Translations under genes and position numbers: made by a program | Shown: positions 1 to 64,000 of the stretch, piece by piece | How positions within the stretch are numbered: position 1 is the first letter of the stretch | Layout of the letters: each line of letters begins with the position of its first letter | Source of the DNA: Psammoneis japonica | Taxonomy: Eukaryota | Reading direction: 5' to 3' | Length of the DNA stretch: 64,000 nucleotides | Assembly: GCA_008632985.1 (NCBI GenBank) | Contig: QPGO01000027.1 | Span: 124,001-188,000 of the forward strand | Notes under the pieces: model-generated | What the model was told of the DNA's origin: nothing | Seen by the model: the letters and a program-made list of their open reading frames with translations, nothing else | Database searches by the model: none

Positions 1-121
1 GCAGGGACTTATGAAACCAGTCCTTGTGATACTCGAGATTGTTCTTGATGCTACTGGATGTGCTGCCGCCGCTGATGTTGTTGTTGTTGTTGCTTCCCAG
101 CACTTCGGTGTTGCCACTCAT
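1..121 (-). CDS. Possible 5' end of a gene running off the window edge
   Basis: Minus-strand frame from ATG at 121 (MSGNTEVLGSNNNNNISGG...LEYHKDWFHKSL) is open to position 1 in normal-composition DNA; no recognisable domain. Confidence 0.25.
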   Translation of the reverse strand, partial: MSGNTEVLGSNNNNNISGGSTSSSIKNNLEYHKDWFHKSL

Positions 122-412
122 GATTGTGTATAGTGATATGGTGGGAGAAACGCTATGTACCAGCGTCGCTGGAAGGGATGTGTGTCGTTGACGACGACGG
201 TTGCTGTCAGAGATCCTTCGCCGCCGCCGGCATGGTGTGTTGTGGTGTTGGGTGTTGCTGATTTTTAGGGTTTCTGGCGCGCTTATCATACTTTCAAGTA
301 CAAATAAAATTTATGTTTGATGTCATCACCAATTAACGATTCAGATAATTCAGTCGTGATCCGAGATCAAGCAAGTCGTGCCAATGACCTGAGCTAAAAT
401 CACCTCTCCACT

Positions 413-770
413 CACACAAACATCATGGTTGACATCATGACCCCTGACCCAACAATGCCCTCACTGTTTGCAAGTCCAAGTAATGCTGTCAACAACAACG
501 TGACAATTGTGAACATGCATCAAGCTTGGCAGCAACAGCCCTTTGTAAAGCATCAGGACACTCGCCACACAAACACCATGGTTGACATCATGACCCCTGA
601 CCCAACAATGCCCTCACTGTTTGCAAGTCCAAGCAATGCTGTCAACAACAACGTGACAATTGTGAACATGCATCAAGCTTGGCAGCAACAGCCCTTTGTG
701 AAGCATCAGGACACAAGAACAAGGCAGCAACAGCCCTTTGTGAAGAGCATCGGGGACACAAGAACAAACA
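413..770 (+). repeat. 153-bp tandem duplication plus a short partial third copy
   Basis: ATGGTTGACATCATGACCCC starts at 425 and 578; GGCAGCAACAGCCCTTTGTGAAG recurs near 723. Confidence 0.95.
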
Positions 771-1143
771 AGTTGAGCCGCCTTCTCCAGGAGCAAGTTG
801 GTTTCAGACAAAACAGAGTTTTTTTAAATGTCTCTGAGAGAGCTGAGACTCATGTTTTTTTGTCATCAGCACATTTTGTTGGGTGGTGGATGTGTGCATT
901 GGGACTGCTTTCACCCCCCACCAAGAGAAAAAAGCAAGAAACTTTTTGGCAACAACCCACAAGGTTTTCTGTGCATTTCCACGTGCCACACACTTTTGCA
1001 CGAAATTTGTGCAAGACAACTGAGCTCCAGAACACTGACATTTTTTTAATGCAAGCTCACACTTTTTGCTGGGCCACTGAGGAAAGCACAATGGTTAAAA
1101 TTTTGTTTCTTGGCACACAAACAAACAAATCTTTTTCACTTGT

Positions 1144-3396
1144 TTTAAGCCACCTGTGTGGCTCATTCTGTCTGCATTTTAAACACTTGTTGAGAACAGC
1201 TTCATTTGTTTTTTTCCTTGCATTTGTCAGATCTTAAGTTGCCTGTGTGGCTCACACAAGTGTTTTCTCTGTGTGCTGCAGTTTGCCACTTGCAGAGCAA
1301 AAATCAGTGAAATCGATTCCGTGATGTGCTTGACAAGTGCAAGACCCAGACAAACAACCCAGGTGAGTGTGAACAAGTTGATTGTTGCCACAGTTGCTTT
1401 TAAAAATGATGTGAATGTCACTCAATGCATTGTTCATGCAACATGGCACCACACAGGCGCAGTCTTGTTTTGGTTTCTTGGAAGAAGGGTGGGCTCCAGT
1501 TTTGGGTGGTTGAGATCTGCACTTGTGAGCAAAAAAGAAAAAAGCATGAACAATGTGCACCCTCGGTGTGACACACTCATCTCATTGATGATGTGAATGA
1601 TGCTCACAGATTTTGAACAGACAACTGTGTGTCTGGAATGTCTTTTCGGAAGCCAGATTTGGGTGCCACCTTTTGGAAAGCAACGGATGAAGCACGATCA
1701 AGTTTGCAAAAGTCACAAGTGACTTCAGTCATTTTCATGGGTGTCTCAGACTTCTGTTGTGTGCAAGTGACACTCACAGGGCACAGTGCAACAGTGAGGG
1801 GGTTGTTGCAAGTGTTTTCTTCACCATCCTGCTGTTTGACATGATGACTGCACTCATTCTGGCTGGTGCAAGGGACTCTTGGGGCATTGTTTGTCTTTCT
1901 TGGTTGATTTGTCCCATTTCAACAACTGTGTTGTTCAACAACAATGACAGGTGAACCAGACTGGGCATTTCAGTGGAGAAATGAACATTGTGCATGTGTT
2001 TTCTTGGCATGCTAGAGTTTGCCAGTTGAAACTGTCATGGCATGTTGCATCTCCTTGAGGTCATTGCGTGCAGCTCCCAGTCATGCAATCAGCTGTCAAC
2101 AGCACTGGTCTACACCACTTTGTCAAATTGCCCATCAAAAAATCTGTTCTCACAATTGCAGCAATGATTTCCAGCACTTGGAGCCTTGCAGAGAACTGCC
2201 TGCACACACCAAGTTCCAGTTCAATCCTGCTGTTGGGCTTGAATGTCACCAATTGCGTTTGTTGACTCTTGCCCTTGCTTGGTCACATTCAATGTCCTTC
2301 TGCACAGCAGATGATTCCTGGCACCTGCGCTGTTGCAAAGCCTTCAATCTGCAATGTTGACAAACTGCACATTGTTCTGCACAAGCAACATGATGAAAAT
2401 GGTTGTCCAACAGAAGTGCTCCAGCCAGCTGTTGTCAATTGCCTGTCACTGGCAGTGTTTTCTGCAGTTTGGTCCCAATCTTAGAAGCATTGTCCACTTG
2501 AAAATGCCTCTTCCCAGATGATGTGAACAGTTTGAGCTGTGCTCTGAATCAATTTGGTTGGAGCTGGCACACTCACATGATCCGAGGTCCAACTGCTTGC
2601 GGCTCCTCAGGAACTTGCACAATTTTTTGACACCTGACAACTGCACAGGATCATCTCATGCAGCCAGTGTTGGAGGGTGTCATTTGAGCCATTGATTGAA
2701 ACTTTTGGATGGTTTGGTGCAGACATTCAGTTGATTTGATTGTTGCAAATGATTGTGACAAGCAAGGATTGCCACGCTTGCTTTTGTTTTTGACACAGAA
2801 AACAAAACCAAAGAAAGACCTTGTGCCCTTCTTCATCATCTTTGTCAGATGTGCCATCCAAGTCATGGGTGTCTGCAGAAGGCATTCCACTCTTCTGGGC
2901 TGCCTTCAAAACATTTGCTGCAGCGTCTGATGCAGAAGAAACAAAGATGTTGAGTGAAAAGTTCAGAAGATGATTAAAGGCATTGAATGAAGATGCCTTT
3001 CTTTGGGGCACCCACCTTGTGATCATGATGATGTTTCTTCAATGTGCTCTCCAGGTGTTTTTTGCACTTGGTGTCAAATGTTGCCACCGCTGCAACTGAT
3101 CCCATGGTCGGCTTGAGTTGTGTTGCGTGTCTGTGTTTTGGAAAGAAAAAGAATTGATTTTGTGGGTTGTCAGCGTTTTTGGCAAAAATCACAGTGTGAC
3201 AGTCATGCAGGTGTGGCTCAAAAGCATTGTGACTCATTTTGAACTCTTGTTAAGAACAGCTTCATTTTATTTCCTCCAGATGTCAGATCTCTGCCTTTGT
3301 TTTAGTTGCCTGTGTGGCTCATTTTGTCCTCATTTTAAACCTCTCAAGAACAGCTTTGTTTGTTTCCTTTTCCTTCCATTTTGTCAGCTCTCTGCC
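1144..3396 (+). repeat. Dispersed ~100-bp degenerate repeat (copies at about 1144-1256, 3212-3305, 3305-3396)
   Basis: Shared CCTGTGTGGCTCATT...CATTTTAAAC...AGAACAGCTT...TGTCAG motifs. Confidence 0.75.
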
Positions 3397-4319
3397 TTTG
3401 CTTTGCTCTGTCTCTGCTGCACCTGTCCTTTTTTCCTGCTGGACACTGCACAACTCATCCTCCAATCTAACATCCACCAACAACGATGGTGTGCCCCTGT
3501 CACAATCCACTTTGTTGTCCTGGTTGGATGTGTGACAATGACAACAACAACAACAACAAGTGTGCTCTCTAAAGGCATTTTCAAAGGCATCTCCAGTGTT
3601 CTTCTTTCTCCATTTTGGCCTGAACCCTGATGATGACTTTGGGAAGCACACCCCCAGTGCTGCAGGAAGAGAAGCACTGGGAAGAGAGCAGGGAGAGCAG
3701 CTTAGATTTAAACTTGCCAAGGGATGGTCTTTGCATCACATGAGGCAAGCAATGGCACTGATGCTTGGAAAGCCACTGCCATGTGACAGAGACTGGGAAG
3801 ATTCTTTCATCTTCTTCCCTGGCTGTCACCATCACCGCAAAGGAAGACAATGGCCAGAGTTCATCAGCACGCATCCTCAGTGTTCCAAGGGGTTCATTCT
3901 GGCATTGAGTTTGATGACATGTCTTGGTGTCTTCTCCAATTGGAGCAACAGGCTTGCCTGGTGGAAGGTGCATGATGCACAGAGCAATGCCGCTTGAGAA
4001 GCTAAAATGGAGCATGTGGTGGTGTCCCCATGTCCCAGCAAACATTTGCCAAATGCCAAGCCAGATCATCATCATCACCACAAATGCACGTTGGCTTGAC
4101 TTGCTGCCTGCACAACATGCAACCCAAATGCACTCAGTCTGCATTTGTTGAGTGGGATGGCCCAATTGAGGAGGTGTCTTTTCACTCTTGATTTGGGAAG
4201 CTGCAAGCCTTGTCTTGGGCAGCAGCAGTCCCTTGTGTGATTCCTTCACAAACAAGAAGATCCCCAGCTGCACAAGGTGTGGAAATGTGAGGCCCACAGA
4301 TGTGGCAAAGGAGGTGTGC

Positions 4320-5411
4320 AGTTGTCTTAGGATGGCATTGGAGGACTCCAGTGGGTTGCCAGGGACATGCCAACAACCATGGTTGGGGAGCAAATGCCTT
4401 GGCTTGTGTCAATGCAGCACCTTGTCTCTCTGACATGACTGGCTTTGGCCCAGCCAGCCAACCTGCAGAGACAATGGAAATGTCTGTGCAAGGCAACAGT
4501 GCAAGTGCTCCATTGTCTTGGGAAAACATTGGATGACTCCATTGGGTCCTGGAGGATGCAATGACAACAATGGCTGGGAAGCAAAGGCCTGCAGAGACAA
4601 AAAAAACCATCTGTGCAACAGCGCAAGTGCTCAGTTGTCTTGGGATGGCTTTTGCATTGGATGACTCCATTGGGTCCCAGAGGATGAAATGACAACAATG
4701 GTTGGAAAGCAAAGGCCTTGTCTTGTGTCAATGCAGCCCTTTGTCTCTCTGACATGACTGGGTTTGGCCCTGCCACCCCACCTGCAGAGACAAGAAAACC
4801 ATCTGTGCAACAGTGCAAGTGCTCAGTTTTGTCTTGGGATGGCTTTGGTGACTCCATTGGATCCCAGAAAAGCCAACAACAACAATGGCTGGGAAGCAAA
4901 GGCCTTGGCTTGTGTCAATGCAGCCCTTTGTCTCTCAGACATGACTGGGTTTGGGTCCTGCCACCCCAGCTGCAGAGACAAGAAAACCATCTGTGTGCTC
5001 AGTTGTCTTGGGATGGCTTTTGGTGACTCCATTGGATCACAGAGGACACAACAACAACAATGGCTGGGAAGCACAGGCCTTGTCTTGTGTCAGTGCAGCA
5101 CCTTGTCTCTCTGACAGGACTGGGTTTGGCCCAGCTAAAAGAGCCAATTTGCAAGATGGACAAGGGAACCACCTGTGCAACAGTGCAAGTGCTCAGTTGT
5201 CTTGGGATGGCTTTTGGTGACTCCATTGGATCCCAGAGGAGCCAACAACAACAATGGCTGGGAAGAAAAGGCTTCATCTTGTGTCAATGCTGACCTTGTC
5301 TCTCTGACATCATGACTGCTGGGTTTGGCCCAGCCAAGAACCAATTTGCAAGAAAGACAAGGGAGCCATCTGTGTGACAACACAAGCACTCAGTTGTCTT
5401 GAGATGGGCAC
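4320..5411. repeat. Degenerate tandem array of ~130-195 bp units, left part (interrupted by the LTR element)
   Basis: About six recurrences of GACTCCATTGG..CAACAATGGCTGGGAAG..TGTCTCTCTGACATGACTGG..CAGTTGTCTTGGGATGG. Confidence 0.9.
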
Positions 5412-5687
5412 TGACAGGATTTGAACAGGATTTGGATGCGCGCGAAGTATCGCGCGCTGTTTAGTTTACCGCACACAGTTTTGTGTGCTTTAGTTCCGCG
5501 CGTTTGCGCGCGATGTAGTTTGCTTTCGAGCCACAAGGCTCACAAGAATAATAACAGTAGCCCGATTATACCGACCCACACGTCTTTCGGCTCCTGTAAC
5601 GGTCTCTGAGCGGAGACTCATCTGCTATTTAGACAGCAGTAAGGAGTTATTGTTTGAATTCTTGCCATTTGCCTTCAATTTCTGTCA
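5412..5687 (+). repeat. 5' LTR (276 bp)
   Basis: 270/276 identical to 12243-12518; TG...CA ends. Confidence 0.98.
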
Positions 5688-5704
5688 GATTAACAGTCTT
5701 GCTC
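5688..5704 (+). promoter_or_regulatory. Candidate primer-binding site complementary to the anticodon arm of tRNA-Asn(GUU)
   Basis: GATTAACAGTCTTGCTC directly follows the LTR; reverse complement contains GACTGTTAATC; no TGG-type 3'-CCA PBS. Confidence 0.55.
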
Positions 5705-6626
5705 ATTGTCAACCCATTGAGCAACCGCCATCGTCGTCGTTGATTTACCAACGACGCTATTTCAATTCTACGTGGACCTCCGTATATATTCTACATACAT
5801 CGGCAAGTCTACGCGCATCCAATACCAGGGCATCGGCAGGAAGTTAACGTCACCGTCAAGTCTCCTTACCGCTGGATATCTGGATTGATTATACTACCTT
5901 TGATCGCTGAAGACATACATTCAACGGTCATATCCAAGTCTATCCTTGATCCTCATCCCTTGATATACCTATTCATCGGTTAACGGTCAAGAATCCTACA
6001 TATTCAAGGATCTTCGTCGCTGAAGACATATATATATATACATATCTTCACGGCCAAGAACCTGTACACACTCTTCGGACTGCGGTTTTGCCACCACTCT
6101 ACAAGCACACCGAGTCCATTGTACCTGATCTACCCCGGACTACTGGTGCTCTACAGTTCTACTAGGTCCACGAGGACGACTGTGAGAGCAAGCAGCCGTG
6201 ATCACAGCCTGCGTTGGGGCGAGGGTGCTTTCCCGCGTTTGTTCGTTCGTCCACAGCGCCTGACGCCTGCGTCAACTGGCCAGCCTGATCGGGAAATCCA
6301 ACCGACATAAAATAAGAACGGTTCGGGGGTCTTGTCCACCTCCAGTCAGCTCACCTGCAGGGGCTTGCAACCCGCTACTCCGCTCGCAAGCAACCCAAAG
6401 CGCCACTGGCTGCGGGTTCGGACGTGCCGGCACAACTCTACGGACAGGATGGGAAGTTTAGCACTTGACAACGAACGGGATGGCAAAGCCCGGCGACTTC
6501 TGATTTTAAGATAGTTCAAGATTTCAAGTCAAGTCTGTTTCAAGTCAAGTCTGTTCTCACCCGAGTTTCAAGTCTGCCCTCGCTTCCCAATCAGAATTGA
6601 TTGTCCTGACACCACTTTTGTCTGCC

Positions 6627-7975
6627 ATGGTTCTCACTCGTCAGCAACAAATCGATGGTTTCGAGCACGTTGTTGGAACCGTGCTTGCCCAAGGTGCTGG
6701 GAGTCCTCTTCGTTTGGCTTTGGCCCAAGACGGCACGGACTCGTGTCAGGAACTGTTCACGTTCACACCGTCCCAAATCGACTCGCTTGTGTGCGACAAC
6801 GGCACCAATGTGATCCCTTTGCCTCGTGGTTATAAGAACATGTTAGCAGCACTGGTTGGTCTGCACATTGTCAAAGCACACAAAGGTCTTGACGTTGCCA
6901 ACGACTCCTCTTTGTTCACGCATGATGAGTTCCTTGCCTGCCGCCTCAGCCCGGACTGCATGTCCTCTGTGTCCATCGGCAGCTCACCCCTTGCACCTCC
7001 ACATGTCACCAACCCGACCAAGGCACGCGACCCGGTGCGAGACTTCAAGCGAGGCATCAAGCGTGATCCCACCGCTTTCACGGCTCTCAAATCCGGCAAG
7101 CAGTGGCACACTTGGCACACCTCACTTGTGGCACAAGCCCATGCCCAAGACGTCGAGTGCATTCTAGACTCGTCGTACAAACCGACCAGCCCCGAAGACA
7201 AACTGCTCTTTGCTGAACAGCAAAAGTGCATGTTCGCCGTCTTCGAACGCATCCTTCTCACCGACAAGGGCAAGGCTCTCATTCGCGAAAATGTGGGGTC
7301 CTCTGACGCACAGACCGTCTGCCGCTCCTTGTCTGAACACGCGCTTGCCTCCACCCGTGCATCCATCGAGTCCTCCACCCTGCTCACGTGCCTCACCACC
7401 GCACGTCTTGGTGATGGCACTTGGAAAGGTCCGACCCACGGGTTCATCCTTCATTGGCAAGATCAGTTGCGCAAGTGCGAGGCACTCATCCCCGCCAGCG
7501 ACCACTTCTCTGAAGGACAGAAGCGCGTCATGCTCGAGAATGCCGTGCACCCTGTCGAGGAACTCCGTGCTGTCAAGAACCAAGCTGATCAGCATCGTGC
7601 GCAGAGTGGCAAGAGCCTCACATGCGATCAACACTGTGGCTTGCTCCTCTCCGCGGCAGCTCAGTGCGACAGCACGTTTCAACCCAAGACGACACCTCGA
7701 GCTCCCCGACGCGCCATGTGCGCCCACGACGTCCACTCCGAGGAACCGTCCGACGATGTGTTCTACGACATTGACAGTGACGTTGACGTCCTTCAAGCCA
7801 ATGCTGCCTGCACCCGTGGTCCCAGCCTCACCGGTGTCCAATGGAGACGTCTCCCTCCCAACCACCAACGGCTCTGGGATTCGTTGCCCGATTCCTCCAA
7901 GGCGATCATCCTTGAGCACTCTCGCCCGCCTCCCCCAACCCGCGAGCCAGCAACTGCCATGAGTCTGTTACGGCC
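6627..7975 (+). CDS. gag: Copia Gag-like region (real frame probably switches to the pol frame near 7916-7975)
   Basis: ORF 6597-8318, ATG at 6627; FKRGIKRD and VMLENAV motifs typical of diatom copia Gag as I recall them; many Cys at likely Tyr positions. Confidence 0.85.
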
Positions 7976-10900
7976 AACCTTCACGACCAACACCTTGGGA
8001 GTGACGGTGATGTCAACTTGTCCAACACGACTCCTGCTGACTGTGGTGACTCCGCCACACATGTGGACGCCACTTCGGACAATCCCATCCTGGCGCACCT
8101 CACCAAGCGCAAGCCACTGCCACCCGGTGATCTGCAACGTCTGTTGTCTCCTAACCAAGCCCCCAATGCCAGTCGACCGGGGCCATCCGCTGCTTCCTCT
8201 ACCCCGCCAGCTTCTGCAGATAACACAGAACTTAACGGCCGCACTTGCCGCCGCGTTAACAACCACAATGTCATTTGCTCTGCCTCTGCTCATCGCTCCA
8301 CACGCACTGGCGCTCTAGTCGATCGTGGGGCCAACGGCGGCATTTCTGGCGACGACGTTCGCGTCATCGCACGCACCTCTCGCCAAGTCGACGTTCAGGG
8401 CATTGACGATCATCAATTGGTGGACATCCCCATTGTCGCCGCTGGTGCCGTCATTGAGACCCAGCGTGGTCCCGTCATCGCCATCCTCCATCAGCACGCA
8501 CACACGGGAAAGGGCAAGACCATCCATTCCTGCAGCCAGCTCGAATGGCACAAACAGGATGTCAACGATCGCTCTGTCAAGGTGCCCAATGGCTTGCAAC
8601 GCATTGCCACTCCTGATGGCTATGTCATCCCCATTGACATCAAGGCTGGCCTGCCTCATGTTGCCATGCGCCCTTGCACTGACGCCGAATGGGACACCCT
8701 GCCCCATGTCATCCTCACCGGTGATGACACATGGGACCCTTCCGTCCTCGATCACTCTGTCACTGACGACGACCAGTGGTGCGACGCGATCTCTGACCCA
8801 CAGGACGATCCCACTGCCAACCCATTTGACGAATGCGGCAACTGCCGTCACCGTGTCGTTGTCAACGAGACCATCTTGTCCGCTTCCTTGTCTGACGATC
8901 ACGCGTCCGCCCTCGATGATCACCTCATTCCGAACGACGACGTGTTCTACGAGTGTCATCTGCATGCGAGTGACCCCACGGGCGTTGACGTTCCACCTCC
9001 GGAGCGCACTGTGAAGCCCAAGGACCCCCCCTTCGAGTCTCTTCGGCCTTGCTTTGGCTTCCTGCCTGCCGATGCGGTCCGTCGTACTTTTGACTGCACC
9101 ACGCAGTGCGCCCGCATGCCCGCCGGCACACACCTTCGCAAGGCCTGCAAATCACCCAACCCCGCCCTTAATGTGCACCGCCGCAATGAGCCTGTCGCCA
9201 CTGACACCATTTGTGCCGACACCCCAGCCGTCGACTCTGGTTGCACCAGCGCCCAACTGTTTGTTGGCACCGAGTCTACCGTCACTGACGTCTGCGGCAC
9301 TAAGACGGACAAAGAGTTTGTCAACACACTCGAGGATCAGATCCATGAACGTGGTGCACCATCCAAACTCATTAGCGACCGTGCTCAAGTTGAGATCAGC
9401 AACAAGGTGCTCGGGATCCTGCGCGCCCTCTTCATCTCCAGCTGGCAAAGTGAGCCTCACCAGCAACACCAAAACTTTGCCGAACGTCGACACCAGACCG
9501 TGAAGCGCATGGCGAACACTGTCATGGACCGTTTTGGTTCGCCCGCCCACACATGGCTCCTGGCGCTCATGTGCGTGTGCTTCACACTCAACCACACAGC
9601 GTCCCCACGTCTCCACTGGCGCACGCCCCTCGAGACTCTCACTGGATCCACCCCGGACATCAGCCCATTGCTTCGCTTTCACTGGTGGGAACCAGTGTGC
9701 TTCCACCTCGATGACTCCGATTGGCCGTCCGAATCCCGTGAGTTGCGTGGACGCTTTGTTGGCATTGCTGAGCACGTCGGTCACCAGATGACCTTCAAGA
9801 TCCTCTCTGACGAGACTCAAAAGATCCTCTGCCGGTCCAACGTTCGCTCCGCTGCCCCCGATCCTGCCGTTCGAAACCTGCGTCTTGATCCTCCTGATGG
9901 GGAGCCACCTGAACCCATCATCAAATCTCGCCATGACGACAACCCCGTCGATTCTACTGATGGGGAGATCAGGACACCCAAGATGCCAGTTTTCGATCCG
10001 CAAGACATCATTGGACGTACCTTCCTCATGCAGCCACAAGAGGATGGACAACGCCACAGAGCTCGCATCGTCAAGGCCGTCGAAGACCACGAATGGAAAG
10101 TGAACGGCAATCCCGAGCTCACTAAGTTCGTCTGCTCTGTCAACAATGACGAATACGAGGAAGTCCTTGCTTGCAATGACATCATGAATCACATTGAGCA
10201 AGAAGACGAAGACACTGCCATTTGGAAATTTCGACGCATCGCATCACACGAAGGACCTCTGAAGCCTCACGACCCAACCTGGAAAGGCTCAAGCTGCAAC
10301 ATCATGCTTGAATGGGAAAGTGGGGAGATCACGTCCGAGCCTCTTGCCATCATCGCCAAGGACGACCCCGTCACCTGTGCCATCTATGCACGAGAGAACG
10401 GACTCCTCGACACGGATGGCTGGAAGCGGTTCCGCACTATCGCGAGGCGCCAAAAGAAGCTATTTCACATGGCCAACCAAGCCAAGCTTCGCTCCTTCCG
10501 CACTGCACCTCGCTACAAGTACGGATACGAAGTTCCCCGGAACTACAAACACGCCATGTCACTGGACGAACGCAACGGCAACCGCAAGTGGGGAGACGCA
10601 ACTAATCTCGAGATGGACCAACTCGACGAATACGAAGTCTTCCATGACTGCGGGCCCTTCAAGTCTTCCACTCCTCCTGCGGGACACAAGAAGATCCGAG
10701 TGCACCTGGTGTTCGACGTGAAACACGACGGTCGCCACAAGGCACGACTCGTAGCCGACGGGCACCTCACGGATGTACCTGTTGACAGTGTTTGCTCCGG
10801 AGCAGTCTCCCTCCGTGGCCTTCGGCTGATGATTTTCCTGGCCGAACTCAACGAGCTGGAGACATGGGCCACCGACATTGGCAATGCCTGCCTTGAAGCC

Positions 10901-12295
10901 ACCACCAAGGAGAAGCTTTACATTGTAGCTGGACCCGAATTTGGCAAACTCGAGGGACACATCCTTGTCATCCACAAGGCACTGTATGGACTTCGCAGCT
11001 CCGGTCTCCGCTGGCACGAGCGCTTCGCCGACTGCCTGCGAGCTGAAGGCTTCTTCCCCTGCCGCACCGAACCCGACATTTGGATGCGCAGGAACGGCGA
11101 CCACTATGAATGCACTGGCGTTTATGTGGATGACCTCGCCATTGCCATGAAGGACCCTCAATCTTTCATCGATACTCTCACGGAAAAGTGCAAGTTCAAG
11201 CTCAAGGGTACGGGACCCATTGAGTTCCATCTGGGTTGCGACTTTTCCCGGGACCCCGACGGAACCTTGTGCCTGTCTCCGCGCAAGTGCATCGAGCGCA
11301 TGGTCGACAGCTACGCCCGATTGTTTGGGGAGAAACCTGCCACCAACGCCCTGTCACCTCTAGAGAAGGGTGACCACCCCGAACTGGACACTTCCGAACT
11401 ACTGGGACCCGATGGCATTCACAAGTTCCAGTCTCTTGTTGGTTCACTCCAATGGGCAGTGTCCCTTGGTCGAATTGACATTGCCACGGCTGTCATGTCA
11501 CTCTCTAGCTTCCGAGCTGCGCCCCGTCAAGGCCACTTGGATCGTGCCAAACGCGTCTGTGGGTGCCTCTCCAAGATGCGACATGGTGCTCTCCGCGTTC
11601 GTACGGAAGAGCCCGACCATTCGGATCTCCCTGCTCCGGCCTATGAATGGATGCATTCCGTGTATGGTGAAGCAGAAGAGATGATCCCGAAGGACGCTCC
11701 ACCGCCCCTTGGCAAGTTCGTCACTACCACCCACTGCGTCGATGCAAACTTGCACCATTGCATGCTCACCGGACGCTCTGTCATGGGAATGCTCCACTTC
11801 CTCAACAAATTCCCGGCTGATTGGTTCTCCAAGAAACAAGCCACCGTGGAGACTGCAACCTACGGATCTGAATTTGTTGCCGCAAGGAATTGTGTCGAGC
11901 AGATTGTCGACCTGCGCATCACCCTGCGCTACCTTGGCGTCCCGATCCGTGATGTTAGTCACATGTTCGGTGACAACAAGTCGGTTGTAGACAGTGCCAC
12001 CATCCCGCACTCCAAGTTACACAAGCGACACACCGCACTGTCGTTCCACCGTGTGCGTGAGGCAATTGCCTCTGGTTACCTTGAGTTCCACTTCATCGAG
12101 GGCTCCCGCAATCCTGCTGACATTCTCAGCAAGCATTGGGGTTGCTCCCAAATCTGGGACCTTCTCCGCCCTCTCATGTTCTGGAACTTCATCCCATCCG
12201 AAGTCGAATCTGTTTCTGTGGCTCCTCAAGCAAACTGGGGAGTGACAGGATTTGAACAGGATTTGGATGCGCGCGAAGTATCGCGCGCTGTTTAG
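7916..12295 (+). CDS. pol: Copia Pol: protease, integrase, reverse transcriptase, RNase H (probably inactivated)
   Basis: LVDRGANGG (protease), ISDRAQVE and SEPHQQHQNFAERR (integrase), HKARLVADG, KALYGL, YVDD (RT), GDNKSV and NPADILSK (RNase H). Confidence 0.95.
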   Translation, partial: ALSPASPNPRASNCHESVTANLHDQHLGSDGDVNLSNTTPADCGDSATHVDATSDNPILAHLTKRKPLPPGDLQRLLSPNQAPNASRPGPSAASSTPPASADNTELNGRTCRRVNNHNVICSASAHRSTRTGALVDRGANGGISGDDVRVIARTSRQVDVQGIDDHQLVDIPIVAAGAVIETQRGPVIAILHQHAHTGKGKTIHSCSQLEWHKQDVNDRSVKVPNGLQRIATPDGYVIPIDIKAGLPHVAMRPCTDAEWDTLPHVILTGDDTWDPSVLDHSVTDDDQWCDAISDPQDDPTANPFDECGNCRHRVVVNETILSASLSDDHASALDDHLIPNDDVFYECHLHASDPTGVDVPPPERTVKPKDPPFESLRPCFGFLPADAVRRTFDCTTQCARMPAGTHLRKACKSPNPALNVHRRNEPVATDTICADTPAVDSGCTSAQLFVGTESTVTDVCGTKTDKEFVNTLEDQIHERGAPSKLISDRAQVEISNKVLGILRALFISSWQSEPHQQHQNFAERRHQTVKRMANTVMDRFGSPAHTWLLALMCVCFTLNHTASPRLHWRTPLETLTGSTPDISPLLRFHWWEPVCFHLDDSDWPSESRELRGRFVGIAEHVGHQMTFKILSDETQKILCRSNVRSAAPDPAVRNLRLDPPDGEPPEPIIKSRHDDNPVDSTDGEIRTPKMPVFDPQDIIGRTFLMQPQEDGQRHRARIVKAVEDHEWKVNGNPELTKFVCSVNNDEYEEVLACNDIMNHIEQEDEDTAIWKFRRIASHEGPLKPHDPTWKGSSCNIMLEWESGEITSEPLAIIAKDDPVTCAIYARENGLLDTDGWKRFRTIARRQKKLFHMANQAKLRSFRTAPRYKYGYEVPRNYKHAMSLDERNGNRKWGDATNLEMDQLDEYEVFHDCGPFKSSTPPAGHKKIRVHLVFDVKHDGRHKARLVADGHLTDVPVDSVCSGAVSLRGLRLMIFLAELNELETWATDIGNACLEATTKEKLYIVAGPEFGKLEGHILVIHKALYGLRSSGLRWHERFADCLRAEGFFPCRTEPDIWMRRNGDHYECTGVYVDDLAIAMKDPQSFIDTLTEKCKFKLKGTGPIEFHLGCDFSRDPDGTLCLSPRKCIERMVDSYARLFGEKPATNALSPLEKGDHPELDTSELLGPDGIHKFQSLVGSLQWAVSLGRIDIATAVMSLSSFRAAPRQGHLDRAKRVCGCLSKMRHGALRVRTEEPDHSDLPAPAYEWMHSVYGEAEEMIPKDAPPPLGKFVTTTHCVDANLHHCMLTGRSVMGMLHFLNKFPADWFSKKQATVETATYGSEFVAARNCVEQIVDLRITLRYLGVPIRDVSHMFGDNKSVVDSATIPHSKLHKRHTALSFHRVREAIASGYLEFHFIEGSRNPADILSKHWGCSQIWDLLRPLMFWNFIPSEVESVSVAPQANWGVTGFEQDLDAREVSRAV
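12232..12242 (+). promoter_or_regulatory. Short polypurine tract upstream of the 3' LTR
   Basis: AAACTGGGGAG abuts the TG of the 3' LTR. Confidence 0.6.
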
Positions 12296-12518
12296 TTTGC
12301 CGCACACAGTTTTGTGTGCTTTAGTTCCGCGCGTTTGCGCGCGATGTAGTTTGCTTTCGAGCCACAAGGCTCACAAGAATAACAACAGCAGCCCGATTAT
12401 ACCGACCCACACGTCTTTCGGCTCCTGCAACGGTCTCTGAGCGGAGACTCATCTGCCATTTAGACAGCAGTAAGGAGTCATTGTTTGAATTCTTGCCATT
12501 TGCCTTCAATTTCTGTCA
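12243..12518 (+). repeat. 3' LTR (276 bp)
   Basis: Matches the 5' LTR except six TA versus TG/CA sites. Confidence 0.98.
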
Positions 12519-12770
12519 GGCACAAGAGACTTCATTGGGTCCCTGAGGAGGCAAGAACAACAATGGCTGGGAAGGAAAAGCCTGGTCTTGGGCCAACACA
12601 GCTCCTTTTCTTCTGTCTGATGTGATTGGCTTGCTTTGGCCCAGCCACCTCACCTGCAGAGACAAGGGAGCTTTCTGTGCCATGTGACAGTGCAAGTGCC
12701 CAGTTGTCTTTGGATGGCCTTTTGGGTGCCTTCATTGTGTCTCAGGGGAGCCAACAACAACCAGGGCAAA
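12519..12770. repeat. Continuation of the degenerate tandem array after the LTR insertion
   Basis: GACTTCATTGGGTCCC..CAACAATGGCTGGGAAG..CACCTGCAGAGACAAG..CAGTTGTCTTTGGATGG resumes the unit broken at 5411. Confidence 0.88.
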
Positions 12771-14629
12771 TTCACAGTGTTCCCTGTCTCTTGTTTGGAT
12801 GGAAAACCAAGAGAGAGAGCAAAAGAGCAAGACCCACCTTCAAGTTGCCCACTTTCTTTACAAGGTTGGTCTCCAAAGTTGTCATTTCACTGGCATGAAG
12901 GGTCTGTTTCTGAGCTTTTTGGAGAGAGGCAATTGTCTTGTTGGCAGTGGCAGCAATTTTTGAATGCACCAAATGGCAAATGGGTGTTGATTGAGGTCCT
13001 GGAGCTGGGAGTGTGCAGCACGAGTGTGAAAATTTCAATCTTGACAAGAACATGTGAACAAAATCAAACTTTTTGAATGCATGTGTGACATTGGTGACTG
13101 AATGATTCATTTCACATTGAGGCAGTTTCAAATCATTCAAACCATTGTGTTGCAACAAAATCATTGATTTTTAAAACAAAGTCATTGCTGGAAAAGAGAT
13201 GCCAACAGGAATCAACTGATGGTCAGGCTTGCATTTTGGCCAAAAACAAGAATTGTTGCTCTCTCACAAGACACAAAAAATGCAAACTCAAGTCACACCC
13301 GACATCGGACAATGAGAGCAGTGGGGACAGGCAGCGGCATTGCGGATGGGACAGAATGACATGCAGAACACAAGGTGAGAAAAATGAGTGGCAAATGCAT
13401 GGAGATTGGGAGCACAATGCAAACAACTGACACTTGTGCACATCTTTGCACACAGACATCTAGACACGCAACCTGAGCTGCAATGGAAGATGGGCAACAG
13501 GGAAGGGCACAAAGGTGAGCAAAAGCAGCACATGAGATGAGATTGTAAGAAAAACACCAAGACATGCACAAAACCTTGTCATTGGCACAAAGTTTTCTCT
13601 TGTTGCAGGCAATGCTTTGAACTGCCAAACAGAAGGAGTGCAAGACAGATTGTTGCAGAATGAGATGTTGTTGCCTGGTGCAGATGATCACACAGAGAGC
13701 AAGAGTGGTTGCAAGGGAGGACACCAGTGCAGAAACAACAAAACAGAACATTTGCAAATGAGATGACAAGCAGCACACAGCAGATGCACAATCAGGCCAA
13801 CAAGACAATTGAACATCATTGTTGTCAGAAATGAACAATGTCAGAAAGTTGTTGTGAACACACGGTTGTTTTAAGAAAGAAACAAATGCAAGCAACAAGT
13901 TTCCTGCTTGGAAGGTCAGTTTAATTGTGGACAGATGTGAAAATGATGTCAAAACAAAGAGACATGAAAGATTGACAAGAATGTGTGTGTGATGCGACTG
14001 ACTTACATTGACCATTAAATCCTGCTTGGAAGGTTCAAACAATGGTCAAACTCCCTTTGTCAATGACTGTCAAGGACTTGTTGTGAACACATGATTCTGA
14101 ACAAGAGAATGTGAGCTCTGAACAAGAGCCACAACATTTTCCAGACGTTGTTCAAAACAGGCAGACCCAACAAAGAAACAGCAATGTGGTCTCTCAGATG
14201 CACCTGAAGAACAATGACATGCATTGTGTGCCATCATTTCTTGAAATGTGTTGCCTCCTGAACATTTTTGTTCATCAGATTCACTCACACAAAATGCACT
14301 GTGAAAGAAGAAGGACTGACACAATTGCCAACACCTGATTGGCACATTTCTCACCTGGGATGAAAGGACACATCTGTGTCATGAGCAATGGGCAATGGTT
14401 GCCCAGCAGGAGGTGTCATGCCACTTGCATCATGCAGAGGAGATTGTCATCCTCACCTGCACTCTCATCAAGGATGGTGTCACCAAGTTGGTGCAAGGCT
14501 GGCGCCAGCAATGTCAAGGCAGCAGGTGCAATGTGGAAAAATGATGCGCGGCTCTTTTTGCCACAGCATGATGCTTGTTGATTCTCTTTCCTTGCCCAGC
14601 AACCTGCTTTTGTTGTGCATGCTGCCAAC

Positions 14630-15390
14630 AATCTGTGGCTTGAGGCTTGAGGTCAACACCAGAAAATCCTCTTTCTGCTGTCAAACCCAGCTTGAGCATC
14701 TTGGCCATGTGACACAGTGCTCCTCAAAAGCACTCTTCTGTTGTGAAGCAAGATTGACAGAGCCAACTGAGCAATTTGTCCAACCAGCAAACAAACAAAC
14801 AAACAAAGAGAGCTGCAATCATTTGTGGGCACACAACTGACTGTGGTCAAGATGTGCATTGACGCATTGCTTTGAGAATTTGTTGGCACCCCCTGCAAGA
14901 CTTGTGGGTGGGACTGTTGGTAAATGGGGTTGTGCACACCAGTTGCAAAAAGAGTTCTCAGTTCCATCACATGCACCACACCAGATGACACACCATTGTC
15001 AAGTCCAGACTTCAACTGGCCACTTTTGAGATTCACACCAATGCCTCCAAAAATGTCAACTCAGATCAGCAGCACAGCAAAAGAACAAGCCTGTTGCTGC
15101 TTTCTGCAGTGGCAGAAAGCTCAACAGTGCTCAGCTGGGCTGCACAGTGGCAAAGAGGAGAGAACAAGTTGCCGTCACAGATCCCAAAGGAAATTAAAAA
15201 ATTGCATTGTCATTGGATGATTGTGTGCACTGATCACAAAAACCTCCAGCAATGCTGTGTTTCTAGGACAGAAAAAACATTTCATTGGAGACTGGCATGT
15301 GAAAGAAAGAGTGCAGCCCCAAACTGTGCTGTGTCAAGCACAGTGACAAGCTGGTGGCTGACACCTTGAGTTGCCCAAATCTTGAGGCAC
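14630..15390 (+). mobile_element. Relic of Ty3/Gypsy-type pol (RT end and RNase H)
   Basis: LEVNTRKSSFCCQTQLEHLGHV (cf. LKVN..KS.F...LEYLGY), PDFN..FEIHTNASK across a frameshift, IVCTDHKNL, VADTLS. Confidence 0.75.
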
Positions 15391-16289
15391 AGATGGACTC
15401 CAAGTGCAATCTTGCTGTCTTGGGTCCACCCAACAGAAGAAGTGATGCACAATTTCCATGTGAAGTCTTGACACATGATCATGGAAGCCAAAAAACATCA
15501 TCCCTGCAATGTTGCTGCTGCTTCCAGTTAATGCTCAGATGCACTGGTGCGCACTTCAAATGGCTTGGTCTTGAAATCTAGATGTGTCAGCAAAACTTCT
15601 TTTGTCACCTTGACACCACGCACTTGAAAATGTCAAGAGTGCTTTGTCTTTGACATGTGTTGACCCCATTTGGGAGCCCCACCTGTGAGTTTTGTGTGTG
15701 AGGGGCATCAAAATGTCCAAACAGCAGCATGGCCACATGTCTTTTCTTTGTTCTTTGGCTTGACAATCTGCTCAATTGCTTTGAATTTTTTGGTTGACAG
15801 CTGAGTGCCTTTTCTTGTGACGTGTTCTTTGGCTCAGCTGCAGTCAGCTCAGTTGCTTTGACCTTTTTGGTTGATGGCCATGAGTGCCTTCTCTTGGGAC
15901 ATTGCACCCAAGCCACTTCAAACAAGTTTGGCAAGATGCTGTCTTGCTGGCATTCACATCAATTCTGGCATCTCATTGGAGTTTTTCAAGGACCCCATCC
16001 AGTTTCTCAAGATGGTCTCCAAAGGATCCCTTTGTTGTCATCAGCAAATTGTCTGTGTGCACACATGCAAAAAAGGCACTTTTTTCTGAAATGTTTCTCC
16101 ACAGAAAAATTGAAGTGCAAAGCTCAAGGGATGATCATGCTGCATTGAGTCAAACACATCAGTGACCCAGTGCTTTTTGCTGCAGAAAGCATGCATCACA
16201 CAAGATGTTTGCTGGTGTTCATCACAGTTGTCAGCATGCAACATTTGTTGCAGCACTCACATGGATGAAGTGACTCCAGAGGGGAGATC

Positions 16290-16920
16290 ACTGTGTGCTG
16301 GCTTTGGAGCACTTTGAAAGGAGCTTGATTGAGGTGGCTCTCAGACGTGCAAACTTGATGTTGCTCTGCTGGCCAGGTTCCAACTTAAATGGTTGTTCAA
16401 CCTCAACCAATTGCGAACAAGCAACAAATTGGAGCATGGAAAGCACTGGAAGCACTTCACCAGAAAGGATGAGCCCAAGCCATTGGGGTGTCAAATTTCT
16501 CTGTCCAACATTTGCAGCAGAGCCAAAGGAAGATGGAGCACCAATCATGCCAGCAGTTGACCAGATCCAGGCAAGCATGACCCTGCAGCATGCTGACATT
16601 GTTGAGTGTTGCAAGCAGAACAGTGTCATGCTTCAAGCCTGCAGTCCATTGTTCAGACATGGACTGTGCAAACTCCAAAAAGAAATCAAAACAATCATGG
16701 CCAAGTGCCAAAATGTTGCTCCAACATGCACTTGTTGAGTTCCACCACTTGGGGATTGTGCAAACTCCAAAAAGAAATCAAAACAATCATGGCCAACTGC
16801 CAAAAGGTTGCTCCATCATGCACTTGTCAAGTTCTGCCACTCGCATGGTCACGAACACAGAGGTCTTTAATTTTGAGCCATTGGGTGCCAAAATGGAGCT
16901 TCCAAACAAGATCAACAAGT
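16290..16920 (+). pseudogene. Aldo/keto reductase relic with a ~92-bp internal duplication (16661-16841)
   Basis: PAVDQIQ...IVECCKQNSVMLQACSPL (cf. VNQIE...EYCK..GI..QAYSPL) and NTEVFNFE; stops and frameshifts. Confidence 0.75.
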
Positions 16921-17161
16921 CAGATGGTGCTTGGGGTTTGCCAGCGCCTCAAAAGTTTTTCCCTGGCAAACCAGAGGGCAAGTTGAGTTTAGATGGATCA
17001 ACCAGAGAGCAAAACCCACCAAGGCTTCGGCATCTTGTTTCTCTGCATTCTGCAAATGGGCAGTTGCAGCTCTTGTGGTGGTTGCGTGATGCCAGCAGAT
17101 GACTGCAGATTGGGGACAGTTGCCATCCCTGAGGCCAGGAGCTGTGGTCAACAAGAACAAT

Positions 17162-18760
17162 CTAATGCTGCTGAGGCTCAATGTTCCACTTCTTGATCAC
17201 AGTGCCATCGCTGGCATGAGCAGAAAGCTCATCGCCAATGTTGGCAGTTAAAAGCAACTGCTCTTTGGGTGTGACCTTGGCAACAAGTGAGCCATTTAGT
17301 GAGACCGAAATGTCTTTGACATTGTTGTTCATAAACAGAAATTCCACAAAACCCGTTTTCAGCTCATCCCAAACAATCCCGGCAAAATCCTTTACATGCA
17401 AAACAGCATTCTTTGCCTGTGGAGCATGGTTGATGTCCGACTCATCCACCAGAGCAAAGCGCATGCCTGCACCCCAGTTTTCATTTCCAGTTTTCTCCAA
17501 CTTTCCGCCTGCATCAGAACATGTGGCATCAAAGTTGGAGTCCCTGAACCAAAAACAAGTGCATGGTCCGTAGATCAATGCTCTTGACACGGAGCTCTCG
17601 TTTGGCCCCCCGCAATGTGTGATCTGGCCGTCAAACACAACGGCATCCCCCATTTCAACAAGTGGTGCACACCAATGATCTGGAGGACAGGCACTCACCG
17701 TTGCTCAAAAAAACGTTTGCATTTCTTGAAAGGGGCTCCCTTCCTCAATTAGAGCCTCGTTGAGAGCAGGCACGTTCATTGGAACACCGCTCAAGTGCAA
17801 TGACCCCACGCAGAACTCCGTCGGACCATGGGCATGAGCAGCATTCTCAACAAGTGGTGTGAACACACTGGAGGCGAAGGGTGGCAAGTCATGTCCGCCA
17901 ATTCCTGATGCATCAAAGCTCTCACTCATCCAAATGTAGCTCATGTCATCGTGTCAATGCATTGTTGGAGCACCACTCTCCAAAATCTCCGAACCCACCT
18001 GGCTCAAGATGACATCCGGTCCCAGCACCTTCTCATGACTCATTGTGTTGAGGACATTTTCGTTTTGGAACATTTCATGGCCACCCAGCCACCGGGGAAG
18101 AATGACATCATGGCACTTCTTGCCTTGATCTTGCACAATGTCGTGCACTCTAGAGTCTGCAGTCTTTGCATCCGCCCCACTGATCTGACCTGCATGGATG
18201 GCGTAGAGACAGTTGTCGTGTTTGGTGTGACACTCCTCTGCAATTTCTTTGGGGATGATGTTTCGCAAAACCAGCAAACGGCACTTGTTGAACATGAGAG
18301 CTGCTTCTTCAGGATCAAAGTCTTCAGCAGAGACATCCAATTCCCATTCCATGCAGTCGCAGTCATCCACAACACTTTCCAATTGACGGGCATGGCAATC
18401 CGTGCAGGCAGCAAACATCTCTTCCGCTGTCGGGCCGTCGCATTGTGACATGACCTCATTCTCTTGTTGTCCCATTGCCTCAAGCGTCAACTTCATGAGC
18501 TTGGCCAGGGAGTCGTCAGCTTTGTCATTGCCTTTGACCTCTGACAGTGGAATCATGGCATTCTTGAGCACATCAACCTTGTCAACCTGCATGCTCAAGA
18601 GGGCGGATTTTGCCAACTCTGACACAGCATCAATGCTCGATGTTGGTTGCTCAGCTTCTTGTTGGATCCCGGGCTCATCCTCGGAAGCGGAGATTCCACA
18701 GGCAAGCACCACAAGCACCAAACCTCGGAAAAGATGATTCATCACTGAGGAAAGCAACAA
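17162..18760 (-). pseudogene. Phytanoyl-CoA dioxygenase (PhyH)-like 2OG/Fe(II) oxygenase with signal peptide, disrupted
   Basis: Three collinear ORFs split by stops; SGAPTMH*HDD, GPTEFCVGS, GDAVVFDGQITHCGGPNES..RALIY. Confidence 0.7.
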
Positions 18761-20498
18761 TGAAACAATTGTGTTGTGCCATGCTCAATTAATGCGTCAA
18801 GCATCTCTGCACCAGGAGTTCACCAAAATTGTGTCTGATTTTTTCAAAAAAATTTGAGTCTTGCAGCCAAATCTGCAGCACTGCATGGATGGTTGAGCTC
18901 TCTCAAAATGACAGCAATGATGACCAATGGATGTTTTGGGGGTTGGCGCACGCAACTGTGCTGCCTGCGCTGTGTAAAAACTCAGGGATCTATCCCTCAC
19001 TGATTGGTCGCTTCAAATGAATGCACACTGAAGATCTTCCATCAAGTTGTTGCTGCTCAAGCACTGGGGGCACAGCTGGAGCAGAGAGGATGGGCAGGAT
19101 GATGAGAGCTCCAAGCAACAAGCACCACAAGCCTTGTTTTCCAAAGATCTGTGCCCTCAGAGTGAGGGCAAAGCTCATTTCAAGAAAGCACAACACTTTG
19201 GTGTGAGTGCATGGGCTCATGTGCCAAGCCTGTTGGTGTGCTGGGAGCACTTGAAGATTTGGCAACTTGACTCACTGCACCAAAAAGTGTGACAGCACCC
19301 CTTTGTGCCCCTCTGTGTCTGGGTTCAGAAAAGTGACACATGCCGTGCTTTCACAGCTGGCCCTCCCAGGCCTGTGGCAGACTGGCGCATGTGTGGCCAT
19401 GCCAGTGTTGAGCATGGCAGCAGCAGCATGAGATGCTTTTTCACCTCTCATTGTCTGCAGTCAATGATGCACATTATCTTGGAGGGTCTAAAGTGCTGTG
19501 TGGCTGGTGCCTTCTTGGCCAGCCTCTTTGCCCCACACATCCAGCTGTGCTGAGAGCTCAAAACGGCTCTGCTGTGGGAGCAAACAGCAAGGCAGTCACA
19601 GGCAGAGCTGGAGCAGTGCAACCCTCACCAAGCAAAAGCAAGAAGCTGACTCCAAAAGGAGTTCAAGGTGCTTGATGCAAGGTTTCCATGATCTTGACAG
19701 AGAACAGCTCAACACATGGCCAGAAGCAGGCGCCATGCTGATGCACCAGGCATTGCCCAAAGAGTTGACAGCTGTGCAGAAATGCTTGCTTTTGGCAAAG
19801 AAAAAACTGCAAATGCCACAACTTTTTCTCTGCTGCTGCTGCTGCTTGCTTTCTGGCCATGATGTTGCTTTGCAATTGAGGTGCTGTGCCCTGCTGAGAA
19901 AGGGTTGTGGGGGAGAACAGAGGGGGGCGGGCAATGCAGTGAAAAACAGCTGTGCAAAAGGCTTTGAAATGCCACAGCATGGAGAAGGGCGCCCCCAATC
20001 TGCTCAAATGGAGGAAAATGGAGGATCCAAAGCTGGGCACTCACAAGTGCTCACTTGATTGCAAAACTTTTGAGAACAAAAACTCTTGGCACGGAGCTGG
20101 CCAACTCCTGTCTGAGCATGAGGAGGAGCACTCCTCCGCCAACCTCTTGCAACAGATGTGATCTTAAAAAACAGCAGCCAAGCGAACCAATCTTTTGATT
20201 GTTGATGCCCTGCCGTTCTTGCCACAAGCCAGCCAAGAGAGAGAGAGGAGAGGAGAGAGAGAGCGTTCTCCACCAGTCGCACCCGGTGCTTACAACATGT
20301 GCAACAGCCACACTCACTGTTGTGAATGAAGTGCCGCCGGGGGGGGGGAGCACAGCCAGACTGGTTGGAAAAATAATGTGCGTGCGTGTTTTCTATTTTC
20401 GTTTTTTTTCCCCGTGAATTTGAAATTGCGATGATGGTGAACTGACGGTGAACATTGACCCCAGTCCCTCCTCTCTTTCTTCGTGTGACTCCGTCATA

Positions 20499-21440
20499 AT
20501 GACAAGCCTTGCGTCGGTAAGCGACGATGCGAATAGGATTGTCGACAAGTACTTGGACGCTGTCGGTCTTTCACGGGAGCAACCGACACACAGTTTTTTG
20601 TGTCTCCTCCTTCACCGGCATATGGAAAGGTTTCCCATGTCGAGTGTCCTTCCTTGTCTAGGGGCATCACCGGAGTCTATGGGTTTAGACACCCAGTCTC
20701 TATACAATACAATTGTTCGAGATCGACGAGGCGGTTACTGTTTCCAGCAAAACAAACTTCTGTATGATGTTCTTGTAAACTTGAATTACCAAGTGAGGCT
20801 AGTATTGGCTCGTGTTACAAACAACAAAGAGAACTTTCGACCAGGATTGACTCATCGAATCTCCTTGGTTAACTTGCCAGAAGGAACCTTTGTAGTAGAT
20901 GTAGCGTTTGGTGAAAAATGTCCTCCTGGTCCTGTTCCTCTTGACGGAAAAGAGTTGATTGTGAGTTTGCCTCGCAGGTACCGTGTCTTTAATGCCAATA
21001 AGAATGCTGCCAGAAACTCAGAGTTGGACCCCGATCCCTTGCATATGCAAGTCAATGATCCAGAGGGAGGAAAAGAATGGTACACCACGTACAAGTTTGA
21101 TCTTGGTATCAACTACTCGGAGGAGGATTGCAAAGTCAGTCACTTCTTCTCGTCACAATCCCCGGACGCTGTTTTCGTAAATACGCTGTTTGTTTCCAAG
21201 CGACGGTCAAGCGATTGCTCTGTACAGGAGCTAGCCTTTTTGAAATATAGGTGCATTGGTCAACATGATGGAAGTGAACTGGACTGCCGAATTGTCGAGA
21301 GTGCAGAAGAATTGCGTCAGCTGTTGTTGGATACATTTGAGGTGCATGTCACGGAGGACGAGAGCGCACGTCTCTTTGCAAAGAACAAAGCAAAGATGGA
21401 AGAACGAAATAGGAAGGCAGATACTGACGAATCAGTATAG
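20499..21440 (+). CDS. Arylamine N-acetyltransferase family protein, intronless
   Basis: RRGGYCFQQN, TH and VVDVAFG give the Cys-His-Asp triad; normal composition. Confidence 0.92.
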   Translation: MTSLASVSDDANRIVDKYLDAVGLSREQPTHSFLCLLLHRHMERFPMSSVLPCLGASPESMGLDTQSLYNTIVRDRRGGYCFQQNKLLYDVLVNLNYQVRLVLARVTNNKENFRPGLTHRISLVNLPEGTFVVDVAFGEKCPPGPVPLDGKELIVSLPRRYRVFNANKNAARNSELDPDPLHMQVNDPEGGKEWYTTYKFDLGINYSEEDCKVSHFFSSQSPDAVFVNTLFVSKRRSSDCSVQELAFLKYRCIGQHDGSELDCRIVESAEELRQLLLDTFEVHVTEDESARLFAKNKAKMEERNRKADTDESV

Positions 21441-21582
21441 GACGCAGACGTCGACGCTAAACTGAATACAGACCGCGCATGGTATAACAAGCATAGAGAA
21501 AGGTTTACGTAATCATAGAAGTATGCATTCAGAATTGCACTATAAAATTGGTTTGTGTATTCTCTTCCCCCACGTCCAAAAC

Positions 21583-24500
21583 CTAATTGGCAGTTTCATC
21601 AAGGGCATCACGCGGGCGTTTGCGGCTTTCCATTGGTGGACTCTTTGGCACATCTCGCTTCTGCTTTGACAAAAGCTGGTAACACAAGTTCAGTCTCATT
21701 TCATCCGCTGTCGGGAGTGGTTTCGGCCAAAACAAGTCAAATGGATTTCCAATATCAAGTTCTGAGGGCTTTTGCATTACGGAGCCTGAATTTAAAATCA
21801 CAATCGCGTCTTTTTTCTTTGCGTGCTCTCTGTAGAAGCGAAACGACTGGTCAGCGACCAGATAATCTACAAAGCTATATTTCGTCACTCGCATCTTGGT
21901 TCCACGTACCTCACAAACCTCCCCACATCAACTCCGTCTATACCTTCACCTAGTTGGTGGTCTACAATCACGAGATCAAAGCTGCGTGATTTCAGTAATT
22001 CCTCAGCTTCCTCTCCCGTAGTTGTAGCTGTAATGTTCCATCTCTGTATCACAAAGTCAGGCAGTCTTAGATTCGAGAAAAACACGAGATGCAACATGTG
22101 GTGGCGCAGTATCGCTCGCTTACCTTTTCTGCGACAGACATATCGGTAAAGTGCGGAGACGATACTTTCCGGAGCTTGCGGCCCATGAAGTGATTGTTCA
22201 TTTTTAGGTCATCGACAGTCAGGACGCTCCAACCACTGGGAGGGCAAAGATGATCCAGCAGCTTTTCCAAGATGGTCCGATCAGAAGGGATTGGTTTTTG
22301 CATAAAGCCCTCTGCGCCAGCTGACAAGTGATTCATCTCTTTCTCGTTACCCGAGATACCGATAATCATGGCATCCACCTTGTTCTCTCGGAGTTTCTGA
22401 ATTGTCTCAGCTCCGTTCAAGTCTCCAATCCCCATGAAATGATCCATAGTAATTATATCGTAAGCTTCCTCCCGCTCACACGCTTTTTCGATAGCTTCTT
22501 CTCCACTTTCGGCTTCCTCGACAATAGCGTCAGGAAAGAGGCGTTGGAATCTTCGCCGAATGAACTTTCGACACACTTTGTCATCGTCCACAATTAATAT
22601 ATGATATTTTCCCTTGACGTGAGAGAACGTTTCAACAACACTCTCTTTCTTGGTGGAGCTTTTTTGTTTCTTGTTGCTGATGCCATCATCTGAAACTATG
22701 CTATTTCTGCGGATCTTCTCGCTGTTTGTTCTTGCAGCGACGACCGCTCTGGATAACGATTCAAACGTTGTGATTGGGCAGGATTCTTCGTCATTTAGTA
22801 ACGAGTTGATTGGAAGTTCCACGATAAATTCAGCGCCCTATGATTGGAAAAGTAGCGAGAAATAAGCAATCCTCGGACTCAATATTCATTCAGAATTGCG
22901 GCTCATAGAATGACTCACCGGATGTCCTTTAATGCCAGAATCGTATTCACGGTTTAGAGAAATCTTGCCTCCCATAACTCGTACAAAAGCTTGACAGAGA
23001 CAAAGGCCTATCCCCGTGCCATTAGTGGTGGAACCCAGCTGAAAGAAAGAGCAATATGTTAGCATTCAGTCTGGCAGAAACCAAGAAAAGACAAACAATT
23101 TCTTCGTACCTGCTCCCACTTTGAGAAAAGCGAGTCATAATTTGCAGGAGATATTCCGCAACCAGAATCGGCAACGCTCAAAATCATGGTATCCCCCAAT
23201 TTTCCTTCTGTACTGCTTGTTTGGCTCAACGTCACTCGTACAAATCCTTTGGACGTGAACTTGAGACTGTTGCTGACCAGATTGGTCACAACTTGTCGCA
23301 ATCGCAAACTGTCCACGTAAGCAACGAGTCCCTCACCACCACACAATTCCACTTGTACTCGCTTGTTGCGTACATTCATCATGTCACGCGTCGGAATCAA
23401 AATTTCATCACGAACGTTGCAGGATTTTGGGTGGAGTGCAATTTTCCCTTCAATGCACTTGTTTAAATCCAGCATGTCTGTCGGGAACGACGAGAATGAA
23501 ACAAACATTAGCAATCCATGTAACAAAAGATGGGGGTAAACACTGCAACCAAGTTCTCACCTGTCAGTAACTCAACAATATACCGCAATGACTCGGATAT
23601 AAGGTCAATATGCGATGCGGATTCCGGAAGTTTGTAAAATGCGTCGTCCTTGAGGGCAGCAGCTGCCTCGGTGGCAATCGACAGTGGGTTCCGAACCTCA
23701 TGGCTCAGCCATTCTGTAAGTCCCTTTTCAGCATCCACCAACTTGAGAGCCGCTTCCTTCTTCTTCTCTTCCTCTTTAAATTTAGTAATGTCCTGTCCAG
23801 CAAAGGCAATACCTTTAAAGGCGCCGTTACTGTCGTACCGTGCCTTGTTCTTCACGTAAAGGTATACAGCTTTGCCAGAGTCCTTGGTAAAAACTACAAT
23901 CTCGTCCGCTTCTTTTGAAAAGGACGATTCTCCCGCCCGAATACTGCTTCCCAGTAGCAAAGTGATGCGGTTGCGTTCGTCTTCCGGCATAAAGTTGCTA
24001 AAAGACTGCCCAATTGCTTCTTGCTGCGAGAACCCCGTCAGCTTGGTCATGACACGGTTCCACTTGTAAACGATTCCAGCACGATCAATGGCAAAAATAG
24101 GAGACATGCTTTCGTCCATGAGCTCTCTGATTTCGGTCCGTGCGCTTTCATTGTGAGCTTCATGTTCTGTAATATCACTCAGAACGCCCGTCCACTTTGT
24201 AAGAGACTCGACCGTCCCGTTGGCATTTACTTCTTCCACAAGACGAGGCTTGGATTTGCCGTGCACAAACTTGACGTTTTGGTCCTTGTCGAGAATTCGA
24301 AACTGAAAGTCCCAAACAGTCATGTTGGTCATGCTATCCACGACGGATTTTGTGAATTTCTGCTGATCATCGGGGTGCAGCGCATTCACCAGCATCTCGG
24401 GGTGAGCCATTAGGTGCTTTGCAGAAAAGCCATATATTTCCTCGCAGTACTCTGATACATAGGGGAAATTAGAAGTACCGTCGGCGTGGTTAATCGTGAA

Positions 24501-24647
24501 GGTGTACACCATGGCGGGTATCATATTGATGTCGAGATCCGGAAAGGGAGGGGGGGAGTTTCCCTTTATGTTTTCAAGCGCTTTGTCCACATCGACCGGA
24601 GGAGGAGGATCTGCTGTCGTGTCGTTACGAGGAGCGTCGGGGGACAT
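21583..24647 (-). CDS. Hybrid sensor histidine kinase: 2 PAS, HisKA, HATPase, 2 receiver domains; multi-exon
   Basis: YVSEYCEEIYG and WNRVMTKLTG (PAS), SHEVRNPL, NLVSNSLKFT, DSGCGI, ILIVDDD..DIITMD and VLTVDD..DLVIVD; GT-AG introns between ORFs. Confidence 0.93.
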
Positions 24648-24966
24648 TGTGTTGAACGATATCAGTAAATGCAACGGAGATGAGAGAAAAAGTAACAAAC
24701 CACGCACAACGCCATGGAGGGTGAAGCGCTGGGCGACGCTGCGACGCTATGAAGATCGGGTGACCTACCGACGGCAAGAAACTGGCAATTGAATATGAAA
24801 TCAAAAGACGACTTATATATCTATATATATATATATCCATGAATGAAATATCCACCGCGCCGGCCGCCACAAAATTCCAAAAAAAACAGCGCCAGTTTTT
24901 GTTTTTGGAGTTTGATCATGACGATTGACGAAAAGATGCGCCGCTGTCATAGTAGCGCAAATGGCA

Positions 24967-27282
24967 TCAGGACGTCGGTTGCAAAGGCTTCGGTATCACA
25001 TGAACGGCAAGTGTTGCCGAGTGCGCGGTACCTGCAGAATCGCTTACATCTAGTTGAAGCATGTAAGTTCCCGCCAATGAAAAAGACACTGAAGTTTCAA
25101 GTGACTTATCATCCTCAAACAAAGCATCGCCAGGACCAGAAACTAATGTCCAAGTAAAAGATGGAGAACGCCCCAGCAACGTAAGGTCTCGGACAATTCC
25201 ACCAATGTCCATACTCTGATTCTCTTTCAGAGGAATGCGGTCTTTGTCCAAAAAAGTCACCAATGGATCTAAGAACAGACCTTCCCCAAACCAAGAATCC
25301 AGTTGCGACCAAATATAGCCAGCCTCTTGCGCTGGGAGCATGACATGACGAAGGCTATTTTGTCCCAAACGATCCTTGAGTTGCGCATAATACAGTGATC
25401 GCGGTGAAACGTGCGCATCCACGGACCTCCAAATCCCTTGCTTTGTTTGTACCGTATGATTGCCAATGTTTCCAACGGCGTAGTTCATTGCATTGTTCGG
25501 TGCATCACAGACAATGTTTCCCTCACAATTATAAAGCATAACTTGTGCACCAGCCCATCCGTGTCCGGAGCCGAGTGAACCGCGGTTCCTCACGGCAATT
25601 CTCCCCCCAGACCCATCCTCTCGAACGGAACGAATGCTATCAAACAGTTGTCCTGTGGAGTACCTGTGATGTGGACCAATCTCGCCAGCAGCGGTATCAA
25701 TAGCCAAATTGTCCACAAAAGCATTCGGTCCCGGTGTGTATGCTCCACAAGCAAAATCACGACGTCCGCTTTGAGCAAAACAACGTTGAAACAAGATGAA
25801 GCTAGAGTTGACAACGGTGAACGAGACACGGCGACCACCTTTCACCAAGCTCCTGAACTCAAGCATGGCGGAATCTTCCACGGTGATGAAGCTGCAATAT
25901 CGCTCGATGGAAACCAAGGAATAGCCAAAGTATTTGCCGGTGACCTGACGCACCCAGGCATTGCGAACCCTCATCATCTGAATGGCTTTCCAACCGTGAT
26001 TTTCGTCTTTAGGGTCTGATGAACTATACGACGATTCCAATCTGAGGTTTTCGATACCAACATTTTCAGTTTGATCATCAAGAGTGTATTCGTAGACAGC
26101 CGCACCACCGTACAGGATCGAGTCGATTGGTTGGACGATTGATGCGTCGACCGTGATCTGGTTGTCCATAACGGCGGTGACAGTGCGGCGCCACATGATT
26201 TGATACTGGCTCGGGATCCATCCATACTGTCCCATGTCGCCCATGTCATCTAGCCAAGCTTGATTAGGTGTGAGTTGCACAATAATCTCTGCCCCGACAA
26301 AGAATCCGTGTCCCGGTGTTACATTGAAGCTTTTTGCACCTGAAGGAACAAAGGCATCGTCAACTCGCATTCTCGGCCCAACACGTTTTGGATTGCCGTC
26401 GCCCGTTATAAAAATCATGTTGGACTGTTTTGAGTTTGTGTAGGTAATCTTGGTCCCACCCGCGCCAGATCCTTCACCACGAAGCACGACGCCACTTGTT
26501 GAAATTGTCAATTGTCTGGATACACTGTAGTTTCCCGCTTTCAAAAGAACGGCGCCGCGAAAGCCGTCAACTAGAGGAAGTGAAGAGACAGTTGAAATCG
26601 CATCTTGGATCGCGTCTGTGTCATCGCTAGACGTGGCATTAATCTATAGCAAGATGGTTTGAAAAAGACAGCAAAAAAAACTCTAGCATAAGTCCCCGCT
26701 CGATTGAAACGCATTCACTTGTTGGAAGTAGCAACGATCAACCAGAGACGCAACATTAGGAGGACTGCGGGCACTTACTGTCACCGCCGCTTGTACAAAA
26801 GGAATCGGCACACCTTATCATTCAACGGTTGAAAAACCATGTCAGTGTCGGAATACTCAAGCCAAAACAATCAATTCTGCGCTACGGTGTTCATCAAAAG
26901 TATCTTACCTCCGCCTATTGAAACAAACAGAAACGAGAGAAAGAGAACATTGAGAAATGAGTGCCACGATGGAGGCAAAGGTTTTGGGTATGCAATGCCT
27001 AATGCCGACATGAATAGTCAGAAAGATGTCGTGGTTACCTTTGTACCCCGCATTTGAATAGTCTGGAACTCTATTGGTAAATCCTCCATTGATTTTGTTG
27101 TCGTTGGGGCCATTCTGGTTTTCGTAAGCATCATAATGGAGAGCCGAGCCGCCCCGAATCAACGACACCAGCTGCTGCGACCTTTCGTCCAATTCCAAAG
27201 AACGGCGACCGGAAGCAGTGTCTGAATTTGCCAGCACCAAGCAACAGCATGACAGGAAGAAACCAGCAATTGCCGCCGTCAT
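24967..27282 (-). CDS. Secreted pectate-lyase-like beta-helix protein with C-terminal PKD/Ig-like domain; exons 27282-27039, 26914-26909, 26813-26779, 26643-24967
   Basis: Signal peptide; spliced PDYSNAGYKGGGVPIP, DDTDAIQDAI, GAVLLKAG, GVVLRGEG, GPHHRYSTG, GHGWAGA; WTLVSGPG...AGTYMLQLDVSD. Confidence 0.8.
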
Positions 27283-27468
27283 CTTGTCACCAGGGAGCGT
27301 TATTGTTGCCGCGGTGTACCGGTGTCGCTCTGCTGGCTTTCCTTTTCATAAAATATTATGTAACTCGGGCAAAGAAGAATGTGAGGACAGTGTGAGGAGG
27401 GCCTTTTTCCGTTGCGGCCGATTTCGGCGGAAAACGAAATACACCAACATTTAGATATACATACAAAA

Positions 27469-27579
27469 AGTTGAACAGAGATTTTCTGTTAAAAACAATC
27501 ATGTAAGTATTATTATATATTAACATAAAATATATACATTGTTAATCGCTGGCCGCCACCAAATTTTCAAAATCTAAAA
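27469..27579 (+). repeat. ~110-bp direct repeat, TA/CG-intact copy
   Basis: AGTTGAACAGAGATTTT...GCTGGCCGCCACCAAATTTTCAAAATCTAAAA shared with 32069-32172. Confidence 0.85.
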
Positions 27580-27669
27580 CTTGAAACTGTGGCGCGACGA
27601 CTCACCCGCCAAGAGTGGACATGCCATACATCACATTATATACATGCGAGGCCTCCAAAGCCAAGTCAA

Positions 27670-30600
27670 GTGCCACTTATGTATCCTCGCAGACTCCGGA
27701 AGTCATGTTGCAACAAGAAGTGTCGTTGCAGCAAATGACGCAACAAGTGCACGTGAGATCCGGCGGGGCGAGACAGCCCGCCAGAATTTCGCCGACTGGA
27801 GCACCTTCACGCTCGCAAAAGTCGTTCAAATCTCCAGAGAGGCCCGTCATTGCAAGCCACAAGAAGTCTTAACACGAGAACACGGAGTGACAGGTGAGAA
27901 TGGGCAATGACGAGAATGAGTCGGGATCACGAAGCAGTGAGTCCTGCACTCACCCAGTGAAGGAATGAGAGCCAAGCTGTCAGGGACTGCACCAGTCAGA
28001 GGGTTGTCATGCAAGCAGAGTTCTGCGTTTGAACAAAAGGATTCCCGTTGTGAGTTGATGGACGTCCAATCTACCAATCCACAACAAGGAACTTCAGGAT
28101 AAAAGCACTTACGATGTAAGCTGGAACATTTTCCAAGGTCCCGGGGTGTGGTTCCTGACAGGCGATTTGAAAACAAGCCAAGTTTTCTCAGCTCAGAATG
28201 TTTCCAATGGACGACGGCATTGTACCGGTCAGCTGGTTCCCCGCAAGTTCTACCCACTGTAGTGCTGCGGATGGCGTTGTTGAAAAGAAACTCTCCAGAT
28301 TTCCTGAGAGACGATTGGCGATTGCGTAAAACCCAAATGACGTGCCTCGGTTTGCGGAAAAGTCTGGAATGGTTGAATTGAGACAACAATTGAACCCAAC
28401 ATCAAGTCCTTTTAACAAAGGAAGATCTGCAATGGCCTGTGGGATGCTTCCACTGAAACTGTTGTGCGACATGTCAAGTTCCGCAAGCTGGACAAAATTG
28501 CCAATTTCTGTGGGCAGTGTTCCATGAAAATCATTCTTCTCCATGTGCAAGCATTTGAGATTATTCAGAAGACCAATCTCGGTTGGCAGGCTTCCAGAAA
28601 ACTTGTTGTCGCTGATGTTCAGCATCGTGAGATCAATCAACAGACCTAACTCAGATGGAATCGAGCCTGTTGTTTCGTTTCCGAACAACGTCAAATGCTG
28701 GATCTGCGTGAATCGTCCAATTACTTCGGGTGCAGAACCAGAAAGACTGTTTGCAGCTAGTCTCAGCAGCTGAAGAGAGGGCGGAGCAGAACCGAAAAAG
28801 CTCTCAAGATGTCCCGAAAGCTCATTTCCGTGGAGCCACAAGTGAATAAATGATCTTGGTTTCCCAGAAAGTTGGGCAAAGAACCGGTCAAGGAATTGTC
28901 ATTAAGGTGCAGAACCCGAAGGAAAGGCAGATTCGCCAGCGCTTGAGGGATTGTCCCTTGTAGATGATTCTGGCGCAGAGACATCATCGTCACATTTGAC
29001 AGCTTTCCAAATTCGGTCGGAACATCTCCTGCAAGACGATTGCCGCTCAAAAACATCTCCTCGAGCCTCGCACTCCCGATTTCGCTAGGTGTCGTCCCCG
29101 TGAAATCGTTGAATCGAGCGTCGAGCCATCTGAGCTCGGTCAATTTACCAATGTCACTTGGTGTTGCCGAATTCACAATGTTTGAATGAAGATCAAGACA
29201 TTGCAAATTCGTGAAGTCGCCGACATGACTAGGGAGACTGCCTGCAAGGGCATTGTCGAACAACGTCAGAGTGGTTAGAGAATGCGGCGTGGCTTTGAAG
29301 AAATCAATCAAGTTTCCTGATGGCCCACATTTCCGTCAGCCTTGAAAACTTGCAGGCGTTCGAGGTTTGAATCAAAGATTGGCAGAGATCCCGTGAACTT
29401 GTTGTTGGAAACCTCCAACCGAACCAAGGCAGCCGGAGCAAAAGCTGGGGGCGCATCAAGTCGGCCAAAAAGTTGGTTGTCTGCCAAATGCACGGTCTGG
29501 AGATTTGGGGACGTGAAAAGCGGTGGCAATGCATTGGTCAATGTGTTTCCGGTTAAGCCCAATTCTTCAAGGTTCACTGTTTCAAAAAGCTCAGAAGGCA
29601 GTTTCCCGTTCAATCGACAGTCCATGCAACCGAAGGACCGGAGTCTTGAAAGGTTCCCAATGTTGGCAGAGATGGTTCCACCAATGTTGTTTCTGCCCAG
29701 CCACAGCAGCTCGAGGCTTGGCAGTGAGAATGTGGAATCTGGGACAGTCCCCTCCAGGTAGTTCGAACAAGCATCGAAGAGTGACAAGTGGGACAGGGCG
29801 CCAATGGAGGATGTGATTGAGCCTTCGAGAGAATTGCAGCTCACGTTTGTCATTTCAAGCATGGACAAGTGACCGATCTCGTCCGGAAGCAATCCCGTCA
29901 AATTGTTTGAACCTGCAAAGAGGACAACCGTGATGTGGAAAGGCTTGCCAGGCATTCGTCATTTTGCAGCTCCAAGTGACAGAGCCCTTGCACATTGCAT
30001 TACTTGCCAAGTGCAACCTTCGATGCGAAGCCTTGGCTGTCACAAAAGATGCCAGAATCTGTGCCGTCATTCCACTGGCACATGCTGGACTCGGACAGGA
30101 AAGAGAACTGATCACGCCAATTATCTCCGACGGAAATAAAGTGCAACAACGCAAAAATGTGATGCTGTTGGATCCCTGTTTCCGGATCATTGTCGGGGTC
30201 GACAAGTGCAGAGTCATTGTGTGCTAACCACGTGGCAGCTTCGCACTGAGGGGATGAAGAATCCAGAAGAAGATCCGCTCCTGAAATGGGTGACAGCACA
30301 CGGACGAATTTGTCAGGGACAGCAGGCTCCGGAACTGGCCCATCGTCCTTCTGAAGACTAAAGACGACAATCAACACGACCCCGACAATGACCAGAATAA
30401 ATGAGGCAAGAATCATCATGAATTTTCTGTTCTTGAATGAACAGAACTTCTCTGGCGGGACAATGTCTGCCACCAGAGTGTCTTTCAACATGTTCTTTTT
30501 TGTCTCTTCGACAACATCACTCTCACTCCGAACCACTTTGCTGGCATTAACAATCACCGTTTCTGGTGAATCATCATCATCTTCAGAACTTGGTGTGGTT

Positions 30601-31187
30601 GCATTGTCCACAATGACGGGGTCTCCAGCTTTGGCATCAACGTCAGTGTTGCCGGACCCTTGAACAAAATGGGCCCCTGGCTCTGAAGTGTGTTCGTTGA
30701 CAGCACGCACCGCTGTGGTTTCAACGGCAGTTGATGGGTTCGTAGATGGTGCATCTCTTGGCAGTGCAGACTTGGGGACCGCTTGTTCCCTTCGCTCTTT
30801 GGTTCTTCTGTGACAATCCTTGACCTGTTCATCAATTGTCGGTGGAAGAAGCTTCTCGTTCAAGCCGCGACTTGTCTTCTTTTTCATCTTGTGCCGTCTT
30901 TCGTCGCATGTTGATGTCAAAAGTGTCATCGCCCCTGACCTTCTCATTCCTCTAGCTGTCTCTGTTGCATCAGATTTCTTTTCCGGGAATGTTTCTTCTT
31001 CTTGGGGTGCGCATTTCGTTTCAGGAAACTCTTCCGCAAAGTTGTGCCCTCTGAATGCCGTGGCACCCACTTCGTTCGACTTGACTGAAGCCATGCCATG
31101 TGAAGTCTCTGGCGTGCTGTGCCATTTTGGCATGGGTGGGGGCTGCAGTGGTTTAAGGTCCTCCCTGTGCGGTGACTGTTTCTTCAT
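27670..31187 (-). pseudogene. TM-anchored LRR receptor-like protein, frameshifted and TpA-depleted
   Basis: Low-complexity N-terminus, TM helix, LRR cap (C.W..GIFC), many L..N.L.G.IP repeats; frameshifts near 29310, 28845 and 28200; His/Cys at Tyr positions. Confidence 0.85.
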
Positions 31188-31552
31188 CCTCGTAGCAGCA
31201 ATCTTGTTCGCACACGTTGCTGAGATCGCAGGAAAACGCAGCACAGCCACAACAAGCTTTCGACTTTTGCCTGAGAAGAATGCAAATTTTCTTGTGCGAG
31301 GGTTTTTACCTGCCTCTCTCTCTCTTTCTCTCTCTCTTTCTCTGTTGATGAAAGAAATGGGATGAGCGATCCTGTTGTAAAAAAGATTGGGTTCGGATTC
31401 ATGAATGAACTTGCTTCACTTCCGCTGTCACTTCTGCATTTTTTTGGAAGCAGGTTCTGACCAACTCGACTCAAGCAATGCGGGAGTGACCTGGATGCCT
31501 TTAACCACCTGTGGCACTCCAGGCCAATCGTCAGGTCAATCGCCCTCTGTCA

Positions 31553-31558
31553 CTCTCT

Positions 31559-31597
<39 letters not shown>

Positions 31598-31623
31598 TTT
31601 CTCTCTCTCTCTCTCTCTCTCTC
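31553..31623. repeat. (CT)n microsatellite (others at 31313-31342 and 39879-39909)
   Basis: Directly visible. Confidence 0.95.
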
Positions 31624-32068
31624 TGCCAGTGTCTGACGTGCTCTCTTCCAGGATTTGACAAACAACTGATCGAGGCAAAACTCATCAAAGTCACCCTCCA
31701 GCAAAAAACCAAAACGGAGCAGCTTCAGGCACCTGATCACATGCTGGATTGTTTTGGGGCGGCAGTCAAAGGGATTTTTGGTGCTGTGATCCATGTCAAA
31801 GAACGTGTCCTTCCTGCAAGGAAAAGCACTTGGTGGGAGCGGTTTTTGTCCTTTTCTTCTTGGGTGCGGGGGCTGCCTCCTGAGCGGCGTTTTGTTTCTC
31901 ATGGGCAGCCACCTGATTGGAACTTTGCTGCTTGTCAGCATTGCATCCATGGGCAGTGGCTGGTCCATGAAATCTTTTGCTTCCACTGGCTGTCGCCCCA
32001 TTGGATGGTGAGCTCTCTTGTCTTTTCCTGTGTTGCACACCAACGAACAAACAACATTGAGCTGGGGC

Positions 32069-32172
32069 AGTTGAACAGAGATTTTGTGCAAAAGTGCATC
32101 AATGAAAGTGTGTTGATGTGAAATGTGTTCATTGTCAATTGCTGGCCACCACCAAATTTTCAAAATCTAAAA
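32069..32172 (+). repeat. ~110-bp direct repeat, converted copy
   Basis: Aligns to 27469-27579 with TA->TG/CA and CG->TG/CA substitutions. Confidence 0.85.
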
Positions 32173-32399
32173 TTGAAGAAATCAAACAAGTGTGCCACCT
32201 GTGGCATGATTTGCCTGAAATGCTTGTGGAAAAGCACAGCATTCCTGAATCATTTTCACGTGCTTTTAGATCTTCTGGCAGAAGCAAGTCATCACGCAGC
32301 TTTTTTCACAAAAAGTTGTCTCGCTTGCAAACAGTCCATGTTGTGCAAGGAGCAAAGATCGTTCACCATGACTGTTCTTCTTGGTGAGTGCTTTGTTGC

Positions 32400-33174
32400 A
32401 TGGAAGGTGCTGCAATGTTTGGTGTCCTTGACGGTGATGCGCCACACAAAGCTCGACCTTGTTCCAGAGCTGAGTGATGGACATGCCAGTGGCTGTGTCA
32501 ATCTGATCATTGTCAATGTGAAGAAGGTAAAAATGAGCAAGGCCAATGCCAAACTGAAGCTTGGAAACTTCATTGGGGGGGCCGTCCATCCCAAGATTGA
32601 AAAGACCATTTCCAAGGCGATTGTCAAGGCTTTTCTGTCTTTCCTTCAAATGGGCACAAAATCTTTCCCCTTGCAGGATTTCATTGTTGATGTGGACTTG
32701 GGTGGAGAAATGGGCGCTGAACGCTGTGCAAAGAACATCAAGTGTGACCACAAAGGCATCCAATTTCAAGCGCACAGCAACTGGATCCCTGATGTTGAAG
32801 TCTGGTGGTCAGACAATTGGATCGTTCCAAGTCGTTTCAAGTTTGAGAGTCATGGGACAAAAAGGAACACCTCTGAATCCCCGCAGGTTGGGGAGTGTTT
32901 CATCTCTTGGCACAATGTGAACAAGTCACTGGAAGGATGTCTCAACAGCATCAACAGAAACGGTGACCACACTGTCGAAGATCTCAAGTTCTTCCACCCC
33001 GAGGACGATGGTGGTTCAAGCAACACAAAGATCAAGGTGTTTGCCATGATCGACTCACAAAAGCTTCATTTGGCGGTGCAACTGGATGATGGACACATGA
33101 CTGGAAAAGATTGGCGCAGACCGCGCGGCGCGCCATCTTTTCGTCGCCTTTTTCGAGGACAACAGACAACATAG
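32400..33174 (+). pseudogene. Protein-like ORF relic of unknown family
   Basis: Part of the 349-aa ORF 32125-33174 with globular-looking composition but no Tyr, in TpA-depleted DNA. Confidence 0.35.
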
Positions 33175-33230
33175 CGTTGAGCGTTGTTGATGGTTGACGC
33201 ATGTCTTTCGCTATCTGCGCTCGTTGAACC

Positions 33231-36200
33231 ATGGACGCTTCTTCCGCAGAGACGCCTTCGTCTCCTAAGCGTCCTCGTATGGCCAGTGCAAGCGAAACGA
33301 CTCCTCTTCAACGCCCTCCTGTAAGGAATCCGTACTCGTCATCAAAGCCCAAAACTGCTGCTGTAGCTTCAAAGCAACATACCGTTGATTCCGACGTTGA
33401 AATGCTCTCTCCTCCACCGAAAATAAGCAATGTTGCTACAGCCAGTACCAACGTTGATGACGACGAAGTCATTGTGGAGTCGAGTAACGTCACCAATCCC
33501 ATCGTGGTTTATCCGCACGCTCGTCATGACTGCGGTGTGCATAAGTATGAGGACGGTTCCAAGGAGAAATATTGTAAGAATTGTTTTTGCATCAAGTGCA
33601 ACAAACCAGCCAGTCTATGCAGTCAGTGGAAAGAGCATTGTCAGTTTGTACCGAAAAAGAGCGCTCCTAAAGACCTTGAAGATGACAGTGACGACAATGA
33701 CGAGAACGTTGTTGTTCCTTACGCCGAATTCCAACGGTTGCAGAGCCATACTGGTATGCATCACCAAAGTATTATGCATGCTGTGCGTCAAAATCTTTCC
33801 GTGATGCAACAGCATTATCCCAACAGAAGAAGGACAGGAGGAGAAACATATACTCGTTCCAATCAACAAATGCGTATTACCGAAGTTTTATCTCAGAAAT
33901 TGGCTGAGCTCGTTCAACCTTCGCAGAATAAGGAGATGGAGGGCGACATCGCACAACTAAATCTCCACAAAGCCTTCTTTATGCAGAGTGTCCGTGTTGG
34001 ATGGCCCGTAAGTGAACAGGAATGCATGCATGCGTGCCGTCTAGTTTTGTTCTTTTGAACATCTCTCACATCATGTCCTATTCCTTTTATCTAGTTTCCC
34101 ATGATTATGAAACCCCAACGTGAGATGGCTTTCCACTTGATCCGAGCTTTGAAAAATTCACACCACGTCGTGCTGGAAAGCCCCACCGGCACAGGGAAAA
34201 GTGTAGCGATCCTTTGTGCCGTCTTGGCTTGGCAGCGTTATCACGCCAAGACCCACCCCAACGACGAAAAGCAGCCAAGAATTATTTATTGCAGTCGGAC
34301 ACACTCGCAAGTGGCTCAAATGGTGGCGTCTCTCAAGAAAACACCATACCGTCCTCGCATGGCTGTACTGGGGAGTCGAGATCGTCTCTGTATTCACAAG
34401 TCACTTGTTCCTCGCGACGGCAGCGATCCACCTACGAATAAGATCAATGTCAATCGAGAATGCCAAGTGCGGGTATCCAATACGGAAAAAATCCGCCGAA
34501 GGCTTGCCAAATCAGAAGACTTTTTTTATGAGGACGATAATCCTCCGGTAGATTTACCAAGTGACGGTTGCGGCACCAGCAATGTCGACCAGAGCTCTCA
34601 AGACGATGACGACGGTGGCAATAACCCAAACAGTTCGGGTTGGATCATGTCGCACAACAAAAAGAAGCCCACCTGCCCACACTATCGACAGCTTTCTACT
34701 CAGCGCCACGCCAGCATGGCCAATGAGCGATTCCTCAAGTCGCAGTGCTGTAGCGTTGGAGGAGAAGAAACAAAAGCGGGAGTTCACGACATTGAAGACT
34801 TGGTAAGCTTTGGAATGAACCCACACAAGGAAAAGGGTGTAGCATTGTACCGAGAGACGGGTTATGGCTCTTTCAAAATGGCCATTGCGAGCGACGAGAA
34901 GAATGGCGGCTGCGTGGTGGACGCGGTACACAAGGGTGGTGCGGGTGAAAAAGCAAGTCGCGTCAAGCCAAAGGATCGTATTCTCTCCGTCAACGGTAGG
35001 GATGCGCGAGATATGCGGCTGGACCAAGTAACGAGTGCAATCGTGAATACGACGAAAGATCCCCTCTTGCTGGATTTGCTTCATGCATCGGGTGACAATG
35101 AAGAAGAAGACGAAGACTACTCGTCGCATGCGGCGTGTCCGTACTACTTGTCGAGGGCGCTGAGCAAACACGCCCAGCTCATTTTTGCTCCGTATAATTA
35201 CATTCTGGACCCGTCAATTCGTTCCTTCCTCGAAATTGATTTGGAAGGAGCGGTGGTTGTTCTGGATGAGGCACACAACGTCGAAGACACACTGAAAGAG
35301 AGTGGCTCTGGAAAGTTTGGAGAAGTGGAGCTCTGTGAGATCGTTTCCTTGCTTGCGCACTATTCAAGTGCGCAAAAGCATGCCTTTAATCAAGTTGAGG
35401 TGGAGGGTGAAGAAAAAGAAAAGGATCTGTCTGAAGTAGCGCATGCACTGCTCTTATTTTTCGAAAAACTCGTACTGTATATGACCAAGCACAAGAAGTC
35501 TTTTGAGGCAAGCCCCGGTCGAAATGGGGCTGTTGCCGCCATTGCCGAGTACCGAAAGTTTCACACACCCGACGACCACGAGTTTGAGATGAAGTACAAT
35601 GGCCCGACAGGTCACGGTGTCATGAACAAGGCAGTCGGCTGCAAACCTTTTTTTGACGAATTGCAGATATCTCAAGATGATATGAATCAGTTGGTGGCAT
35701 ATGCCGCCGCAATGGACAGTCACGTTGGAGGACGCCAAGAAAATGAAAACTCCGAAAACGATAGGGGTGGTACAAAAACCATTATGGATAGAATGAGTGA
35801 ATTGGTTTCGAAGTTCTTTCACGCCACCCAAGCCCCAGAGTGAGTTAATCCCGAACGTCGTTGCATAGCAGGGTTTGAATGAACTCATCTTTTGATTGGT
35901 TGTTAAAGGCATTTCTATGTCTCGTGCGTTGCGCAGGCGAACGGTAATCTGGACTTTGCGTCAGGGGAGGATGAAGAAGGAGATTCGTCTCCAGCCAGAA
36001 ATGGAGGGAATCGATTCCAGAAGAAACCCAAGTCGTTACCCTATACCCACCCTCGAAGCGCTGTACAACCTCATATCCCTGTTCCTGTTTGTGTGCACCC
36101 GGGCTGTCGTAAGCATAACTATGCTTTGGGAGAAGGCGTGCGTCATGGAAATTTCTGTAATGGTTCCACTCCAAAGTGGGAGGCCCATCTTGTCCTGAAG

Positions 36201-37793
36201 CTATTGTCTCCTGGGCACTTGATGAACGACATGACGAGTCAATGCCGCACGGTAGTTCTTGCGAGTGGAAGTCTTGCTCCGATTCCATCACTATGTGGAG
36301 AACTCAATCTCTTCCCCCCCAAAGAACCGACACAAGCAAAAGTAGCCGCAGACACCAAGCCATGTAGCGCAACTCCATCGAAGGAGGAAGTTGGTAGATT
36401 GCAAGTCAAACCAAAGCCACTAGAAGCTGACCATGTCATTGACTTGCCCAAGCAGCTGTTTGCTGTCAGCGTTGGTCATTTCCCAGACGGCAGTCCTCTC
36501 ACGGTGACCCATAGCAACTACAAGCATAAAGAGTTTTATCCAAAGCTTGGCGATGCAATCGCAACTGTCATCGAGGCCATTCCTCGAGGTGGTGTCCTCG
36601 TCTTCTTTCCGAGCTACAGTTTCCTTAGGAATTGCATCAAGTGTTGGAATCCGTACCAAGACCGGAGTCGATTAAACTTTGGCTACAACATTAACGAATG
36701 TCCCGAGATTTGGGAGCGCTTTAAGGCATGTAAAGGGAAAGTTATTGTTGAGCCAACGGGAAGTCAAGAGAAGTTCGAGGAAGCGAAGCGGGAGTACACG
36801 GACAAGATCAAACGCGACGGAAACTGCATTCTACTAGCTGTTTTTCGTGGCAAAATGTCTGAGGGCATTAGCTTTAACGATGACAATGCTCGCGGGGTGA
36901 TTTGTGTTGGATTGGTGAGTCAACTTGAGCTTTGCTTTTGCTACTCAATTACATGCTCGCATTACTCATTTACAGCAACGTTTGCGTCGTAGCCGTTCCC
37001 CAATTCATTTGACCGAGCCGTTCAGGCAAAGAGGGCGTATAACGACGAACAACGAAAGCTCAAGGGGCGAACTTCGCTGCTACCGGGAATGGACTGGTAT
37101 TCACAACAGGCCTACAGAGCGATCGCTCAGGCGCTGGGAAGATGTATCCGCCATGCTGCTGACTACGGCACGGTCGTGTTGATGGATGCACGCCACTGTG
37201 ATGACGGATCTCCCATTGACGGTGTTTGCGCGGCTCATCGTAGTCTTCCAAAGTGGATGAGACACCACGTTCGGACGCTCCGCATGGGAAGAAATAATTT
37301 CGCCTATGGTGGCGGTACGAATAACGGAGCCATCGTCGGTGGCTACGCCGGGCTCTCGAGAGAGTTAAAGAGTTTCTTCACCCATGCTCCAAAGCATTCT
37401 CAAGAGGTAATTGACCACTGTCAGAAAGCTTTCGAAGACGCGAGAGACAAAGAGAAAAAGGTTATTGGACATTGTTTTGACAGCAAAACTGGAGAGTGGA
37501 AGGAGAAGAATACAAAGACGGGCAACGCGTCCAAGAAGCCCGTGAACGTAGCCGCCAAGAAGGAGGGTTCCGTGTTGCCTTTCTTCAAGATTACTCAAGA
37601 CAGTCCAAAAGGTCCTGAGAAGGTCGACTTGACAGAATCGCCAGTCCAGGCTGGCACTCCGCTGAGCACTCCTAGCAGTGCGTCCACTGCACCTGCCGCT
37701 CCCGTCTCCACGTCACCCTATGTTGAGCCGACAGCAAATAGCAAGCAGCCTCAACAAGACGAAAACACTCCAACGAATCTCTTGCGAAAATAA
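33231..37793 (+). CDS. XPD/DinG-family Fe-S DNA helicase, FANCJ/RTEL1-like; introns at about 34007-34094, 35840-35936, 36914-36991
   Basis: ESPTGTGKS, YCSRTHSQ, SRDRLC, CPYY, DEAHNVED, SGSL, FFPSY, RGKMSEGISF, QALGRCIRH. Confidence 0.95.
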
Positions 37794-37815
37794 ATTAACT
37801 TATGAAATCCAATCG

Positions 37816-39464
37816 TTACAGACTCTTGTGCATCTTTTCCGCTTCACCCTGTGATATTTGCACGCGCCATTCCTTTGTAAAGGAACGCAGAGACTGAAGA
37901 AACCCGTCCGTTGCCCTGGCATTACTGTCGCTGGACTCGAGAAGCTGTGCATAGTCTTCAGGACGCAGCTCGCCAATGTAGAACGATTTGAGATACACAA
38001 ACGATTGTCGGGACACATGATAGAGCTCAAAGAAAACGGTTGCGTCCACATTTAGCGCCTGCGTAGGAATAATGGTCGGTCCACCAGGGTGTTCGTCAAT
38101 CCAACGGGTGATATCCAAAACCATTCCATCTATAATCAAGAGTAACTCTCCTCCAATCTCGTTGCGCAACTTCACCTCAGAGAAAGGAATATACGAATTC
38201 CGTCGTACTCTGGAATCAAATGTCGATACTTGCTTTCGACACAAATCGGATAAGGATTCGATTCCGAGAAAGTCGGCGGCATCGGCCAGGGCAGTGTTTT
38301 CGGACAGCTCTGGCACAAACTTGTTTTGCGGGTATACAAGAGACGTGAGATACAGCAAAACCCGGTCGAATACATGGCAATCAATATCAACTTTACAATG
38401 AGGACGGCCATCGTCTGTTGGAGCATCTTCACTCCGCACTTCATCAGAAAGCGTGGGTATTTCGTTCTTGTACTTGCCTCGTCCAGCTTGAACGTAGCGT
38501 GTGAGTTGCAAACACGGCGCTAACAGTAACCTGCGCACGGGAAACCATTCACCATCGCGAGTGGTGACTAGTAAGAAAGAAAAAAGGAGTTGAGACGAGG
38601 AGTTGTAGACCGACACGAATATAGTATGCTGACGTTGTGATACGTACCGTGAACAACATCGGAAGGCATCTTTCCCTTGGGGAATGGGCGTTTTTTTTTC
38701 CCGGATATTTCCAACGCAGAGGAGCTTCCACCGGATACCGAAACAAAAAACTCAGTATCCACAATCACTTGTCCTCGGAATGGGTCGTCCATTGTAGCGT
38801 CTTCCAAGGAGAGTACAGCCTCCTCTCCGTCTGCATGGATGCGGACCTCAGCAATTCGACACACCAACTCTACCTCATCTTCTTCCACTAAAATCAGTTC
38901 GTTTGTTGTCAAGATCGATTGATAGGTGCAAGACATGAGCTGCTTTATAATCGCTGCAGATGGCACCTGAATGGGATCGTCGTCCTCGTCACTGTGATGT
39001 CGCAAAGAAACCTCCACAAGAACTGCAGATAAAGCATCGTACCGGTAGCCATCTCTACCCGACGGCCGAGAACAGCACGTTACGTTGTATGTTGTATCCT
39101 CGCATACCTTATGTGTATGTCGGTGAACTTCGGACAGATACAAAACGTCATTTGATTCATCTTGCAGCAACAAAACTCGTAAAATCAAAACGGGCACCTC
39201 GTGAAAATGAATGAGAATCACGTCACTACTGTCGTTGTCGGTCTGCTCCTTGTGTCGCTGCAAAAGTGCCTGCCCCGACGGCCCGCCACAAGCAACTAAA
39301 CATGCATGCTGTCCATTCAGCTTGGACTGGATGTGGGTCGGAGCCTTCTCCAGAGCCTCGACGCGAAAGGGAATGCCTTGTTCAGAAAAGTCGCGGAAGA
39401 GGTGGTTTCTGGATTCGAAGCGACGGTGGCGTCTCCACACGGTTACGTCGTCTATTCGGACCAT
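37816..39464 (-). CDS. Protein with BTB-like region and C-terminal cytochrome b5 heme-binding domain; multi-exon
   Basis: DIDCHVFDRVLLYL..LADAADFLGIESLSDLC; IIDGMVLDITRWIDEHPGG..DATVFFELYH. Confidence 0.8.
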
Positions 39465-39559
39465 TCACAGCAGCTTTGAACATAATCAAGGTACTTCACT
39501 GTAGTTGCCGGTGTGCTGAATGGTGGAAGAGCTATGAGTTATAACACAACACAACATTG

Positions 39560-39877
39560 TTGTGGTTGGTTCAATCAAATCAATCAACGCAATAAAAAAC
39601 CGCAATGTGATGGATGCCACGGTCTGTCTGCTGCTCGCTGTCGGGACTCAATCGCCGCGCAAGTCGATCGACACATTGGTGCCCTCTCTGCAACATTGCT
39701 CTCGACTCTGTCTTCTCTTGTGGCTGATGCACTCTCAGTTTGACTCTCTGGTAGAAGAAATGGAGTAATTTATGAGATCCCCAGACTTGTGAGCTCCAGC
39801 CAGAGAGCAGCAAAACACAGTGCGGGGTGTGTGCAGAGCACACAATCTCACTCAGCAGGCTCTTCCTTGCTGCTGCT

Positions 39878-39912
<35 letters not shown>

Positions 39913-40720
39913 CTGCACATCAAGAGAGTGTGCATGGCAATGTTGATGAAAGAAGAGAGTGGGTGCTGTTGCAGTTTGTTCTGACTCTTGCAGCATTGCA
40001 GCAGCTGCCACCAACAACTTCGCGCTCTTCAAAGAAAGCTGAAGCCAAGATGCCTTTGCCCAGCCATGCAGCGAGAATGATGTTGTTGGCGGGCTTCCAT
40101 GCTCTGGCAACTCTCCAGCAAAAAACAACTGCTGTTGGTGGTCTGTTGTTGCACATCTTGTGCATCTCAGGGGCCGTGCCACACATCAGCTCCTGTGCTG
40201 CGAGTGCGCAGGCTGCGCACATTGTGGCACGCTGGGGGCAAAGTCAGCCCAGCAGCAGACATTTCAGCTGTGTGGTGTTTGTGCCCATTCCAACTGATGG
40301 TGTGCAATAATGCAGAGAACAGCCTGAGAGTTTTCACACCATGGCTGTTCAACATTTGGAGGGGTGGCCACATCTCATGGCACAAGAACAAGGTGTTGCT
40401 GGCACCACCCTCTCTCTGCGGGAGCTGGGTGATCTCTTCCAAGCAAGTGGAGGAGCAAGGCCAGCCACCAAGAGCAATCCAAGTGCACAGCAGCTGCAGC
40501 ACTGTGGTGCATTGCCATTTTGTGTCTCATGGGAAGATGCAGAACCAAACCCTGGCGAGCAGGGCGCAGCAACTCACAAGCCAGGTCCTGCCTGCAACAG
40601 CTGTCTGTCTGTCTGTCAAGCATCTCGCACCTCACAAAGCTGTCCGTACGTCGCACGTCCGAAGCATTCAACGGTTGCTTCGCAAACATTTTGTCGTGAT
40701 CCATCTGGCAGCTGACGTCA
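39560..40720. other. Short TpA-depleted island between normal genes, probably a TE/repeat remnant
   Basis: Composition switch, (CT)n tract, nearly Tyr-free ORFs. Confidence 0.8.
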
Positions 40721-41258
40721 TGTGTACGTCAGTGACTGGTACAACTCTACGGTGAAACTCCGTGAGGCCTTTTCAATCACGAAATGTGCGGGCTCGCGGA
40801 AGCAGAATCACAAATTGATTGCAATTGCGCACCCTCTTCTTTTCAAAAGTACAACTCAAAGCTCAAGAGAAATCGTTGATTGCGGTGTTGTACTCGTTGG
40901 ATCGTCGCTTGAATTTTCAGAGCAAGAGAGACCTTTTCTTTGGCAGATTGCTCGTGCGTTTTCCTTGTGACGCCAATCCTGTCGTCGATTCCCGCCACGA
41001 CTTGACAGTTCTTGCGAAAAGAACCCGCGACCAGAGATTCCTATTTCTCTACGTGAATCTTACCTACGATTGGAATCTTGCGTGAGAGGAATCTTGCGAA
41101 TCTGACGTGTCGAACCTTCGACTGTGTTCTCGCACCAAGTCATTTGCCACCAACGCAGATTGATTCGAGACTTGAGAACACCAGAGCACATTACATTTTG
41201 CAAGAGATAGACGTACCCAACAAGAAGCAGAGCAAGTACATATATAAATATCGCACAC

Positions 41259-44160
41259 ATGAGTGTCTCTTCGGTAGATTCCTTGGCTGATTCTGGTTTC
41301 GAGGACAACATTGAAATGAAGGCTGAAAGTCGAGAACAGAGTCCGCTCATCAAGAGGAGTTACTCACCACGACATTATGAACCAGTGCCACGAAGAGCAC
41401 CCGTTGGTGCCTTGCCCCGCGTCGATGAGGCGGATGATGAAGATGAAGAGGACCCGGTAAGTTTGTTCTAGCGGTTGATGGATGCTTATTTACGTCGTAT
41501 GCCGTAGCTGACCTTTCTGCATGTGTCAAACCTTATACATTTCTCCATAGATCTTGGAAGTTATGGATCGAATTGAAGATGAAGTAGATGGCAATCTTTA
41601 CAATGAGTTGGTACCTCTTCATGTCAAACTTGCGCTGGAAGAAAACGTGTTTGGATGGTCGCACTTGATGTCTGATATCTTCGGCCACATTATGTTTACC
41701 GCGGGGTACTATGCTGTCACATACGCGGTGATTACACAGATTTGTTGGAAGCGAAACGATGAACTGCGATGGAACATGTCTGAAGATTTCTTTAGATCCC
41801 TGAGATTATTCTTGAGCTTTCTGGCGGGCTTGTCGGGATTCCGAACTGTGAGGAGACGACGAAAGGTGTGGCTGCGAGCACCCTATGGTACACAAGAGTA
41901 TGAACGAGATGAACTTAGACGACGTCAGTCGGTGGAAGAATCCGATCGAACAACACTGTTGGGACGGATAAGACGAAGAAGAGATGGCTGGCTGGAACGA
42001 CGTGTGCAACGAAAGATTTCAAGGCAAGCAACAGATTTGAGAAACGGATGATGCGTAAGAGCGGACGCACGATGCGCGTTTTACCCCCACGGAGTGATAA
42101 CGAGTTTTCTGCCAGGGGGAGAACCTTGTCGGACGGTGACCAGAGCTTGGGATCCCTGTCTAGTATGAAGAGAAAGCCAAGATTTCGTACTGACCGGCCT
42201 TTGGGTTTAGACCAGCCGGCTGGACGCAGAGGTCACACTGGCGCCACCGAAACCATTGAGTCAATTGCGCACGATCAAATCCTTTTCAAGCCTGGTCCCA
42301 TTCTCAACATGCCATATGCACATGGAGGATTCTTTGGAGCTGCCCCTTTCATGCTGCAAATCCATACTGGATTGATATTTTACGACATTTAATGCCCGAT
42401 GTCTACGTTGAGATATCGCGGCGTGTGGTGTACGCACCAGCGCCAAACCTTATCCACTGGGCCGAAAACAATCCAGTGGTTGCCGCATATGGGACGCACA
42501 TGAATTAGAATACAACGGAAGAGTACCAAACATTGAGTGGGACGTCTTTCTTGATCCCCATCTTGTACGAAGAGTGGAATTGGTTTTAGACGAACGAGAC
42601 AAGTTTCTCAGGTCGTGTACCCCGTCGACATCAACGACGAGCGATTCTAATGCACAGGCAATAGCGACAGAAGCTGAAGCTTTCATGACACAAGGAGAGA
42701 GAACTATTTATCTTTACTACGAGGCCGAAATCCGTCGCAGGACGCAGTTGCTCGTCGACCGTATGTTGATTGCCCACGGCAATTTGACCCAGCTCATTTG
42801 GGAGCAGACTGGCATAGCCAAGAAGTACAACTTTTCCCGCATCAAGCGAACACGTCGGACGCTTGGAGGTGGTATTTATGCCAGACAATGGCTTGCCGTT
42901 TACGCTGAAGCTCTGAAAATGGGTATGTGCGACGACGACGAAGTGACAGAAACGACACAGGAAGACCGATCATTGTACTGGACAGGATCATCTGATTCGA
43001 CGTATCGACCACCGCGTCATCAGACGATGAACTCGATGTGATGACTCCAACGATGGTGCCGAGATTGGCGCTCAGACCACTGGCTGTAGCAGTTCCGAAG
43101 GCGAAGAATCAAATGTCGCGAGACTGAAGAGGAGTTCGTCAGAACCTTCTCTCGAAGATTTGAAACACCAAGATGCCCCAGCTTCCTCTATCTCCTACCA
43201 CTCCAACAAAAACATTTATCTACCACCGCTTAAAGGTGACCTCTTTCCCCCGAAATCCAGGATACCACACCCAGCAGCGAAAGAGAATTTCGTCGCAAGC
43301 ACAGCACGTCTCTCTTTGAGTTGGCGGGATCTAAATGCCCGGACACGTCACTTGCAAGCTCGATTACCATGCTGAAGAACATCATGCAGTGCAATGCGCC
43401 GATTGGGCTGTTTCTTGATATCAAGTCGCGCCATGTCTCCAAGCGGATCTGGGCGCTTGTTGTAGACGCCCTTCGCGAGGCAGGAGCACGTGTAGAGGGA
43501 GTTTGTTCTTTCTACTCTGCTGATATTCGGGTGTTAGCGACTACTGCTCGACACCGGTGAAGGAAGTGATCTTCTTCCATTCTGCCGGTGATCTGCAGCA
43601 AGCGTGCCATGACGGTAGCGTTCAACGCGGAGACACCGTTTGTTCAACGGAGGCAGCCTCCTCTGGGATTCTCCCGAGTATTCAGATCTTCCTCGATTCG
43701 AAGAACTTGTTTCTCCACATTTGACCCAATGATTGCCAAGGGCAAGTACAAGTTTCTCCCCTGCGCTCGCGTCACTAGAACTGACGGCGACACGTCCGAA
43801 TCAAAGCAGTCCGATTGCAGCACAGCCTCACACGATCGTGATCGTCTCTTGGCTGACCCCGGCCTGTACAACGGCGGCAGCACAGTCCAGTACTACAAAG
43901 AAAAGTACGGCCTTTCCATCGGATTGTACGTGCAGGAGTTTTCGATTGATGAGGCTGCATTAACATGCTCGTGAAACTTGCAAACGAGAACCAGCACATC
44001 TATAATCTTGGATTAAGTTGGGGAGGAGTAAACGGCGTACTGTCCGGGGAATCCAACCAGGAAGATTCACCAATACTGACGGCTTCTGGAATCAGAGATA
44101 TCTTGGCGCAGCTTGGGATCCATGCCTTTTCCCAAGTGAAGATCATGTCGACTGAGTTCG
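41259..44160 (+). CDS. Unknown membrane protein with several apparent frameshifts; C-terminal part weakly GDPD/TIM-barrel-like
   Basis: Chain of collinear ORFs, intron 41457-41550, GLFLDIKSR and IGLYVQE segments; normal composition. Confidence 0.55.
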
Positions 44161-45210
44161 CGCTAACGTTACCTCTTAGATTTTTGCGTGATAGCAAATG
44201 TGGACTGAAATGTGGCCATACCATGCTAGAAAGAGCTTTCAACCTGTTCCTCCGATTGACACTCTAGATTCTAGGTACTAGGATTCAAAGTGAAAACTTA
44301 AGCTAACTAGAGAGTGTTAGAGAGAAAAGAGTCTTAAGCACCACTTAGGCTACAAAGAAGAGCCAAATGCACCGATGAGCTAGAAAGTTAACACCACCAG
44401 TTGTTGCACCTCAGGCTTTTTACATTACCAGTAACCCCGAAACAACCGAAACAGAGGCTACCTGCAGTTGGCGCACAGGTGGTGGTCACATTAGGTCACA
44501 AACTCAATCGTTCGCATTCCGAAGGCTAGCCGTCAAGGTTTACAAAACATCTCTTCATGAAGGCAGGAAATCCTTTCTATGATGTACTGTTCTGGACTCT
44601 AGAATCCTAGTTTCATGGAGGATTACACCTTGCACTGCCACAACGAACAAAACTATAAACTAGAGAGTTCACGAGTGCGGGAATTCCAGTGCACCGCAAT
44701 ACAACACAAAAATATACTCACAAGACCAGGCACCTAGGAACGGACTCTTCAATCTCCTCTCACTAGAGTGAAGAAATTTACTGTACGAGTGAGTCTCTTA
44801 GATTGGCCGATCTAGACTAGAATGGTACTTTTTTCCTTGAATATTTCTCGGTAGAGTCACGATGAATCGATTCAGAGTCACGTTAAAAACAGGCTGGTTT
44901 ACCCTCTCGTAGGACAACACAAGGGTTGGGGAAAGTTGTGCCAGCCAAATAGCAATCGCTACTTGCAACTACTTGAACAGTCAAAAGTGCTACTCTACAG
45001 GTGGAACCGCGATGTATTCCAATGGATTATTAAGTCTTAATAAGTATGATGTTGGTAGATGGTGATGACTGATAGCGTGTGTTTCTTGTGCAATGCGAGG
45101 TGGAAGCTAATGCGATAGGGAGTGCGGGGGAAATGTAGGATGTAGCCAAAGTTGTAGGTCTCTTGATAGGGTAACTCTTGTAGCATGCAAGTAGGGTGAG
45201 ATGCGGCGTC

Positions 45211-45737
45211 TTAAGCAATGTCCTCATGGCCTCTGTAAGGTGCGGCAGCACGTCAGGGTCTGCGAGAAAGTCTAGACAGGACATGGGTCCATAGTGATGG
45301 TATGTATCAAGAAAGAGAGCCACAGCATCGCTGCGCTTCTGTACCGGAATCATTTCATCGAGTCGCTGAATCGTTTCAGGCGACAAGAGTCCATGGGCGG
45401 TTGGGAATCTCGGCAGTGTATCGCAGCTCGCCAAAACTGAATTTGACAGCTCGGAACTCGTACGTACGTGTTCCTTCTTGACGGACCCTTTTTGGCTCTG
45501 CTGAAAGGAAGACAGTATCTTCTGTCCCACCATTGGTGCCGTCTGGGTAGTAGGTGTTGATGGAGGAACGTACATGGTCATATTACGTCGTCTTGGGCTG
45601 AACCATATTCTCGTAGTCATTCTTTTTTGAACCGCTAATCGACCGGTACTCGTGCGGCTTACAAAGCCATGGGAGACACTAGCACACAACGACAAGACCA
45701 CTGCGACAAGCAAACATCGACCAAGCCAATTCGTCAT
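45211..45737 (-). CDS. Unknown protein with signal peptide and probable plastid transit peptide
   Basis: MTNWLGRCLLVAVVLSLCASVSHG-FV; true stop uncertain (ORF as written runs to 45030). Confidence 0.6.
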
Positions 45738-46662
45738 GCTCTTGGGTATTTTAGTTGTAATGAGTTGGAATAGTAAAGAATTGATGGCCAGCGATGAAAC
45801 ACAACGGACTGCCACGCAGAAAGCCTTCTGATTTGCCTCTCCTGCGCAACTTTGATGGCAAATCTTTCGTGTCCTGTGATTGGCTGATCACACTTGAATT
45901 TGTGGCTGGGGTTGTTGCAACTCCGATAAAACCGTTATTCTCGTGATGTGGTGCGACGCGCTTATTTATAGAAAGAAAGCCGTGACGTCAAAACTGACAG
46001 AAAAGAACAAACCAATTGCCCCTCAAAAATACCGCGCGATCAATGAGCGAGGAGCTTTTGTTCTTGCGGCGATTATCAACGTGAAACCTCAAATCAACCA
46101 GATTACAATGATCACAGAAGATATTGTATCCAAACGGTATGCTCCGACGGGTTTCAGTGGTTTGACAGAAGTGGCGGCGACGGAAGGGATTGCAATGGCG
46201 TTCTGCAGCAGCCTTTTTCTCACTTCACGCGATGGCGGCGGAAGGAGTGCGGTGCATACATGCGGTGGATCCAAATTTTCTGCGTCAGTGGTATCCACGT
46301 ATTTTTCTGTAATGACTCTACATACGATATGCGTGGTACATTTCGTACTGATCATTCTTATTTAGGGTGATTAGAATTGCTCTCCTCTCATTGGTGAATA
46401 TTTCTAAAAGATGACACACACGTTTTGTAATGAATGAGTGATGACATAATGACTTCTTAGAATGACGATCCTTTCTATTATTGCGTGGTTGAAGCTTCAA
46501 ATCACGAGTTCTTTCGAAAAAATTGACCTGTGCGAGCGCGCGTTTCAGTCATGCCACGCACGTCATGCTGGCGTGTGCACGTCGACTTCATTTTTTCCTG
46601 CCGACCGGCCGACAACGTTCAATTCCTTTCTCATTTTCTGTTCTTCAATAGAGTGAGGGACA

Positions 46663-47429
46663 ATGAAGACCTTTCTTGCATGCGGCGCTTTCGCCGCTAT
46701 TGCAGTTCACACCCATGGATTTGTTGCCCCTAGCTCAGTTCAGACGAAAGGGTCAGAGTTGAACATGGGAATGTTTGACAGTTTCAGGGGAGGCGGAAAC
46801 AATAACCTCGATGAAGAGGTAAGCAGCGCATTGCCCTGTGTTTTTTACGAGTTCGATGGCATTACCTCCGAAACAAGACAGTTCGGAATGTGTTATCTTA
46901 TTTTGCTGGTTGTAGTATGTCTCATTTTGCGTCATTCATTTTGCAGTGGGAAAAGCAGCAGGAGATTCTTCGTAATCGTCGAAAGCCAAAGGAAGAGCGT
47001 GATGCGTACTTTGCACAGGTGGAAAAGAGACGAGAGGAGGCTTCCAAGAAGCAACGCGACAATTGGGCGTGGCAAACTAAAACTTACAAAAAGGGTGAGG
47101 ATCCCATCAATGAATGGAAGAAACGCCGTGCCAGTGGCGTCATTTCGGATCTTGACGATCAATACGGTGATCCCAAGAAAATTGGAGGTATTCCGTTGCC
47201 TGGTGCGTCGTTTGGAGTCGGTGGTGAATTCGGCGTAGGTGGCAAATTCGATAACGGAGGAAGATTCGATTTGAGACTTCCCTATGCTGATCAGGGCTAT
47301 GTTGACGAAGATGCAGATATCATGGGAAAGATTGGAAATCTCTTTGGCGGAAAAAAGAAGCAGCCGGAAAAGGCACCCGAACCTGCAAAGACAGAGCCCA
47401 AAAAGAACAAGTGGCCCTGGGAACAGTAA
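46663..47429 (+). CDS. Unknown plastid-targeted protein, one intron (about 46819-46945)
   Basis: MKTFLACGAFAAIAVHTHG-FVAP; GTAAGC...TTGCAG intron joins LDEE to WEKQQE. Confidence 0.8.
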
Positions 47430-47479
47430 GGCGGAAATGAATCACATTTGCTACAGCAATAGAAGAGTTTAGTGTCTCT

Positions 47480-48995
47480 CTAGAGAGTCTTGTTTTGCTT
47501 TTGCAATTTCTTGTACCTTTTCACTTCACGGAGTACTCCAACACCAGCGGAATCGTCAGGGGAAACAAGAGAGGCGAAAAACCGCAAAGGCGTGCTCAGG
47601 AGGGAAATCCAAAGGTTCCATCAAGTTCTCATCAGTCAACGCTGCTCGAGAAGTTTGCAAGGACGCCTCCAACGAGTCAAGAGCCAAGTCCCACTGGTGG
47701 GATCCGGCACGTCTGCTAGCATCGTCTAGCATATCGTTTGCAATCATCAGCTTTTGCGTAGCCTACATCGAAACAACATCCCAGAACAACGTTAGAGACA
47801 ATAGTCCATGAAGGACAAATGATATCGAGGAACTTCATCAGCTCACCTCTCCACTTTGGTCCACACTCGTGGATGATTGCATGAGATATCCGTGGAGTCG
47901 CATCAATTCATTGTACGCTTCCGCGTGGGTATCTGCTACAAGTCGGTGAATAGCCAACTTGATTTGCCACCCTGCAACGGATCCCGCTGGTTCCATTTCC
48001 AGTAAATCAGGTCGGACATCAAGACATTGCTCTTGAAGAAAAGGGATTACATCCGCCAAAGCTTTGCGAATGGCTTGAACGTGCAACGCATGCTCTCTGT
48101 GGTTTGCAATGGTAATCATTGCTTGTTGGTTTCGATTCTTCAAGTCAATAAAGGCGGAAGTGCTGGTTTGTCGGCTCTGCTTGTCTCTCTGAATGACCAT
48201 TGGCATCTTTTCGTTGGAAGGCACATAAATGACAATATTCAATGCCTTGTTGCTCAGCAGTGACTGGGTGGTTTTGGATAACAAGACCTGCTCCACATCG
48301 TGCGTCGTAACGTAATGCACTGTGTTGTTGTTCTTCGGAAAAGCCTTTGCCGACTCGGACAAGGTCCCGTCCACCAATACCCTCATTTGGCTCTCATGCT
48401 TGAGACATGGAAGATTGGTAAATGGAACGGATTCAACGACTTGCGTCATGGCTTTGGACCACGGCATCCACGATGAGTCTTGCGTAATCAATGTGAACAA
48501 AAGCGGTTTTCGCACGTGTACCCTTGACGACAGAGGTATCAATCCATCTACGATGTTATTGATCTTGTCTGTTGTAGGTATACAAGAGAGGACCCACTGG
48601 GTAAGACTTTTACTCGCGCTACTGCGTTCGTGTTGTCGGCTAATGAATTGGGCATATCCACAAGTCATGCGTACTGGCTTGTTCAGATTGGCCAGCATCG
48701 CTGCAAACCGTGGAATAGTGCTGACTAGTTACCAAATTGACGTGACTTGTTTCGTGTCGTTGTTCCAACGCCGCTTTCCATTCAGCAACGTGAGCATCCG
48801 AGATTACAATCGATACAGCGGGTCCACGGATGTTTGTTGTCGGCTGCAAGTGGGCGAGTCGTCTGTCCTTGCTGTGAAACAATAGCGCACAAATGTCGTC
48901 ACCCTGTTGACATAGACCGAAAAATACAGCAGCAGCCACTAGCAATAGAACTGAATAGCAACAGATGCTTGAATAAAAAGACGAGTTCCTGCCAT
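47480..48995 (-). CDS. GPI transamidase subunit PIG-S-like protein (apparent frameshifts)
   Basis: N-terminal TM, LNIVIYVPS, C-terminal DENLMEPLDFPPEHAFAVF + TM + basic tail. Confidence 0.65.
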
Positions 48996-49189
48996 GGTGC
49001 AATCGGCGTTTTGTTGCCGTTTTTGTGCGTTTTTGCTGTCTTCTGATGAGATGATCGAGGTCGAAGATAGCTCAACCTATTCAGAGCTCGCGCTATGACT
49101 CATCGGAGGGATTTTTGGTCTCACATTTTCTTCATTTTCTCTTTTCTCACACCTCGCGCGTCGTTCATTGCTGAATCATCATCTGATCC

Positions 49190-50397
49190 ATGGCCATGGC
49201 GTTACGCTGCGTCGTCGTCGTCGTCGTGCTTCTGACAGCTGTTGTTGAAGGTTTGTTTCGACCCAATCTCCAGCAGCATGTTGTCGTGATGGGAGCAATC
49301 TCGACATGATGAATGAACCATCATCGCGTCGCGATTTTGCCAATAGTGTTGCCGCCGCCACCACCGTCATGGCGACTCAGTCGGGATTGTGGGTACCAAA
49401 TGCCGCCAAGGCAGCAGATACAACAGCCGAACCGCTCGTACTTCCAGAAATTGGTTTGGGTGCATGGTCTTGGGGAGATTCTTTATTTTGGGGATACGAC
49501 AAGAAGAATGATGACGAACTCAAGGCGGTGTTTGATTATGCCATGGCAAACTCCAAGAGTAATGCCGTCTTGTTTGATACGGCGGAATTATATGGATTTG
49601 GAAGATCAGAAGAGTTATTAGGGCAGTTTTCAAAGACGGTGGTTCCACAGGATAAAGTACAAATTGCTACAAAGTTTGCCGCATTCCTTTTCGCACAAAG
49701 GCCGAAGACGTTTTAAAGGCCTGCGAGGCATCCACTAAGGTCTGGGAGAGAGACGTACCAAATCACTTCCCAATGCTGTCAATGCGATACTGGATGGACT
49801 GGCCATGGCCTATGAACGTGGTTTAGTAAAAGCCGTTGGCGTTAGTAATTACGGTGTGGATGCCATGACGGCCTGTCATGACGCCCTTGCACAGCGAGGA
49901 ATCCCACTGACATCCAATCAAATCCAATACTCTCTCTTGTATCGTTGGCCACAAGAGAATGGGCTTTTGGAGGCTTGTAAAAGGTTGAATGTGAAGGTTC
50001 TCGCCTATTCACCACTTGCACTGGGATTTTTGACTGGCAAGTACACCATGGACAACAAGCCGTCGGGTCCGCGAGGAAAGATTGCGGATCAGCTACTGCA
50101 TCACAAGACTACATTCACATGTTGGAAACCATGCGTACTGTTGCAAAGAACCACGACAATGCTCCTTGTCGCAGGTTGCCATTAACTGGACCCGTGCCAA
50201 ACAAACCATTCCAATTCCTGGGCTCGAAACCTTCGCCAAGTCAAGACAACTTGGCTTCATTGGATTGGAGTCTCTCCGCTGACGAGGTCAAAATGCTGGA
50301 CGACGCAGCATCCAAGGTGACTTCCTTTATCACTCCCGACAAGAATCCTTTCCCCAAGAAAGATATCAACACTGGTCTGATAATGTATGACTCTTAA
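49190..50397 (+). CDS. Aldo/keto reductase, pyridoxal-reductase-like, probably plastid-targeted (apparent indels)
   Basis: IGLGAWSWGD, FDTAELYG, IATKF, AVGVSNY, NQIQYSLL, LAYSPLALG. Confidence 0.88.
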
Positions 50398-50486
50398 AAT
50401 ATTAGTCATTCTTCCATTGCGGCAAGTCCTGCAGATGAAAAGTACCCACAGATACATTTTTTTTCACTGCACTACCTATTGTTATG

Positions 50487-51580
50487 CTACTGCTGTTGAT
50501 TCATCGAGTAGGTACCGCTTGTTTGCGCCGAATAAATGCTTTGCAAATTGTTTTCGTTGAGAAAGCGGGTCGCATCATCGTAGCCTCGGGAGAATCTATC
50601 TTGAAGCTCTTTTCGTCGGACGACATTGCCATTCGCCACATGGTTTCCAAATTGTCCGTTGTCATATGGACTCTTGCTCGGTCGGTTACTTGAAGCAGCT
50701 TTGGTAACAGCTTGTCGAAATACGACACACTCTGATCCTATCTGTTGTTTGCTCGGCTGGGCAAATGGATGGATTTGGGTGAAAGACACCCATAATTGGA
50801 GTACAACACAGTCGAGTCATCAATGGTGGGCCAGATATCCACCAGTCCACCATCCCAATACTCTTCTCGCGAGCTTTCATCGTTTCATTTTCGTTTCTCG
50901 ATATACTGGCTTCCCAGTTGCGCGGCTCTTTATACATCCCATGCGCTCCATCTCTCTTATTTTTACCATGGAGCGTTTCACAGCAAACAATTCCGTGTGA
51001 TTCGATCCTCGAGCCGGTCCGGTTAAACCGGGGACATAGCTACTCAAAATACAAGCCGCAACAACATCCTCGGCATCTCGGTAATGATCCACGTACACGT
51101 AGGCGTCTTTTCGCCGCTTGTACGAAGCGTAATCTGTCGACAAGTCAACCCGACATGGAGGAGCTCTCCGTCTCGGATACGACTAAGCAGCAAGTCGTTG
51201 TCATAGTCATTGAAATCACTGCCTGCCGTCCCTCCAAGTGCTTGTTTGATGATTTTCAATACGGAATCATGAATCTCATCAATCATCGAAAAGCCTGGTG
51301 TCAATGCATCCATAAAGCCACCCAATTGTCGCGTTTTTCTTCCCAACTCCAATACAAGATTCATGGAATCTTGTGTCGAAACACCGGCCGATACCGCAGC
51401 AGAAACGAGAGAACCCGCACTGACACCAGTGAGAAGCGGTGTTTCGTCATCAACCGGTCGTTCTCCGGGTGGTAGCAAGTGACCATGGTGAGAAAGGCAT
51501 GCTGCCACTCCAATGTGATAGCATCCAAGAAAACCAGCTCCACTAAAACTGATGGAACGGATCTTTGAAAGGGACGCCAT
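50487..51580 (-). CDS. Patatin-like phospholipase (apparent frameshifts)
   Basis: SFSGAGFLGCYHIGV, GVSAG nucleophile motif, ACILSSYVPG. Confidence 0.88.
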
Positions 51581-51887
51581 TGTCTTGGTTCTTTTGCTCT
51601 GAGCGGTTGTTTTGTTCCGGCCGAGGCCCGTTGCGAGTTGCGAAAATTTTTGGAATTTTGACTCTGGGCAGGCGCGCAGGACTGACTGGACGGGCGCGGG
51701 CGCGGCGGCGCGCGCTACTCTGTAGAGAAGCCAGAACGCCTAACTCGCATCAATCACCAAAACGAAGCTCGCATCAAGAAAGAGAGAGACAAAAAGACAC
51801 AACACAATAGCCTGCGAAGGGCAACACAACAATCTCTAATATACCAAGGACTCGTTAACAACAACAACAACAACAACAACAACAAAA

Positions 51888-53400
51888 ATGAAGTCCTCGT
51901 ATGCGTTGGGTCTCTTTTTCATATTCTTGGTGTCTGTTATTTGGAGTGTAGCTTCATTGTGGTGCAGTACCTTTATCACGATCAAAACTTCCACTCGCCT
52001 TTCTCTTGACCTACATTGGTACCAGTCTCTTTGTTACGTTGCTACCGACACGATTGCTATGGGAACGAAGACGCAGAATACGACGCTTTCTTTGCAGGTG
52101 CTTCAACAAGAGGAGACATGAATCAGGAAGAAGAATTAGAAATGGAAATCATCCCATGGCGAAATAATTCAACAAGTTATCACGAGGTCCCATCCGCTGC
52201 TTCCATACAAGAGCGCTCTGATAGTGACGGTACGAATTCGTACAGTGATCATCACGCAGACGGCAAGACGAAACAAGTAAAAAGACAGAGGATAATTCAA
52301 CCTTGACAAAGCACCAACCTGCTTCCGCGGTTGCGATACATCCAGAGGAACGACACGAACCGGACGGTTACAGCAACACCGCGGTAGACACCTCGCCGGA
52401 ACGATCCTTTCGTGTACTAAGTCACGAAGAGCACCTTCGAATAGCTCTCAAGATTGCTCCCGTGTGGTTCTTGGCAAATTGGTGTTACAATACCTCATTG
52501 GCTTTTACATCCATTACGTCGTCGACCGTATTGGCAAGCACTGGGTCACTCTTTACCTTTTTGTTTGCTGTATCCACCGGAGATGAAGGATTTACATTAA
52601 TGAAGTTAAGTGGAGTGCTCTTGGGCATTACCGGGAGTATTTTGACTGGACTGCACGATGCCCAGTCCAAGAGTAGTCCTGGCGATGATGATGTACCGGG
52701 TTTGAACGATACGAGCATTTGGAACACAACGGACGAGTTGTCTGACTTGTCAACTGCATCACCCATGATTGGCAGGATGATCAAAACCCAATATGGGGTG
52801 ACATTGTTGGATTGTTGTCGCCGTGGGGTACGGTGCGTACACTGTCATGATTCGGCACTTGTGCCCACGAAACGAGGACGCCATGTCGATGCAACTTTGT
52901 TGGGATATGTGGGTTTATTGAACGGACTGGTGCTACTGCCGTTGCTGCCAAGCTGATTTTGTCACCAGACAATGATGCGGTAGATACCACAGGTGGTAAT
53001 GACCATTCGTCAACCTGGAGTGCTCAACCACAACACCTGACATGGGTTGTGTTTGGATATCTGGTGGCAAAAGGAATGTTGGACAATGTCTTGTCGGATT
53101 ATCTGTGGGCACGGCAGTGGTGTTGACCAGTGCAACGGTCGCAACAGTGGGTCTTGGGCTGACGATACCGTTGGCTTTTGTGAGCGATTGGATTCTTTTG
53201 GGTCACGAGAATGTATTGTCGGCGGCGTCTGTGTTTGGTGCCTTGGCCGTTCTTTGTGGCTTTGTCCTTGTCAATTTGGATAGTCAAGAAAAAGAAGGCG
53301 AGCCGCAGACTCCAGACAGCGACACACCAGTGACAACGAAATTGCCACGCTGTCACTCAAGGCGTAGCAAGTTGATCACCAAAATAACACTTGTAACGCA
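51888..53400 (+). CDS. DMT-superfamily transporter, SLC35F5/THI74-like (apparent frameshifts)
   Basis: VWFLANWCYNTSLAFTSITSSTVLASTGSLFT; LTSATVATVGLGLTIPLA. Confidence 0.85.
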
Positions 53401-53536
53401 AGAACTGTCGTCACGAAATATAATCTCGCCGCAAAAAGTAACAAAAACAAAAACACATTTTCTTAACATTTAACCTTATGATTTACGACGTCACGATCCA
53501 CAAACACGTCACAAGAAACTATGAATCATCCTTTCG

Positions 53537-54292
53537 TTACTCTTTGGGATCCTCCTTCTTGGAATCCATAAGAAATGGCATTTTGAATTTCCATTTGGCC
53601 CACACATCGTCTTCTGCGATCAATTGAAGCATGGCATGCGCTACATTAATTCTTGTAGCTGTACCACTCCCAAATAATCCTCCTTGGGGTTTATCATGTA
53701 GCTCATACTCCGATACTTGGTCAGCATTGACTAAATCCGTTGGACGAACCACAGCCCATTCTACAACTGTCGAATCAGAAATCTCCTCATGCAAATACGA
53801 AGCGGCACATTCATTGTCGTAATGTGGAGGGACGAGCCAGCGAAGTAAACTAAGCACTGCACGTTCAGAACGAGGACGAACGTCGTCCTCGCCGTTGGGA
53901 TTCGCCACCCCGTCCGATCCCATGAGAATGAACTTGCACGTTTGCTTGTTTGTTCGAATTGCTTCGCATAGCTTCTTGGCCGCATCTGTTACTAATTTTC
54001 GAGGATGTCCGTACATGCCACGAAAGGTCAAATTGTGACCCAAACAGCTCACGACGGCATCACAATCCTTGACGAGTTCTTGTAATTTGTCGTCGTCTAA
54101 ATCCAACAGCGAGCCTTCTGTAATGTGCAATCCATCCATTTTCGTTTCAGGAGCGAGGAGATCCATGAGGCGGTCCTTGGATCGGACCACAACCTTGACG
54201 GAATGGCCTCCGTCTAACAATTGCTGCACGAGGCATTTTCCGGTAGCACCAGTGCCACCAGCAACAAAGACGGTTTTCTTGGACGCCGACAT
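53537..54292 (-). CDS. NAD(P)-binding atypical SDR / flavin reductase-like protein
   Basis: VFVAGGTGATG, DAVVSCLG, WAVVRP, RINVAHAML. Confidence 0.88.
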   Translation of the reverse strand: MSASKKTVFVAGGTGATGKCLVQQLLDGGHSVKVVVRSKDRLMDLLAPETKMDGLHITEGSLLDLDDDKLQELVKDCDAVVSCLGHNLTFRGMYGHPRKLVTDAAKKLCEAIRTNKQTCKFILMGSDGVANPNGEDDVRPRSERAVLSLLRWLVPPHYDNECAASYLHEEISDSTVVEWAVVRPTDLVNADQVSEYELHDKPQGGLFGSGTATRINVAHAMLQLIAEDDVWAKWKFKMPFLMDSKKEDPKE

Positions 54293-54644
54293 GCTGTTGG
54301 CTGCATACAGTGTAAAAGCGGAAGTTGTTGAATAAAAAAGAACAAAAAGATTTTGTGGCCGAGTTTGAAGTGGGAAGCAGGAAGGAGGCGCGCGGAACAC
54401 GGAACAGCTGGGAATTCGAATACAGTACCGTGACTAAAAACACTCATGACTGATCTAACGGGTTTTACGAGCTCGTGCGAGTTCTACTCGTACCGGTACA
54501 TAAGCCAAAGCTACCCGCCACGCACCGCCCGTCATCATTGACACAATTATTATTTGATAATCATCCGGTTGCATTCTTTTCCGCCACACCAACACTTGTT
54601 GTTGCAACGAACTTGGTGCTGTTGCTAGTGTACCACTCAACAAA

Positions 54645-55448
54645 ATGGCTTCATTCTCGTTGTGTGATTTGCCGGGATCAATTCTATCGGATGTGTTGTC
54701 ACGATATTGTGATGGCAGGTCAATTTCTACCTTTTCCATTGTAGCTCAAGGCAATTCCAAGTTGAAAGAATCGCGCTTCTCTCTCGTTCGAGACGCTCTT
54801 GTTTATCGATACATCGAGCTCAGTAAGAAATCGAAGGATTACGAAGAGATTCGAGACGTCCTCGATGTCATTCGTGAGAACATTCGAATGTGTGAGGAGC
54901 ACTCGTTTCAGGAAACGACAAGCTTTCCAGGATGGTGCGCTATTGTAGACTACTTTGAGAGCCAAACGCCAAAATTTTGGATGGCATGGATTGGTCCAAT
55001 TGAAACTCAACACGGGGTGTTGGAGAATGCAGTTTTGCGAACAGACAAGTGGACCCCTGGGGCTTTGCAGTATTGGTACAATGATTTCGAACTGTTTCAG
55101 TTTTCTCTTGTACCACCGGTGCGAAGTCGTCCTCTCCCTCCCAAGTCGTACGGATGGCTGGAAGCACCGTCAGACCTTGACGTGATGGAGCGAATCACGT
55201 ATTCATTGAATCATGAGTACGAGGACATGGGCCGCTACTCCCTGGTCCCGCGGCACATGGATTTTGATTCAGATCCGTCGATTTGTTTTACACTAGCTGA
55301 AGACGACAGACCAACTCTGAAGTGTTATTGGGAGGATCACGATGACTATGATTGGGAAGAAGCGGTTGACAAGCTGGGAGAGAATGTGATTCGAATCATG
55401 AATCGACGTCGCATAATCAGACAGCGGGTTTCCCTTGCCGGCAGGTAG
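54645..55448 (+). CDS. Hypothetical protein, possible F-box-like N-terminus
   Basis: 267-aa ATG-started ORF; SLCDLPGSILSDVL. Confidence 0.65.
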   Translation: MASFSLCDLPGSILSDVLSRYCDGRSISTFSIVAQGNSKLKESRFSLVRDALVYRYIELSKKSKDYEEIRDVLDVIRENIRMCEEHSFQETTSFPGWCAIVDYFESQTPKFWMAWIGPIETQHGVLENAVLRTDKWTPGALQYWYNDFELFQFSLVPPVRSRPLPPKSYGWLEAPSDLDVMERITYSLNHEYEDMGRYSLVPRHMDFDSDPSICFTLAEDDRPTLKCYWEDHDDYDWEEAVDKLGENVIRIMNRRRIIRQRVSLAGR

Positions 55449-55948
55449 AGCTGCTCATAGTGTTGACCCTGTGCATTGGAACCTCTGTCGGAATATCACC
55501 AATCGCGTCGTCTGAAACACTGGTCCTTCAAGGCAAGCAATGGCCGCTTTCGCTGCTTCAAGAGCCGAGAGCAATGAATGTCCATCTCTTTTTTCTCGCT
55601 TTCGTGAGTTTTCGCGGAAGACTCTTTGACTACATAATCTGTTTGGCCCGCCACATGACTCCATTCATTCTTTTCCGTCATTAGAGAGTATTCGTTATTT
55701 CACCGGTAGCAAAAGTCCCAACAAGTTGAGACAAAAGGGAAGAAGGAGAAGAAATCGGTTCTGGTTGTGTTGTTTTGCATTGGGTCGCCTATTACGACTT
55801 AAACACGATTGGAAAACGGTGTGGACGTACGTCACTCGTCCGACTTCTTCACCTCGCCACACCCATCACACTTCGATCGACCTGCGATAGCAGTGTCACA
55901 TCCAGTAAACAACATCTCGCAAAGCAAAGCTGAACAAGAGAAGGAAAT

Positions 55949-56458
55949 ATGAAGAAATATTGCGTTTTGGTTTTGGTTGTACTTCTCGGGAGCAACGTCG
56001 TGAAGAGCTTCGTCCCAAACACAAGCATATTGTCGCCGATTGGTTTATCTGCCACGACAGTTTCACTGCAAGCGTCGCGGCGTAGCTTCTTCGTCGAAAG
56101 TACGGCTGCCCTAGTTGCTGTTCCGTCTGCAATCCGCGCAGATGAAGATGATAATCCATTTATACGAGATCTGGTTGCCAAAAGTGAAGCCAACCGTGAA
56201 CTGTACAAGAAGCAGGCGACAAGAGTCGACAAGCTATCGTACAGCCAGTTCCAAGATCAATACAAGAAGCCCAAATTCATTGGGGTGAAAACGAGTGACG
56301 GAACTACTCTAATGGTTTCTCCCGAAAAGCTTCAGCAGCTCAAAGAAGCGAATCGCATTCGAGTTGAGTATGCAGTTGGTCACGATCGCGACGGATCGGA
56401 ATTCATCGATTACTCAAAACAAACATTGGTGCTGATCGATGACGCTGCTCAAAACTAA
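55949..56458 (+). CDS. Putative thylakoid-lumen protein
   Basis: Signal peptide + S-FVP, twin-Arg SRRSFF, hydrophobic stretch, AIRA cleavage site. Confidence 0.7.
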   Translation: MKKYCVLVLVVLLGSNVVKSFVPNTSILSPIGLSATTVSLQASRRSFFVESTAALVAVPSAIRADEDDNPFIRDLVAKSEANRELYKKQATRVDKLSYSQFQDQYKKPKFIGVKTSDGTTLMVSPEKLQQLKEANRIRVEYAVGHDRDGSEFIDYSKQTLVLIDDAAQN

Positions 56459-56609
56459 TTTCATGTCTACCGTTGAGTAGGTTACGGTATGTGTTTTGTT
56501 GTCGGTCAGTGATACCTATATAGTTTGAACCAGAGGGAGCGAAATCGATGCTAGAGTAGTATATTTAAAAAGGAAGTGTAATCATATGAAATGAGCAAGT
56601 GTGACTGGT

Positions 56610-58664
56610 GATGGCATTGGATCACAATTCTCGACACGCGGGGTTCATGTCGTCGCCACAGGAAACGAAGCATACAGCAACATAGCTGGGACATACGAAA
56701 GTGCCCGTGAACATGTTTTCGTGAACAACGAACGTGTCTGCGACACGAGAGAGTAATTGCAACGAAATATCATGAGAGGAAGTACCATTTTCAGCAGAGG
56801 ACCAATCAGAATAACTTTAGCATACCTAGAAAACTCAGCTGAAGTAATTCTTCAGGGATGCTGCCGGTCAAAGAGTTGTTGAATAACCAGAAATGCTCTT
56901 TGAGAAAAAGAAAAAAGGTTCTGTTAGAACGGCCTTCGTCGACCGAAAGTCATGACGAAAGAAGAACAAAGCTCACCCAGCTGCGTCATATCCCCAATCT
57001 CTGGCGGAATTTCCCCGCTCAGACTGTTTTGTTGAAGATTCATTTCGTTAATGACACTAAGTTGTCCAAGCTCTGAAGGGATTCTGCCGACAAGATTGTT
57101 GTTGTAGAGATACAGACGATCTATGAAGACGGTTGTTAGGATACAAGGGATGATAACTTGTAGGGCTACGAATCAAACGACGAACCATCGCAAACTTACT
57201 CAATCTTCTAGACAGCTGACCAAACTCAGGTGGAATACTACCCGACAGTTCGTTGTTTTCAAACCAGATATTGATCAAACTGGTCAACTTCCCGATCTCC
57301 GAAGCAAGAGCTCCCGACAGATCGTTTTCAGATATATCAAGCTCAACTGTAGAGGAAGGAAATTGAAAAGAATGAGGAGAGACATTTAGGTAGCGTCAGG
57401 ATAAGGGACATTGCAAACGCAACGTCCTTACCCAATTCACTGAGCAAACCCATCTCACTCGGTACGGCACCAACGAGGGCATTGTTGTGCAGCTTAATGC
57501 TTTCTGGAAGAACGAATAATACAAATATTTTAGAAACTTTCATGCCATCTGAGTACTTGAAGCGTCAAGCCTACCTAATGCCCTTAATAGCTCAATCTCC
57601 GCAGGAAGCGATCCTGCAAGCCCATTTGAAAACAATTCTAGCCTCGTCAGTTCGTCTTCGCTGTTGCAGGGATTGGATCCAACTCTCGAGAACCACAAGC
57701 ATTCGCTGTCATCACTCAGCCATCCTTCATTACTTCTCCATGCATCACCGCTCGTACTAAAGAATAGTAGCGCAAGAGTGTAGCGTTGAATCTTTCTCGA
57801 ATCAGAAAATTCGGACAAATTCTCGTTGCCCTCCAGCCACGCTAAAGCTAGAGACTGGTTCGATGATGGGTCGTTCAGTGCTGCGCCTAAATCCGGCGAA
57901 ACAGAGGCAATAAGAGACAATGGTGTTAACGACGGAGCGGATGTGGTTGTAGGCGCTGGAGTGACTGTGGGCACCATTGTGGGAGAAGCTGTTGGGGCTG
58001 TTGGCGGACTTGGGTTTCCTCCCGTCGTTGAAACCACAACAGCTACAACCGCAGCAATAATAATCAAAGCCAAGATGATGCCAGACGCCCACCGCCTCCC
58101 CTTTGTCCTCAGACAAGGAAAAGGTGATGCTCTAAATGGATCGCTATCGTCAGGAGTAACAATTTGAGCTTGTGGTGCATTTGCCGTTTTTGCCTGAAGG
58201 CCTCTGTTTATCTCCCGGAGTTCCTCAACCTCTTCTCGAAGTTGATGGGACGAGCCTGCATGTTCGTCTACCAATTGCGCGGAAACGGGGTGGAAAACTG
58301 GATGAGAATCCCGAGCTGAAGCGGGTGACTCCGATTGCACCGGGTCAGTCACGGAGACTGCGCTGCTGTCTACATGACCCATTCCTTGAACAGCCACAGC
58401 GCCTGGCCGAGTACTCTCAATTATTTCAGTGTCGGTTTTGTCCGAATCGACGTCGACATCGCCACTAATATTTGCAACCTCCTCGCTAGAAACCGCACCC
58501 GCTGTTGCTCTGTGGCCAACTACTCCCTTTTTCTTTTTCTTGTTGGAACCATCTTTCTTTTCTGCGCCATTCTTCTTCGCGACGCCGCTCCTCGCTACTT
58601 CAACTTCGTTTGCATTGCGCCAAGGGATCTCCCCCGTGCCAAACTCATCAGAGGGAGCATCCAT
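56610..58664 (-). CDS. TM-anchored LRR receptor-like protein, multi-exon, normal composition
   Basis: PGAVAV motif, TM helix, PT-rich stalk, QRYTLALLFFST cap, short LRR exons (e.g. 57503-57432 = 72 nt). 3' end approximate. Confidence 0.85.
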
Positions 58665-59174
58665 ATCGACAAGGTTGAGGCTGCATTTCAGCAAACGTTC
58701 AACAGCAGCGATTGAAGTGACACCTTGTCACGAAGTACTTGTAAAGATCAAAAACGCGACAAGCATTCCCGCCTCCCGCATCGCGGCGCCATCAGACATA
58801 GCTTATATCCGGGTTTCCTGAAATTTCAAAATATCTTTTATCATTTATTTTTATTCAGACACTGAGGGATTCATTAAATGAGAGCTGTTTTCACAGCACA
58901 CCTACCCCGCCGCTCCTCCTTGGTTCGTTGTTGCTGTTCCCTCTCTACTCTCTAGCTAGCTAGCTCAGCTAGAGTAGACACATCGGAACGTAGGACCCCA
59001 TCATACTCAATTCATGCACAACATGGTAGATAGACCAACGATAGGTACACCATCAAGGTGTCAGCATTGTCTTCTAACAGCGCGGAAAAAAATAATAGTG
59101 GAAAAAGACCATGAAGCTTCGCATTCAAGTACAATTACACTTTTTGATGTCCTCTACTTATTTTTACAGCGCCC

Positions 59175-61474
59175 CTAAACTTCCCCACGTAGCACACCAG
59201 ATTCATCGTCGTAATCATTACGGCGGGAGAAGCTGACACGTCTGTTGTCTTGAACAGATCTTTGCCATCTCTCAACGTTGGTGAGCGGGGCACGCCTGTC
59301 ATTTCTACTACTCGTCTCGGGACGATGCTTTGGCTTGCGGCTGCTTTCCACCAAGTTGTCAACATCAACAGGAATTGCACTCTTGATGCTCCCGTCCACC
59401 AGACTGTCAGTATCCACTGGACCCGAGACACGACGACGATCATTTCTAGAACGGTTGTTACTCTTTTCGAAGTTTTGTGACTCCAGGTCGTACGGGACAG
59501 GATAGCCACCACGTGGGTTGCTATTGCTTCGTTGGCCCTTCCTTGCACTACCCCCGTCTGTAGGGTTCGAGACCACACATAAATCCTTCCCGACAAGGGA
59601 AGATAAAGAAGGTTTTTTGTTCATCGTAGAAGGAAGTCTACGCTGTGACGGGCTTGCTGCAGAGAGAAAATCGCCTCCAGTGGTAGTGCTGCAGGTAGTC
59701 ATTGCCTCGACAAACTGCGGGTCTTCGCTGAGCCATACGGGCTCTCTGACGCCAGCACCTTCACCACTGTTGTCAGAAGCAGTCGACATATCGTCGTCAT
59801 CCAGATCGTCGACATCGACAACATCGTGCCCCTCTTCCAGATAGGCAGCATTCCAAGAATCAACGACAGTATCTTCAATCTCTGGAATCGTTTTCGGTCT
59901 CTGGTAGTTTGGTAAATAGATAAACATCGCTCGGAGCAAGGCGAAGAATCTTGTAAGGAGCACAATAAGTGCGTAGATTGGATAGGTGACAATGCACAAA
60001 AAAGACAATCGAAGATCCTTGCGACGCCAATAAGCCACAGTGTTCCACAAGAAGAGGACCAACATAGCCATAGCCAAGTAAAGACCAAAGCCAATGTAAA
60101 ATTCAAGAATACCAGCCGACAGGATAATCACGGGGAGCCTCAACCAGTCTGCAAAGATCGAGTAAATTGTGTAGAACTGTGTCAACTTCATTGTCAAGGT
60201 GCCCCATATGGAGCTGTGTGCTGTGAAGAAAAACACCTTGACATATTGCCAAAAGTAGGCGTGGAGTGCCATGTCCCAACTTCTGACCCTCTGCGTCCAA
60301 AAGTTTGGCATCTCACCAAGTATCGTGTGAGGAGTTTCGGTATAAATCACCACCTCTGGCTTCATCTTCAGGTCGTAGCCATTTCTCATTGCCCAGAATC
60401 CGAGCTTAGCATCCTCGGCGTAAAACACTGTGTCGTGGTCGCGAAGCGCCTTTTTCAATGCTCCTCGTTCCCACATGGACGCCGCTCCGTGAGGGTACTG
60501 CACCGTTCCAGACTTGTGCTGCATCAGCTTGTTGTAGCCCGTCAGTTGATACTCGAGTGATTGCCACTCGACAAAGAGGGAATAGCGGCGTTCAGGATGG
60601 CACGCTCGGATCGGGTATACCACGCCGACCGTGTTTCCCTCAATGAGATCAATCCCCATATCCAACTCCTCTGGTAGAATCACATCATCGTCCAGCACGA
60701 GAATGTACTTGTATTTCTTACACGCCATGACGCCCGCATACTGTAAAGGAAGAAAAACGAAAGCGCGAAGGCATTCGGTGAGCAGGAATCTTGGAAAACG
60801 GGTCAGTCACGGATCAGTGCCGCGAGCAGTTTTCCCACCAATCTCAGAGACGCATGCCGACAGTTCCAAATCAAGATGTTGCTTACCTGTGCTAGCGTCT
60901 TGTTCCCAAAGCCGTTCCAGATGTAGTTGGACTTGGGGCTACACTTGGCCAAGACCTCGCGACTGTCATCAGTGGGTTCTTTGCTGTTGCCGTTGTCGAC
61001 AATGTAAATCTGCTGTGGCTTGACGTGGTGCAGACAAGCCTCGACGGTGTTTGGGATAATGTCTCGAGAATTATGACAAGCAATCACGATAGCAAGGTCC
61101 TTGTTCTTTCTGCGACGCTGTCTTGCAAGGTCCACCTTGACCATCTTGCGCTTTCCGTGTACCAATTTGGGTCTTTGGTGAACTTGTTTGGGAGGAACTG
61201 GGTAGACGCCGTTTGTAAGGATCGAAAGGAAAACCATAAAGGGCTCCACGAGAAAGATCACGATACCAAGGGCGCCATAATCCGCCCTTAGGATGCGCAC
61301 CACATATCCCCACCAGTCAAAGTAAATTTGGGTCACCACGAGAGCAGCAGCAATCGCAGCATAAACGGAATAGTAGATGACCTTACGAGGCCCCCAGTTC
61401 TTACAAAATATTTCAGACGGGTCCAGAATACTCTGGATCGCCTTGCAGTTTATAGCAAACGCTTCACAAAGCAT
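59175..61474 (-). CDS. Processive GT2 glycosyltransferase (chitin/hyaluronan-synthase-like fold), intron about 60887-60742
   Basis: IACHNS, IVDNG, VLDDD, AED, QRVRSW, flanking TM helices. Confidence 0.88.
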
Positions 61475-61869
61475 GGTGAGTAAAAATTGTTGTGTATAAA
61501 GAAATTGTGGGAGGTGCTTCCAGCCGGGTTCTGTTGCAACTCAGGTGGGATTCAATGAAAGACTCGTGTACGTGTGGCCACGTATCGCGTTTTCGACTTT
61601 GACCTCAATTTTCTGTGACCTGTTGATTCGTGGATGTGATTTTGGGGTTCTCTCTCAATGATAGTAAGACATTCACACACAAAAATCCCAGTCGTGAGTT
61701 TAATTATATTTAAATCGATGAAAATCTTGCATTGGCATGAAGCCGCTTAGGCAAAATTTCAAAATTGTAGACTATCGTCAAAATAGAACAAAAATAGCGG
61801 GAAGATTGCTACTCCGAGCTGTTTCCTTGAAAACAACTCTTCGGTCATTTATAATATATGAAGCACGAG

Positions 61870-64000
61870 CCACAAGCACACACCAATGAAGTGAATTGCA
61901 TTGGAAGATTGTTTTCAGGATCCCCCCATCGTGCATGTGTGGATGGCCTGATCACTGTCTGATTTGGCGATGCTTCTCCAGTCCGATCCACCGGTTGAAA
62001 GGATCTCAACAAAGATTGCTGCAAAGAAGTCATCACCCCATTCATTAAAAAGGAGCTTGAAGTGGCCGTCTGACGCATGCTTTCATTGTCAAGAATAAAA
62101 TGTCAGTGAAGGCAGTGTGTCTTGCTTTTGATTTGGCAACATGTTCTCCAGCTCCAGCGACAAAAGATGGCGCCACAGACAAATGTGAAAGGCTTTCAAT
62201 TTCCAAGCAATTCTCTCTCCTCTTGAGCCATCAAGCTCCATTTTCTTTGTGCAGCCAGGTGGAAGATGCTGATGGTTGCACACCAGGCAGATGGCACCAA
62301 TTTTTTGGCCTTTCCAACACAGCCAACCAGAACCCTGTGGCTCCCAAAACCCAAAACGCCCCAGAAAGATGATTTGATTCTCTTGAACTTGATGCTGAAT
62401 GATGCCAACATTGTGTTCATGATCTGCTCTGTGCCCTCTTCCTTTGCAAGCTGTTCTCTGTTTGGTTTCTTGACAGAAGCTGTTGCTCATGATGAGTGTG
62501 GGATGATTGAGTGAAAAGCTCATGCAGCATTCTCACATTTGCAATTTACATTTTTAAGACTTGATGTGTTTGGCCTGTGGCTCTTTTGTTGCTTTGTCCA
62601 GAGCCAGTTTGGTCATGCCACAGACTTGTTTTGCCAACTCAAAGCCAGCTCATGCCAAGAGTTTGGTTGGCGAGACATTGCGCACCACATGGACAGCATC
62701 TTTGTGCTTTGTTGGGCTTTGGAACATTGTTGCATCACCTCTGCCTGTCATGACTTTTTTTCACAAAGCAACAGGAAGGAGACATGAGTCATGATGGGTT
62801 GAGAAGGTCATCCCAGAATGAACCTAAAATTCTGGGGCCAGCATGATTGGCAAATTCAGTGCAAAGTGATGAACCTTGATGGACAAATGCGCGAGCATCC
62901 ACATTGTGAATTTCTTGCAGATCATGACACATGTTGTGCTTTGCACTGATTTGGAAATCATTGTGACAAATGGGGCTCAAATCATTGGTGCAAACTTCTT
63001 GCACATTGTGACTTTTGGCAAGGGACGCTGCAAAGGGCCCCACTCCCACCATGCAACCCACCACAACAGTGCCAGTGGATTCTTCTTGCCTCATGATTTG
63101 ACCCACCCATTGAGCATGCTTGTGAACAAGACAAGAGCTCCAGCACACATTGCCAAAATCCAAATCAAAAACACACCCCTCCTTCTCACTTTGCAGTGCC
63201 AGACTCCAGTGGTGCCTTGAATGTCCTGCCAACACCTCCACTTCAAATGTCTGACACATTGTGCTCATGTGGTGTGCACCTTGTTTGCTGTTCTTTTGAC
63301 TTTGGTGCTCTTGTCCAACAAGCCATTGCCAATGTGCTCAAAACACAAGAGTTGTTGTCTGAAATTGATGTGAGCCACATGAGCCACCACCCCTTTAAAT
63401 GCCCACAGGATTTCGAACATGCTGGTCAGCAAGAGGCATTTCAACACCTGTCTGTTCTGCAAATGAACCCTTGTGCCTCAATGTCATTGCATGCATGGTT
63501 GGTTCTGCCTCCATGTCATCTTGCAAAAACTTTGCAATGACATCAATGTCCTTTGTGTTGGTCAATTGTTTGAGTGACAGCATGTGCTTGCTCTTGTCCT
63601 CATGAGCAAAGACATTTTTTGTCTCGTGGTGCAATGCAACAACTTGGATGAAAGGTTGCAACACAGCTTGGCTGTGCAACATGACAGAGAACAATTGATG
63701 CCTTCTTGTGACAATGTTGCTTCTCAAACTCTCCAAAGGAAATTCTGAGATGGGGTGGCAGCAGGAAGGATTGGCAGGAACTCAAACCTGGCAAGGAGTT
63801 GTGCTGCTGTTGTCAACACAACATGATGAATCCATTGTCTTCTGTGGTGCTGGCAGGAGACAAACATGAGATGAAAATGTCCTGAGAGTTGTTTGAGTGT
63901 TGAGCATTCAAAATTGAGTGCTGTGTGTGCATGCAAGTCTGCTCAGCACCAACTGTTTTGCTTTGGCTCCCACTCATGCAACATTTTTTTTTCATTTTGC
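61870..64000. other. TpA- and CpG-depleted domain running off the window
   Basis: Composition switch near 61870; nearly Tyr-free ORFs. Confidence 0.9.
62790..63470 (-). pseudogene. TRM5: tRNA (guanine37-N1)-methyltransferase TRM5 relic
   Basis: VAHVAHINF..LLDK..NKV, FEVEVLAG, EGCVFDLDFGNVCWSSCL, GVGPFA, VCTNDLSP (cf. VYWNSRL, VYANDLNP). Confidence 0.85.

Follow-up and report, generated by a model that had tools for sequence, protein, structure and literature searches.

TpA dinucleotides are replaced by TpG and CpA in sharply bounded repeat and non-genic blocks of a diatom genome

The stretch of Psammoneis japonica DNA analysed here (the window) is 64,000 nucleotides long and consists of gene islands interleaved with blocks of repeated, decayed or unassignable sequence. 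In 1-kb windows, the observed/expected ratio (o/e) of the dinucleotide TA is 0.41-0.81 in the gene islands, and falls to 0.01-0.2 at about 0.5-5.4, 6.5-20.5, 28.3-33.2, 39.8-40.7 and 61.9-64 kb. Two-state segmentation on T followed by A defined six depleted segments, listed here with the other features of the blocks.

553-5437, no strand: depleted segment, 22 TA and 30 CG in 4,885 bp (TA o/e 0.064, CG 0.113)
4319..5411, plus strand: left part of a 194-bp satellite array (TRF, self-BLAST), continuing at 12519-12767
5407-5411 and 12519-12523: 5-bp target-site duplication GGCAC at the retrotransposon ends
5412..12518, plus strand: copia-type (RVT_2) LTR retrotransposon (self-BLAST LTR pair; RVT_2 match, E 3e-25; tblastn)
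5412-5687 and 12243-12518, plus strand: LTRs of the retrotransposon (self-BLAST, ends read directly)
5448..6512, plus strand: spared part of the retrotransposon, most of the 5' LTR and the leader preceding the gag frame, 62 TA in 1,065 bp (TA o/e 0.93)
6515-10383, plus strand: depleted segment, the near-saturated part of the retrotransposon from gag to mid-pol, 24 TA in 3,869 bp (TA o/e 0.136, CG 0.93)
10385..12471, plus strand: half-mutated part of the retrotransposon, covering the RT/RNase H end and the greater part of the 3' LTR (TA o/e 0.39)
12478-20494, no strand: largest depleted segment, 35 TA and 102 CG in 8,017 bp (TA o/e 0.064, CG 0.225)
~27850-31415, minus strand: damaged leucine-rich-repeat (LRR) receptor-like gene (Pfam LRR hits spread over three frames)
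28263-33153, no strand: depleted segment, 32 TA in 4,891 bp (TA o/e 0.099, CG 0.653)
39773-40723, no strand: depleted segment, a short island between two genes, 2 TA in 951 bp (TA o/e 0.040, CG 0.331)
61859-63998, no strand: depleted segment running off the window, 6 TA and 17 CG in 2,140 bp (TA o/e 0.038, CG 0.152)
62792-63337, minus strand: decayed TRM5/TYW2-like methyltransferase fragment (PF02475 at 28.2 bits, cut-off 28)

Together the six segments (24.7 kb) hold 121 TA, against about 954 expected from the frequency in the three large normal segments. The loss of TA and CG (6.44% of dinucleotides) is balanced by a gain of TG and CA (6.14%) with other dinucleotides little changed, and TG is about equal to CA in every block; in 553-5437, for example, TG o/e is 1.78 and CA o/e is 1.88. 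The edges of the island at 39773-40723 are sharp, and depletion ends within about 200 bp of neighbouring genes. A first-pass annotation of the window had proposed four TA-poor blocks amid normal gene islands. The strong loss is confirmed, but the first block is interrupted by the spared and half-mutated parts of the retrotransposon, and the second, placed at 27.6-33.2 kb, starts at about 28.26 kb by segmentation, with TA thinning from about 27.7 kb.

The blocks differ in content. No coding signal was found in 553-5437, where none of 20 frames exceeded the Pfam threshold and the right part is the tandem satellite, nor was one recognisable in 12478-20494 (0 of 36 frames). Since the satellite resumes directly after the retrotransposon, the element inserted within one 194-bp monomer; when it is removed in silico, a single monomer bridges the junction. 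Across seven satellite monomers, the double difference seen most often is TG in one monomer versus CA in another at one position (14 columns, not normalised for dinucleotide abundance). The segment at 28263-33153 contains, besides the LRR gene, 1.7 kb without assigned identity, and its frames have a Tyr share of 0-0.5%, against 2.3-4.8% in eight of nine tabulated gene-island frames. The methyltransferase fragment, which matches solved structures weakly (E 0.14), reads 0% Tyr, 8.8% His and 4.9% Cys.

It is extremely unlikely that the pattern is a sequencing, base-calling or assembly artefact, such as a modified base read as G. The sequencing platforms of assembly and run are not on record, and the supporting DNA run is a single sample, possibly the assembly's own. 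However, contigs built from exact 31-letter words of that run show the same TA-poor sequence: over the depleted 14.2-20.2 kb they have a depth of 44-60, against 58 for the neighbouring gene contig, with 0-8 differences each, placing the 14.3-20.3 kb block at single-copy depth. Differences between contigs and window at CG versus TG/CA are non-directional, six one way and six the other. Under a strand-specific miscall, moreover, reads at a site would disagree between TG and CA instead of showing one clean state, and the pattern tracks biological units: one LTR against the other, conserved Tyr codon positions and gene boundaries.

The retrotransposon is a high-copy element. It has 1,310 homologues, with a full length of about 1,880 amino acids, and carries a single frame shift near 7940, where a tblastn search with the consensus passes between two frames. 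As a control we examined 80 related retrotransposon loci from metagenomes in 1,258 1-kb windows, none of which had a TA o/e below 0.25; in our window, 93 of 253 fell below 0.25 and 52 of 253 below 0.1. The related loci have TA o/e of 0.44-1.02, many of them with CG o/e of 0.16-0.5, so TA poverty is not a trait of the family. Within the element the loss is uneven, its first 1.1 kb being untouched.

All six differences between the two LTRs are TA in the 5' LTR and CA (five) or TG (one) in the 3' LTR; all 15 TA sites are intact in the 5' LTR and six of them are gone from the 3' LTR, with no differences at 20 CG sites or at any other position (p = 0.003 and 1e-8). Because the LTRs differ at TA sites, the mutation acted on DNA after the retrotransposon had inserted. 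The earlier proposal that repeat pairs differ mainly by TA versus TG/CA thus holds for the LTRs and for a 153-bp tandem (two of three differences), but not for a 92-bp tandem, in which none of eight differences involves TA and four make up two TG-versus-CA sites, or for the 27.5 kb versus 32.1 kb pair, whose 25 substitutions comprise eight of TA type, two of CG type and 15 others.

The direction of change is also recorded in conserved Tyr codons. In 6515-10383, 17 of the 18 Tyr columns with at least 80% conservation have changed (12 to Cys, 2 to His), as against 27 of 347 other conserved columns (p = 2e-16); in 10384-12471, 11 of 22 conserved Tyr and 23 of 346 other conserved residues are changed (p = 3e-7). 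The 31 columns of the former region with at least 50% Tyr read 18 Cys, 5 His, 3 Tyr, 3 Phe, 1 Leu and 1 Trp, and 29 Tyr columns in 10385-12471 read 14 Tyr, 9 Cys, 3 His and 3 Phe. All 60 aligned homologues retain 3.3-4.5% Tyr. In an alignment of the minus-strand LRR gene and 148 homologues, the gene has His in the two Tyr columns of highest conservation and Cys in a third (3 of 3). Two protein families and the LTR pair therefore bear out the first-pass reading that TA is ancestral, and the presence of both Cys and His, with the parity of TG and CA, that both strands are hit. As had been proposed, A:T to G:C transitions account for the changes, which keep to repeat and non-genic blocks with sharp boundaries. 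No CGY codon was found at any of the 60 retrotransposon Tyr columns; a mutated TpA is thus immune to a second hit.

Which TA sites are lost depends on the flanking bases. With gene islands as a proxy for ancestral composition, TA survival falls from 0.49 for sites without a pyrimidine 3' neighbour to 0.09 with one and 0.016 with two (chi-square p = 2e-32), and with the 80 related loci as the proxy the retrotransposon follows the same order (0.29, 0.11 and 0.07; p = 0.008). TAC has become TGC in 25 of 41 codons, and TAT has become TGT in 2 of 11 (p = 0.017). The LTRs, whose ancestral sequence is known, fit less well: only four of six events are at T-A-pyrimidine, and both sites flanked by two pyrimidine neighbours are intact. 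The mutator prefers T-A-pyrimidine, acts more weakly on T-A-G and nearly spares T-A-A; TTAA consequently survives (0.92 relative to gene islands, 34 versus 53), and ATAT is eliminated (0 versus 116).

These rules bear on a possible origin in error-prone synthesis during repair or bypass, whether WA mutagenesis of the polymerase-eta type, put forward in the first-pass annotation, or, in heterochromatin, biased mismatch repair or gene conversion. Such synthesis would fit A:T-targeted, regionally confined changes. Polymerase eta acts at a WA motif with a mixed spectrum, but here AA is not depleted (8.03% versus 8.24% of dinucleotides), nor are AT and TT, all six LTR differences are transitions at TA, and TTAA and ATAT have opposite fates; the polymerase-eta candidate fails on these counts. 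GC-biased conversion is opposed by the GC content of the old blocks (0.457-0.475), which is not above that of the gene islands (0.468-0.490). We regard this whole class of explanation as highly improbable.

There is an equally slim chance that editing took place outside the chromosome, through ADAR-like deamination of retrotransposon RNA, or of cDNA during reverse transcription, followed by insertion. Sense-strand A to G change predominates in the plus-strand retrotransposon (Cys:His 27:8, p = 0.002), TG is common to other family copies at some sites, and the spared 5' end resembles the gradients that APOBEC3 editing leaves in retroviral cDNA. However, the satellite, the LRR gene, the methyltransferase fragment and 8 kb of sequence at single-copy depth are depleted equally or more, with TG about equal to CA, and RNA editing would give identical LTRs, whereas six TA sites differ here. 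Part of the Cys excess follows from the T-A-C preference, since a Tyr codon always presents T-A-pyrimidine on the sense strand, and the 3' pyrimidine preference differs from that of ADARs, which favour a 3' G. As to the shared sites, positions 10521, 10527 and 11106 keep TA in this copy and are TG in 64-99% of family read depth, so some mutated states may have been inherited from already mutated copies and not made at this locus.

Selection or intrinsic composition, with TA avoided for its function (for example, to evade a nuclease or transposase that targets TA or TTAA) or already scarce on arrival, would agree with block edges that coincide with the edges of inserted elements. We give it almost no credence: Tyr to Cys or His change at conserved positions of a polymerase and an LRR cap domain is decay, not adaptation, the retrotransposon's relatives are not TA-poor, TTAA is the sole TA context kept, and the LTRs diverged at TA only.

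CG is also strongly depleted in four of the six segments (o/e 0.11-0.33), mildly so in 28.3-33.2 kb (0.65) and not at all in the retrotransposon (0.93), a co-located depletion absent from the first-pass annotation. In the older blocks there is CpG to TpG/CpA decay of the ordinary kind, which marks cytosine methylation of long standing. The 3' LTR, in contrast, has lost 0 of 20 CG sites, and the TpA process is faster than CpG decay and separable from it; it is far faster than background mutation. Judged from CpG loss only, the decay in the older blocks suggests that the mutator may be directed to methylated, silenced chromatin.

We consider it probable that the blocks are the fixed footprint of a regionally confined, nuclear, TpA-specific A:T to G:C process of the same kind as that in the chlorarachniophyte Bigelowiella natans. 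Its targets are silent, mostly repeated or decayed DNA: the satellite, the copia retrotransposon, the LRR gene copy, the methyltransferase pseudogene fragment and the unassignable sequence. The adenine of an intact TpA would be hit on either strand, yielding TpG or CpA according to strand and leaving the site immune after one hit. Our best guess at the catalyst, a tentative one, is a nuclear adenine deaminase that acts on polynucleotides and belongs to the zinc-deaminase (TadA/ADAT-like) superfamily; it would be recruited to silent chromatin and produce inosine that is copied as G, and the process may have a defensive role. The first-pass annotation called the process RIP-like; in the sense of induction by duplication this is a conjecture, and the 14.3-20.3 kb block now stands at single-copy depth. 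Pfam scans of 201 stop-to-stop frames, in sets with minimum lengths of 200 (31 frames), 90 (92 frames) and 100 amino acids (78 frames), revealed no deaminase gene within the window, in keeping with the earlier remark that no responsible enzyme is evident there.

TpA is its own complement, and the sequence therefore cannot tell an altered adenine from an altered thymine paired with it. Oxidised thymines mispair with G, and an oxidised or modified T in purine-T-A, such as the 5-hydroxymethyl- or 5-formyl-uracil that a TET/JBP-type oxygenase produces, would be replaced by C, fitting all the observations equally. We nevertheless think a thymine lesion unlikely: nothing in the analysis points to a thymine-modifying enzyme or to such a base in diatoms, transversions are strictly absent, the tight -1/+1 neighbour rule is typical of deaminases, and the authors of the B. 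natans study favour adenine deamination, although without direct evidence (bioRxiv 10.64898/2026.01.13.699255). In its favour, and against the deaminase guess, amphioxus ADAT2 tested in E. coli prefers DNA adenine in GAA, not the TA targeted in the diatom; it is the sole DNA-active ADAT2 for which our search yielded a neighbour preference (PMC10354150).

A literature search for TpA hypermutation in diatoms found no report, and the main text of the B. natans preprint never mentions diatoms; the first-pass suggestion that the process is undescribed stands for this group, but has been overtaken by that 2026 preprint, which describes the same TpA to TpG/CpA hypermutation measured de novo in mutation-accumulation lines (bioRxiv 10.64898/2026.01.13.699255). 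There, two viral inserts acquired 231 de novo mutations, 230 of them A>G or T>C, and all GC-biased mutations fell on TpA, at a rate about 1000 times background (bioRxiv 10.64898/2026.01.13.699255). The footprint of a TpA-targeted A:T to G:C mutator had been reported previously only in one unrelated alga, and the likeness lies in the TpA to TpG/CpA signature, seen in B. natans as de novo mutations and in P. japonica as a fixed sequence footprint.

TA dinucleotides are missing from sharply bordered stretches of the window. In 1-kb windows, the ratio of observed to expected TA (o/e) drops to 0.01-0.2 over approximately 0.5-5.4, 6.5-20.5, 28.3-33.2, 39.8-40.7 and 61.9-64 kb, and ranges from 0.41 to 0.81 in the gene islands between them. 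Using a two-state segmentation to set the limits, we obtained six depleted segments (553-5437, 6515-10383, 12478-20494, 28263-33153, 39773-40723 and 61859-63998) with TA o/e of 0.04-0.14. Together they hold 121 TA versus 954 expected from the frequency in three large normal segments, and the TA share of dinucleotides is 0.49% versus 3.85%. Their borders are abrupt, as at 32528-33172, which lacks any TA and is followed by one per 10-50 bases, and lie at most about 200 bp from genes. As an outside control, we took 1,258 1-kb windows from the best 80 of 532 confirmed matches to related retrotransposon loci in metagenomes: TA o/e is below 0.25 in none of these, versus 93 of 253 windows here, 52 of which are below 0.1. 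The TA-poor blocks beside normal gene islands described in the first-pass annotation are thus confirmed, except that the first block, although depleted, is not uniform: 5448-6512 is normal (TA o/e 0.93) and 10385-12471 intermediate (0.39).

TA and CG together lose 6.44% of dinucleotides in the depleted segments, and TG and CA gain 6.14%. The remaining twelve shift little, with AA, AT and TT little altered (AA 8.03% versus 8.24%), and base composition is almost constant. GC-biased gene conversion was rejected for want of a GC rise in the old blocks; selection against TA was also considered and rejected. The depleted DNA, 24.7 kb in all, carries 92 open frames of at least 90 amino acids on both strands, with family matches almost absent. 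Long open frames appear in TA-poor DNA because the TAA and TAG stops have been erased, and gene finders would over-call there. Two of the depleted blocks also contain (CT)n microsatellites, at 31545-31624 and 39879-39909.

A self-comparison of the window returned a 284-bp repeat pair (5405-5688 and 12236-12519) that contains the long terminal repeats (LTRs) of a copia-type retrotransposon, flanked on both sides by the 5-bp target-site duplication GGCAC and surrounded by a 194-bp satellite. With an RVT_2 (Ty1/copia) polyprotein in its interior (Pfam; PF07727, E 3e-25), the LTR pair and the 5-bp duplication, 5412-12518 shows all the hallmarks of a Ty1/copia element. The polyprotein has 1,310 database homologues, of approximately 1,880 residues each. 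Among the 92 open frames, Pfam matches in the depleted blocks were otherwise limited to a leucine-rich-repeat (LRR) gene and a methyltransferase fragment; we found no further coding signal in the non-element depleted DNA by Pfam, and saw no viral genes in the depleted segments.

Features in and across the depleted blocks
5412-12518, plus strand: carrier element, copia-type LTR retrotransposon
5412-5687 and 12243-12518: LTRs of the carrier element, 276 bp each, ends read directly
27.9-31.4 kb, minus strand: leucine-rich-repeat gene (Pfam)
62792-63337, minus strand: TRM5/TYW2 methyltransferase-like fragment (Pfam, 28.2 bits, cut-off 28)

The element has one frame shift, near 7940, between its two long frames; an extra base behind 7931 occurs in some family copies (approximately 16% of the depth in X1, a DNA run with contigs built from exact 31-letter words, and a contig of X3, another run of the same sample). 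Damage varies along the element: none in the first 1.1 kb, near saturation in the following 3.9 kb and about half in the last 2 kb. The spared part, 5448-6512, covers the bulk of the 5' LTR together with the leader, ending where the gag frame begins, and keeps full TA density, beyond which the element is almost TA-free, so that a boundary runs within one element; later gene conversion of the 5' end, or a chromatin boundary at the LTR promoter, is a possible explanation. The decayed TRM5/TYW2-like fragment lies within DNA poor in both TA and CG, and is a probable pseudogene copy of a host gene. Tyr makes up 0% of its frame, with His at 8.8% and Cys at 4.9%, and its match to solved structures (E 0.14) is too weak for scoring Tyr changes.

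To get the direction of change, we placed a consensus of 60 full-length homologues on the element and called a column conserved at 80% or more. Tyr codons are changed far more often than the codons of other conserved residues in both the heavily and the more lightly hit part:

Conserved Tyr columns of the element
6515-10383: 17 of 18 Tyr changed (12 Cys, 2 His, 2 Phe, 1 Trp), other conserved residues 27 of 347 (p = 2e-16)
10384-12471: 11 of 22 Tyr changed (7 Cys, 2 His, 2 Phe), other conserved residues 23 of 346 (p = 3e-7)

Relaxing the limit to columns with at least 50% Tyr gave 18 Cys, 5 His, 3 Tyr, 3 Phe, 1 Leu and 1 Trp among 31 columns in the heavy part, and 14 Tyr, 9 Cys, 3 His and 3 Phe among 29 in the lighter part. 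All 60 homologues have a Tyr content of 3.3-4.5%. Given that they keep Tyr where the element reads Cys or His, the ancestral codon was TAY and now reads TGY or CAY, and each of the 35 Tyr-to-Cys/His changes can be explained by a single A>G or T>C. The same is seen in the LRR gene: in an alignment of its cap domain with 148 homologues (out of 1,551 matches), the two best-conserved Tyr columns (127/148 and 135/148) read His and a third Tyr column reads Cys. The claim that TA is ancestral, with Tyr codons now read as Cys or His, is therefore borne out in a copia element and in an unrelated gene.

The two LTRs of an element are identical at insertion. Here they differ at six positions, all of which read TA in the 5' LTR and CA (five) or TG (one) in the 3' LTR, and all of which are transitions, with no transversions. 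Changes thus fall on 6 of 15 ancestral TA sites versus none of 20 CG sites (p = 0.003) and none of approximately 246 other positions (p = 1e-8, an indirect measure of rate). The BLAST pair has two further mismatches (5409 and 5411), which belong to the duplicated target-site region and not to the LTRs. Polymerase-eta mutagenesis at WA strikes A in both TA and AA and gives transversions along with transitions; the AA frequency and the lack of transversions among the LTR differences led us to reject it.

Targets outside any retroelement include the satellite, the LRR gene and also the methyltransferase fragment, and TG and CA are about equal in each block, so that editing of RNA or cDNA cannot account for everything. 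ADAR-type editing that retrotransposition then fixes would touch only the sense strands of transcribed retroelements and leave the LTRs identical; it was rejected, as the targets extend to satellite, LRR-gene and unassigned DNA, with TG and CA balanced, and the LTRs differ at six TA sites. The LTR differences and the non-mobile targets require action on chromosomal DNA. Between satellite monomers, no double difference is commoner than TG versus CA at one position (14 columns), but these are also the commonest dinucleotides and the observation is hence only compatible with such action. The repeat pair at 27.5 and 32.1 kb is weak evidence, with 10 of 25 substitutions of TA or CG type.

Three rules emerge at the level of single sites. 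First, CGY occurs at none of the 60 Tyr columns, so no double change has taken place, and a change of either base pair therefore protects the other; the enzyme or lesion needs an intact TpA, with one hit per site. Second, survival depends on the neighbours. We classed TA sites, strand by strand, according to the base that follows the adenine and expressed survival relative to the gene islands: it is 0.49 where both neighbours are purines, 0.09 where one is a pyrimidine and 0.016 where both are pyrimidines (5 versus 445), with TTAA nearly spared (0.92; 34 versus 53) and ATAT eliminated (0 versus 116; chi-square for neighbour dependence, p = 2e-32). The related loci (best 80 of 532) are a fairer proxy for the element's own ancestor than are gene islands, and with them as reference the order is the same and the slope shallower (0.29, 0.11 and 0.07; p = 0.008). 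Where the ancestral codon is known, TGC has replaced 25 of 41 TAC codons and TGT has replaced 2 of 11 TAT codons (p = 0.017). In the LTR pair, T-A-pyrimidine accounts for four of the six events, and the neighbour rule is thus a preference and not a law. Third, Cys outnumbers His in the element by 27 to 8 (p = 0.002), in part because a Tyr codon always presents T-A-pyrimidine on the sense strand.

The first-pass annotation did not mention that CG is depleted in the same places, as we found strongly in four of the six segments. There, CG o/e is 0.11-0.33; it is 0.65 at 28.3-33.2 kb and 0.93 at 6515-10383. The signature of CpG decay (CpG lost, TpG/CpA gained) is therefore present in four blocks, but does not explain the TA loss: methyl-cytosine deamination acts in the same blocks and yields the same TpG and CpA, yet cannot remove TA. 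Both dinucleotides are lost in the older blocks and TA alone in the young element, most of whose TA is gone at 6515-10383 while CG is nearly intact. TA decay is thus much faster than CG decay in the window, in line with the LTR counts. In other organisms, related elements frequently combine normal TA with a CG o/e of 0.16-0.5; among the metagenome copia relatives, loci L009, L025, L053, L008, L035 and others have CG o/e of 0.16-0.25 and ordinary TA. These relatives show methylation-type decay of the element lineage in other hosts. Since CG is lost with normal TA in the relatives and TA with normal CG in the element, two distinct processes are at work. That both losses fall on the same territory here points to methylated, silent chromatin as the probable target.

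Could the depletion be an artefact of a miscalled base? The depleted 14.2-20.2 kb is covered by X1 contigs at a depth of 44-60, with 0-8 differences each, next to a gene contig at a depth of 58. Misreading of one strand predicts conflicting TG and CA reads, whereas a single clean state was found, and the pattern tracks biological units: LTR versus LTR, Tyr codons and gene edges. In favor of an artefact, a single sample, possibly the one behind the assembly, supplied all three runs, and no platform is on record. On balance, a sequencing or base-calling artefact is unlikely. X2, another run, which behaves like RNA and is not on record as such, has no cover over 6.3-20.3 kb, and this is not taken as evidence of silence.

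The block at 14.3-20.3 kb is at single-copy depth at present, which says nothing about its past copy number. Over 13.9-19.7 kb, the 28 listed differences between contigs and window comprise 12 of CG versus TG/CA (six in each direction), 3 clean cases of TA versus TG/CA and 13 others. Contig records 1-7 have 29 differences in approximately 5.3 kb of depleted block versus 2 in 4.7 kb of neighbouring genes, approximately a tenfold difference. TA and CG dinucleotides in 13996-19697 thus still look hypervariable, on small numbers and for a run that may stem from the assembly's own sample.

The element family is very abundant, with a summed contig depth of approximately 75,000 versus 58 for single-copy DNA. 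At 10521, 10527 and 11106 this copy keeps TA where TG makes up 64%, 77% and 99% of family depth, so the majority of family copies have also been mutated. That TG is almost uniform at 11106 suggests that some of the mutated states were inherited from an already mutated copy that later multiplied; the changes in the element need not all have arisen at 5412-12518. TA-poor relatives were found neither among the 60 aligned homologous proteins nor among the 80 metagenome loci (best 80 of 532), a search in which one of two patterns contained Tyr and mutated copies may be missed.

The gene islands carry ordinary genes. At 34095-37793 on the plus strand lies an RTEL1/Rad3-type helicase gene whose helicase core is interrupted by a PDZ domain; in diatom homologues there is a RING-type domain as well, and the architecture is common to Triparma, the sister group of diatoms. 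The best named relatives of the helicase frame are from Seminavis, Cyclotella, Thalassiosira, Amphora, Nitzschia and Cylindrotheca (45-50% identity), followed by Triparma (39%), and the host is therefore a diatom. A hybrid histidine-kinase/response-regulator gene with PAS domains at 21543-24701 (minus strand) has five introns of 71-83 nucleotides (GT..AG) in a spliced X2 contig, a frame at 46815-47426 (plus strand) in a normal gene island strongly matches DUF6823 (E 1.5e-37), a family without a known function, and a glycosyltransferase frame has only bacterial look-alike clusters in the Protein Atlas, which say nothing on taxonomy. No deaminase gene is present in the gene islands of the window, in agreement with the earlier remark that no responsible enzyme is evident there.

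The changes show pure transitions, tight rules for the -1 and +1 neighbours, a need for the intact dinucleotide and hits on both strands, a combination that a base deaminase leaves. Our best guess for the enzyme is a TadA/ADAT-type adenine deaminase. In nature, the target adenine of TadA/ADAT follows U33 and in bacterial tRNA-Arg reads U-A-C; TadA, ADAT2 and ADAT3, like the adenine base editors derived from TadA, convert adenine to inosine, and this tRNA target resembles the T-A-C preference here. We know of no natural chromosomal role established for these deaminases. Amphioxus ADAT2 is described as able to deaminate DNA, preferring G-A-A for adenine and hairpin loops in Escherichia coli DNA (PMC10354150); this reported preference, unlike T-A here, counts against a plain ADAT2. 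The main rival to adenine deamination is a lesion on the thymine side, at purine-T-A, which fits equally well given that TpA is self-complementary. Splitting the TGN gains into TA-derived and CG-derived was abandoned as confounded by the differing make-up of genes and repeats. Of the original interpretation, the core stands (TA ancestral, A:T to G:C transitions, TpA-specific, regional), whereas the polymerase-eta candidate falls with AA untouched.

Targeted hypermutation as genome defence is textbook knowledge for cytosine, in repeat-induced point mutation (RIP) and APOBEC/AID. Ascomycete RIP, like the process here, hypermutates both strands of repeats and transposons by transitions, spares genes, strongly skews dinucleotides and destroys frames. 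RIP itself depends on duplication, acts before meiosis and uses the RID/DIM-2 enzymes. The direction is reversed and the base pair another: RIP, as described in fungi, changes C:G to T:A mainly at CpA and so creates TpA, whereas here TpA is destroyed and CpA/TpG created. The fungal signature was rejected on finding its opposite, with TA ancestral, as the first-pass annotation had proposed. ADAR and APOBEC3/AID share clustered transitions and a deaminase-based innate defence, but ADAR and APOBEC3 act on double-stranded RNA or single-stranded cDNA, on one element strand, as opposed to non-retroelement DNA on both strands here; APOBEC/AID alter C and not A. ADARs favor a 5' U (bioRxiv 10.64898/2026.01.13.699255).

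For adenine in chromosomal DNA, there is so far one preprint, on one alga and without a mechanism. Our full-text literature search found natural TpA hypermutation described only there, in integrated giant-virus and virophage DNA of Bigelowiella natans (Mettrop et al., bioRxiv 10.64898/2026.01.13.699255), and not in diatoms; the suggestion that the process is undescribed thus fails in general and holds for diatoms. According to that preprint, two integrated viral regions hold 231 of 302 de novo mutations, 230 of these 231 are A>G or T>C, and the GC-biased ones are all on TpA. The rate is approximately 6e-7 per site per generation, approximately 1000x background, with hypermutation in only 11 of 15 lines. 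Genome-wide there are 124 TpA-poor clusters, and the TpA-poor, CpA+TpG-rich 1-kb clusters are enriched in reverse transcriptase and transposase domains. An ADAT2 homologue is the candidate, proposed but not shown to be the adenine deaminase, a proposal with which the mechanism favored in the first-pass annotation agrees.

The same signature in a diatom places it on a different branch of the supergroup, in an ecologically dominant group and here almost complete, turning a single-organism curiosity into a possibly widespread defence. The candidate enzyme is constrained by the intact TpA, the single hit, the T-A-pyrimidine preference, the sparing of TTAA, the action on both strands, edges within approximately 200 bp of genes, and a decay faster than and co-located with that of CpG. 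If general, the process would explain false long reading frames in silent DNA, require transposon ages and mutation spectra to be read differently in these genomes, and guide the search for natural DNA adenine deaminases of biotechnological interest. A bolder reading, which we hold to be rather improbable, is that diatoms and chlorarachniophytes, as distant SAR lineages, share an ancient arm of genome defence in the form of a DNA adenine deaminase that is TpA-specific and directed to methylated, silenced chromatin. It would be the first natural A-to-I mutator of chromosomal DNA in eukaryotes, with a T-A-pyrimidine rule inherited from a tRNA anticodon-loop deaminase, inactivating transposons faster than cytosine-methylation decay does. 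Were this true, the hits on an LRR receptor-like gene copy would suggest a possible diversifying or pruning of gene families.

Similar to the reported B. natans mutations, which are almost only A>G/T>C, all at TpA, give both products and are confined to foreign or repeat regions, the changes in the window are A:T to G:C transitions only, restricted to TpA and confined to regions of repeat origin. The host there is a rhizarian and here a diatom, and the evidence there is de novo mutation in culture lines versus a fixed footprint here. Rho of the giant-virus region is given as 0.45, as against the far deeper TA o/e of 0.04-0.14, and the targets are viral inserts there and a satellite, a copia element, a gene-family member and a pseudogene fragment here. 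The CpG decay and the T-A-pyrimidine/TTAA rule are absent from the main text of the preprint, which, supplements aside, makes no mention of diatoms, CpG, heterochromatin, trinucleotide, context or flanking (its Table S2 may hold flanking bases). The window thus extends this kind of process to a second, distant lineage, with a much deeper footprint, other targets and a new neighbour rule.

Follow-up and report, generated by a model that had tools for sequence, protein, structure and literature searches.

Neighbouring bases govern the loss of TA dinucleotides from repeats and transposons of the diatom Psammoneis japonica

The window, a stretch of 64,000 nucleotides from Psammoneis japonica (assembly GCA_008632985.1, contig QPGO01000027.1, positions 124,001 to 188,000, forward strand), contains TA-poor blocks with sharp borders, set in normal DNA that is itself mildly TA-poor (TA o/e 0.55-0.6). 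The first such block, at 396..5411 (396-5447 by segmentation), is an old, deeply converted repeat with TA o/e 0.07 and CG o/e 0.12, further copies of which occur elsewhere in the same genome; its last part (4314..5407, plus strand) is a converted array of ~190-bp units that resumes at 12521-12767, past an inserted young Copia-type retrotransposon. This element lies between copies of a 5-bp target-site duplication, GGCAC (5407..5411 and 12519-12523), and comprises a 5' LTR (5412..5687), two long frames (6510..12295), the second of which matches Pfam RVT_2 (E 3e-25), and a 3' LTR (12243..12518), all on the plus strand. Between 7001 and 12000 its TA o/e is 0.1-0.34 per kb, with CG intact (0.90-0.98). 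A further TA-poor block, carrying leucine-rich-repeat frames, occupies 27683..33171 (TA o/e 0.11, CG 0.67).

Between 800 and 5400 there are 22 TA steps, 20 of which have the form YTAR (at 825, 1047, 1096, 1146, 1180, 1235, 1401, 2013, 2482, 2975, 3251, 3303, 3336, 3468, 3570, 3703, 3709, 4003, 4328 and 5136, thus spanning 825..5137); by comparison, YTAR accounts for 214 of 1431 TA steps in the normal blocks of the window (binomial p 5e-15), and Y..R flanks accompany 240 of 1043 TG/CA steps inside the 800-5400 block (Fisher test against the TA steps, p 4.5e-11). The initial annotation had called the residual TAs nearly all YTAR, and the sole exceptions are the two that it named, both on the plus strand: CTAC at 2111 (hexamer TCTACA, 2109..2114), which has both of the outer shielding letters described below, and TTAT at 3268 (hexamer TTTATT, 3266..3271), which has the outer T. 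An outer T or A is also present at 17 of the 20 YTAR survivors. Among 29 relatives fetched for the stretch 1970..3231 (plus strand), 19 are unconverted and 10 converted; at 47 sites that are TA in the unconverted relatives, the window has TA at 3, TG or CA at 38 and other letters at 6. As had also been claimed, YTAR is not immune: in a 52-bp pair, the unconverted copy (27528..27579, plus strand) has a TTAA that has become TCAA in the converted copy (32121-32172).

The two LTRs of the Copia element differ at six sites and nowhere else, the 5' LTR retaining TA at each while the 3' LTR has TG (one site) or CA (five). All six are non-YTAR sites, as first observed, but the 5' LTR contains 15 TA steps of which 3 are YTAR, and six changes would all miss YTAR by chance with probability 0.18; as proof of a context rule they were therefore rejected. 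Across 35 LTR pairs (L068, L088 and L091 being left out as having one LTR or the LTRs of two elements), 420 columns differ, and TA versus TG/CA makes up 280 of them. Among 38 copies of the Copia element (the closest scored matches; two matches near contig starts were not fetched whole), ~60% of TA sites have become TG or CA, on both strands, versus ~4% CG loss and ~0.2% other change, the converted fraction per copy ranging from 0.27 to 0.80. At 247 TA-type sites these copies carry TA 3520 times, TG 3191, CA 2125 and CG 9 times, with 26 single transversions--that is, the changes are near-pure transitions (5316 TG/CA versus 26). The copies partly share descent (of the background variants, 161 are shared and 324 single); at 193 of 248 sites independent copies have resolved the same TA both to TG and to CA. 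The conversion of TA to TG or CA acts on DNA already inserted in the genome, affects both strands and comes in small scattered hits.

A contig of run X1 (which may be the assembly's own sample) differs from the window over 27726-31539 solely at TA- and CG-type sites, with 12 such differences in the block versus none in a 4.7 kb flank holding 190 TA. These differences are few: a YTAR test gives 1/15 versus 4/22 (p 0.63, small numbers) and a comparison by strand TAY 4/23 versus TAR 1/51 (p 0.03, likewise small). Composition, selection against TA, GC-biased conversion or assembly error could in principle mimic a mutator, given that normal DNA is mildly TA-poor and that three one-base gaps relative to X1 are possibly assembly errors. 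Yet the recurrence of the same TA-to-TG and TA-to-CA changes in independent copies, a conversion of ~60% against a background of ~0.2%, the existence of unconverted relatives and the unchanged flank refute this reading as tested, and its probability is negligible.

The direction of change was resolved in the Copia copies, where the changing A prefers TAY by 2.2-fold (1.8-2.9), with hazards of 0.86 for RTAY, 1.07 for YTAY, 0.40 for YTAR and 0.44 for RTAR. At 136 mixed sites, 2183 changes fell on the TAY strand and 893 on the TAR strand (counted by sites, 107 versus 21). The LTR pairs alone, with few distinct and non-independent sites, give 149 changes in 315 TAY opportunities versus 64 in 451 TAR opportunities; a second family, which covers the 800-5400 block, shows 112 TAY versus 51 TAR changes and has kept 27 of 107 YTAR sites versus 15 of 243 in other contexts. 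At its core the rule is a 3-mer: TAY as read on the A strand, equivalent to RTA on the T strand. YTAR survives because both strands read TAR; the pattern is the symmetric image of a 3-mer preference that works on one strand. A hexamer-level shield comes on top of this, in that change on both strands is lowered by a T lying two bases before the step or an A lying two bases after it, the effect of these outer letters being -0.81 +/- 0.13 on the log total hazard and 0.14 +/- 0.16 on strand choice. An A two bases before raises the TA change rate. Of the 4-mer preference initially proposed for the mutator, the context dependence is well supported, but its basic unit is a 3-mer rather than a 4-mer; the 4-mer was rejected on the ground that the base two before the changing A has no purine/pyrimidine class effect. 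This sequence rule--flank preference plus outer shield--can be held with high confidence.

Outside TA, A>G change in the Copia copies is ~0.2% (175/91529), twice the non-CG C>T change (77/89697), and non-T contexts lie >100-fold below TA. By context, with L050 collapsed with L043, the counts are 59/22590 for AA, 57/34789 for CA and 59/34150 for GA (2.61, 1.64 and 1.73 per 1000, respectively), AA changing 1.55 times as often as CA plus GA (p 0.008).

The rule extends to old repeats, which were sampled as 147 tiles of 500 bp chosen by low CG alone. The ten NTAN classes are unequally depleted there, with relative survival ranging from 0.41 for TTAA to 0/943 for ATAT, so that the even depletion which would have refuted the initial annotation is not seen; by type, survival is 0.213 for YTAR, 0.027 for mixed sites and 0.002 for RTAY, and summing two strands predicts 0.019 for the mixed sites. 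(A free fit on these tiles does not separate the strands and was not relied on for strand choice.) The rule fitted on Copia copies ranks 105 hexamer classes in the old tiles with rho -0.76 and, in the held-out block 800-5400, separates survivors with an AUC of 0.915, versus 0.839 for YTAR alone. Over time, RTAY is lost first and mixed sites next, with YTAR remaining, above all TTTAAA and TCTAGA.

One candidate for A-to-G change is ADAR-type editing of the element's RNA or of RNA:DNA intermediates, followed by reverse transcription into DNA. Two A_deamin genes are present and sense-strand A>G exceeds antisense (3191 versus 2125), but after the context fit the sense bias is only 1.13; moreover, changes fall on both strands, LTRs belonging to a single element disagree, and the leucine-rich-repeat block and methyltransferase gene copies are affected as well. 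UAG is given as the best ADAR triplet (accessible text of PMC5137428), yet TAG is among the slowest contexts in the Copia copies. LTR pairs and strand symmetry largely refute this reading, which is very improbable.

Where the process acts does not appear to follow copy number. The 19 unconverted relatives of 1970..3231, despite mutual identities of 84-99.6%, keep both TA and CG (CG 1274/1353), whereas the converted ones have lost both (CG 71/436); conversely, for the block 27683..33171 a close second copy was not found in the assembly, although assemblies collapse repeats and the block may have arrived converted. Targeting appears to follow a silenced chromatin state, because CG too is slowly lost from this DNA, as it is from methylated DNA. 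The link with methylation is indirect: TA conversion and CG loss are not significantly correlated, either regionally (rho 0.48, p 0.16, n 10) or per copy (rho 0.22, p 0.19), and distance to the nearest CG has no effect on TA change. Four of the X1 differences are TG/CA versus CG, which raised CA as a secondary target; this was rejected, and because CA is not raised in the Copia copies the four are read as CG decay.

The joint loss of TA and CG might point to another source, namely error-prone gap filling by a polymerase of the eta/iota type during T:G mismatch repair at decayed 5-methylcytosine, with G put opposite T at TA. Consistent with this, none of the 147 low-CG tiles has TA o/e >0.35, non-TA A>G is raised and AA leads among the non-T contexts, and an A two bases before speeds up change; ATA is named as a polymerase eta motif in the accessible part of 10.1101/783118. 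The general eta motif given there is WA, yet AA>G is ~0.3% per site-copy versus ~30% per TA strand (AA being ~1% of TA), and AA trinucleotides are undepleted in old tiles (0.88-1.12). TA change in young copies is ~15 times CG loss, and strand-coordinated tracts are absent: the same-strand excess seen at 50-100 bp is weak (p 0.02-0.03) and vanishes at distances of at least 200 bp, which also led to the rejection of long processive single-strand bursts. Such gap filling is improbable.

The chemistry favoured here is adenine deamination, which is somewhat better than an even bet; a TadA-fold enzyme as its agent is plausible, but rather less assured. The agent would be a zinc deaminase of the host, with the TadA/ADAT fold, that turns A into hypoxanthine where duplex DNA is locally opened at TA; replication would then fix G. 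The letters touching TA set the choice of strand (an A followed by C or T being favoured, less so an A preceded by AT), while the outer letters lower how often a TA is hit, on both strands alike. TadA-, ADAT2- and ADAT1-like candidate genes are present, but the deaminases found resemble an ordinary tRNA set, and the TadA candidate has a hydrophobic N-terminal leader and the aspartate motif of RNA type. Searches with PF14437 and PF14439 for extra deaminase families returned only already known loci. In favour of deamination, an AAG/MPG glycosylase had no match in the genome search, in which the control matched in 4 of 14. The presence of an endonuclease V gene counts against it, and the both-strand shield is unlike what is expected of an enzyme that reads single strands only.

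In sequence, A>G on one strand and T>C on the other look alike and cannot be told apart. Alternatively, the T of RTA might be modified in silenced chromatin, enzymatically or by a side reaction--through oxidation, O4-alkylation or direct amination--to a form that pairs with G or reads as C; oxidised and O4-alkylated T are known to mispair. A preference for RTA on the T strand is indistinguishable from one for TAY on the A strand, the both-strand shield suits a duplex-binding, base-flipping protein, and the genome has several C5-methyltransferase (PF00145) genes, one beside a chromodomain frame, as well as a deaminase fused to a 2OG-Fe oxygenase; a Tet_JBP search gave 0 matches, as did its control. 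Near-pure transitions and the match of TAY to a known A deaminase nevertheless favour A, and the literature search found no mutator of this kind. A lesion on T is possible but unlikely. The best overall explanation remains context-ruled conversion of TA, probably by A deamination in silenced DNA, to which a probability of roughly one half may be assigned. That the mutator is an enzyme, as the initial annotation suggested, goes beyond the context dependence itself, which chemical damage or DNA shape can also produce; among the signatures it proposed for comparison, TadA/ABE fits the main motif, and those of ADAR and polymerase eta do not.

TadA-derived editors are engineered and guided, work on a displaced single strand and, among 5' contexts, rank CA above AA. 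The diatom process shows no such ranking (CA 1.64, GA 1.73, AA 2.61 per 1000, so that CA is not second); these editors handle non-T 5' contexts well, whereas in the diatom such contexts are >100-fold lower and outer letters shield both strands. What is shared is the A-to-G change and the best motif, TAY (accessible text of PMC10879117). Amphioxus ADAT2/3 is a naturally occurring enzyme of the TadA fold that works in the nucleus and deaminates A in DNA, but its preferences (GAA for A, TCG for C, and hairpin loops, according to the part of PMC10354150 available) do not match TAY. Repeat-induced point mutation (RIP) of ascomycetes resembles the diatom process in that transitions are dense and confined to particular dinucleotides, strike both strands of repeats and spare genes. 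RIP, however, changes C to T, thereby creating TA, whereas the dominant change here is at TA and C>T is rare; and RIP is triggered by duplication, whereas here multi-copy relatives, perhaps recent ones, stay unconverted and a block for which the assembly shows no close second copy is converted. RIP also requires a RID/DNMT4-like methyltransferase; several PF00145 genes are present in the diatom. The function of DNMT4 in diatoms is given as unknown in the accessible text of PMC9998398.

The closest parallel is a preprint (bioRxiv 10.64898/2026.01.13.699255) describing how NCLDV and virophage DNA integrated in Bigelowiella natans is hypermutated at TpA, at a rate near 6e-7 per site per generation and in some lines only, with an A deaminase proposed rather than proven. 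Shared features are change of TpA to TpG/CpA only, on both strands; confinement to foreign or silent DNA with neighbours spared (silence here being deduced from sequence); and long-term TA loss with TG/CA gain. The B. natans process does not need many copies, and a possible diatom counterpart of this is the 27.7-33.2 kb block, subject to the reservations above. The systems differ in that the former concerns mutation-accumulation lines of a chlorarachniophyte and the latter transposon copies of a diatom, in which TA erasure is near-total and accompanied by CG decay. In its main text the preprint neither analyses flanks nor mentions diatoms, although flank data may be present in its supplementary tables; as far as that text goes, it is the sole printed case found, and it stops at the dinucleotide, without a proven enzyme. 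A literature search covering few subscription papers turned up neither a report of diatom TA hypermutation nor an account of its flank rule, the text examined of a P. tricornutum mutation-accumulation study (PMC6604790) mentions none, and no look-alike of the stretch was found in the other genomes compared.

A further SAR lineage, the second, and transposons are thereby added to the range of the phenomenon, and its fingerprint narrows the search for the cause of TA-to-TG/CA change in silenced mobile DNA. The two-layer, direction-resolved rule provides a quantitative test for any candidate agent: TAY should exceed TAR by ~2-4 fold, non-T contexts should lie >100-fold lower, and TTTAAA should be almost untouched. 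The rule already speaks against ADAR, polymerase eta and ADAT2 of the amphioxus type. In such genomes, TA sites need to be excluded before LTRs are dated or GC contents compared, as the results will otherwise mislead. More tentatively, diatoms may carry an undescribed enzyme of genome defence that acts on TA in silenced, double-stranded DNA, selects the TAY strand and turns A:T into G:C--a natural duplex-DNA adenine editor, possibly shared with Bigelowiella and hence old in SAR, that would erase transposon TA far faster than methyl-C decays. If true, the existence of a natural duplex-DNA deaminase would bear both on genome defence and on base-editor design.

Along the window, gene-rich stretches, where TA o/e is about 0.57 and CG about 1, give way abruptly to TA-erased blocks and back again; in the latter TA o/e is 0.04-0.12 and TG and CA are raised. 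Within an old repeat block at 800-5400 that has lost nearly all of its TA steps, the survivors are, as the initial annotation had claimed, mostly YTAR (20 of 22), and the only exceptions are the two that it named, CTAC at 2111 and TTAT at 3268. Normal blocks of the window have YTAR at 214 of 1431 TA steps (p 5e-15), and of the 1043 TG/CA steps within 800-5400 only 240 lie between Y and R flanks (p 4.5e-11). The further claim that six LTR changes all lie at RTA or TAY sites held, and all are TA versus TG/CA, but avoidance of YTAR by these six alone has a chance of 0.18. Two normal-TA stretches, 44001-45000 (26 of 61) and 57001-58000 (15 of 46), are unusually YTAR-rich.

Adjoining this block is a young Copia-type retrotransposon, inserted within an older converted repeat array; it has LTRs at 5412-5687 (5') and 12243-12518 (3'), an RVT_2 domain and the duplication GGCAC. 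From 469 candidates 40 were scored, and 37 regions fetched whole were analysed together with the window copy; these 38 are the closest copies rather than a random draw, and are partly related by descent (background variants: 161 shared, mostly in small groups; 324 single). Across 35 LTR pairs there are 420 differing columns, of which 280 set TA against TG or CA and 48 are CG-type; among the other 92, many are TG versus CA. At 247 TA-type sites the copies carry TA 3520, TG 3191, CA 2125 and CG 9 times, with 26 single transversions. These LTR differences and copy counts imply that the change occurs in genomic DNA after insertion, and on both strands; it ends when the step is no longer TA. Individual copies have converted 27-80% of their TA sites, with CG losses of 2-7% and single changes at 0-0.4% of other sites. 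By position, conversion is 44% in the 5' LTR, 63% in the 3' LTR and 35% in the stretch 5690-6070; this weaker conversion of the 5' LTR and of the AT-rich stretch behind it (5412-6070) suggests a protected promoter region. In the fetched copies, non-TA A>G is twice non-CG C>T and leans toward a following pyrimidine (107/44256 versus 68/47273, p 0.0008), which is perhaps leakage of the TA process.

Preferences for RTA and for TAY are inseparable by survival but separable by the direction of change--that is, by the triplet read on the strand whose A changes. On that strand, mean hazards in the Copia copies are 0.86 for RTAY, 1.07 for YTAY, 0.40 for YTAR and 0.44 for RTAR. At 136 mixed sites, 2183 changes fall on the TAY strand and 893 on the TAR strand (by site, 107 versus 21), and the TAY/TAR ratio is 2.23 (bootstrap 1.78-2.86); LTR pairs alone give 149/315 versus 64/451, counts behind which lie few distinct sites. 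The repeat family of the 800-5400 block behaves likewise: among 29 fetched relatives (19 unconverted, 10 converted), 112 changes are on the TAY strand and 51 on the TAR strand, and TA is kept 27 of 107 times at YTAR versus 15 of 243 times at other sites. Because the TAY preference acts per strand, YTAR is the class that reads TAR on both.

The same ordering appears in old DNA, represented by 147 tiles for which low CG was the sole criterion, out of 587 drawn from the window and 23 stretches hand-chosen beside known repeats. There YTAR makes up 129 of 181 surviving TA steps, versus 16% in normal tiles, and a comparison of NTAN depletion, as the annotation had proposed, finds the flank classes unequally depleted, with relative survival of 0.213 (YTAR), 0.027 (mixed) and 0.002 (RTAY). 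Summing the two strand hazards predicts a mixed-site survival of 0.019.

YTAR sites vary widely, and wider context gave a better cross-validated fit. At 222 isolated sites, each T two before or A two after the step takes 0.81 +/- 0.13 off the log total hazard and leaves strand choice unaffected (0.14 +/- 0.16); strand choice is set by TAY (1.29 +/- 0.14) and also by an A two before the changing A (0.85 +/- 0.18). In old tiles TTTAAA is undepleted and TCTAGA survives at 0.68. The rule fitted to Copia copies correlates with survival over 105 hexamer classes in old tiles (rho -0.76) and gives an AUC of 0.915 on the held-out 800-5400 block, where 17 of 20 YTAR survivors, versus 114 of 240 converted-type sites, have an outer shielding letter (p 0.002), as do both exceptions. 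The supposed 4-mer preference is thus context dependence with two components, a preference for TAY on one strand and a shield at the level of the duplex.

As to which DNA is targeted, CG is kept at 1274 of 1353 sites in unconverted multi-copy relatives versus 71 of 436 in converted ones; finer tests linking TA conversion to CG were not significant. A slight surplus of same-strand runs is present at 50-100 bp (p 0.02-0.03); beyond that distance there is none. A repeat of about 2 kb (L037:reverse 669-2737, with relatives L035-L060), with no long frame in the copies translated, occurs in unconverted form beside genes and also in fully converted form. The window's leucine-rich-repeat block is TA-poor, with no close second copy found; against a contig from sequencing run X1, which may be the assembly's own sample, it shows 12 single-letter differences, every one of TA or CG type, and its flank shows none over 4.7 kb. 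The differences from X1 over 27726-31539 are one-sided: at the five TA differences it is always the window that has TA, and at the four CG differences always X1 that has CG. Single-base gaps at 28199, 28846 and 29999 are possible assembly errors. Duplicated C5-methyltransferase genes (L122, L123 and L124, on contigs C301 and C297) lie in TA-erased DNA (TA o/e 0.07-0.10, CG 0.66-0.74), so host-type gene copies are also struck; the methyltransferase loci L118, L119 and L125 lie outside such DNA. We infer that the trigger is chromatin state rather than copy number. Elsewhere in the assembly, the silicon transporter family has 24 matches (best 697 bits), on the strength of which we take the genome to be a diatom's, and one frame of 1511 residues at C38:226311-230342 holds three silicon-transporter units.

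The most likely cause of the TA change is adenine deamination by a putative enzyme. Among published signatures, the best motif of TadA-derived editors, TAY (PMC10879117), agrees with the diatom preference; the best ADAR triplet, UAG (PMC5137428), is slow in the diatom copies; the polymerase eta motif, WA (10.1101/783118), fits poorly, since AA>G in Copia copies (59/22590) reaches about 1% of what is seen at TA, even if it exceeds CA plus GA 1.55-fold; and amphioxus ADAT2 prefers GAA (PMC10354150). Two features speak against a plain TadA: CA does not rank second among contexts, and the shield works on both strands. The main rival places the lesion on T, within RTA, rather than on the A, and would yield a pattern identical to TAY on the A strand. 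For adenine deamination, candidates, whose family labels beyond the profile matches are our reading, are a TadA of bacterial type (L103) that has a hydrophobic leader; an ADAT2-like gene (L106); a TadA-like deaminase fused in one frame to DIOX_N and 2OG-FeII_Oxy domains (L105:313-1785, minus strand); and two separate A_deamin genes with HAE and PCG motifs (L130/L133 and L131/L132), one of which may be additional to the tRNA-editing ADAT1. The assembly has an endonuclease V gene; a search of it for AAG/MPG found no match.

A literature search found no account of TA hypermutation in diatoms. In Bigelowiella natans, TpA to TpG/CpA hypermutation has been measured on integrated viral DNA, according to a preprint (bioRxiv 10.64898/2026.01.13.699255) in whose main text the words 'diatom', 'trinucleotide', 'context' and 'flanking' are absent. 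The diatom process is alike in its working and shows sequence features of the B. natans type; it is not the repeat-induced point mutation of ascomycetes. The TA-context fingerprint is real and strong, and belongs to a general kind of process only recently reported.

Follow-up and report, generated by a model that had tools for sequence, protein, structure and literature searches.

The window, a 64-kb stretch of the genome of the diatom Psammoneis japonica (GCA_008632985.1 QPGO01000027.1:124001-188000), contains a Ty1/copia retrotransposon of the CoDi-like kind, which occupies positions 5412-12518, sits in a satellite array and belongs to a very abundant family (Table 1). CoDi groups of diatom copia elements are described in PMC2806351. 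A diatom host is also what the best named protein matches of a neighbouring helicase gene indicate. The element boundaries given in an earlier note on this DNA are right: its direct LTRs, which are 97.8% identical, have TG...CA ends (TGACAGG...CTGTCA), and GGCAC duplications lie on both sides. Contigs that join 5406 directly to 12519, with five letters shared by the two sides, look like the empty site. In the element body two reading frames stay open over 602 and 1459 codons. The longer of these, pol, matches the Pfam domain RVT_2 (PF07727, E = 3.3e-25), typical of a copia-type reverse transcriptase. Over its full length it can be aligned with relatives of ~1900 aa, to which it is 56-65% identical, and it also has conserved blocks upstream of the reverse transcriptase; an integrase is not named by Pfam in this frame at E <= 0.01. 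Some family contigs have an extra C behind 7931, at the gag/pol junction.

The abundance of the family is apparent from the contigs: 14,259 of the 657,387 contigs of run X1 and 8-10% of those in the small runs X2-X4 map to the window, and the summed contig depth, which is not equivalent to copy number, is 56,000-237,000 inside the element versus 1,500-4,900 in its flanks. The best run contains just 57% of the words sampled from the window. Polymorphism of the TA<->CA/TG class is common among the family copies (contig rows 6163, 6512, 7734 and 8222), and the observed/expected ratio (o/e) of TpA in the element is 0.36, whereas 79 related loci have a median of 0.75 and range from 0.43 to 1.15.

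Table 1. Positions of the retrotransposon, its parts and other repeats and zones in the window
Feature	Coordinates	Strand	Remarks
Tandem duplication, 2 x about 150 bp, 98%	413..714	+	2 of 3 differences are TA (copy 1) versus CA/TG (copy 2)
Satellite array, units about 175-194 bp, insertion target of the element	4300..5406		TpA o/e 0.03, CpG 0.01
Left target-site duplication, GGCAC, 5 bp	5407..5411	+	Five shared letters at contig joint 5406->12519
5' LTR, 276 bp	5412..5687	+	15 TpA, 20 CpG; TA at 5468, 5552, 5558, 5597, 5626, 5648
Leader, dinucleotide content unbiased	5688..6160	+	5' LTR + leader: TpA o/e 0.98, CpG 1.17
Element body, TpA-depleted	6161..12242	+	TpA o/e 0.23, CpG 0.89
gag-like part	6627..7931	+	From first Met of ORF 6510-8318 to the point where homology shifts to the pol frame
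pol ORF, 1459 aa	7916..12295	+	RVT_2 at residues 921-1131; terminates within 3' LTR
Polypurine-tract-like candidate	12228..12242	+	Purine-rich, ends GGGGAG, abuts 3' LTR; putative, from sequence reading
3' LTR, 276 bp	12243..12518	+	9 TpA, 20 CpG; CA/TG at 12299, 12383, 12389, 12428, 12457, 12479
Right target-site duplication, GGCAC	12519..12523	+	
TpA-/CpG-poor zone right of element	12524..20250		Starts with satellite continuation
58-bp repeat, normal-zone copy	27528..27585	+	5 TpA, 2 CpG
TpA-poor zone, LRR gene pieces on minus strand	28001..33000		TpA o/e 0.03-0.26, CpG 0.33-1.02
58-bp repeat, depleted-zone copy	32121..32177	+	1 TpA, 0 CpG
TpA-/CpG-poor zone with TRM5/TYW2-like fragment	62001..64000		

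Differences between the LTRs and between other duplicates

That the two LTRs of an insertion start out identical holds as a rule, not as a law. Compared position by position in the assembled sequence at an offset of 6831, the LTRs of this element show six differences in 277 aligned positions and no indels: 5468A/12299G, 5552T/12383C, 5558T/12389C, 5597T/12428C, 5626T/12457C and 5648T/12479C. These are exactly the six listed in the earlier note, which had described each as a TA in the 5' LTR. All are transitions, with TpA in the 5' LTR facing CpA (five sites) or TpG (one site) in the 3' LTR. The counts it gave, about 6 of 15 TA sites and none of about 20 CpGs, likewise stand (0/20 for CpG), and the TpA o/e of the two LTRs is 0.80 and 0.52 respectively. 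Positions belonging to a TA differ in 6 of 30 cases versus none of the other 247 (Fisher p = 1e-6). If six transitions struck the LTR at random, the chance that every one belonged to the TA<->CA/TG class would be 1.1e-4, and that every one also had the observed orientation 1.4e-5; for the 6:0 split between the two LTRs Fisher's p is 0.017. Five of the six changes are on one strand and span 97 bp, and the sixth is on the other strand. Read as C>T, they have A, G, G, C, T and G as 5' neighbours and A as the 3' neighbour every time.

The same class dominates duplicates that were not made by reverse transcription, which indirectly supports the earlier proposal that the changes arose in genomic DNA. 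Beyond the tandem duplication, it accounts for three of the six substitutions between the copies of the 58-bp repeat (27528/32121). Pooling the two youngest duplicates, namely the LTR pair and 413-714, gives changes at 8 of 34 TA positions, compared with 1 of the 392 remaining ones (an odds ratio of 120, with p = 6e-9). Together with the low TpA o/e of the adjoining DNA (0.03-0.08), this bears out the claim of a process much faster than background mutation. Older duplicates contain TG-versus-CA swaps (two in 16661-16841 and three in 1140/3297), as expected if each copy lost an ancestral TA by a different route. The satellite copies differ from one another by other types of change, and they yield no rate because no TA is left in them. 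Given that the whole 2.2% divergence of the LTRs belongs to a single hypermutable class, dating by LTR divergence is unreliable here, as had also been anticipated.

TpA-poor zones and conserved tyrosines

Sharply bounded depleted zones with a TpA o/e of 0.07-0.08 and a CpG o/e of 0.3 make up 19.9 kb of the 64-kb window. Taken together, they have values of 0.07 for TpA and 0.29 for CpG versus 0.55 and 0.98 in the normal zones, with identical base composition and sharp borders. The satellite has 4 TpA in 1,884 bp (o/e 0.03), and across the satellites and neighbouring DNA the TpA o/e is 0.03-0.08 and that of CA/TG 1.7. DNA outside long ORFs is more depleted (0.34) than ORF DNA (0.43). The depletion hits all 16 NTAN words (0.24-0.61) with no preference regarding the third base, and hence no enzyme motif emerges from it. 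In the LRR and TRM5-like genes of the depleted zones no excess of TG>CA on the sense strand was found. The internal region of the element has a TpA/ApT ratio of 0.34 and a (CpA+TpG)/(ApC+GpT) ratio of 1.25. Along the element, the TpA o/e runs from 0.98 in the 5' LTR and leader through 0.23 in the body to 0.52 in the 3' LTR. This profile offers a reason for the 6:0 split between the LTRs, in that the 5' LTR might have escaped as part of a spared, promoter-like region.

Tyrosine codons of the element show changes of the same kind. At the 42 alignment columns in which its relatives have tyrosine, the element has Tyr in 15, Cys in 21, His in 4 and Phe in 2. Altered columns comprise eight of nine in gag (seven Cys and one His) and 19 of 33 in pol (14 Cys, three His and two Phe), and retention is highest in the reverse transcriptase. 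All other conserved residue types are retained at 81-100% in pol, as are most of them in gag, where the counts are small, and a host helicase encoded in the window retains 10 of its 10 conserved tyrosines. Cysteine and histidine are the products of TAY->TGY and TAY->CAY respectively, and 13 of the 14 cysteines in pol are encoded by TGC. The preponderance of Tyr->Cys (21) over Tyr->His (4) means that A>G prevails on the sense strand (p = 9e-4). The strand pattern of the LTRs disagrees with this, as T>C on the sense strand accounts for five of their six changes (p = 5e-4 against the Tyr-codon bias).

Direction of change and alternative origins

In this DNA TA is lost, not gained. The TpA o/e of 0.03-0.08 in the satellites and their neighbourhood, which are presumably neutral, implies that loss exceeds gain about 50-fold. 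Polarised by its surroundings, the depleted-zone copy of the 58-bp repeat has lost both TA (from 5 to 1) and CG (from 2 to 0). Moreover, two places in the LTR occur in three states: at 5648/12479 the 5' LTR has TA, the 3' LTR CA and the abundant family contigs TG, while at 12401/12402 the window has TA and the family contigs CA or TG. At both of these a TA ancestor needs the fewest steps. Because the satellites are nearly free of TA, the depleted-zone copy lost its TAs and these two places are three-state, it was most likely the 3' LTR that lost six of 15 TAs. The earlier note had pointed out that CA or TG in the family at the six sites would imply the opposite direction; at the one site polarised by the family data, 5648/12479, TA is favoured as the ancestral state, and for the other five the general trend suggests the same. 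At the family sites dimorphic for TG and CA (6536/7, 6766/7 and 7717/8) the contig counts allow minor TA, not CG, forms, and CpG-derived family sites are still CG in 56-100% of the depth.

The reading that we favour, at a probability of about 0.6, is a TpA-specific hypermutability that works domain by domain, by which the 3' LTR would have lost six TpA after insertion through T:A->C:G changes, five of them TA->CA and one TA->TG, with all else unchanged. The LTR case would then be a local instance of a hypermutability of TpA in the genome at large. In parts of the window it would have taken away over 90% of the TpA expected there, along with most of the CpG. It would likewise have depleted the body of the retrotransposon family and eroded its conserved Tyr codons to Cys and His, while sparing ordinary gene-rich DNA and the 5' LTR and leader of the element. 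The basis of this picture is one 64-kb window and the contigs of one sample. Several observations go against it: a uniform process would not give the 6:0 split between the LTRs (p = 0.017), the strand pattern is inconsistent between the Tyr codons and the LTRs, no third-base context points to an enzyme, and the LTR and leader of what is a long-resident family are not TpA-poor, which calls for selection or protection.

Given the great abundance of the family (14,259/657,387 contigs in X1, and the depth noted above), the frequent TA<->CA/TG polymorphism among its copies and the recovery of only 57% of the sampled words in the best run, the six differences might not be mutations of this copy, and might instead come from assembly or polishing with reads of sister copies, unless a TA-depleted sister acted as donor in a gene conversion that covered part of the 3' LTR. 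We regard this as unlikely: the 3' LTR has CA at 12479/12480 where the abundant family has TG, hence there was no simple pull to the majority, and a donor or foreign reads should have added CpG or other differences, of which 0/247 are seen. Even if it were true, the TA losses would shift to a sister copy and the process would stand.

An origin during reverse transcription of this copy, such that its LTRs were never identical, appears improbable. A deaminase or an error-prone step could have acted on the strand feeding one LTR, for example the displaced minus-strand U3-R-U5 copy that gives rise to the 3' LTR. This would agree with the way in which five of the six changes share a strand and fall inside 97 bp, like a strand-coordinated cluster in single-stranded DNA, and with LTRs so alike otherwise that the insertion could be very young. 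The TpA depletion of the element also spares the LTR and the adjoining about 470 bp, which resemble the low-editing regions of APOBEC-edited retroviral DNA. However, the same class of change dominates the tandem duplication, the dispersed 58-bp repeat and the intergenic zones, the sixth change is on the opposite strand, and such an origin predicts sense-strand T>C, and hence Tyr->His, throughout, whereas Tyr->Cys prevails by 21:4.

Far less credence can be given to a RIP-like process, in which the 5' LTR would have gained six TpA via C>T at CpA. CpA->TpA is indeed the classical RIP change, and the specificity seen here is for A as the 3' neighbour with no 5' preference; every affected sequence is a duplicate, and the TpA o/e of the 3' LTR (0.52) is closer to the norm of the genome than that of the 5' LTR (0.80). 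A candidate agent would be the diatom DNMT4, which may group with fungal RID and whose function is unknown (PMC9998398). Against this, the DNA that is most repeated in the window is nearly TpA-free, the satellite having 4 TpA in 1,884 bp, and the body of this abundant element has a TpA/ApT ratio of 0.34 with both long ORFs open, although CpA->TpA at the rate of the 5' LTR (6/43 sites) would create many stop codons. An extra step would be required at 5648/12479, and the erosion of Tyr to Cys and His runs the opposite way. The RIP direction was rejected on the satellite TpA o/e of 0.03 and on the loss of TA in the sole duplicate whose surroundings allow polarisation.

Selection rather than mutation, acting on TpA (UpA) as harmful to RNA stability or as a source of unwanted signals, with the LTR differences a coincidence, can similarly be given very little weight: avoidance of UpA is widespread in expressed RNA and has been ascribed to UpA-cutting RNases (PMC3829696), and the loss does lie in the element body with conserved Tyr best retained in the reverse transcriptase, but non-ORF DNA is more depleted than ORF DNA and the satellites are the most depleted of all, differences between the LTRs of a dead-end insertion and between tandem copies escape such selection, and codon-level avoidance would not replace 25 of 42 conserved tyrosines while a host gene retains all ten.

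Likenesses to known systems and possible mechanisms

The process resembles fungal RIP in that dinucleotide-specific transitions involving CA/TG and TA mark repeats and transposons in sharp-bordered blocks, and in that the divergence of LTRs or copies is useless as a clock in both. It differs in its diatom host and in that RIP creates TA whereas this process destroys it; as the loss of TA makes no stop codons, reading frames stay open. RIP mutates both copies of a duplication, whereas here the TA state is in the same LTR at all six sites. Repeats subjected to RIP gain TpA and become AT-rich, whereas the depleted zones keep the same base composition as the normal ones. CpG decay by deamination of 5mC likewise converts a self-complementary pyrimidine-purine step to TG/CA and results in a low o/e in silent DNA, and CpG is also low in the depleted zones. 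However, the LTR differences spare CpG, the element body combines a TpA o/e of 0.23 with a CpG o/e of 0.89, and the TpA change is AT->GC, beyond the reach of 5mC deamination.

Adenosine deaminases acting on tRNA (TadA; Tad2/Tad3) edit an A that follows U/T, a preference which all six LTR sites and 25 Tyr codon changes fit. TadA editing in E. coli recodes Tyr TAC to Cys TGC at 12 of 12 coding sites (PMC5630033), and fungal A-to-I editing favours U at -1 (PMC11156358). These enzymes act at the RNA level, leave the genome unaltered and need a hairpin loop (along with TACG in bacteria), whereas the diatom process is at the DNA level, includes an untranscribed-looking satellite and has no third-base preference. 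TACG in particular is absent as a preference, as G follows just two of the 13 TGC codons of pol. As to restriction to the sense strand, the signs are mixed: the tyrosine codons show 21 Cys versus 4 His, but only one of the six LTR changes is A/G on that strand, and the class is also found in satellite and intergenic DNA.

Footprints of APOBEC and ADAR in LTR retrotransposons (PMC4866542) are comparable as clustered, strand-coordinated transitions fixed in retroelement copies; a term search of that source returned no wording on LTR pairs. APOBEC enzymes leave G>A on the plus strand and are specific for the base 5' of the deaminated C; of the six diatom changes, by contrast, five are T/C on that strand, and the specificity is for TpA. 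ADARs, for their part, are enzymes of animals. Very-short-patch repair in E. coli converts T to C at T:G mismatches in a TA-containing context, CTAG being scarce in that bacterium, and is tied to Dcm sites (CTWGG). It is similar in depleting a word through T->C in such a context, and different in being bacterial and Dcm-bound, whereas the diatom window is depleted in all 16 NTAN words. Patch errors of the polymerase-eta type have the motif WA>WG; they were rejected, there being no AA-class change among the nine differences of the two youngest duplicates and an ApA o/e of 1.26 in the depleted zones.

A further likeness is to 5hmU of dinoflagellates and base J of kinetoplastids, which are thymine modifications of the TET/JBP type, enriched in repeats and transposons and linked to silencing (PMC11572971, PMC11071213). 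According to older work cited there, 5hmU prefers TA and TC in Crypthecodinium, and in Breviolum it has no sequence preference; the accounts of these marks in the two papers describe no mutational footprint (PMC11572971, PMC11071213). A mark of this type would give a domain-targeted, DNA-level process linked to TpA. The TC preference in Crypthecodinium differs from the situation here, in which TpC is not depleted (o/e 1.03 in the depleted zones). We know of no 5-hydroxymethyluracil on transposons in diatoms.

The TpA-specific hypermutability might be driven by an enzyme that alters the T:A pair at TpA and is targeted to silent chromatin. Our first choice for its chemistry, a tentative one, is a TET/JBP-type dioxygenase oxidising 5-methylpyrimidines at pyrimidine-purine steps. 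Thymine would be converted to a base of the 5hmU/5fU type, whose pairing with G would lead to T>C at TpA; in the same domains 5mC would decay at CpG and so yield C>T. The second choice, a rather doubtful one, is an adenine deaminase specific for TA, similar in kind to the tRNA adenosine deaminases, that would work on DNA while it is transiently single-stranded. More generally, it is possible, if short of probable, that a mutagenic chromatin-domain mark on the T:A of TpA, whether by thymine oxidation or by adenine deamination, defends the genome by the same logic as RIP and with the opposite chemistry. Such a defence would erase TpA, and CpG with methylation, in transposon bodies, repeats and silenced genes, and would spare promoters such as the 5' LTR, destroying Tyr codons and removing TAA/TAG stops on the way.

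Literature searches covering the hypermutation of retroelements, the depletion of TpA, the transposons of diatoms and modifications of DNA turned up no report of such a TpA-erasing process. If true, TpA in this diatom would act like the methylated CpG of vertebrates, but faster and in the AT->GC direction, and an extreme form of the long-debated shortage of TpA would have a mutational cause that is open to test. LTR dating and any repeat-based molecular clock would be wrong in this organism, and since TAA and TAG vanish, ORFs would be inflated in all six frames and gene finders misled. The transposon family itself would be one whose proteins have been stripped of over half the tyrosines that are conserved. 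An epigenetic target is suggested by how sharp the domains are, so that a modification of DNA or an editing enzyme new to science may be discoverable.

TpA-specific differences between the LTRs and other duplicates

Alignment of the two LTRs of the copia element (5412-5688 against 12243-12519, offset 6831) returned the same six positions that an earlier note had listed (5468A/12299G, 5552T/12383C, 5558T/12389C, 5597T/12428C, 5626T/12457C and 5648T/12479C), all of them transitions and with no indels. As that note had claimed, the 5' LTR carries TpA at all six sites, with CpA at five and TpG at one in the 3' LTR; its estimate of 6 of 15 TA sites changed and none of about 20 CpGs agrees with our counts of 15 TpA in the 5' LTR against 9 in the 3' LTR, and 20 CpG in each. 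TA positions of the pair differ at 6/30 and all other positions at 0/247 (Fisher p = 1e-6), and six transitions placed at random would all fall in the class of TA against CA or TG with p = 1.1e-4 and all in the same orientation with p = 1.4e-5. The observation is real and chance is ruled out. Read in the inferred direction, as loss from the 3' LTR, the TpA lost amount to 6/15 there against 0/15 in the 5' LTR (Fisher p = 0.017). Five of the six changes form a strand-coordinated cluster spanning 97 bp. A break-resection geometry was considered to account for the change of strand from 12299 to 12383; it fits the LTR pair and the 58-bp repeat at 27528/32121 but not the tandem repeat at 413-714, and the events are too few.

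Listing the self-matches of the whole window (21 rows) gave five duplicate pairs besides a satellite and a 44-bp tandem repeat at 31545, whose differences are two transversions (see the table). The two TA-class differences of the tandem repeat at 413-714 hit both of the TpA present, and in the two youngest pairs pooled the changed positions are 8/34 at TA and 1/392 elsewhere (odds ratio 120, p = 6e-9). Across the series, young pairs have one copy changed, while old pairs have both copies changed by different routes, as predicted by a fast loss of ancestral TA. CpG was rejected as the source of the TG/CA swaps, since it would require CpG differences in the youngest pairs, where 0/9 are seen. 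Similar swaps occur among contigs of the element's family at five places (6536/7, 6744/5, 6766/7, 7632/3 and 7717/8). No TA-class differences were found between the satellite monomers, because these hold no TA.

Mis-assembly, mis-polishing or gene conversion within a very abundant family may have shaped the LTR pair; such events fail to explain the lack of any accompanying difference of another kind, and they would place the losses of TA in a sister copy. An origin of the six differences during reverse transcription would account for a cluster on one LTR and one strand, but it leaves unexplained the same class of difference in duplicates that are not retroelements and in whole zones of the window.

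Features of the window and its duplicate pairs
Feature	Coordinates (strand)	Details
Element	5412-12518	LTRs 276 bp, TG start, CA end
Target duplication GGCAC	5407-5411 and 12519-12523	5 bp, flanks element
gag-like ORF	6510-8318	first Met 6627
pol ORF	7916-12295	1459 codons; copia-type reverse transcriptase PF07727, E = 3e-25
Satellite	4300-5406 and 12524-13300	units ~175-194 bp, both sides of element
Depleted regime	~501-5406, 12524-20250, 28001-33000, 62001-64000	TpA o/e 0.07, CpG 0.29, CA and TG 1.72
Normal regime	20501-28000, 33001-62000	TpA o/e 0.55, CpG 0.98, CA and TG 1.20
LTR pair	5412-5687 / 12243-12518	97.8% identity; TA class 6/6
Tandem repeat	413-714	98% identity; 3 differences, 2 being TA (copy 1) vs CA or TG (copy 2)
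58-bp repeat	27528/32121	88% identity; 6 substitutions: 3 TA class, 2 CpG class, 1 transversion also removing TA
Duplicate	16661-16841	91% identity; 2 TG-vs-CA dinucleotide swaps (16736-16744 / 16828-16836)
Duplicate	1140/3297	81% identity; 3 TG-vs-CA dinucleotide swaps (1151-1204 / 3307-3358)
LRR gene pieces	28191-31415 (-)	LRR_1/LRR_8, E down to 2.5e-20; overlapping frames (pieces at 28191-29958), TpA-poor zone, Tyr 0.2-0.5%
TRM5/TYW2 methyltransferase-like fragment	62792-63337 (-)	E = 2e-6, at Pfam cut-off; zone TpA o/e 0.03, CpG 0.1
Helicase, RTEL1/XPD type	34095-36992 (+)	PDZ domain inside helicase core
Long open frames	398-1237, 3581-4408, 13293-14045, 17954-18784, 32122-33174, 57540-58727	236-395 codons, Tyr 0-0.4%, no Pfam match

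Depleted zones and the direction of change

When TpA and CpG observed/expected ratios (o/e) are taken in 500-bp bins, the window falls into two regimes with sharp borders. Their A+T content is 0.53 (depleted) and 0.52 (normal), the remaining twelve dinucleotides are nearly alike, and the depleted DNA is complex rather than low-complexity sequence. The zone at 28-31.5 kb has TpA o/e of 0.06-0.26 with CpG of 0.61-1.02, implying that TpA loss is possible without CpG loss. In 79 related loci of other organisms the median TpA o/e is 0.75 and the minimum 0.43, and the depletion therefore belongs to this genome. A tblastn search with 7 relatives of the element found no copia remnants in the depleted zones, and the Pfam matches of 47 ORFs from these zones are confined to pieces of an LRR gene, a copy that may be decaying or silenced, and the TRM5-like fragment. 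On both strands together TGA triplets number 2670, against 756 TAA and 661 TAG. Owing to the scarcity of the latter two the depleted DNA carries many long frames without Tyr, and this scarcity is probably the sole reason why the long frames of the table are open. Genes of the depleted zones show no sense-strand excess of TG>CA.

As to the direction of change, the satellite contains 4 TpA in 1,884 bp (o/e 0.03), and its CA and TG stand at 1.7-1.9. Near-zero TpA in the DNA that is repeated most, and is presumably under the least constraint, excludes a gain of TA on repeats, the direction taken by RIP; at equilibrium the per-site loss of TA must be about 50-fold above its gain. The 58-bp repeat carries 5 TpA and 2 CpG in its normal-zone copy, and 1 TpA and 0 CpG in its depleted-zone copy. 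In the loose ends of family contigs, 12479/12480 reads TG, against TA in the 5' LTR and CA in the 3' LTR, and 12401/12402 reads CA or TG, against TA in both LTRs; with TA as the ancestor every form at these two places is one step away, and other ancestors cost more, which favors TA. At the TG/CA-dimorphic family sites 6536/7, 6766/7 and 7717/8 the contig counts allow minor TA forms but not CG forms, whereas at family sites that are clearly CpG-derived CG still makes up 56-100% of the depth. TA has thus been lost on a large scale in this lineage, and our conclusion is that six TpA were lost from the 3' LTR, directly at one site and by inference at five.

The element, its family and its conserved tyrosines

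The data comprise one 64-kb window and the contigs of one sample, sequenced in a large run (X1) and three small ones (X2-X4). At a likeness of at least 85%, 14,259 of 657,387 X1 contigs and 8-10% of the contigs of the three small runs fall on the window. Summed contig depth is 56,000-237,000 over the element, 1,500-4,900 over its flanks and 35-72 for single contigs; although such depth cannot be read as a number of copies, the great abundance of the family is clear. The window itself holds no second copy or fragment. Contigs of the small runs are about 1-4% divergent from this copy. Their agreement with the TA-poor element, at 2-29 differences per 254-902 bases, argues against miscalled modified bases as the source of TA- and CG-free sequence; the run's contigs reach 315 kb, which points to accurate reads and makes miscalling unlikely, a judgment made on the element.

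X1 contigs also connect 5406 to 12519 with five letters matching both sides, the appearance expected of an empty site or of a satellite unit that lacks the insertion. The satellite is split by the element, and contigs of other units yield many joints along with this look-alike empty site. The pol frame continues through the first 53 bases of the 3' LTR (12243-12295) before it meets its stop. The gag and pol frames differ in this copy (7916-7945), and relatives have one ORF of ~1900 codons. One extra C behind 7931 is present in family contigs making up 15% of X1 depth and in the sole contig there in each of X2-X4; these contigs would unite the two frames. The difference in frame may reflect a mutation of this copy, a trait of its subfamily, or programmed frameshifting.

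The relatives are single proteins of ~1900 residues, common in metagenome assemblies, and their identity is 56-65% when the whole ORF is compared and reaches 75% in the part used for searching; for the best of them the figures are 75% (searched part of pol) and 65% (whole ORF), and two matches from long contigs have ~55%. The protein relatives include no copy of the same family, viral contigs likewise gave no match, and a 27-base word of the LTR start matched nothing in metagenome or genome contigs. Among the 79 related metagenome loci, 19 of those of at least 5 kb have end repeats, mostly exact assembly overlaps of 91-125 bp; the one-sided TA pattern is absent from 9 tabulated end-repeat pairs, whose transitions are mixed and which, coming from other organisms, are uninformative on this genome. 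The C-rich sense strand of the element lies inside the range of its relatives.

Within the element, no dinucleotide bias is seen from 5412 to 6160, in the 5' LTR and some 470 bp of adjoining leader (TpA 0.98, CpG 1.17, CA/TG 1.06), while ~6160-12242 has TpA of 0.23 and CpG of 0.89, and the 3' LTR a TpA of 0.52. This suggests a process that would hit the body of elements and their 3' end, leaving the promoter-proximal part untouched, which, as a hypothesis, would account for the unequal TpA loss of the two LTRs. The onset of depletion near 6160 is well upstream of the gag start at 6627. No third-base context of TA loss was found.

The same loss is visible in the proteins. In pol, Tyr is shared by at least 80% of 22 relatives (picked mostly by length from the 120 listed) at 33 columns; here the element has Tyr at 14, Cys at 14, His at 3 and Phe at 2, and all other conserved residue types are retained at 81-100%. 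In gag, where 20 relatives and a threshold of 70% give 9 such columns, the element reads Tyr at 1, Cys at 7 and His at 1. The replacement codons TGC/TGT and CAC/CAT are one transition away from TAY, and Cys exceeds His by 21:4 at the changed columns (p = 9e-4). The host helicase retains conserved Tyr at 10/10 columns (27 relatives). Its two ORFs, 34095-35843 and 35907-36992, probably belong to a single gene interrupted by a short intron or a frame change; its best named matches are from Seminavis, Thalassiosira, Nitzschia, Cylindrotheca and others (43-50% identity), by which the host was judged to be a diatom, its diatom relatives add RING-type domains, and an Atlas search with it returned generic helicase clusters only (0.86-0.87).

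A RIP-type gain of TA is contradicted by the satellite, the 58-bp repeat, the family forms and the erosion of Tyr, all of which point to loss. Selection against UpA does not fit, being inconsistent with the satellite, the LTR pair and the loss of conserved Tyr.

Possible mechanisms and their meaning

The above data establish a TpA-specific T:A->C:G change at the DNA level that is patchy in space and, in the element, much faster than CpG decay (6/30 TpA against 0/40 CpG over both LTRs). As a first guess, a TET/JBP-type enzyme directed to silent chromatin might oxidize 5-methylpyrimidines at pyrimidine-purine steps; oxidized thymine would pair with G, giving T>C at TpA, and methylated CpG of the same domains would decay to TG/CA. 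According to the available parts of two reports, dinoflagellates make 5hmU by a TET/JBP homolog, and it is enriched on transposons and tied to silencing, with TA and TC preferred in one species (older work) and no preference in another (PMC11572971, PMC11071213). TpC is not depleted here (1.03), which counts against this guess. We also know of no TET/JBP-type thymine oxidation in diatoms, which counts against it too.

A second guess would be a TA-specific adenine deaminase; it is in keeping with the preponderance of Cys over His (21:4) and with five of the LTR changes clustering on one strand. In the accessible portions of the respective reports, tRNA adenosine deaminases target A after U, E. 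coli mRNAs being changed from Tyr TAC to Cys TGC at 12/12 coding sites (PMC5630033), and a fungal enzyme of the tRNA-adenosine-deaminase kind favors U at -1 (PMC11156358, PMC11087585). Three points count against this guess: the enzymes act on RNA, a third-base preference is absent here, and the cluster in the LTR pair is on the opposite strand. Further candidates would be a bias in T:G mismatch repair or an error-prone patch polymerase. The motif of polymerase eta is WA, from which hits at ApA are expected; none were seen in the LTR pair, the tandem repeat at 413-714 or the zone dinucleotides.

In the literature covered, which includes few subscription journals and deals with hypermutation of retroelements, depletion of TpA, transposons of diatoms, their RIP and DNMT4, and modifications of DNA, neither a process that erases TpA nor TA-/CG-free domains in diatoms are described. 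The portions of the reports available to us state that DNMT4 of diatoms, a protein of no known function, may be a relative of the fungal RID (PMC9998398), and that the LTRs of CoDi elements are 94-100% identical, with no mention there of substitution context (PMC2806351). We rate the process as a form of dinucleotide-specific hypermutability, and the enzyme responsible for the TpA loss has a fair chance of being new. For annotation of this genome, the frames probably kept open by the scarcity of TAA and TAG are a trap for gene finders.

Follow-up and report, generated by a model that had tools for sequence, protein, structure and literature searches.

The copia-type polyprotein in the window (the whole 64,000-nucleotide stretch of DNA analysed here) exhibits a recoding of tyrosine to cysteine and histidine that is confirmed by alignment with its relatives. 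The cause of this recoding is the conversion of TpA to TpG or CpA, which is narrower than a general A:T>G:C mutator. The pattern is very probably explained by a local hypermutation, restricted to TpA, that acted on the copia element after its integration.

The element spans positions 5412–12518 and belongs to those Ty1/copia-type LTR retrotransposons that encode gag and pol as one ORF, located in a genome context that is diatom-like stramenopile (Table 1). The hallmarks of LTR retrotransposons are present in the form of direct LTRs with TG...CA ends and a 5-bp target-site duplication. The ATG at 6627 corresponds to the N-terminus of the relatives, and the gag frame matches their residues 1 to about 441–450 by tblastn. 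A copia-type reverse transcriptase is present within the pol frame, with an RVT_2 match above the Pfam cutoff of 31.6 bits (the relatives P0001 and P0002 score 104 bits), and the Tyr of its YVDD motif is retained (codon 11123). The Pfam rve profile has no match in the window (E<=0.01) and none in P0001 or P0002 either (E<=0.1), and megablast of the element against a phage collection gave no match. The element is young and the satellite that received it is old. The G+C content of the element is 0.56–0.59, compared with about 0.47 for the host. Elements of the single-ORF gag-pol Ty1/copia kind are common among diatom-like metagenome contigs.

Table 1. Features of the copia-type element and its insertion site; positions are those of the window.
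Feature	Position	Strand	Evidence
Host satellite, ~190-bp unit, insertion target; continues at 12524	4314..5406	.	Tandem and direct repeats
Target-site duplication GGCAC, left copy	5407..5411	.	Identical 5 bp abut each LTR
5' LTR, 276 bp, TG...CA, without TA erasure	5412..5687	+	Direct repeat and alignment
Leader, unmutated part	5688..6320	+	43 TA, o/e 1.02, TG/CA excess absent
Leader, TA-poor part, start of erased tract	6321..6626	+	TA o/e 0.30
Gag part of polyprotein, frame of ATG 6627	6627..7931	+	tblastn of relatives
Pol frame, 1459 codons, ends with TAG 12293-12295 within 3' LTR	7916..12295	+	ORF, stop to stop
C5 run at gag/pol one-base frame offset	7932..7936	+	Frame change at about 7925-7940
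Reverse transcriptase domain, Pfam RVT_2	10676..11308	+	89.5 bits, pol-frame residues 921-1131
In-frame CAA (12227-12229) and TGG (12236-12238), candidate former stops	12227..12238	+	Relatives' C-termini end there; inferred
3' LTR, TA erasure partial	12243..12518	+	9 TA, o/e 0.52
Target-site duplication GGCAC, right copy	12519..12523	.	Directly flanks 3' LTR

Conserved Tyr columns were defined as the 50 alignment columns in which 70% or more of the relatives have Tyr. In these columns the window's element encodes Tyr 15 times, Cys 24 times, His five times and other residues six times, whereas the 120 relatives, used as a leave-one-out control over 5226 cells, encode 4655 Tyr, 32 Cys, 79 His and 460 others (Fisher p = 4e-34). 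The gag part has 12 of the conserved Tyr columns, with one Tyr, eight Cys and one His, and the pol part has 38, with 14 Tyr, 16 Cys and four His. When the element is paired with P0002, the 73 Tyr of the latter stand opposite 15 Tyr, 26 Cys and 14 His, and in 75 metagenome relatives aligned likewise Cys and His together reach at most 8%. Outside Tyr, 90 of 845 conserved columns differ (10.7%), compared with 9.4% in the relatives. The composition is shifted for Tyr (1.3% vs 3.9%), Cys (2.9% vs 1.1%) and His (4.9% vs 3.5%). Conversion of Tyr is uneven along the element, affecting 23 of 25 sites in 6627–10300 and 12 of 26 in 10301–12242.

The preliminary description had proposed ancestral Tyr residues within a set of motifs, and these were checked in the alignment with the 120 relatives or against a 21-sequence consensus. 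Tyr is the ancestral residue in KCMFAV (codon 7227, TGC; Tyr in 75% of relatives), ERRHQ (codon 9491, CAC; 65%), TDIGNACL (codon 10889, TGC; 100%), HCVDAN (codon 11735, TGC; 86%) and KHWGC (codon 12143, TGC; 90%), and for KACKSP the 21-sequence consensus reads HYKSP. The second His of the LHH motif falls in a column that is variable in the relatives (F/Y/M). The reservation that active relatives might themselves carry Cys or His at such positions does not hold, with these residues found in 111 of the 5226 cells.

Tyr (TAT/TAC) is the sole amino acid whose codons all contain TA. The copia family of the window's element favours C-ending codons, which leaves few TA sites available outside Tyr codons, so that TA conversion shows in the protein almost exclusively as Tyr>Cys (TGY) and Tyr>His (CAY). 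Strong enrichment is observed only for Y>C (24 vs 0.31 expected) and Y>H (5 vs 0.76), with the NTA>NCA class (V>A and L>S) at 4 vs 0.83 expected. A directional mutator had been expected to raise I>V/M/T and L>P along with the Tyr changes; the excess of Y>C/H is borne out, but the accompanying excess is absent. Ile is retained in 33 of 41 conserved columns and Leu in 80 of 86, neither L>P nor I>T occurs in conserved columns, A1>G1 types number 5 vs 4.2 expected and I>M 1 vs 0.4. Changes of the A2>G2 type outside TA number 8 vs 3.8 expected, and Lys is retained in 41 of 46 columns and Asn in 21 of 24. The changes are thus A>G or T>C at TpA only, as are all six differences between the LTRs, and the non-TA A/T classes are not enriched.

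The nucleotide counts show the same dinucleotides involved. At codon positions 1–2 of pol, TA occurs 19 times vs 56 expected, with gains of 28 for TG and 11 for CA. Of 76 elements compared, this one has the lowest coding-part TpA o/e (0.22; relatives 0.29–1.22), and its body exhibits o/e values of 0.10–0.34 for TA (0.10 in the gag part), 1.40–1.61 for TG and 1.16–1.38 for CA. The CG o/e of the young element is 0.9 while its TA o/e is 0.1–0.3, indicating that TA erasure precedes CpG decay. C followed by G across codon boundaries is also raised (175 vs 100, +75). Purifying selection during erasure was considered from the cross-codon TA count (22 vs 119 expected), which is accompanied by a gain in CA only (+92); this idea was dropped because the preference for C-ending codons explains both the +75 and the +92.

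The conversion of TA to TG or CA turns TAA only into TGA or CAA, and TAG only into TGG or CAG. The preliminary description stated that the mutator is unable to turn sense codons into stops and can erase TAA and TAG, which is correct for TA>TG/CA, and the body contains TAA and TAG at about one fifth of their frequency in host DNA. A dead element keeps its open frame because this conversion cannot create a stop. The pol frame is indeed free of in-frame stops, although it comprises 1459 codons and not the 1425 first reported, and the further statement that the polyprotein stays open applies to pol but not to the junction with gag, where a one-base shift near 7931 separates the two frames. The relatives encode one gag-pol ORF of about 1850–1940 aa. 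Among the differences listed, an extra C behind 7931 is present in every contig there from sequencing runs X2–X4 and in three contigs from run X1, and the difference between C5 and C6 may stem either from a genuine deletion or from homopolymer error. The tail that follows LMFW is 35 residues long, compared with about 10–20 in most of the relatives shown. It is plausible from the sequence that the original pol stop was lost, with the CAA at 12227 and the TGG at 12236 as candidates.

The two LTRs of an LTR retrotransposon are identical at insertion. In this element they differ at 6 of 276 positions, each of which is TA in the 5' LTR and is replaced in the 3' LTR by CA (five) or TG (one), and the 276 aligned columns contain no non-TA differences. 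The 5' LTR, which holds TA at all six differing sites, has 15 TA with an o/e of 0.80. Since the LTRs were alike at insertion and differ only at TA, the change occurred at the DNA level and after integration, and mutation of the element was accordingly at the DNA level and at least partly post-integration.

Other copies of the element are known from contigs of the four runs (X1–X4), which derive from one sample of one study. Among the 40 of 471 differences listed, at least seven adjacent pairs, including 7389/7390 and 7632/7633, read TG here and CA elsewhere, or the reverse; positions 6536-6537 read TG here and CA or TA in other copies, and in the contigs of the four runs one and the same site can carry TG and CA alleles, with TA in the minority. 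One LTR site exhibits three states, with TA in the 5' LTR, CA in the 3' LTR and TG in the loose end of another copy. TA is the ancestral state because only TA lies one step from both TG and CA, and because the relatives have Tyr at these positions. The polarity, with TA as the ancestral dinucleotide, is thereby shown.

Erasure is locally restricted. The TA profile of the window is bimodal with borders sharp to about 250 bp, and the host genes have TA o/e values of 0.45–0.8. The TA-erased targets in the window are the LTR retrotransposon, the satellite and an LRR gene copy, and the erased islands show CpG decay too. The satellite flanks (4314..5406), which are not retroelement DNA, exhibit TA o/e 0.00–0.07, CG 0.00–0.03 and TG and CA 1.6–2.0. 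Inside this fully erased island, roughly the initial 900 bp of the element, comprising the 5' LTR and the leader up to 6320, escaped erasure. This sparing is unaccounted for by post-integration hypermutation and counts against it, as does the uneven conversion of Tyr along the element.

Under post-integration hypermutation, the element would have inserted into the old satellite and been mutated afterwards, when a local process would have struck the DNA from about 6320 to the 3' LTR and converted only TpA dinucleotides, to TpG or CpA. The A of TpA may have been deaminated to inosine, or the T modified so as to pair with G, and sequence alone cannot separate the two chemistries. By analogy with the proposal made for Bigelowiella natans, the process may be an enzymatic, targeted defence.

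Strand bias differs between parts of the element, with one TG and five CA in the 3' LTR, which is a further point against post-integration hypermutation. At former Tyr sites A>G falls mostly on the sense strand (27 Cys vs 8 His), and does so at 12 of 14 such sites that have an identical +1 base after each A. RNA editing is expected to give this excess, so that part of the load in the body could predate insertion. A copy born mutated, through A-to-I editing of its RNA by an ADAR- or ADAT/TadA-like enzyme with a 5' U preference and fixation by reverse transcription, would account for this strand bias, and the UA context suits the 5' neighbour preference of such enzymes, a point also found in the available Discussion of Mettrop et al. 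This origin is nevertheless quite unlikely. Both LTRs are made from one template, so their six TA-type differences need a DNA change after integration; eight former Tyr sites and five of the six LTR sites are TA>CA, which places the hit on the other strand. The satellite flanks are erased though they are not reverse transcribed, and the leader is untouched though it is part of the transcript. RNA or cDNA editing before integration would leave the same changes in the two LTRs, on one strand only, and this signature is absent, since the LTRs differ and TG and CA both occur. An HIV-like gradient from single-stranded cDNA was rejected as well, given the differences between the LTRs and a load that declines along the body in the 5' to 3' direction. 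The timing after integration would be blurred if dead, mutated lineages were copied in trans; such copying is possible because most of the X1 depth shares the C5 run of this copy.

Silent chromatin might be subject to a bias of repair or replication that is not targeted, such as error-prone patch synthesis with polymerase eta-like WA>WG errors and no dedicated deaminase. Such a bias would fit the CpG decay of the islands, as expected for methylated, silent DNA, and the sense-strand A>G excess resembles the A:T phase of somatic hypermutation. It is unlikely given that the AA context is spared, as seen in the A2>G2, Lys and Asn counts above, that TA specificity is near absolute, and that TA erasure outpaces CpG decay in the young element. 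The high G+C content of the element could suggest a process that strikes every A and T, either a general A:T>G:C mutator or GC-biased conversion, but this G+C excess is mostly third-position C, which also lifts the codon-boundary count, and the retention of Ile and Leu, the A1>G1 count at its expectation and the confinement of all six LTR differences to TA make such a process very improbable. It is hardly credible that no mutation took place, and that the family tolerates Cys and His or that modified TA was systematically miscalled. The runs do come from one sample and the C5/C6 offset could be a homopolymer error, but Cys and His are nearly absent from these sites in relatives, the four runs show TG, CA and minority TA at the same sites among the differences listed, and TA is called normally in the 5' LTR and leader, which belong to the same molecule.

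Post-integration TpA hypermutation can be compared with known systems. RIP in Neurospora and other ascomycetes converts CpA to TpA, yielding A+T-rich DNA and new stop codons. Both processes are DNA-level, dinucleotide-specific transition hypermutations that inactivate repeats and spare neighbouring genes; in the opposite direction to RIP, TpA here becomes CpA or TpG, the DNA becomes G+C-richer and no stop is possible. The contrast with RIP drawn in the preliminary description is upheld by the reversed polarity (Tyr in relatives, TG/CA/TA three-state sites) and the depletion of TAA and TAG, and with this direction the chemistry cannot be cytosine deamination. The G>A footprints of APOBEC and A>G footprints of ADAR in LTR retroelements arise from cDNA or RNA edited before integration, and both LTRs carry them. 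They are likewise clustered one-way transitions in retroelement copies that record host editing, but the contexts differ, the LTRs differ here and non-retroelement DNA is also hit. Deamination of the TadA/ADAT type at U-A recodes Tyr TAC to Cys in bacterial mRNA. It shares with the present case an A after U/T as target and Tyr>Cys as the typical coding outcome, but it acts on RNA at few structured sites, whereas the change here is heritable in DNA and, over a tract of several kilobases, affects the majority of TA sites on either strand.

One description was found of TpA-specific A:T>G:C hypermutation of foreign or repeated DNA, in a 2026 preprint on the chlorarachniophyte Bigelowiella natans (Mettrop et al., bioRxiv 2026, 10.64898/2026.01.13.699255). 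According to the available text of that preprint, integrated giant-virus and virophage DNA is hypermutated at TpA, 230 of 231 de novo mutations in two regions of mutation-accumulation lines are TpA>TpG/CpA, and an ADAT2 homologue is proposed as the candidate enzyme. As far as that text extends, the two cases agree in having solely TpA>TpG/CpA changes and local regions with sharp limits and normal adjoining genes, and reverse-transcriptase and DDE domains are enriched among the TpA-poor CDS of B. natans. They differ in host, which is a diatom-like stramenopile here, and in targets, with giant-virus and virophage DNA there and the retrotransposon, satellite and LRR gene copy here. Erasure is far more complete in the window (TA o/e 0.0–0.3 vs 0.45 in the B. 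natans NCLDV region). The mutation rate was measured there, whereas here it is inferred from sequence, indirectly from six TA-type LTR differences set against none of any other type. The thresholds of that study (Rho TpA <=0.43, CpA+TpG >=1.52) are both passed by the satellite flanks; in the body (7001-12000) Rho TpA is <=0.43 throughout, and CpA+TpG reaches 1.52 in one of five 1-kb bins (range 1.23–1.52). The Tyr>Cys/His read-out and the absence of new stops are not described in the available text of Mettrop et al. The terms RIP, dinucleotide and hypermutat- do not occur in the available text of Maumus et al. 2009 or of a 2025 diatom-TE preprint. A literature search on hypermutation of diatom retrotransposons found no relevant report, judging by titles and opening abstract lines, one on TpA depletion or TpA, TpG and CpA in diatoms found none either, and one on adenine deamination or A-to-G genome defence against transposable elements found nothing on a TpA process.

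The signature in a diatom-like genome extends the host range of TpA hypermutation, and a young element with LTRs caught mid-process offers a dated natural experiment. It is possible, though somewhat short of probable, that diatoms possess a regulated, locally targeted TpA>TpG/CpA DNA mutator of transposons, satellites and duplicated genes. If so, this defence would follow RIP in its logic but use the opposite chemistry, killing proteins through their tyrosines and never creating stops, it would have a common origin with the process of the rhizarian Bigelowiella and hence be old within the SAR group, and the sharp sparing of the 5' LTR and leader would mark aiming by chromatin state or a guide RNA. 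Since the mutator accounts for every LTR difference here, dating by LTR divergence in such genomes will be biased. Dead transposons and gene copies pass as intact genes because TAA and TAG are removed and stops are never created, and genes inactivated in this manner can be flagged simply by a composition that is poor in Tyr and rich in Cys and His.

Element L032 was considered as a further case of the same damage because of its TA o/e of 0.29, yet it keeps 28 of 37 Tyr, and its TA value is attributed to codon usage. The relative P0114 encodes eight Cys and five His in 48 Tyr columns and may be a second, milder case.

The pol frame of the Ty1/copia-type element encodes a reverse transcriptase of the copia type (RVT_2, 89.5 bits), and the element is located within a satellite of ~190 bp. 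A protein search with the element returned 2522 relatives at E <= 0.001. The best 120 of these share 60–72% identity with it and are mostly single gag-pol ORFs of about 1850–1940 aa on ~7-kb metagenome contigs.

Positions in the window of the element, the TA-poor islands and a host gene
Feature	Position	Details
LTR retrotransposon	5412-12518	host of the finding
5' LTR	5412-5687	276 bp, TG...CA
3' LTR	12243-12518	276 bp, TG...CA
Target-site duplication	both sides of the element	5-bp, GGCAC
TA-poor islands	1-5400, 12520-20250, 27750-33250, 39750-41000, 62000-64000	
Host helicase DEAD_2/Helicase_C_2	34095-36989	Rad3/FANCJ-like, PDZ domain inserted

The two frames of the element (gag and pol) were aligned with the 120 relatives, and columns with Tyr in at least 70% of relatives (n = 50) were treated as conserved-Tyr columns. 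At these columns the window has Tyr in 15, Cys in 24, His in 5 and other residues in 6, versus 4655 Tyr, 32 Cys, 79 His and 460 other among 5226 cells in a leave-one-out control of the relatives (Fisher p = 4e-34). The recoding of Tyr to Cys/His is confirmed, and all six motifs quoted for it in the preliminary description match Tyr in relatives. Of the 845 other conserved columns, 90 differ in the window (10.7%), which is no higher than the level among relatives (9.4%), and, tyrosines aside, the predicted protein resembles that of a functional element. Opposite the Tyr residues of P0002, one of the relatives, Cys and His together reach 55% in the window versus at most 8% across 75 metagenome loci with DNA, which makes the window the extreme. 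With 8 Cys and 5 His at 48 conserved-Tyr columns, the metagenome relative P0114 far exceeds the remaining 119 and may be an environmental sequence that carries a weaker form of this mutation.

The recoding had been attributed to a general A:T>G:C mutator, but the companion changes predicted for such a process (I>V/T/M and L>P) are absent. The window retains Ile at 33 of 41 columns and Leu at 80 of 86, changes of the A1>G1 types number 5 versus 4.2 expected, and L>P is zero. Only Y>C (24 versus 0.31 expected) and Y>H (5 versus 0.76) stand out, followed by a small NTA>NCA class (4 versus 0.83). Since TAY>TGY and TAY>CAY are TA>TG and TA>CA, the common factor is the TA dinucleotide, and Tyr is the sole amino acid with TA in every codon. 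TG and CA are raised and TA is depleted, the observed/expected ratio (o/e) of TA being 0.10 in gag, 0.17 in pol up to 10300 and 0.34 beyond; at pol codon positions 1-2, TA occurs 19 times versus 56 expected, a deficit balanced by TG (+28) and CA (+11). The element family favours C-ending codons, so few TA sites existed outside Tyr codons and the damage appears Tyr-specific. The core of the earlier interpretation stands (Tyr as the ancestral residue, a mutator with one direction, and no stops created), but its context was drawn too broadly.

TA is the ancestral state, because relatives have Tyr at these sites, because other copies have CA opposite TG of this copy and the reverse, and because one LTR site exists in all three states (TA, CA and TG). 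The family is very abundant, with 13,637 contigs of sequencing run X1 placed on it. Among 40 listed differences between copies there are at least 7 adjacent pairs of TG/CA swaps (e.g. 7389/7390 and 7632/7633), and a minority of the other copies' contigs have TA at the swap sites. Of the 276 LTR positions, 6 differ between the two LTRs; at each of these, TA in the 5' LTR is matched by CA (5) or TG (1) in the 3' LTR, and all other positions are identical. Since LTRs are identical at integration, these differences represent DNA-level change after integration, which by this comparison appears fast relative to background mutation.

TA>TG/CA cannot make a stop from a sense codon, as the codon table dictates, and it can erase stops (TAA/TAG to CAA/CAG/TGG). 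Counted per strand, TAA and TAG trinucleotides together total 19 and 38 in the body (5.6 kb) versus 94 and 92 in host DNA (7 kb), and TGA is not depleted in the body. Because TAA/TAG are erased and none are created, many long spurious frames occur on both strands. The polyprotein, described as open throughout, does lack new stops but is interrupted by a one-base offset between gag and pol, at a C5 run (7932-7936) that is C6 in other copies; either a real deletion or a homopolymer error may account for it. The pol frame extends 52 bases into the 3' LTR, giving a tail of 35 residues after LMFW versus about 10–20 among the relatives shown. Where relatives terminate, the pol frame reads CAA and TGG, and loss of the pol stop codon is plausible but unproven.

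Erasure is uneven within the element. It has spared the 5' LTR and the leader up to about 6320 (58 TA, o/e 0.8–1.0), unlike in some other copies, in which leader sites 6163 and 6512 are mutated. The leader (5688-6320) is TA-rich and unmutated, with 43 TA, some of them in a TATATATATA run near 6030, in sharp contrast with its surroundings. Tyr sites are converted in 23 of 25 cases up to 10300 and 12 of 26 beyond, and the 3' LTR in 6 of 15 TA. Among converted Tyr codons, the changed A lay on the sense strand in 27 cases versus 8, and in 12 of 14 cases with C at +1 of both As; sites with third-base C were converted in 31 of 40 cases versus 4 of 11 with third-base T (p = 0.02). The strand preference in the 3' LTR is the opposite. 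The uneven load and strand bias may reflect several tracts or episodes, and a mutated source copy, mobilised in trans, may have passed on part of the load.

TpA erasure is the mirror image of RIP. A literature search found no description of TpA-erasing hypermutation in diatoms, and the element provides a clear coding read-out of this rare process in a new host lineage. The same signature was measured in two integrated viral regions in mutation-accumulation lines of Bigelowiella natans, where 230 of 231 mutations were A>G/T>C, all on TpA, and an ADAT2-like DNA adenine deaminase was proposed (10.64898/2026.01.13.699255). Deamination of A and modification of T are inseparable by sequence because TA is self-complementary.

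The window profile is bimodal, with host genes at TA o/e 0.45–0.8 and CG about 1 versus islands at TA o/e 0.0–0.3, and island borders are sharp to about 250 bp. The young element retains a CG o/e of about 0.9 despite its low TA, so TA erasure precedes CpG decay; in its satellite flanks TA o/e is 0.00–0.07 and CpG is also gone. Islands 1-5400 and 12520-20250 are largely this satellite (TpA o/e 0.0–0.1, CpG 0.03–0.2, TG/CA near 2.0), and they are old and were already erased when the copia element inserted. Ordinary CpG decay is also ongoing in this copy, since five sites that are CG in other family copies (7778, 8191, 12336, 6405 and 11066) read TG or CA in the window. Island 27750-33250 has TA o/e 0.0–0.29 and CG 0.4–0.8. 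Four overlapping minus-strand ORFs in different frames (27847-29955) within it all match leucine-rich-repeat families, with LRR_1 scoring up to 68.7 bits; they resemble a frameshifted copy of an LRR gene under the same erasure, in which case the process extends beyond transposons. The host is diatom-like, since every named relative of the neighbouring host helicase comes from a diatom (Skeletonema, Conticribra, Cylindrotheca, Thalassiosira oceanica and a Bacillariaceae MAG), and the PDZ-inserted architecture of this helicase is common to the diatom relatives found.

Follow-up and report, generated by a model that had tools for sequence, protein, structure and literature searches.

The window (the whole 64-kb stretch of DNA analyzed here) contains two copies of a short sequence, R, of which one retains its TA dinucleotides, while the other, 4.6 kb away within a TA-poor domain, has almost none left. 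With a probability of roughly 60%, R represents a short direct duplication that is private to the locus and has passively recorded a domain-confined rewriting of TA to TG or CA and of CG to TG or CA. R itself is ordinary, and its value is that of a natural before-and-after pair.

The two copies of repeat R

The duplicated unit measures about 110–117 bp. Gapped local alignment of its copies, which lie in direct orientation, gave a score of 97, where 200 shuffles reached at most 30, and the window contains two exact matches to the 24-mer core of R, as opposed to any match in 0 of 100 shuffles. The copies and the domain are as follows.

Positions 27469 to 27585, plus strand: repeat R copy 1, unconverted, with 14 TA and 2 CG, outside the TA-poor domain.
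Positions 32069 to 32177, plus strand: repeat R copy 2, converted, with 1 TA, 0 CG, 16 TG and 10 CA, in the strongly converted core.
Positions 27700 to 33150 (approximate; 5.4 kb), no strand: TA-poor domain, from 100-bp dinucleotide counts.

Both strings compared in the initial annotation, at 27516 and 32109, are present, and its tally of six TA to TG, one TA to CA, one CG to TG and one CG to CA changes, one CA/TG swap and one transversion agrees exactly with the alignment. In the right part of R, TA is changed to TG at 27517, 27519, 27522, 27527, 27532, and 27534 and to CA at 27543, and CG is changed to TG at 27547 and to CA at 27555. The CA/TG swap is located at 27524–27525 and the transversion, which also destroys a TA, at 27536; a single 1-base indel completes the differences in this part. 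Seven of the 11 differing sites are TA to TG or CA and two are CG to TG or CA, in the direction that we infer below.

Over the full length, copy 2 has lost 13 of the 14 TA and both of the CG found in copy 1. Only the copy within the TA-poor domain is converted, and the earlier description of a pristine copy at the block edge and a converted one elsewhere was upheld by the alignment, the 100-bp TA counts and the TA totals of 14 versus 1. Copy 1 is TA-rich (13 TA within 27500–27599) and is flanked by sequence of ordinary TA content. The left 45 nt of R are more diverged and contain 8-base and 1-base indels as well as several non-transition differences, which the conversion process does not explain.

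An independent pair in the window, the copia LTRs, has the same one-sided pattern, which supports conversion of one copy only. The internal parts of these LTRs differ at six sites only, all of them TA in the 5′ LTR versus TG or CA in the 3′ LTR, and the TA counts are 15 and 9, respectively. Conversions gave 6 TG versus 1 CA in copy 2 of R and 1 TG versus 5 CA in the 3′ LTR, which is suggestive of strand-coordinated runs, at sites too few for testing. A 3′ pyrimidine followed 12 of 18 converted TAs in a small set checked by hand (R, the LTRs and the sites differing between assembly and contigs), which is no enrichment over the baseline of 59%, and the TAs surviving conversion are strongly YTAR.

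The TA-poor domain, its genes and the read contigs

Two-state segmentation places the left edge of the domain at 28351, compared to about 27700 by 100-bp counts, so that copy 1 of R lies 115–770 bp outside this edge; copy 2 lies within the domain, about 1 kb from its right edge, which is sharp and located at the CG-rich start of a helicase gene. The domain and its surroundings contain the following features.

Positions 26905 to 27282, minus strand: first exon of a PKD/pectate-lyase-like gene, ATG at 27282, with a signal peptide; secreted; looks intact.
Positions 27847 to 31187, minus strand: LRR receptor-like gene, with a disordered N-terminal region, a transmembrane helix, a cap region and plant-type LRRs.
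Positions 31295 to 31645, plus strand: (CT)n microsatellites in two tracts, where the LRR open reading frame gives way to the core.
Positions 31400 to 33150, no strand: core sub-block with copy 2 of R; TA about 17-fold down, CG halved; no recognizable coding content.
Positions 33231 to 34058, plus strand: start of a DEAD_2 (XPD/RTEL-type) helicase gene, whose ATG lies about 80 bp past the end of the domain.

The TA share of all TA, CG, TG, and CA steps is 0.171 in the normal neighborhood but 0.042 over the LRR gene and 0.010 within the core, and the domain has 4–25% of the share of its neighborhood. Along the domain, this share declines rightward (Spearman rho −0.84, p = 0.0003), the loss being weakest in the outer left LRR part, and the core and the LRR part differ in both TA (p = 0.0008) and CG (p = 4e-5). 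Within the LRR gene, TA is about 4-fold down while CG is nearly all kept; TA loss and CG loss are thus separable, and CG loss needs a second process. Segmentation identified six TA-poor domains making up 38% of the window (TA observed/expected 0.04–0.14; TG and CA as high as about 2), with ten internal edges. All five assessable edges adjoin the 5′ end of a gene whose transcription leads away from the domain (p about 0.03, with n = 5 only).

The core around copy 2 looks multi-copy in the X1 read contigs, several of which overlap there at at least 80% likeness, and this suggests related copies or alleles of the core elsewhere. Its 350-aa frame (32122–33174) had no relatives in the protein collection or in viral contigs, and Pfam gave nothing below E 0.01 for four frames of the core and two others within or next to the domain.

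In the window, the LRR gene consists of five ORF pieces separated by four frame breaks. Two of these breaks disappear in the X1 contigs, which have an additional base at each of 28199 and 28846; a third such base (29999) falls inside a probable GT-start intron. The break near 29310–29335 is common to the assembly and the contigs, and the gene is therefore probably a pseudogene. The initial annotation of a dead gene has to be qualified accordingly. Tyrosine accounts for 0.3% of the residues of the gene compared to 2.7–4.8% in five neighboring genes. Its N-terminal region (residues 325–471) had no database match, and its LRR domain had 5415 generic matches, 120 of which were listed at 25–41% identity, with no close paralogue among the matches listed. 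In X1, a single long contig covers the gene at a depth like that of the flanks (65.7 versus 58.4), and everything else there is short blips. Given this single long contig and the lack of a close relative among the matches listed, TA loss over the single-copy LRR gene was probably not homology-driven.

An X1 contig reproduces the TA-poor sequence from 27726 to 31539 with 12 substitutions and three single bases that are missing from the window, so the TA-poor domain is real DNA and not the product of one assembler. All 12 substitutions fall in TA, TG, CA, or CG steps inside the domain, and 11 of them have T or A in the window and C or G in the contig; at 29226–29227, TG and CA are swapped between the two. 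The three listed X1 pieces that lie wholly or partly outside the domain (about 1290 bp outside) have 0 differences, and copy 1 of R is identical in its X1 contig. Within copy 2, the sole X1 contig reported has C or G at 32111, 32128, and 32131, in contrast to T or A in both the window and copy 1. X1 may be the same sample as the assembly of the window. The lopsided differences are unlike those of two symmetrically diverging lineages and could stem from errors of assembly or base calling at modified cytosines, which would touch part of the CG deficit.

Extended to the TA and CG versus TG and CA differences in general, wholly or partly, a technical origin would mean consensus errors at modified bases of a methylated domain. 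The confinement of the 12 substitutions to these steps, the three missing bases and the lack of differences in the outside pieces are in line with such errors, which nevertheless make a very improbable explanation: the X1 contig is itself TA-poor across the whole LRR gene, with five fewer TA than the window, the errors could account for about 0.3% of positions only and not for the domain or the R pair, and the swap at 29226–29227 is hard to obtain from one miscall.

R has no outgroup copy, so its polarity, from TA to TG or CA, is one that we infer from several other observations. The LRR gene is nearly free of tyrosine, and its working ancestor must have carried TAY codons. Copy 2 is saturated, with a single TA left, as opposed to the 14 CA or TG steps that copy 1 still has. 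The CA/TG swap at 27524–27525 is most simply explained by an ancestral TA that changed once in each copy. Lastly, TA to TG or CA changes were directly measured in mutation-accumulation lines of Bigelowiella natans (10.64898/2026.01.13.699255).

For the reverse polarity, copy 1 would have been changed by RIP-like C to T mutation at CpA, and copy 2 would be near-original save for CpG decay. All seven TA versus TG or CA differences are compatible with either direction, copy 1 is unusually TA-rich, and from X1 contig to window 11 of the 12 substitutions read C to T or G to A at CpA or CpG. Even so, we give the reverse direction hardly any credence in view of the many CA or TG steps left in copy 1, the absence of tyrosine codons from the LRR gene and the ordinary TA content around copy 1. 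It is the TA-less state of the domain that is unusual relative to its neighborhood and needs its own cause. RIP also changes both copies (PMC2621366).

Nature and origin of the repeat

The initial annotation had considered R a possible TE end, duplication junction, or boundary element. Homology does not continue past the ends of R: the flanks scored 19 (left) and 22.5 (right) versus null maxima of 27 and 36.5 in a context-aware alignment, the stricter version for which a permissive transition-tolerant alignment was dropped after running through unrelated sequence. R begins with (A)GTTGAAC and ends with TTGAA. The suggested check for terminal inverted repeats and a target-site duplication was run and neither was found, the only inverted word being 8 nt long; as a single strand, R folds in an ordinary manner (z −1.1 and −0.4). 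With no hairpin either and with two copies in the window, R was rejected as a MITE or small DNA transposon. It was also rejected as the LTR pair of a small retroelement (TRIM/LARD), since by eye there are no TG..CA termini and no word common to the flanks; the sole primer-site-like feature, also read by eye, is TGGCGCG, 7 nt past copy 1. Rfam (E up to 1, positions 24500–33500) and a tRNA scan gave no match. A TE end is thus unsupported. So is a boundary (insulator) element, as R-like sequence lies near only 1 of the 10 internal domain edges in the window. What remains of the initial proposal is the duplication, in the sense that R is duplicated, while nothing indicates that the 4.6-kb interval was itself duplicated.

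A third copy of R was not found in the 64-kb window, even with purine/pyrimidine-only seeds, and the exact 24-mer core had 0 matches in metagenome contigs and 0 in viral contigs. At a likeness of at least 80%, a cut-off below which more diverged converted copies fall, no extra X1 contig covered either copy of R. These searches bear on the idea that R is a fragment of a TE or dispersed repeat, with copy 2 inside the repeated core and copy 1 a truncated insertion or solo fragment. Positions 31.6–33.3 kb have 2–7 overlapping X1 contigs (at least 80% likeness) plus a contig skipping 40 nt, copy 2 lies within the most converted sub-block, and for a low-copy TE family, converted copies of R with less than 80% likeness would escape the contig search. 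A TE fragment is nonetheless quite unlikely, considering the single X1 contig at the places reported in copy 2 (32111–32131), the single contig without differences over copy 1, a core without coding or family match, the lack of structural TE hallmarks (terminal inverted repeats, target duplication, LTR ends, and fold) and the failure to find any further copy in the window.

A similar motif noted initially near 24862 is real but short.

Positions 24858 to 24882, plus strand: short R-like motif, 22/26 identical, next to a TA-rich run; borderline significance.

It scored 29 compared to a maximum of 23 across 306 control segments, and 0.61 chance occurrences of its 16-mer pattern are expected per window. 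The motif is located about 150 nt upstream of the ATG near 24716 (read by eye) of a minus-strand PAS histidine-kinase gene, and copy 1 of R is located 187–303 nt upstream of the ATG (27282) that opens the signal peptide of the PKD/pectate-lyase-like gene. R might accordingly be a promoter-proximal module, of which copy 1 was spared in an active promoter that blocks the domain and copy 2 belongs to a silenced LRR promoter. The three R-like sequences point the same way and lie upstream of genes that follow one another on the minus strand (PAS kinase, PKD, and LRR), and each has a GGCCGCCAC(C)AAA(W)TT box plus a TA-rich, TATA-like run, GGCCGCCAC being restricted to the two unconverted sites (0.30 expected; 2 reached in 3 of 100 shuffles). 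The facing of gene 5′ ends by all five assessable domain edges would fit as well. We consider a promoter module rather unlikely, as copy 2 is 880–990 nt from the first ATG (31187) of the LRR frame, ungapped likeness across about 70 nt indicates duplication rather than a shared motif, the third site comprises only 26 nt and was spotted post hoc, and the motif is found at no other gene start in the window.

Double-strand-break repair can leave short templated insertions or local duplications. R resembles these in that a single additional copy of about 100 bp lies a few kb off, in direct orientation and without transposon hallmarks. Junction microhomology was not established at R, and the likeness to repair products is a default reading. 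For a private direct duplication, we tentatively favor an origin as a short templated copy from DNA repair or as the relic of a local duplication.

Proposed mechanism and comparison with known systems

As part of the probable explanation of R as a private duplication, TA steps of the domain and, at a slower pace, its CG steps have been rewritten to TG or CA. Conversion is heavy in the core (31.4–33.15 kb), from which it may have spread, and weaker in an extension over the LRR gene that fades to the outer left; on both sides the domain stops at the 5′ end of the neighboring gene, where putative active promoters may serve as stops. The mutator probably acts by place on a chromatin-like domain rather than via repeat pairing, which would explain why the copies of R ended in different states; R probably straddles the left domain edge by chance, recording the process and not causing it. 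The chemistry could be of the deamination type, turning A into hypoxanthine at TpA steps of either strand, with decay of 5-methylcytosine at CpG in addition. We would not claim even odds for a bolder model, in which a still-active DNA editing directed by chromatin domains erases TpA, reaches from the repeated core into a single-copy host gene, kills it and is halted at active flanking promoters, following place instead of homology.

New in this analysis are the conversion of one copy only, the leftward weakening of TA loss, the restriction of read/assembly differences to TA, TG, CA, and CG steps, and the removal of two of the four LRR breaks. Together, the R and LTR pairs indicate a TA-erasing process that is targeted by position rather than by the pairing of repeats, which sets it apart from RIP and hints at a mutator guided by chromatin or transcription. 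At this locus, a host gene is decaying beside a repeated core, with TA loss ahead of CG loss, for which reason dating by the divergence of duplicates or LTRs is unreliable in such domains. Should the assembly/read differences be biological, the process would be quick enough for observation in culture, and a 6-kb amplicon (27.3–33.3 kb) could be used as an assay.

Silent chromatin can spread from repeats into neighboring genes and is stopped by active promoters. The graded conversion and the edges at the 5′ ends of flanking genes are reminiscent of such spreading, from which this locus differs in that the read-out is a permanent base change and not an expression state. In methylated repeats, deamination of 5-methylcytosine leads to CpG decay. 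The change of CG to TG or CA at both R sites and the halved CG share of the core resemble this decay, but it does not explain the TA loss, nor the LRR part, which is TA-depleted yet has kept nearly all of its CG.

RIP of ascomycete fungi is described as transition-only, dinucleotide-preferring damage to mobile or redundant DNA that can kill genes (PMC2621366, PMC7296669). Transition-type damage with a dinucleotide preference, its concentration on mobile and redundant DNA and the ability to kill genes are shared with the process seen here. RIP, however, makes TA from CA and TG (PMC2621366, PMC7296669), whereas here TA vanishes and a gene without close paralogue is affected; it also mutates both copies of a duplication (PMC2621366), compared to one R copy and one LTR here. 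RIP was rejected as an explanation because both the affected copy and the domain are TA-poor, with the TA counts of R and of the LTRs lower in one member of each pair and all six LTR differences one-sided.

A literature search found no description of TA-erasing hypermutation in diatoms. The closest likeness is to Bigelowiella natans, in which Mettrop et al. describe hypermutation restricted to TpA in the integrated DNA of giant viruses and virophages (10.64898/2026.01.13.699255). There too, TA is changed to TG or CA on either strand, which gives rise to TA-poor, CA+TG-rich genome clusters, and the process runs far above the background mutation rate (10.64898/2026.01.13.699255). Genome defense is a plausible reading in both cases. 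The targets differ, being in our case the surroundings of a retrotransposon, a repeated core and an LRR gene of the host present in single copy, none of them viral; no viral relatives of the domain content (a host-type LRR gene plus the core) were found. CG is lost as well in older blocks here, and the genome has long exons and few introns, which also sets it apart from the B. natans case. The B. natans rate comes from mutation-accumulation lines (10.64898/2026.01.13.699255); in the present data, the one hint of an elevated de novo rate is the 12 substitutions between the assembly and the contigs of one run. Clusters of the B. natans type, depleted in TA and enriched in CA+TG, are present in the window.

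Extent and origin of the repeat R

The ~110-bp direct repeat R is present as two copies 4.6 kb apart:

27469-27585, copy 1, unconverted
32069-32177, copy 2, converted

Gapped local alignment of the copies scored 97, whereas the best of 200 shuffles reached 30, and a 24-base core, identical in both, has no other occurrence in the window. The two strings quoted in the initial annotation were found where it had placed them, and its tally for the well-aligned right part of R was matched exactly by the alignment, with six TA>TG, one TA>CA, one CG>TG and one CG>CA change, one CA/TG swap and one transversion, by which a further TA is lost; a one-base indel is found there as well. Divergence is greater in the left 45 nt, which include an 8-base indel within a TA-rich low-complexity run. 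Copy 1 holds 14 TA and 2 CG steps, copy 2 only 1 and 0.

The flanks were aligned with a scoring that forgives TA/CG to TG/CA changes, using other TA-poor blocks as controls. No flank homology above these controls was found (left 19 against a null maximum of 27, right 22.5 against 36.5), and thus R is a discrete unit of ~110-117 bp rather than the tip of a longer duplication. A similar motif, noted earlier near 24862, is real (24858-24882, 22/26 identical, score 29, best of 306 control segments 23) but short, with 0.61 chance occurrences of its pattern expected per window. All three R-like sites have the same orientation and lie upstream of consecutive minus-strand genes, as they would if R were a promoter-proximal module, which it may be.

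The suggestion that R is a transposable element end found no backing: its single-strand fold was not significant (z -1.1 and -0.4), only one 8-nt inverted word was present, no TG..CA termini or words common to the flanks were seen by eye, no additional copies in the window were detected with purine/pyrimidine-only seeds, and neither Rfam nor a tRNA scan gave a match to R or a feature near the locus. A boundary element is not supported either, as R lies near only 1/10 internal domain edges in the window. Contigs of the sequencing run X1 were placed on the stretch at a likeness of at least 80%, at which no record fitted two places; copy 1 lies under one long contig with 0 differences, and the reported places within copy 2 are covered by a single contig. 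Because two to seven X1 contigs overlap in the core around copy 2, R may also represent a low-copy repeat fragment. The origin that we favor, and the weakest part of our interpretation, is a private short duplication, either a templated repair copy or the relic of a local duplication.

TA-poor domains and probable positional targeting

The window content is eukaryotic, with long-exon genes and one Ty1/copia element. Six sharply bounded TA-poor domains make up ~38% of it, with TA at 0.04-0.14 of expectation and TG/CA at up to nearly 2; CG is depleted to 0.11-0.34 in the older-looking domains, and this depletion is absent from some of the six. Among the 94 TAs surviving in blocks 551-5400, 12501-20350, 28351-33150, 39801-40700 and 61901-64000, a YTAR context is strong (TTAA 31, CTAA 11, CTAG 9, TTAG 9), and the 5' neighbor is T in 56%, compared with 21% of TAs in normal DNA (chi-square p 2e-31). 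The sole TA left in copy 2 is a CTAA.

Counts per 100 bp place the domain around copy 2 at ~27700-33150; two-state segmentation set its left edge at 28351 because of the few TAs surviving in 28100-28330. As previously described, the unconverted copy sits at the block edge, just outside on the left and 187-303 nt upstream of the ATG at 27282, which opens the signal peptide of a minus-strand PKD/pectate-lyase-like gene. Copy 2 is inside, ~1 kb from the right edge, beyond which the ATG of a DEAD_2 helicase gene follows after ~80 bp. The LRR receptor-like gene (27.7-31.3 kb) has TA reduced ~4-fold with CG nearly all kept, and the core containing copy 2 (31.4-33.15 kb) has TA reduced ~17-fold with CG halved; the TA share declines steadily toward the right (rho -0.84, p 0.0003).

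All five assessable domain edges (edge 40700 left out) face the 5' end of an outward-transcribed gene:

Domain edges and the genes transcribed away from the domain
20350, plus strand, NAT gene 5' end
27700, minus strand, PKD gene 5' end
33150, plus strand, helicase gene 5' end
39800, minus strand, cytochrome b5 gene 5' end
61900, minus strand, GT2 gene 5' end

This pattern fits promoters acting as stops for conversion, which at n = 5 is only a hint.

Two genes of ordinary appearance, an arylamine N-acetyltransferase (20424-21440, plus strand) and a hybrid histidine kinase in three frames (PAS, HisKA, HATPase_c, receiver; 22067-24746, minus strand), have normal TA and CG. A TRM5/TYW2 methyltransferase domain frame (62789-63337, minus strand, E 2e-6) lies within a block with TA observed/expected of 0.04 and CG of 0.15, and is a further host-type gene fragment in converted DNA.

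The difference between the copies is most simply read as copy 2 having been converted along with its domain. A second, independent pair in the window, the copia LTRs, which are identical at insertion, behaves like R, with one partner rewritten and the other spared:

5405-5690, copia 5' LTR, 15 TA; the element has RVT_2 in the 7916-12295 frame
12236-12521, copia 3' LTR, 9 TA; adjoins the large TA-poor domain 12501-20350

All internal differences (6/6) are TA in the 5' LTR and TG/CA in the 3' LTR, and dating of the insertion by LTR divergence would go wrong here. A complex array of ~190-bp tandem units (4300-5400) adjoins the 5' LTR, and the two units of a 150-bp tandem duplicate (412-561 / 565-714) differ by 4 transitions only, of which two are TA versus CA/TG.

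In X1, the LRR gene is covered by one long contig (depth 65.7, flank 58.4), and protein database searches gave no relatives above 41% identity among the matches listed. The gene thus has no close paralogue among those matches, yet is affected, and conversion therefore looks to be targeted by position.

Differences between the assembly and the X1 contigs

X1, seen as contigs only, possibly derives from the window's own source sample, and 89% of sampled words of the stretch are present in it. A 3817-nt X1 contig covering 27726-31539 shows the same paucity of TA as the window; hence a single assembler did not produce the depletion. This contig differs from the window by 12 substitutions and three one-base insertions (after 28199, 28846 and 29999), while three listed X1 pieces wholly or partly outside the domain (~1290 bp outside) have 0 differences. 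All 12 substituted positions fall within TA, TG or CA steps of the window: at five of them a TA in the window corresponds to CA/TG in the contig, at another five a TG/CA in the window corresponds to CG, and the remaining two form one TG/CA swap. The window base is T/A and the contig base C/G at 11/12 positions, an asymmetry that does not fit two symmetrically diverging lineages; either the contig lineage may have kept gaining A>G/T>C through ongoing conversion, or the assembly may contain C>T-type errors at modified cytosines. The window and copy 1 share a T/A at three places in copy 2, and there too the only contig reported has C/G.

A 41-nt island (27693-27733) lies exactly at the left domain edge, at a break between X1 contigs. 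It has a match in a further contig of runs X1 and X2, in which the sequence on either side is unrelated; the X2 contig has 6 listed differences from it. At 32215-32256 an X1 contig of depth 69 skips 40 nt, and up to seven contigs overlap at 31675-31830. Related copies or alleles of the domain core seem to exist elsewhere.

The LRR gene, earlier called dead, consists of five ORF pieces in the window. When the X1 changes were applied by script, two frame breaks (28199, 28846) vanished, and the insertion at 29999, which comes just after a GT where the first long frame ends, is probably intronic. The assembly overstates the damage. A frame break near 29310-29335 is present in both versions and Tyr codons are missing, for which reasons the gene is probably a pseudogene.

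Direction of conversion and known systems

Tyr makes up 0.3% of the LRR frames, compared with 2.7-4.8% in five neighboring genes. Copy 1 of R retains 14 CA/TG steps and copy 2 is saturated, with 1 TA left, and the CA/TG swap is most simply an ancestral TA hit once per copy. In Bigelowiella natans, TA to TG/CA changes were measured in mutation-accumulation lines (preprint 10.64898/2026.01.13.699255). Together, these observations support TA to TG/CA as the probable direction.

The TA part of conversion resembles the B. natans process described in that preprint, where an ADAT2-like adenine deaminase is proposed as a hypothesis, not a result. A literature search found no description of such TA conversion in diatoms. 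What the R locus adds is apparently positional, non-homology-driven targeting, a graded spread into a host gene present in single copy, and assembly-versus-read differences confined to the four steps that the process interconverts. RIP, according to PMC2621366, mutates both copies of a duplication, whereas in the R pair and the LTR pair one copy each is spared.

Follow-up and report, generated by a model that had tools for sequence, protein, structure and literature searches.

Two virus-derived regions of Bigelowiella natans are hypermutated by TpA→TpG/CpA transitions, about 1000 times faster than the background (Mettrop et al., bioRxiv 10.64898/2026.01.13.699255). According to the preprint, the hypermutated DNA consists of integrated NCLDV and virophage sequences, the larger region being single-copy, and the TpA-poor coding sequences include Pfam families of likely host origin, which make up 24 of the enriched ones (10.64898/2026.01.13.699255). 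An ADAT2-like adenine deaminase is proposed there as the cause, strictly as a hypothesis (10.64898/2026.01.13.699255). The terms "CpG" and "diatom" have no occurrence in the main text of the preprint (10.64898/2026.01.13.699255). No report of TpA hypermutation in diatoms was found in the literature searched, where B. natans is the only such system in print.

The RIP of ascomycetes converts C:G into T:A pairs and creates TpA. Both sequences of a pair are mutated when they share more than about 80% identity over more than 400 bp (PMC2621366), and the process can leak into single-copy neighbours (PMC3105345). In diatoms, a DNMT5-dependent CG methylation of transposons is described for Phaeodactylum, and DNMT4 enzymes related to RID, of unknown function, are present (PMC9998398).

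The gene treated here, TRM5, encodes the tRNA m1G37 methyltransferase. The yeast enzyme is dual-localised, and null or near-null TRM5 causes a severe growth defect (PMC10275265), in agreement with the near-essential role ascribed to the gene by the first-pass annotation. The window, i.e., the whole stretch of 64,000 nucleotides analysed, ends in DNA almost devoid of TA and CG that contains a decayed copy of this gene (Table 1).

Table 1. Positions of the TRM5 relic, its lesions and the surrounding features in the window
Feature	Position	Strand	Basis
TRM5 (tRNA m1G37 methyltransferase) pseudogene, aligned core, full-length	62,560-63,814	-	frameshift-aware profile alignment, HMM segments, tblastn
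Possible N-terminal remnant of the relic	63815-63907	-	in-frame ATGs at 63,835 and 63,907, by translation
Frameshift 1, junction of N-terminal and GHxAH segments	63450-63470	-	HMM tiling and profile alignment
Frameshift 2, junction of GHxAH segment and methyltransferase core	63268-63275	-	tblastn, HMM and profile alignment
Frameshift 3, about six codons lost after DARAFVHQ	62870-62880	-	tblastn, HMM and profile alignment
Apparent TAG on the alignment path	62815-62832	-	conserved LDAFR reads LGSFW one frame over
Invariant Tyr of VYWNSR changed to Cys (VCWSS)	63143-63145	-	column Tyr in 117/117, codon TGC
Cys of VCTND	62990-62992	-	column His 61, Tyr 43 of 117 references; Cys outside the five commonest residues
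TA/CG-depleted block around the relic, running off the window end	61,860-64,000	.	dinucleotide counts
Intact glycosyltransferase-2 (GT2) gene, neighbour and control	59175-61540	-	PF13632/PF13641
Copia-type LTR element	5,405-12,519		LTRs 5,405-5,688 / 12,236-12,519, RVT_2 in ORF 7,916-12,295
Differences between run X1 and the window	62,362, 62,522, 63,207	.	X1 TA, CG, TA; window CA at all three

A full-length TRM5 pseudogene

In a frameshift-aware profile alignment the relic spans columns 2-435 of 437 with a score of 182.7 bits; the controls reach 18.5 (reversed sequence), 16.1 (plus strand) and 18.9 (another depleted block). An HMM of 117 TRM5 proteins tiles it in four segments with alternating frames (model positions 8-123, 121-184, 185-321 and 307-445), that is, from position 8 to 445 of 450, and the tblastn matches extend to 62,542. 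The relic placed by the first-pass annotation at 62790..63470 is real, and this interval covers only about half of it.

The stop-free stretch 62,792-63,337 on the minus strand matches PF02475 with 28.2 bits (cut-off 28, E 2.2e-6), as well as 446 of 1.84 billion protein representatives at E<=1e-3 (best 4e-18). Three of the ten top clusters carry names, and all three are tRNA (guanine37-N1)-methyltransferase. The PF02475 family also includes TYW2; the collinear match, established against TRM5 proteins, continues outside the shared domain in the N-terminal GHxAHxNxR and the C-terminal VRxVxP segments. The domain order and motifs of eukaryotic TRM5/TRMT5 (PF02475 with PF25133) are present over the whole length. 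In contrast to these proteins, the relic is noncoding, with frameshifts, stops and altered invariant residues in the SAM-binding and NLP regions. In the PDB, a sequence search with the relic gave MJ1557 (E 0.14) and three antibody chains as the sole matches. The core may be preceded by an N-terminal remnant, in which the stretch between the two ATGs resembles an organelle-targeting extension.

A quick maximum-likelihood tree of 64 rows places the relic within a 47-row clade (SH-aLRT 97) that includes all seven named diatom proteins and leaves out Triparma. Its branch is very long (3.5) and has no resolved sister. The relic thus nests among diatom TRM5 proteins and shows no viral or other foreign origin up to the window end at 64,000, which supports its reading as a copy of a host-type (diatom clade) housekeeping gene carrying the TA/CG signature. 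Diatom TRM5 coding regions are stop-free in one frame in all seven tested, so a retrocopy and a DNA duplicate are indistinguishable for the relic.

Dinucleotide loss and its trace in the protein

The relic retains 2 TA and 7 CG in 1,255 nt, with rho(TA) 0.02 and rho(CG) 0.10. Intact TRM5 matches (17 of 80 metagenome loci, from the top 20) have 44-143 TA each, with rho(TA) 0.44-0.83 and rho(CG) 0.51-1.36. The loss is visible at the protein level. None of the 405 aligned codons encodes Tyr, against a mean of 11.1; Arg falls to 7 (25.3 expected), while His rises to 34 (12.8 expected) and Cys to 21 (8.8 expected). At the 11 columns with at least 40% Tyr the relic reads His (5), Cys (2), Phe (2), Asp (1) and Lys (1). 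The change from Tyr to His is therefore commoner than that from Tyr to Cys, and seven of these columns, together with the repeat pairs described below, follow the TpA→TpG/CpA direction. Among ten conserved Arg columns, six have become Cys, His or Gln by CG→TG/CA, three are kept and one is Ser.

The first-pass annotation had named two motifs as Tyr to Cys changes. That in VCWSS is a true one, and the next conserved Arg after the Tyr of VYWNSR is also Cys in the relic (CG→TG). The second, in VCTND, is less certain: as its column is occupied by His or Tyr in relatives, a Tyr to Cys change is probable, and the Ala to Thr replacement directly after it fits CG→CA. A separate observation, post hoc and on small numbers, is that conserved Asn reads Ser (AAY→AGY) in 3 of 10 columns between 62,947 and 63,139.

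Frameshifts and ordinary decay

The reading frame of the relic is not intact and its conserved catalytic residues are not preserved. At least three frameshifts interrupt it, the firm ones at about 63,455, 63,271 and 62,875. Two of the three lie inside the interval annotated previously and one at its edge, which bears out the frameshifts reported there. The apparent TAG listed in Table 1 is probably a fourth one, as judged by eye; one of the two surviving TA of the relic falls in the same short segment. Five further frameshifts called by the alignment (63,725, 63,681, 63,634, 62,794 and 62,712) lie in poorly conserved stretches and are distrusted.

Residues are altered at 49 of the 121 columns conserved at 90% or more: 17 changes are explained by TA or CG loss (6 TA, 11 CG) and 32 need other changes, with 72 columns remaining the same. 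For the 99 well-aligned invariant columns the corresponding numbers are 61 the same, 13 TA/CG-explained and 25 other (0.62/0.13/0.25). Decay was simulated on seven intact TRM5 genes with 30 replicates each. Under neutral decay, covered up to 0.4 changes per site, about 14 Tyr remain and TA/CG-type changes stay within 4%, and neutral change alone keeps or raises TA; consequently, ordinary decay cannot give the signature of the relic. With a full TA/CG sweep alone, about four stops appear, no Tyr is left and about 17% of the invariant residues are altered, which is enough to kill the gene. The sweep combined with 0.10-0.15 neutral changes per site yields splits from 0.64/0.16/0.19 to 0.58/0.16/0.26, close to the observed one. 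The relic would then be old, since its state fits a full TA/CG sweep plus about 10-15% ordinary substitutions per site. On this basis, the parent gene is estimated to be 78-81% identical to the relic in DNA (before indels) and 60-66% in protein.

Boundaries of the depleted block

The window contains two kinds of DNA. The gene-rich kind has rho(TA) of about 0.5-0.6, as found in four window genes, and rho(CG) of about 1. The other forms blocks almost without TA or CG, which include 0.4-5.2 kb, 12.4-20 kb and 62-64 kb. In the last of these, between 61,871 and 64,000, there are 6 TA against 156 expected and 16 CG against 111 expected, confirming the depleted block noted previously. Its TA front lies at 61,858-61,908, and the CG front follows deeper inside the block, at 61,993-62,217. 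The depletion reaches 350-700 nt beyond the 3' end of the relic and, on the other side, 90 nt or more beyond its most upstream ATG. The GT2 neighbour has rho(TA) 0.62 and rho(CG) 0.92 over 59,178-60,740. The hypermutation is thus confined to the block and its neighbour is spared. Between the GT2 gene and the 3' end of the relic, about 700 nt of depleted DNA (61,860-62,545) contain no recognisable ORF in six frames.

Several other features of the depleted DNA were recorded. Survival of TA depends on the flanking bases: in the depleted blocks pooled over 12,273 nt, TTAA accounts for 21 of the 48 survivors and is kept in full (retention 1.17), GTAC, ATAT and ATAC have a retention of 0, and GCGC is the best-kept CG context. 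In the region 27,600-33,200, where an LRR transmembrane-type gene lies (LRR Pfam matches at 28,191-28,898), TA loss is strong and CG loss only partial; the ORF 30,000-31,187 is nearly Tyr-free, and the region looks like a host gene at an earlier stage of attack. A small isolated TA/CG-poor intergenic island at 39,600-40,800 has two long ORFs with no Pfam match. Finally, a decayed tandem repeat of about 190 nt, devoid of TA and CG, is split by the LTR element into 4,194-5,407 and 12,528-12,767.

Differences between sequence copies

The two LTRs of the copia-type element are 97% identical. They differ at eight sites, and at six of these a TA has been lost from the right LTR alone, the one that abuts a depleted block. 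A short AT-rich repeat has 14 TA at 27,469-27,585 and 1 TA in its copy at 32,069-32,177, and in a tandem pair at 413/566 two of the three differing sites are TA. These one-sided pairs, together with the depletion beyond the relic ORF, point to targeting by position. In the interior of the copia-type element TA is much reduced and CG is normal; TA loss precedes CG loss there. The idea that the base 5' of TA sets the edited strand did not hold: this base is a purine in 7 of 13 pair differences, whereas a pyrimidine stands 3' of the edited A in 9 of 13.

A further claim of the first-pass annotation was that, in contrast to RIP, the process leaves one copy alone. An essential gene can say little about such sparing because, whatever the mechanism, lineages in which both copies are lost would be removed by selection. 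As an example, the TRM5 locus alone is old and noisy. Stronger support for a contrast with RIP comes from the neutral pairs of the window and from the single-copy target in B. natans; the destruction of one TRM5 copy and the sparing of another is plausible and in keeping with those pairs.

In run X1, a single contig of 18,879 nt spans the interval 61,000-64,000 without interruption; it differs from the window at three sites, has no gaps and continues for about 8 kb past the window end. Run X1 may be the source of the assembly or derive from the same sample; with this reservation, the relic is real DNA and not the assembly artefact considered earlier. All three differences lie in the depleted block and oppose TA or CG to CA (chance 0.01-0.10), while the zero differences in the 870-nt flank are unremarkable (0.36). 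Both X1 TA alleles form CTAG, which is possible at only 20 of 495 CA/TG sites (a post hoc count); this context is erased slowly (retention 0.195). The codon at 63,207 is the conserved Trp in the window and a stop in X1, whose TA may have arisen recently and not been removed so far. The three sites fit a turnover at these dinucleotides, without proving current activity.

Whereabouts of a presumed working gene

A working TRM5 very likely exists elsewhere in the genome, as judged from the importance of the gene. To that extent the earlier expectation of an intact copy stands; none was found in protein or read-contig searches, both of which are weak. At 80% identity or more, the contigs of three read runs contain no second TRM5, a weak result given that the parent is expected at 78-81%. 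Apart from X1, a 2,097-nt contig of run X2 covers only 61,000-61,440, the missing cover elsewhere being uninformative, and run X3 gives no match. Of 293 proteins collected by protein searches and a HMMER scan, 269 align over at least 150 of 225 columns, and the best has 44% identity against the 60-66% expected for the parent; one of the search profiles was shaped mostly by its first row and gave relic-like proteins no advantage. The main ORF of the relic, compared with proteins of 320-2000 aa, has no match among 127 candidates, which is again weak. Exact look-ups in the protein collection found none of ten sequences (eight intact-looking window ORFs, whose ends may differ from called genes, and two relic pieces). 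The proteins of the organism therefore seem absent from the collection, and blanks in protein searches are uninformative. Among the 535 window ORFs of at least 60 aa, only the two of the relic match any of 80 TRM5 loci at E<=1e-4, a weak comparison as these loci are short and distant.

Origin of the relic

The most probable explanation, held with some confidence, is that an old full-length TRM5 duplicate in a silenced domain underwent a position-targeted erasure of TpA and CpG plus ordinary decay. A full-length duplicate of the host gene would have come to lie in a silenced chromosomal domain. Over this domain a regional TpA→TpG/CpA hypermutation (A:T→G:C) of the B. natans kind would have run almost to completion, possibly by the adenine deamination chemistry hypothesised in the preprint. 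A CpG→TpG/CpA decay, probably from cytosine methylation of the presumably methylated and silent domain, would likewise have run almost to completion. The copy would also have drifted by about 10-15% ordinary substitutions and several indels. The domain, and not the pairing of gene copies, would set the target, and a presumed intact parent in ordinary chromatin would be left alone. The expected parent identity of 78-81% lies at or below the pairing limit of about 80% given for RIP (PMC2621366) and TA is still near zero, which counts for targeting by position. Against this explanation, no intact paralogue was seen (in weak searches), the end of the duplicated segment could by itself account for the domain edge, and the Asn to Ser excess of A→G outside TpA is not predicted by the model (post hoc, small numbers).

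As in B. natans, the changes are regional TpA→TpG/CpA transitions; there, too, the target can be single-copy and host-type Pfams occur among the TpA-poor coding sequences described. The present loss is near-complete (rho 0.02-0.04 against 0.45 in the NCLDV region), CpG is also lost, the genome is of diatom type and the target is an identifiable host housekeeping copy. Moreover, the process is read here from sequence, whereas the B. natans report has mutation-accumulation evidence. RIP, including its leakage, resembles the present case in that dinucleotide-specific transitions wreck repeats and neighbouring genes in blocks. However, TpA is removed here and made by RIP, and the neutral repeat pairs of the window are hit on one side, whereas RIP hits both sequences (PMC2621366). 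CpG decay of methylated transposons explains the CG changes, which number 11 among the 17 of TA/CG type at the 121 columns, and CG methylation is a likely basis of the CG loss. It gives no account of the TA loss or the loss of all Tyr codons, and the TA front lies outside the CG front.

The mutator could instead have killed a working TRM5 copy, as the first-pass annotation proposed: a fresh duplicate, or a copy captured by a transposable element, would have been recognised as a duplicate and destroyed with the parent spared. The sufficiency of the simulated sweep to kill the gene, the full length of the copy and the young LTR pair, in which TA changes outrun the others (6 of 8 differences), speak for such a course. 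It is nevertheless unlikely, since 25 of the 38 changes at the 99 well-aligned invariant columns, i.e., two thirds, are not of TA/CG type, at least three frameshifts are present, the depletion extends outside the ORF, and selection would anyway leave one copy of an essential gene. The capture part of the proposal loses ground further, as no terminal repeat of at least 25 nt bounds the relic. The mutator may have killed the copy, or may have reached one that was already dead.

A pairing-dependent process of the RIP kind, hitting both young copies before selection kept one working and the relic decayed on, could draw on the rule of identity and length (PMC2621366), the leakage (PMC3105345) and the RID-related DNMT4 enzymes of diatoms (PMC9998398). 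We consider it very unlikely: the direction is opposite, neutral pairs are hit on one side only and the B. natans target reported is single-copy (10.64898/2026.01.13.699255). Slightly less probable still is that the relic marks the native TRM5 locus, with the working gene relocated or carried by a homologous or homoeologous chromosome that has diverged; at its most extreme, this reading has canonical TRM5 lost and another enzyme covering m1G37. The relic is indeed full-length, may keep an N-terminal extension and adjoins an intact gene. On the other hand, the read contigs contain no second allele or homoeologue of the GT2 stretch at 80% identity or more (a filter that can drop contigs), TRM5 is near-essential in yeast (PMC10275265), and no neighbours are common with the 80 TRM5 loci, in the weak comparison above. 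An assembly or sequencing artefact deserves hardly any credence. The assembly may have been built from the only run that spans the relic, but the contig of this run crosses 61,000-64,000 ungapped with three differences, and a dinucleotide-specific loss with sharp fronts and flank dependence corresponds to no known error mode.

Biological meaning

With the relic, a real, old and full-length TRM5 pseudogene in which TpA and CpG are almost gone, a process known from B. natans is extended to a genome of diatom type and to a copy of a host housekeeping gene. Copies of host housekeeping genes are not exempt from TA/CG erasure, and a conserved enzyme gene makes it possible to gauge, at the level of protein, in which direction and how completely the mutation process has run. 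In such genomes, BUSCO-type genes can have dead look-alikes without Tyr. If the parent TRM5 has normal TA, the pair would be a clean test of a position-guided, one-sided process, with consequences for gene families opposite to those of RIP.

A tentative proposal, which we hold as possible rather than probable, is that an A:T→G:C editing, still active and independent of homology, erases whatever is located in silenced domains. It would remove redundant copies of essential host genes there and spare the copy in open chromatin. If so, a relic that is more than 10% diverged yet almost TA-free, and the TA polymorphisms in CTAG, would reflect a continuous policing after pairing has become impossible. 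Gene duplication would then be allowed and badly placed paralogues would be deleted one-sidedly, unlike in RIP.
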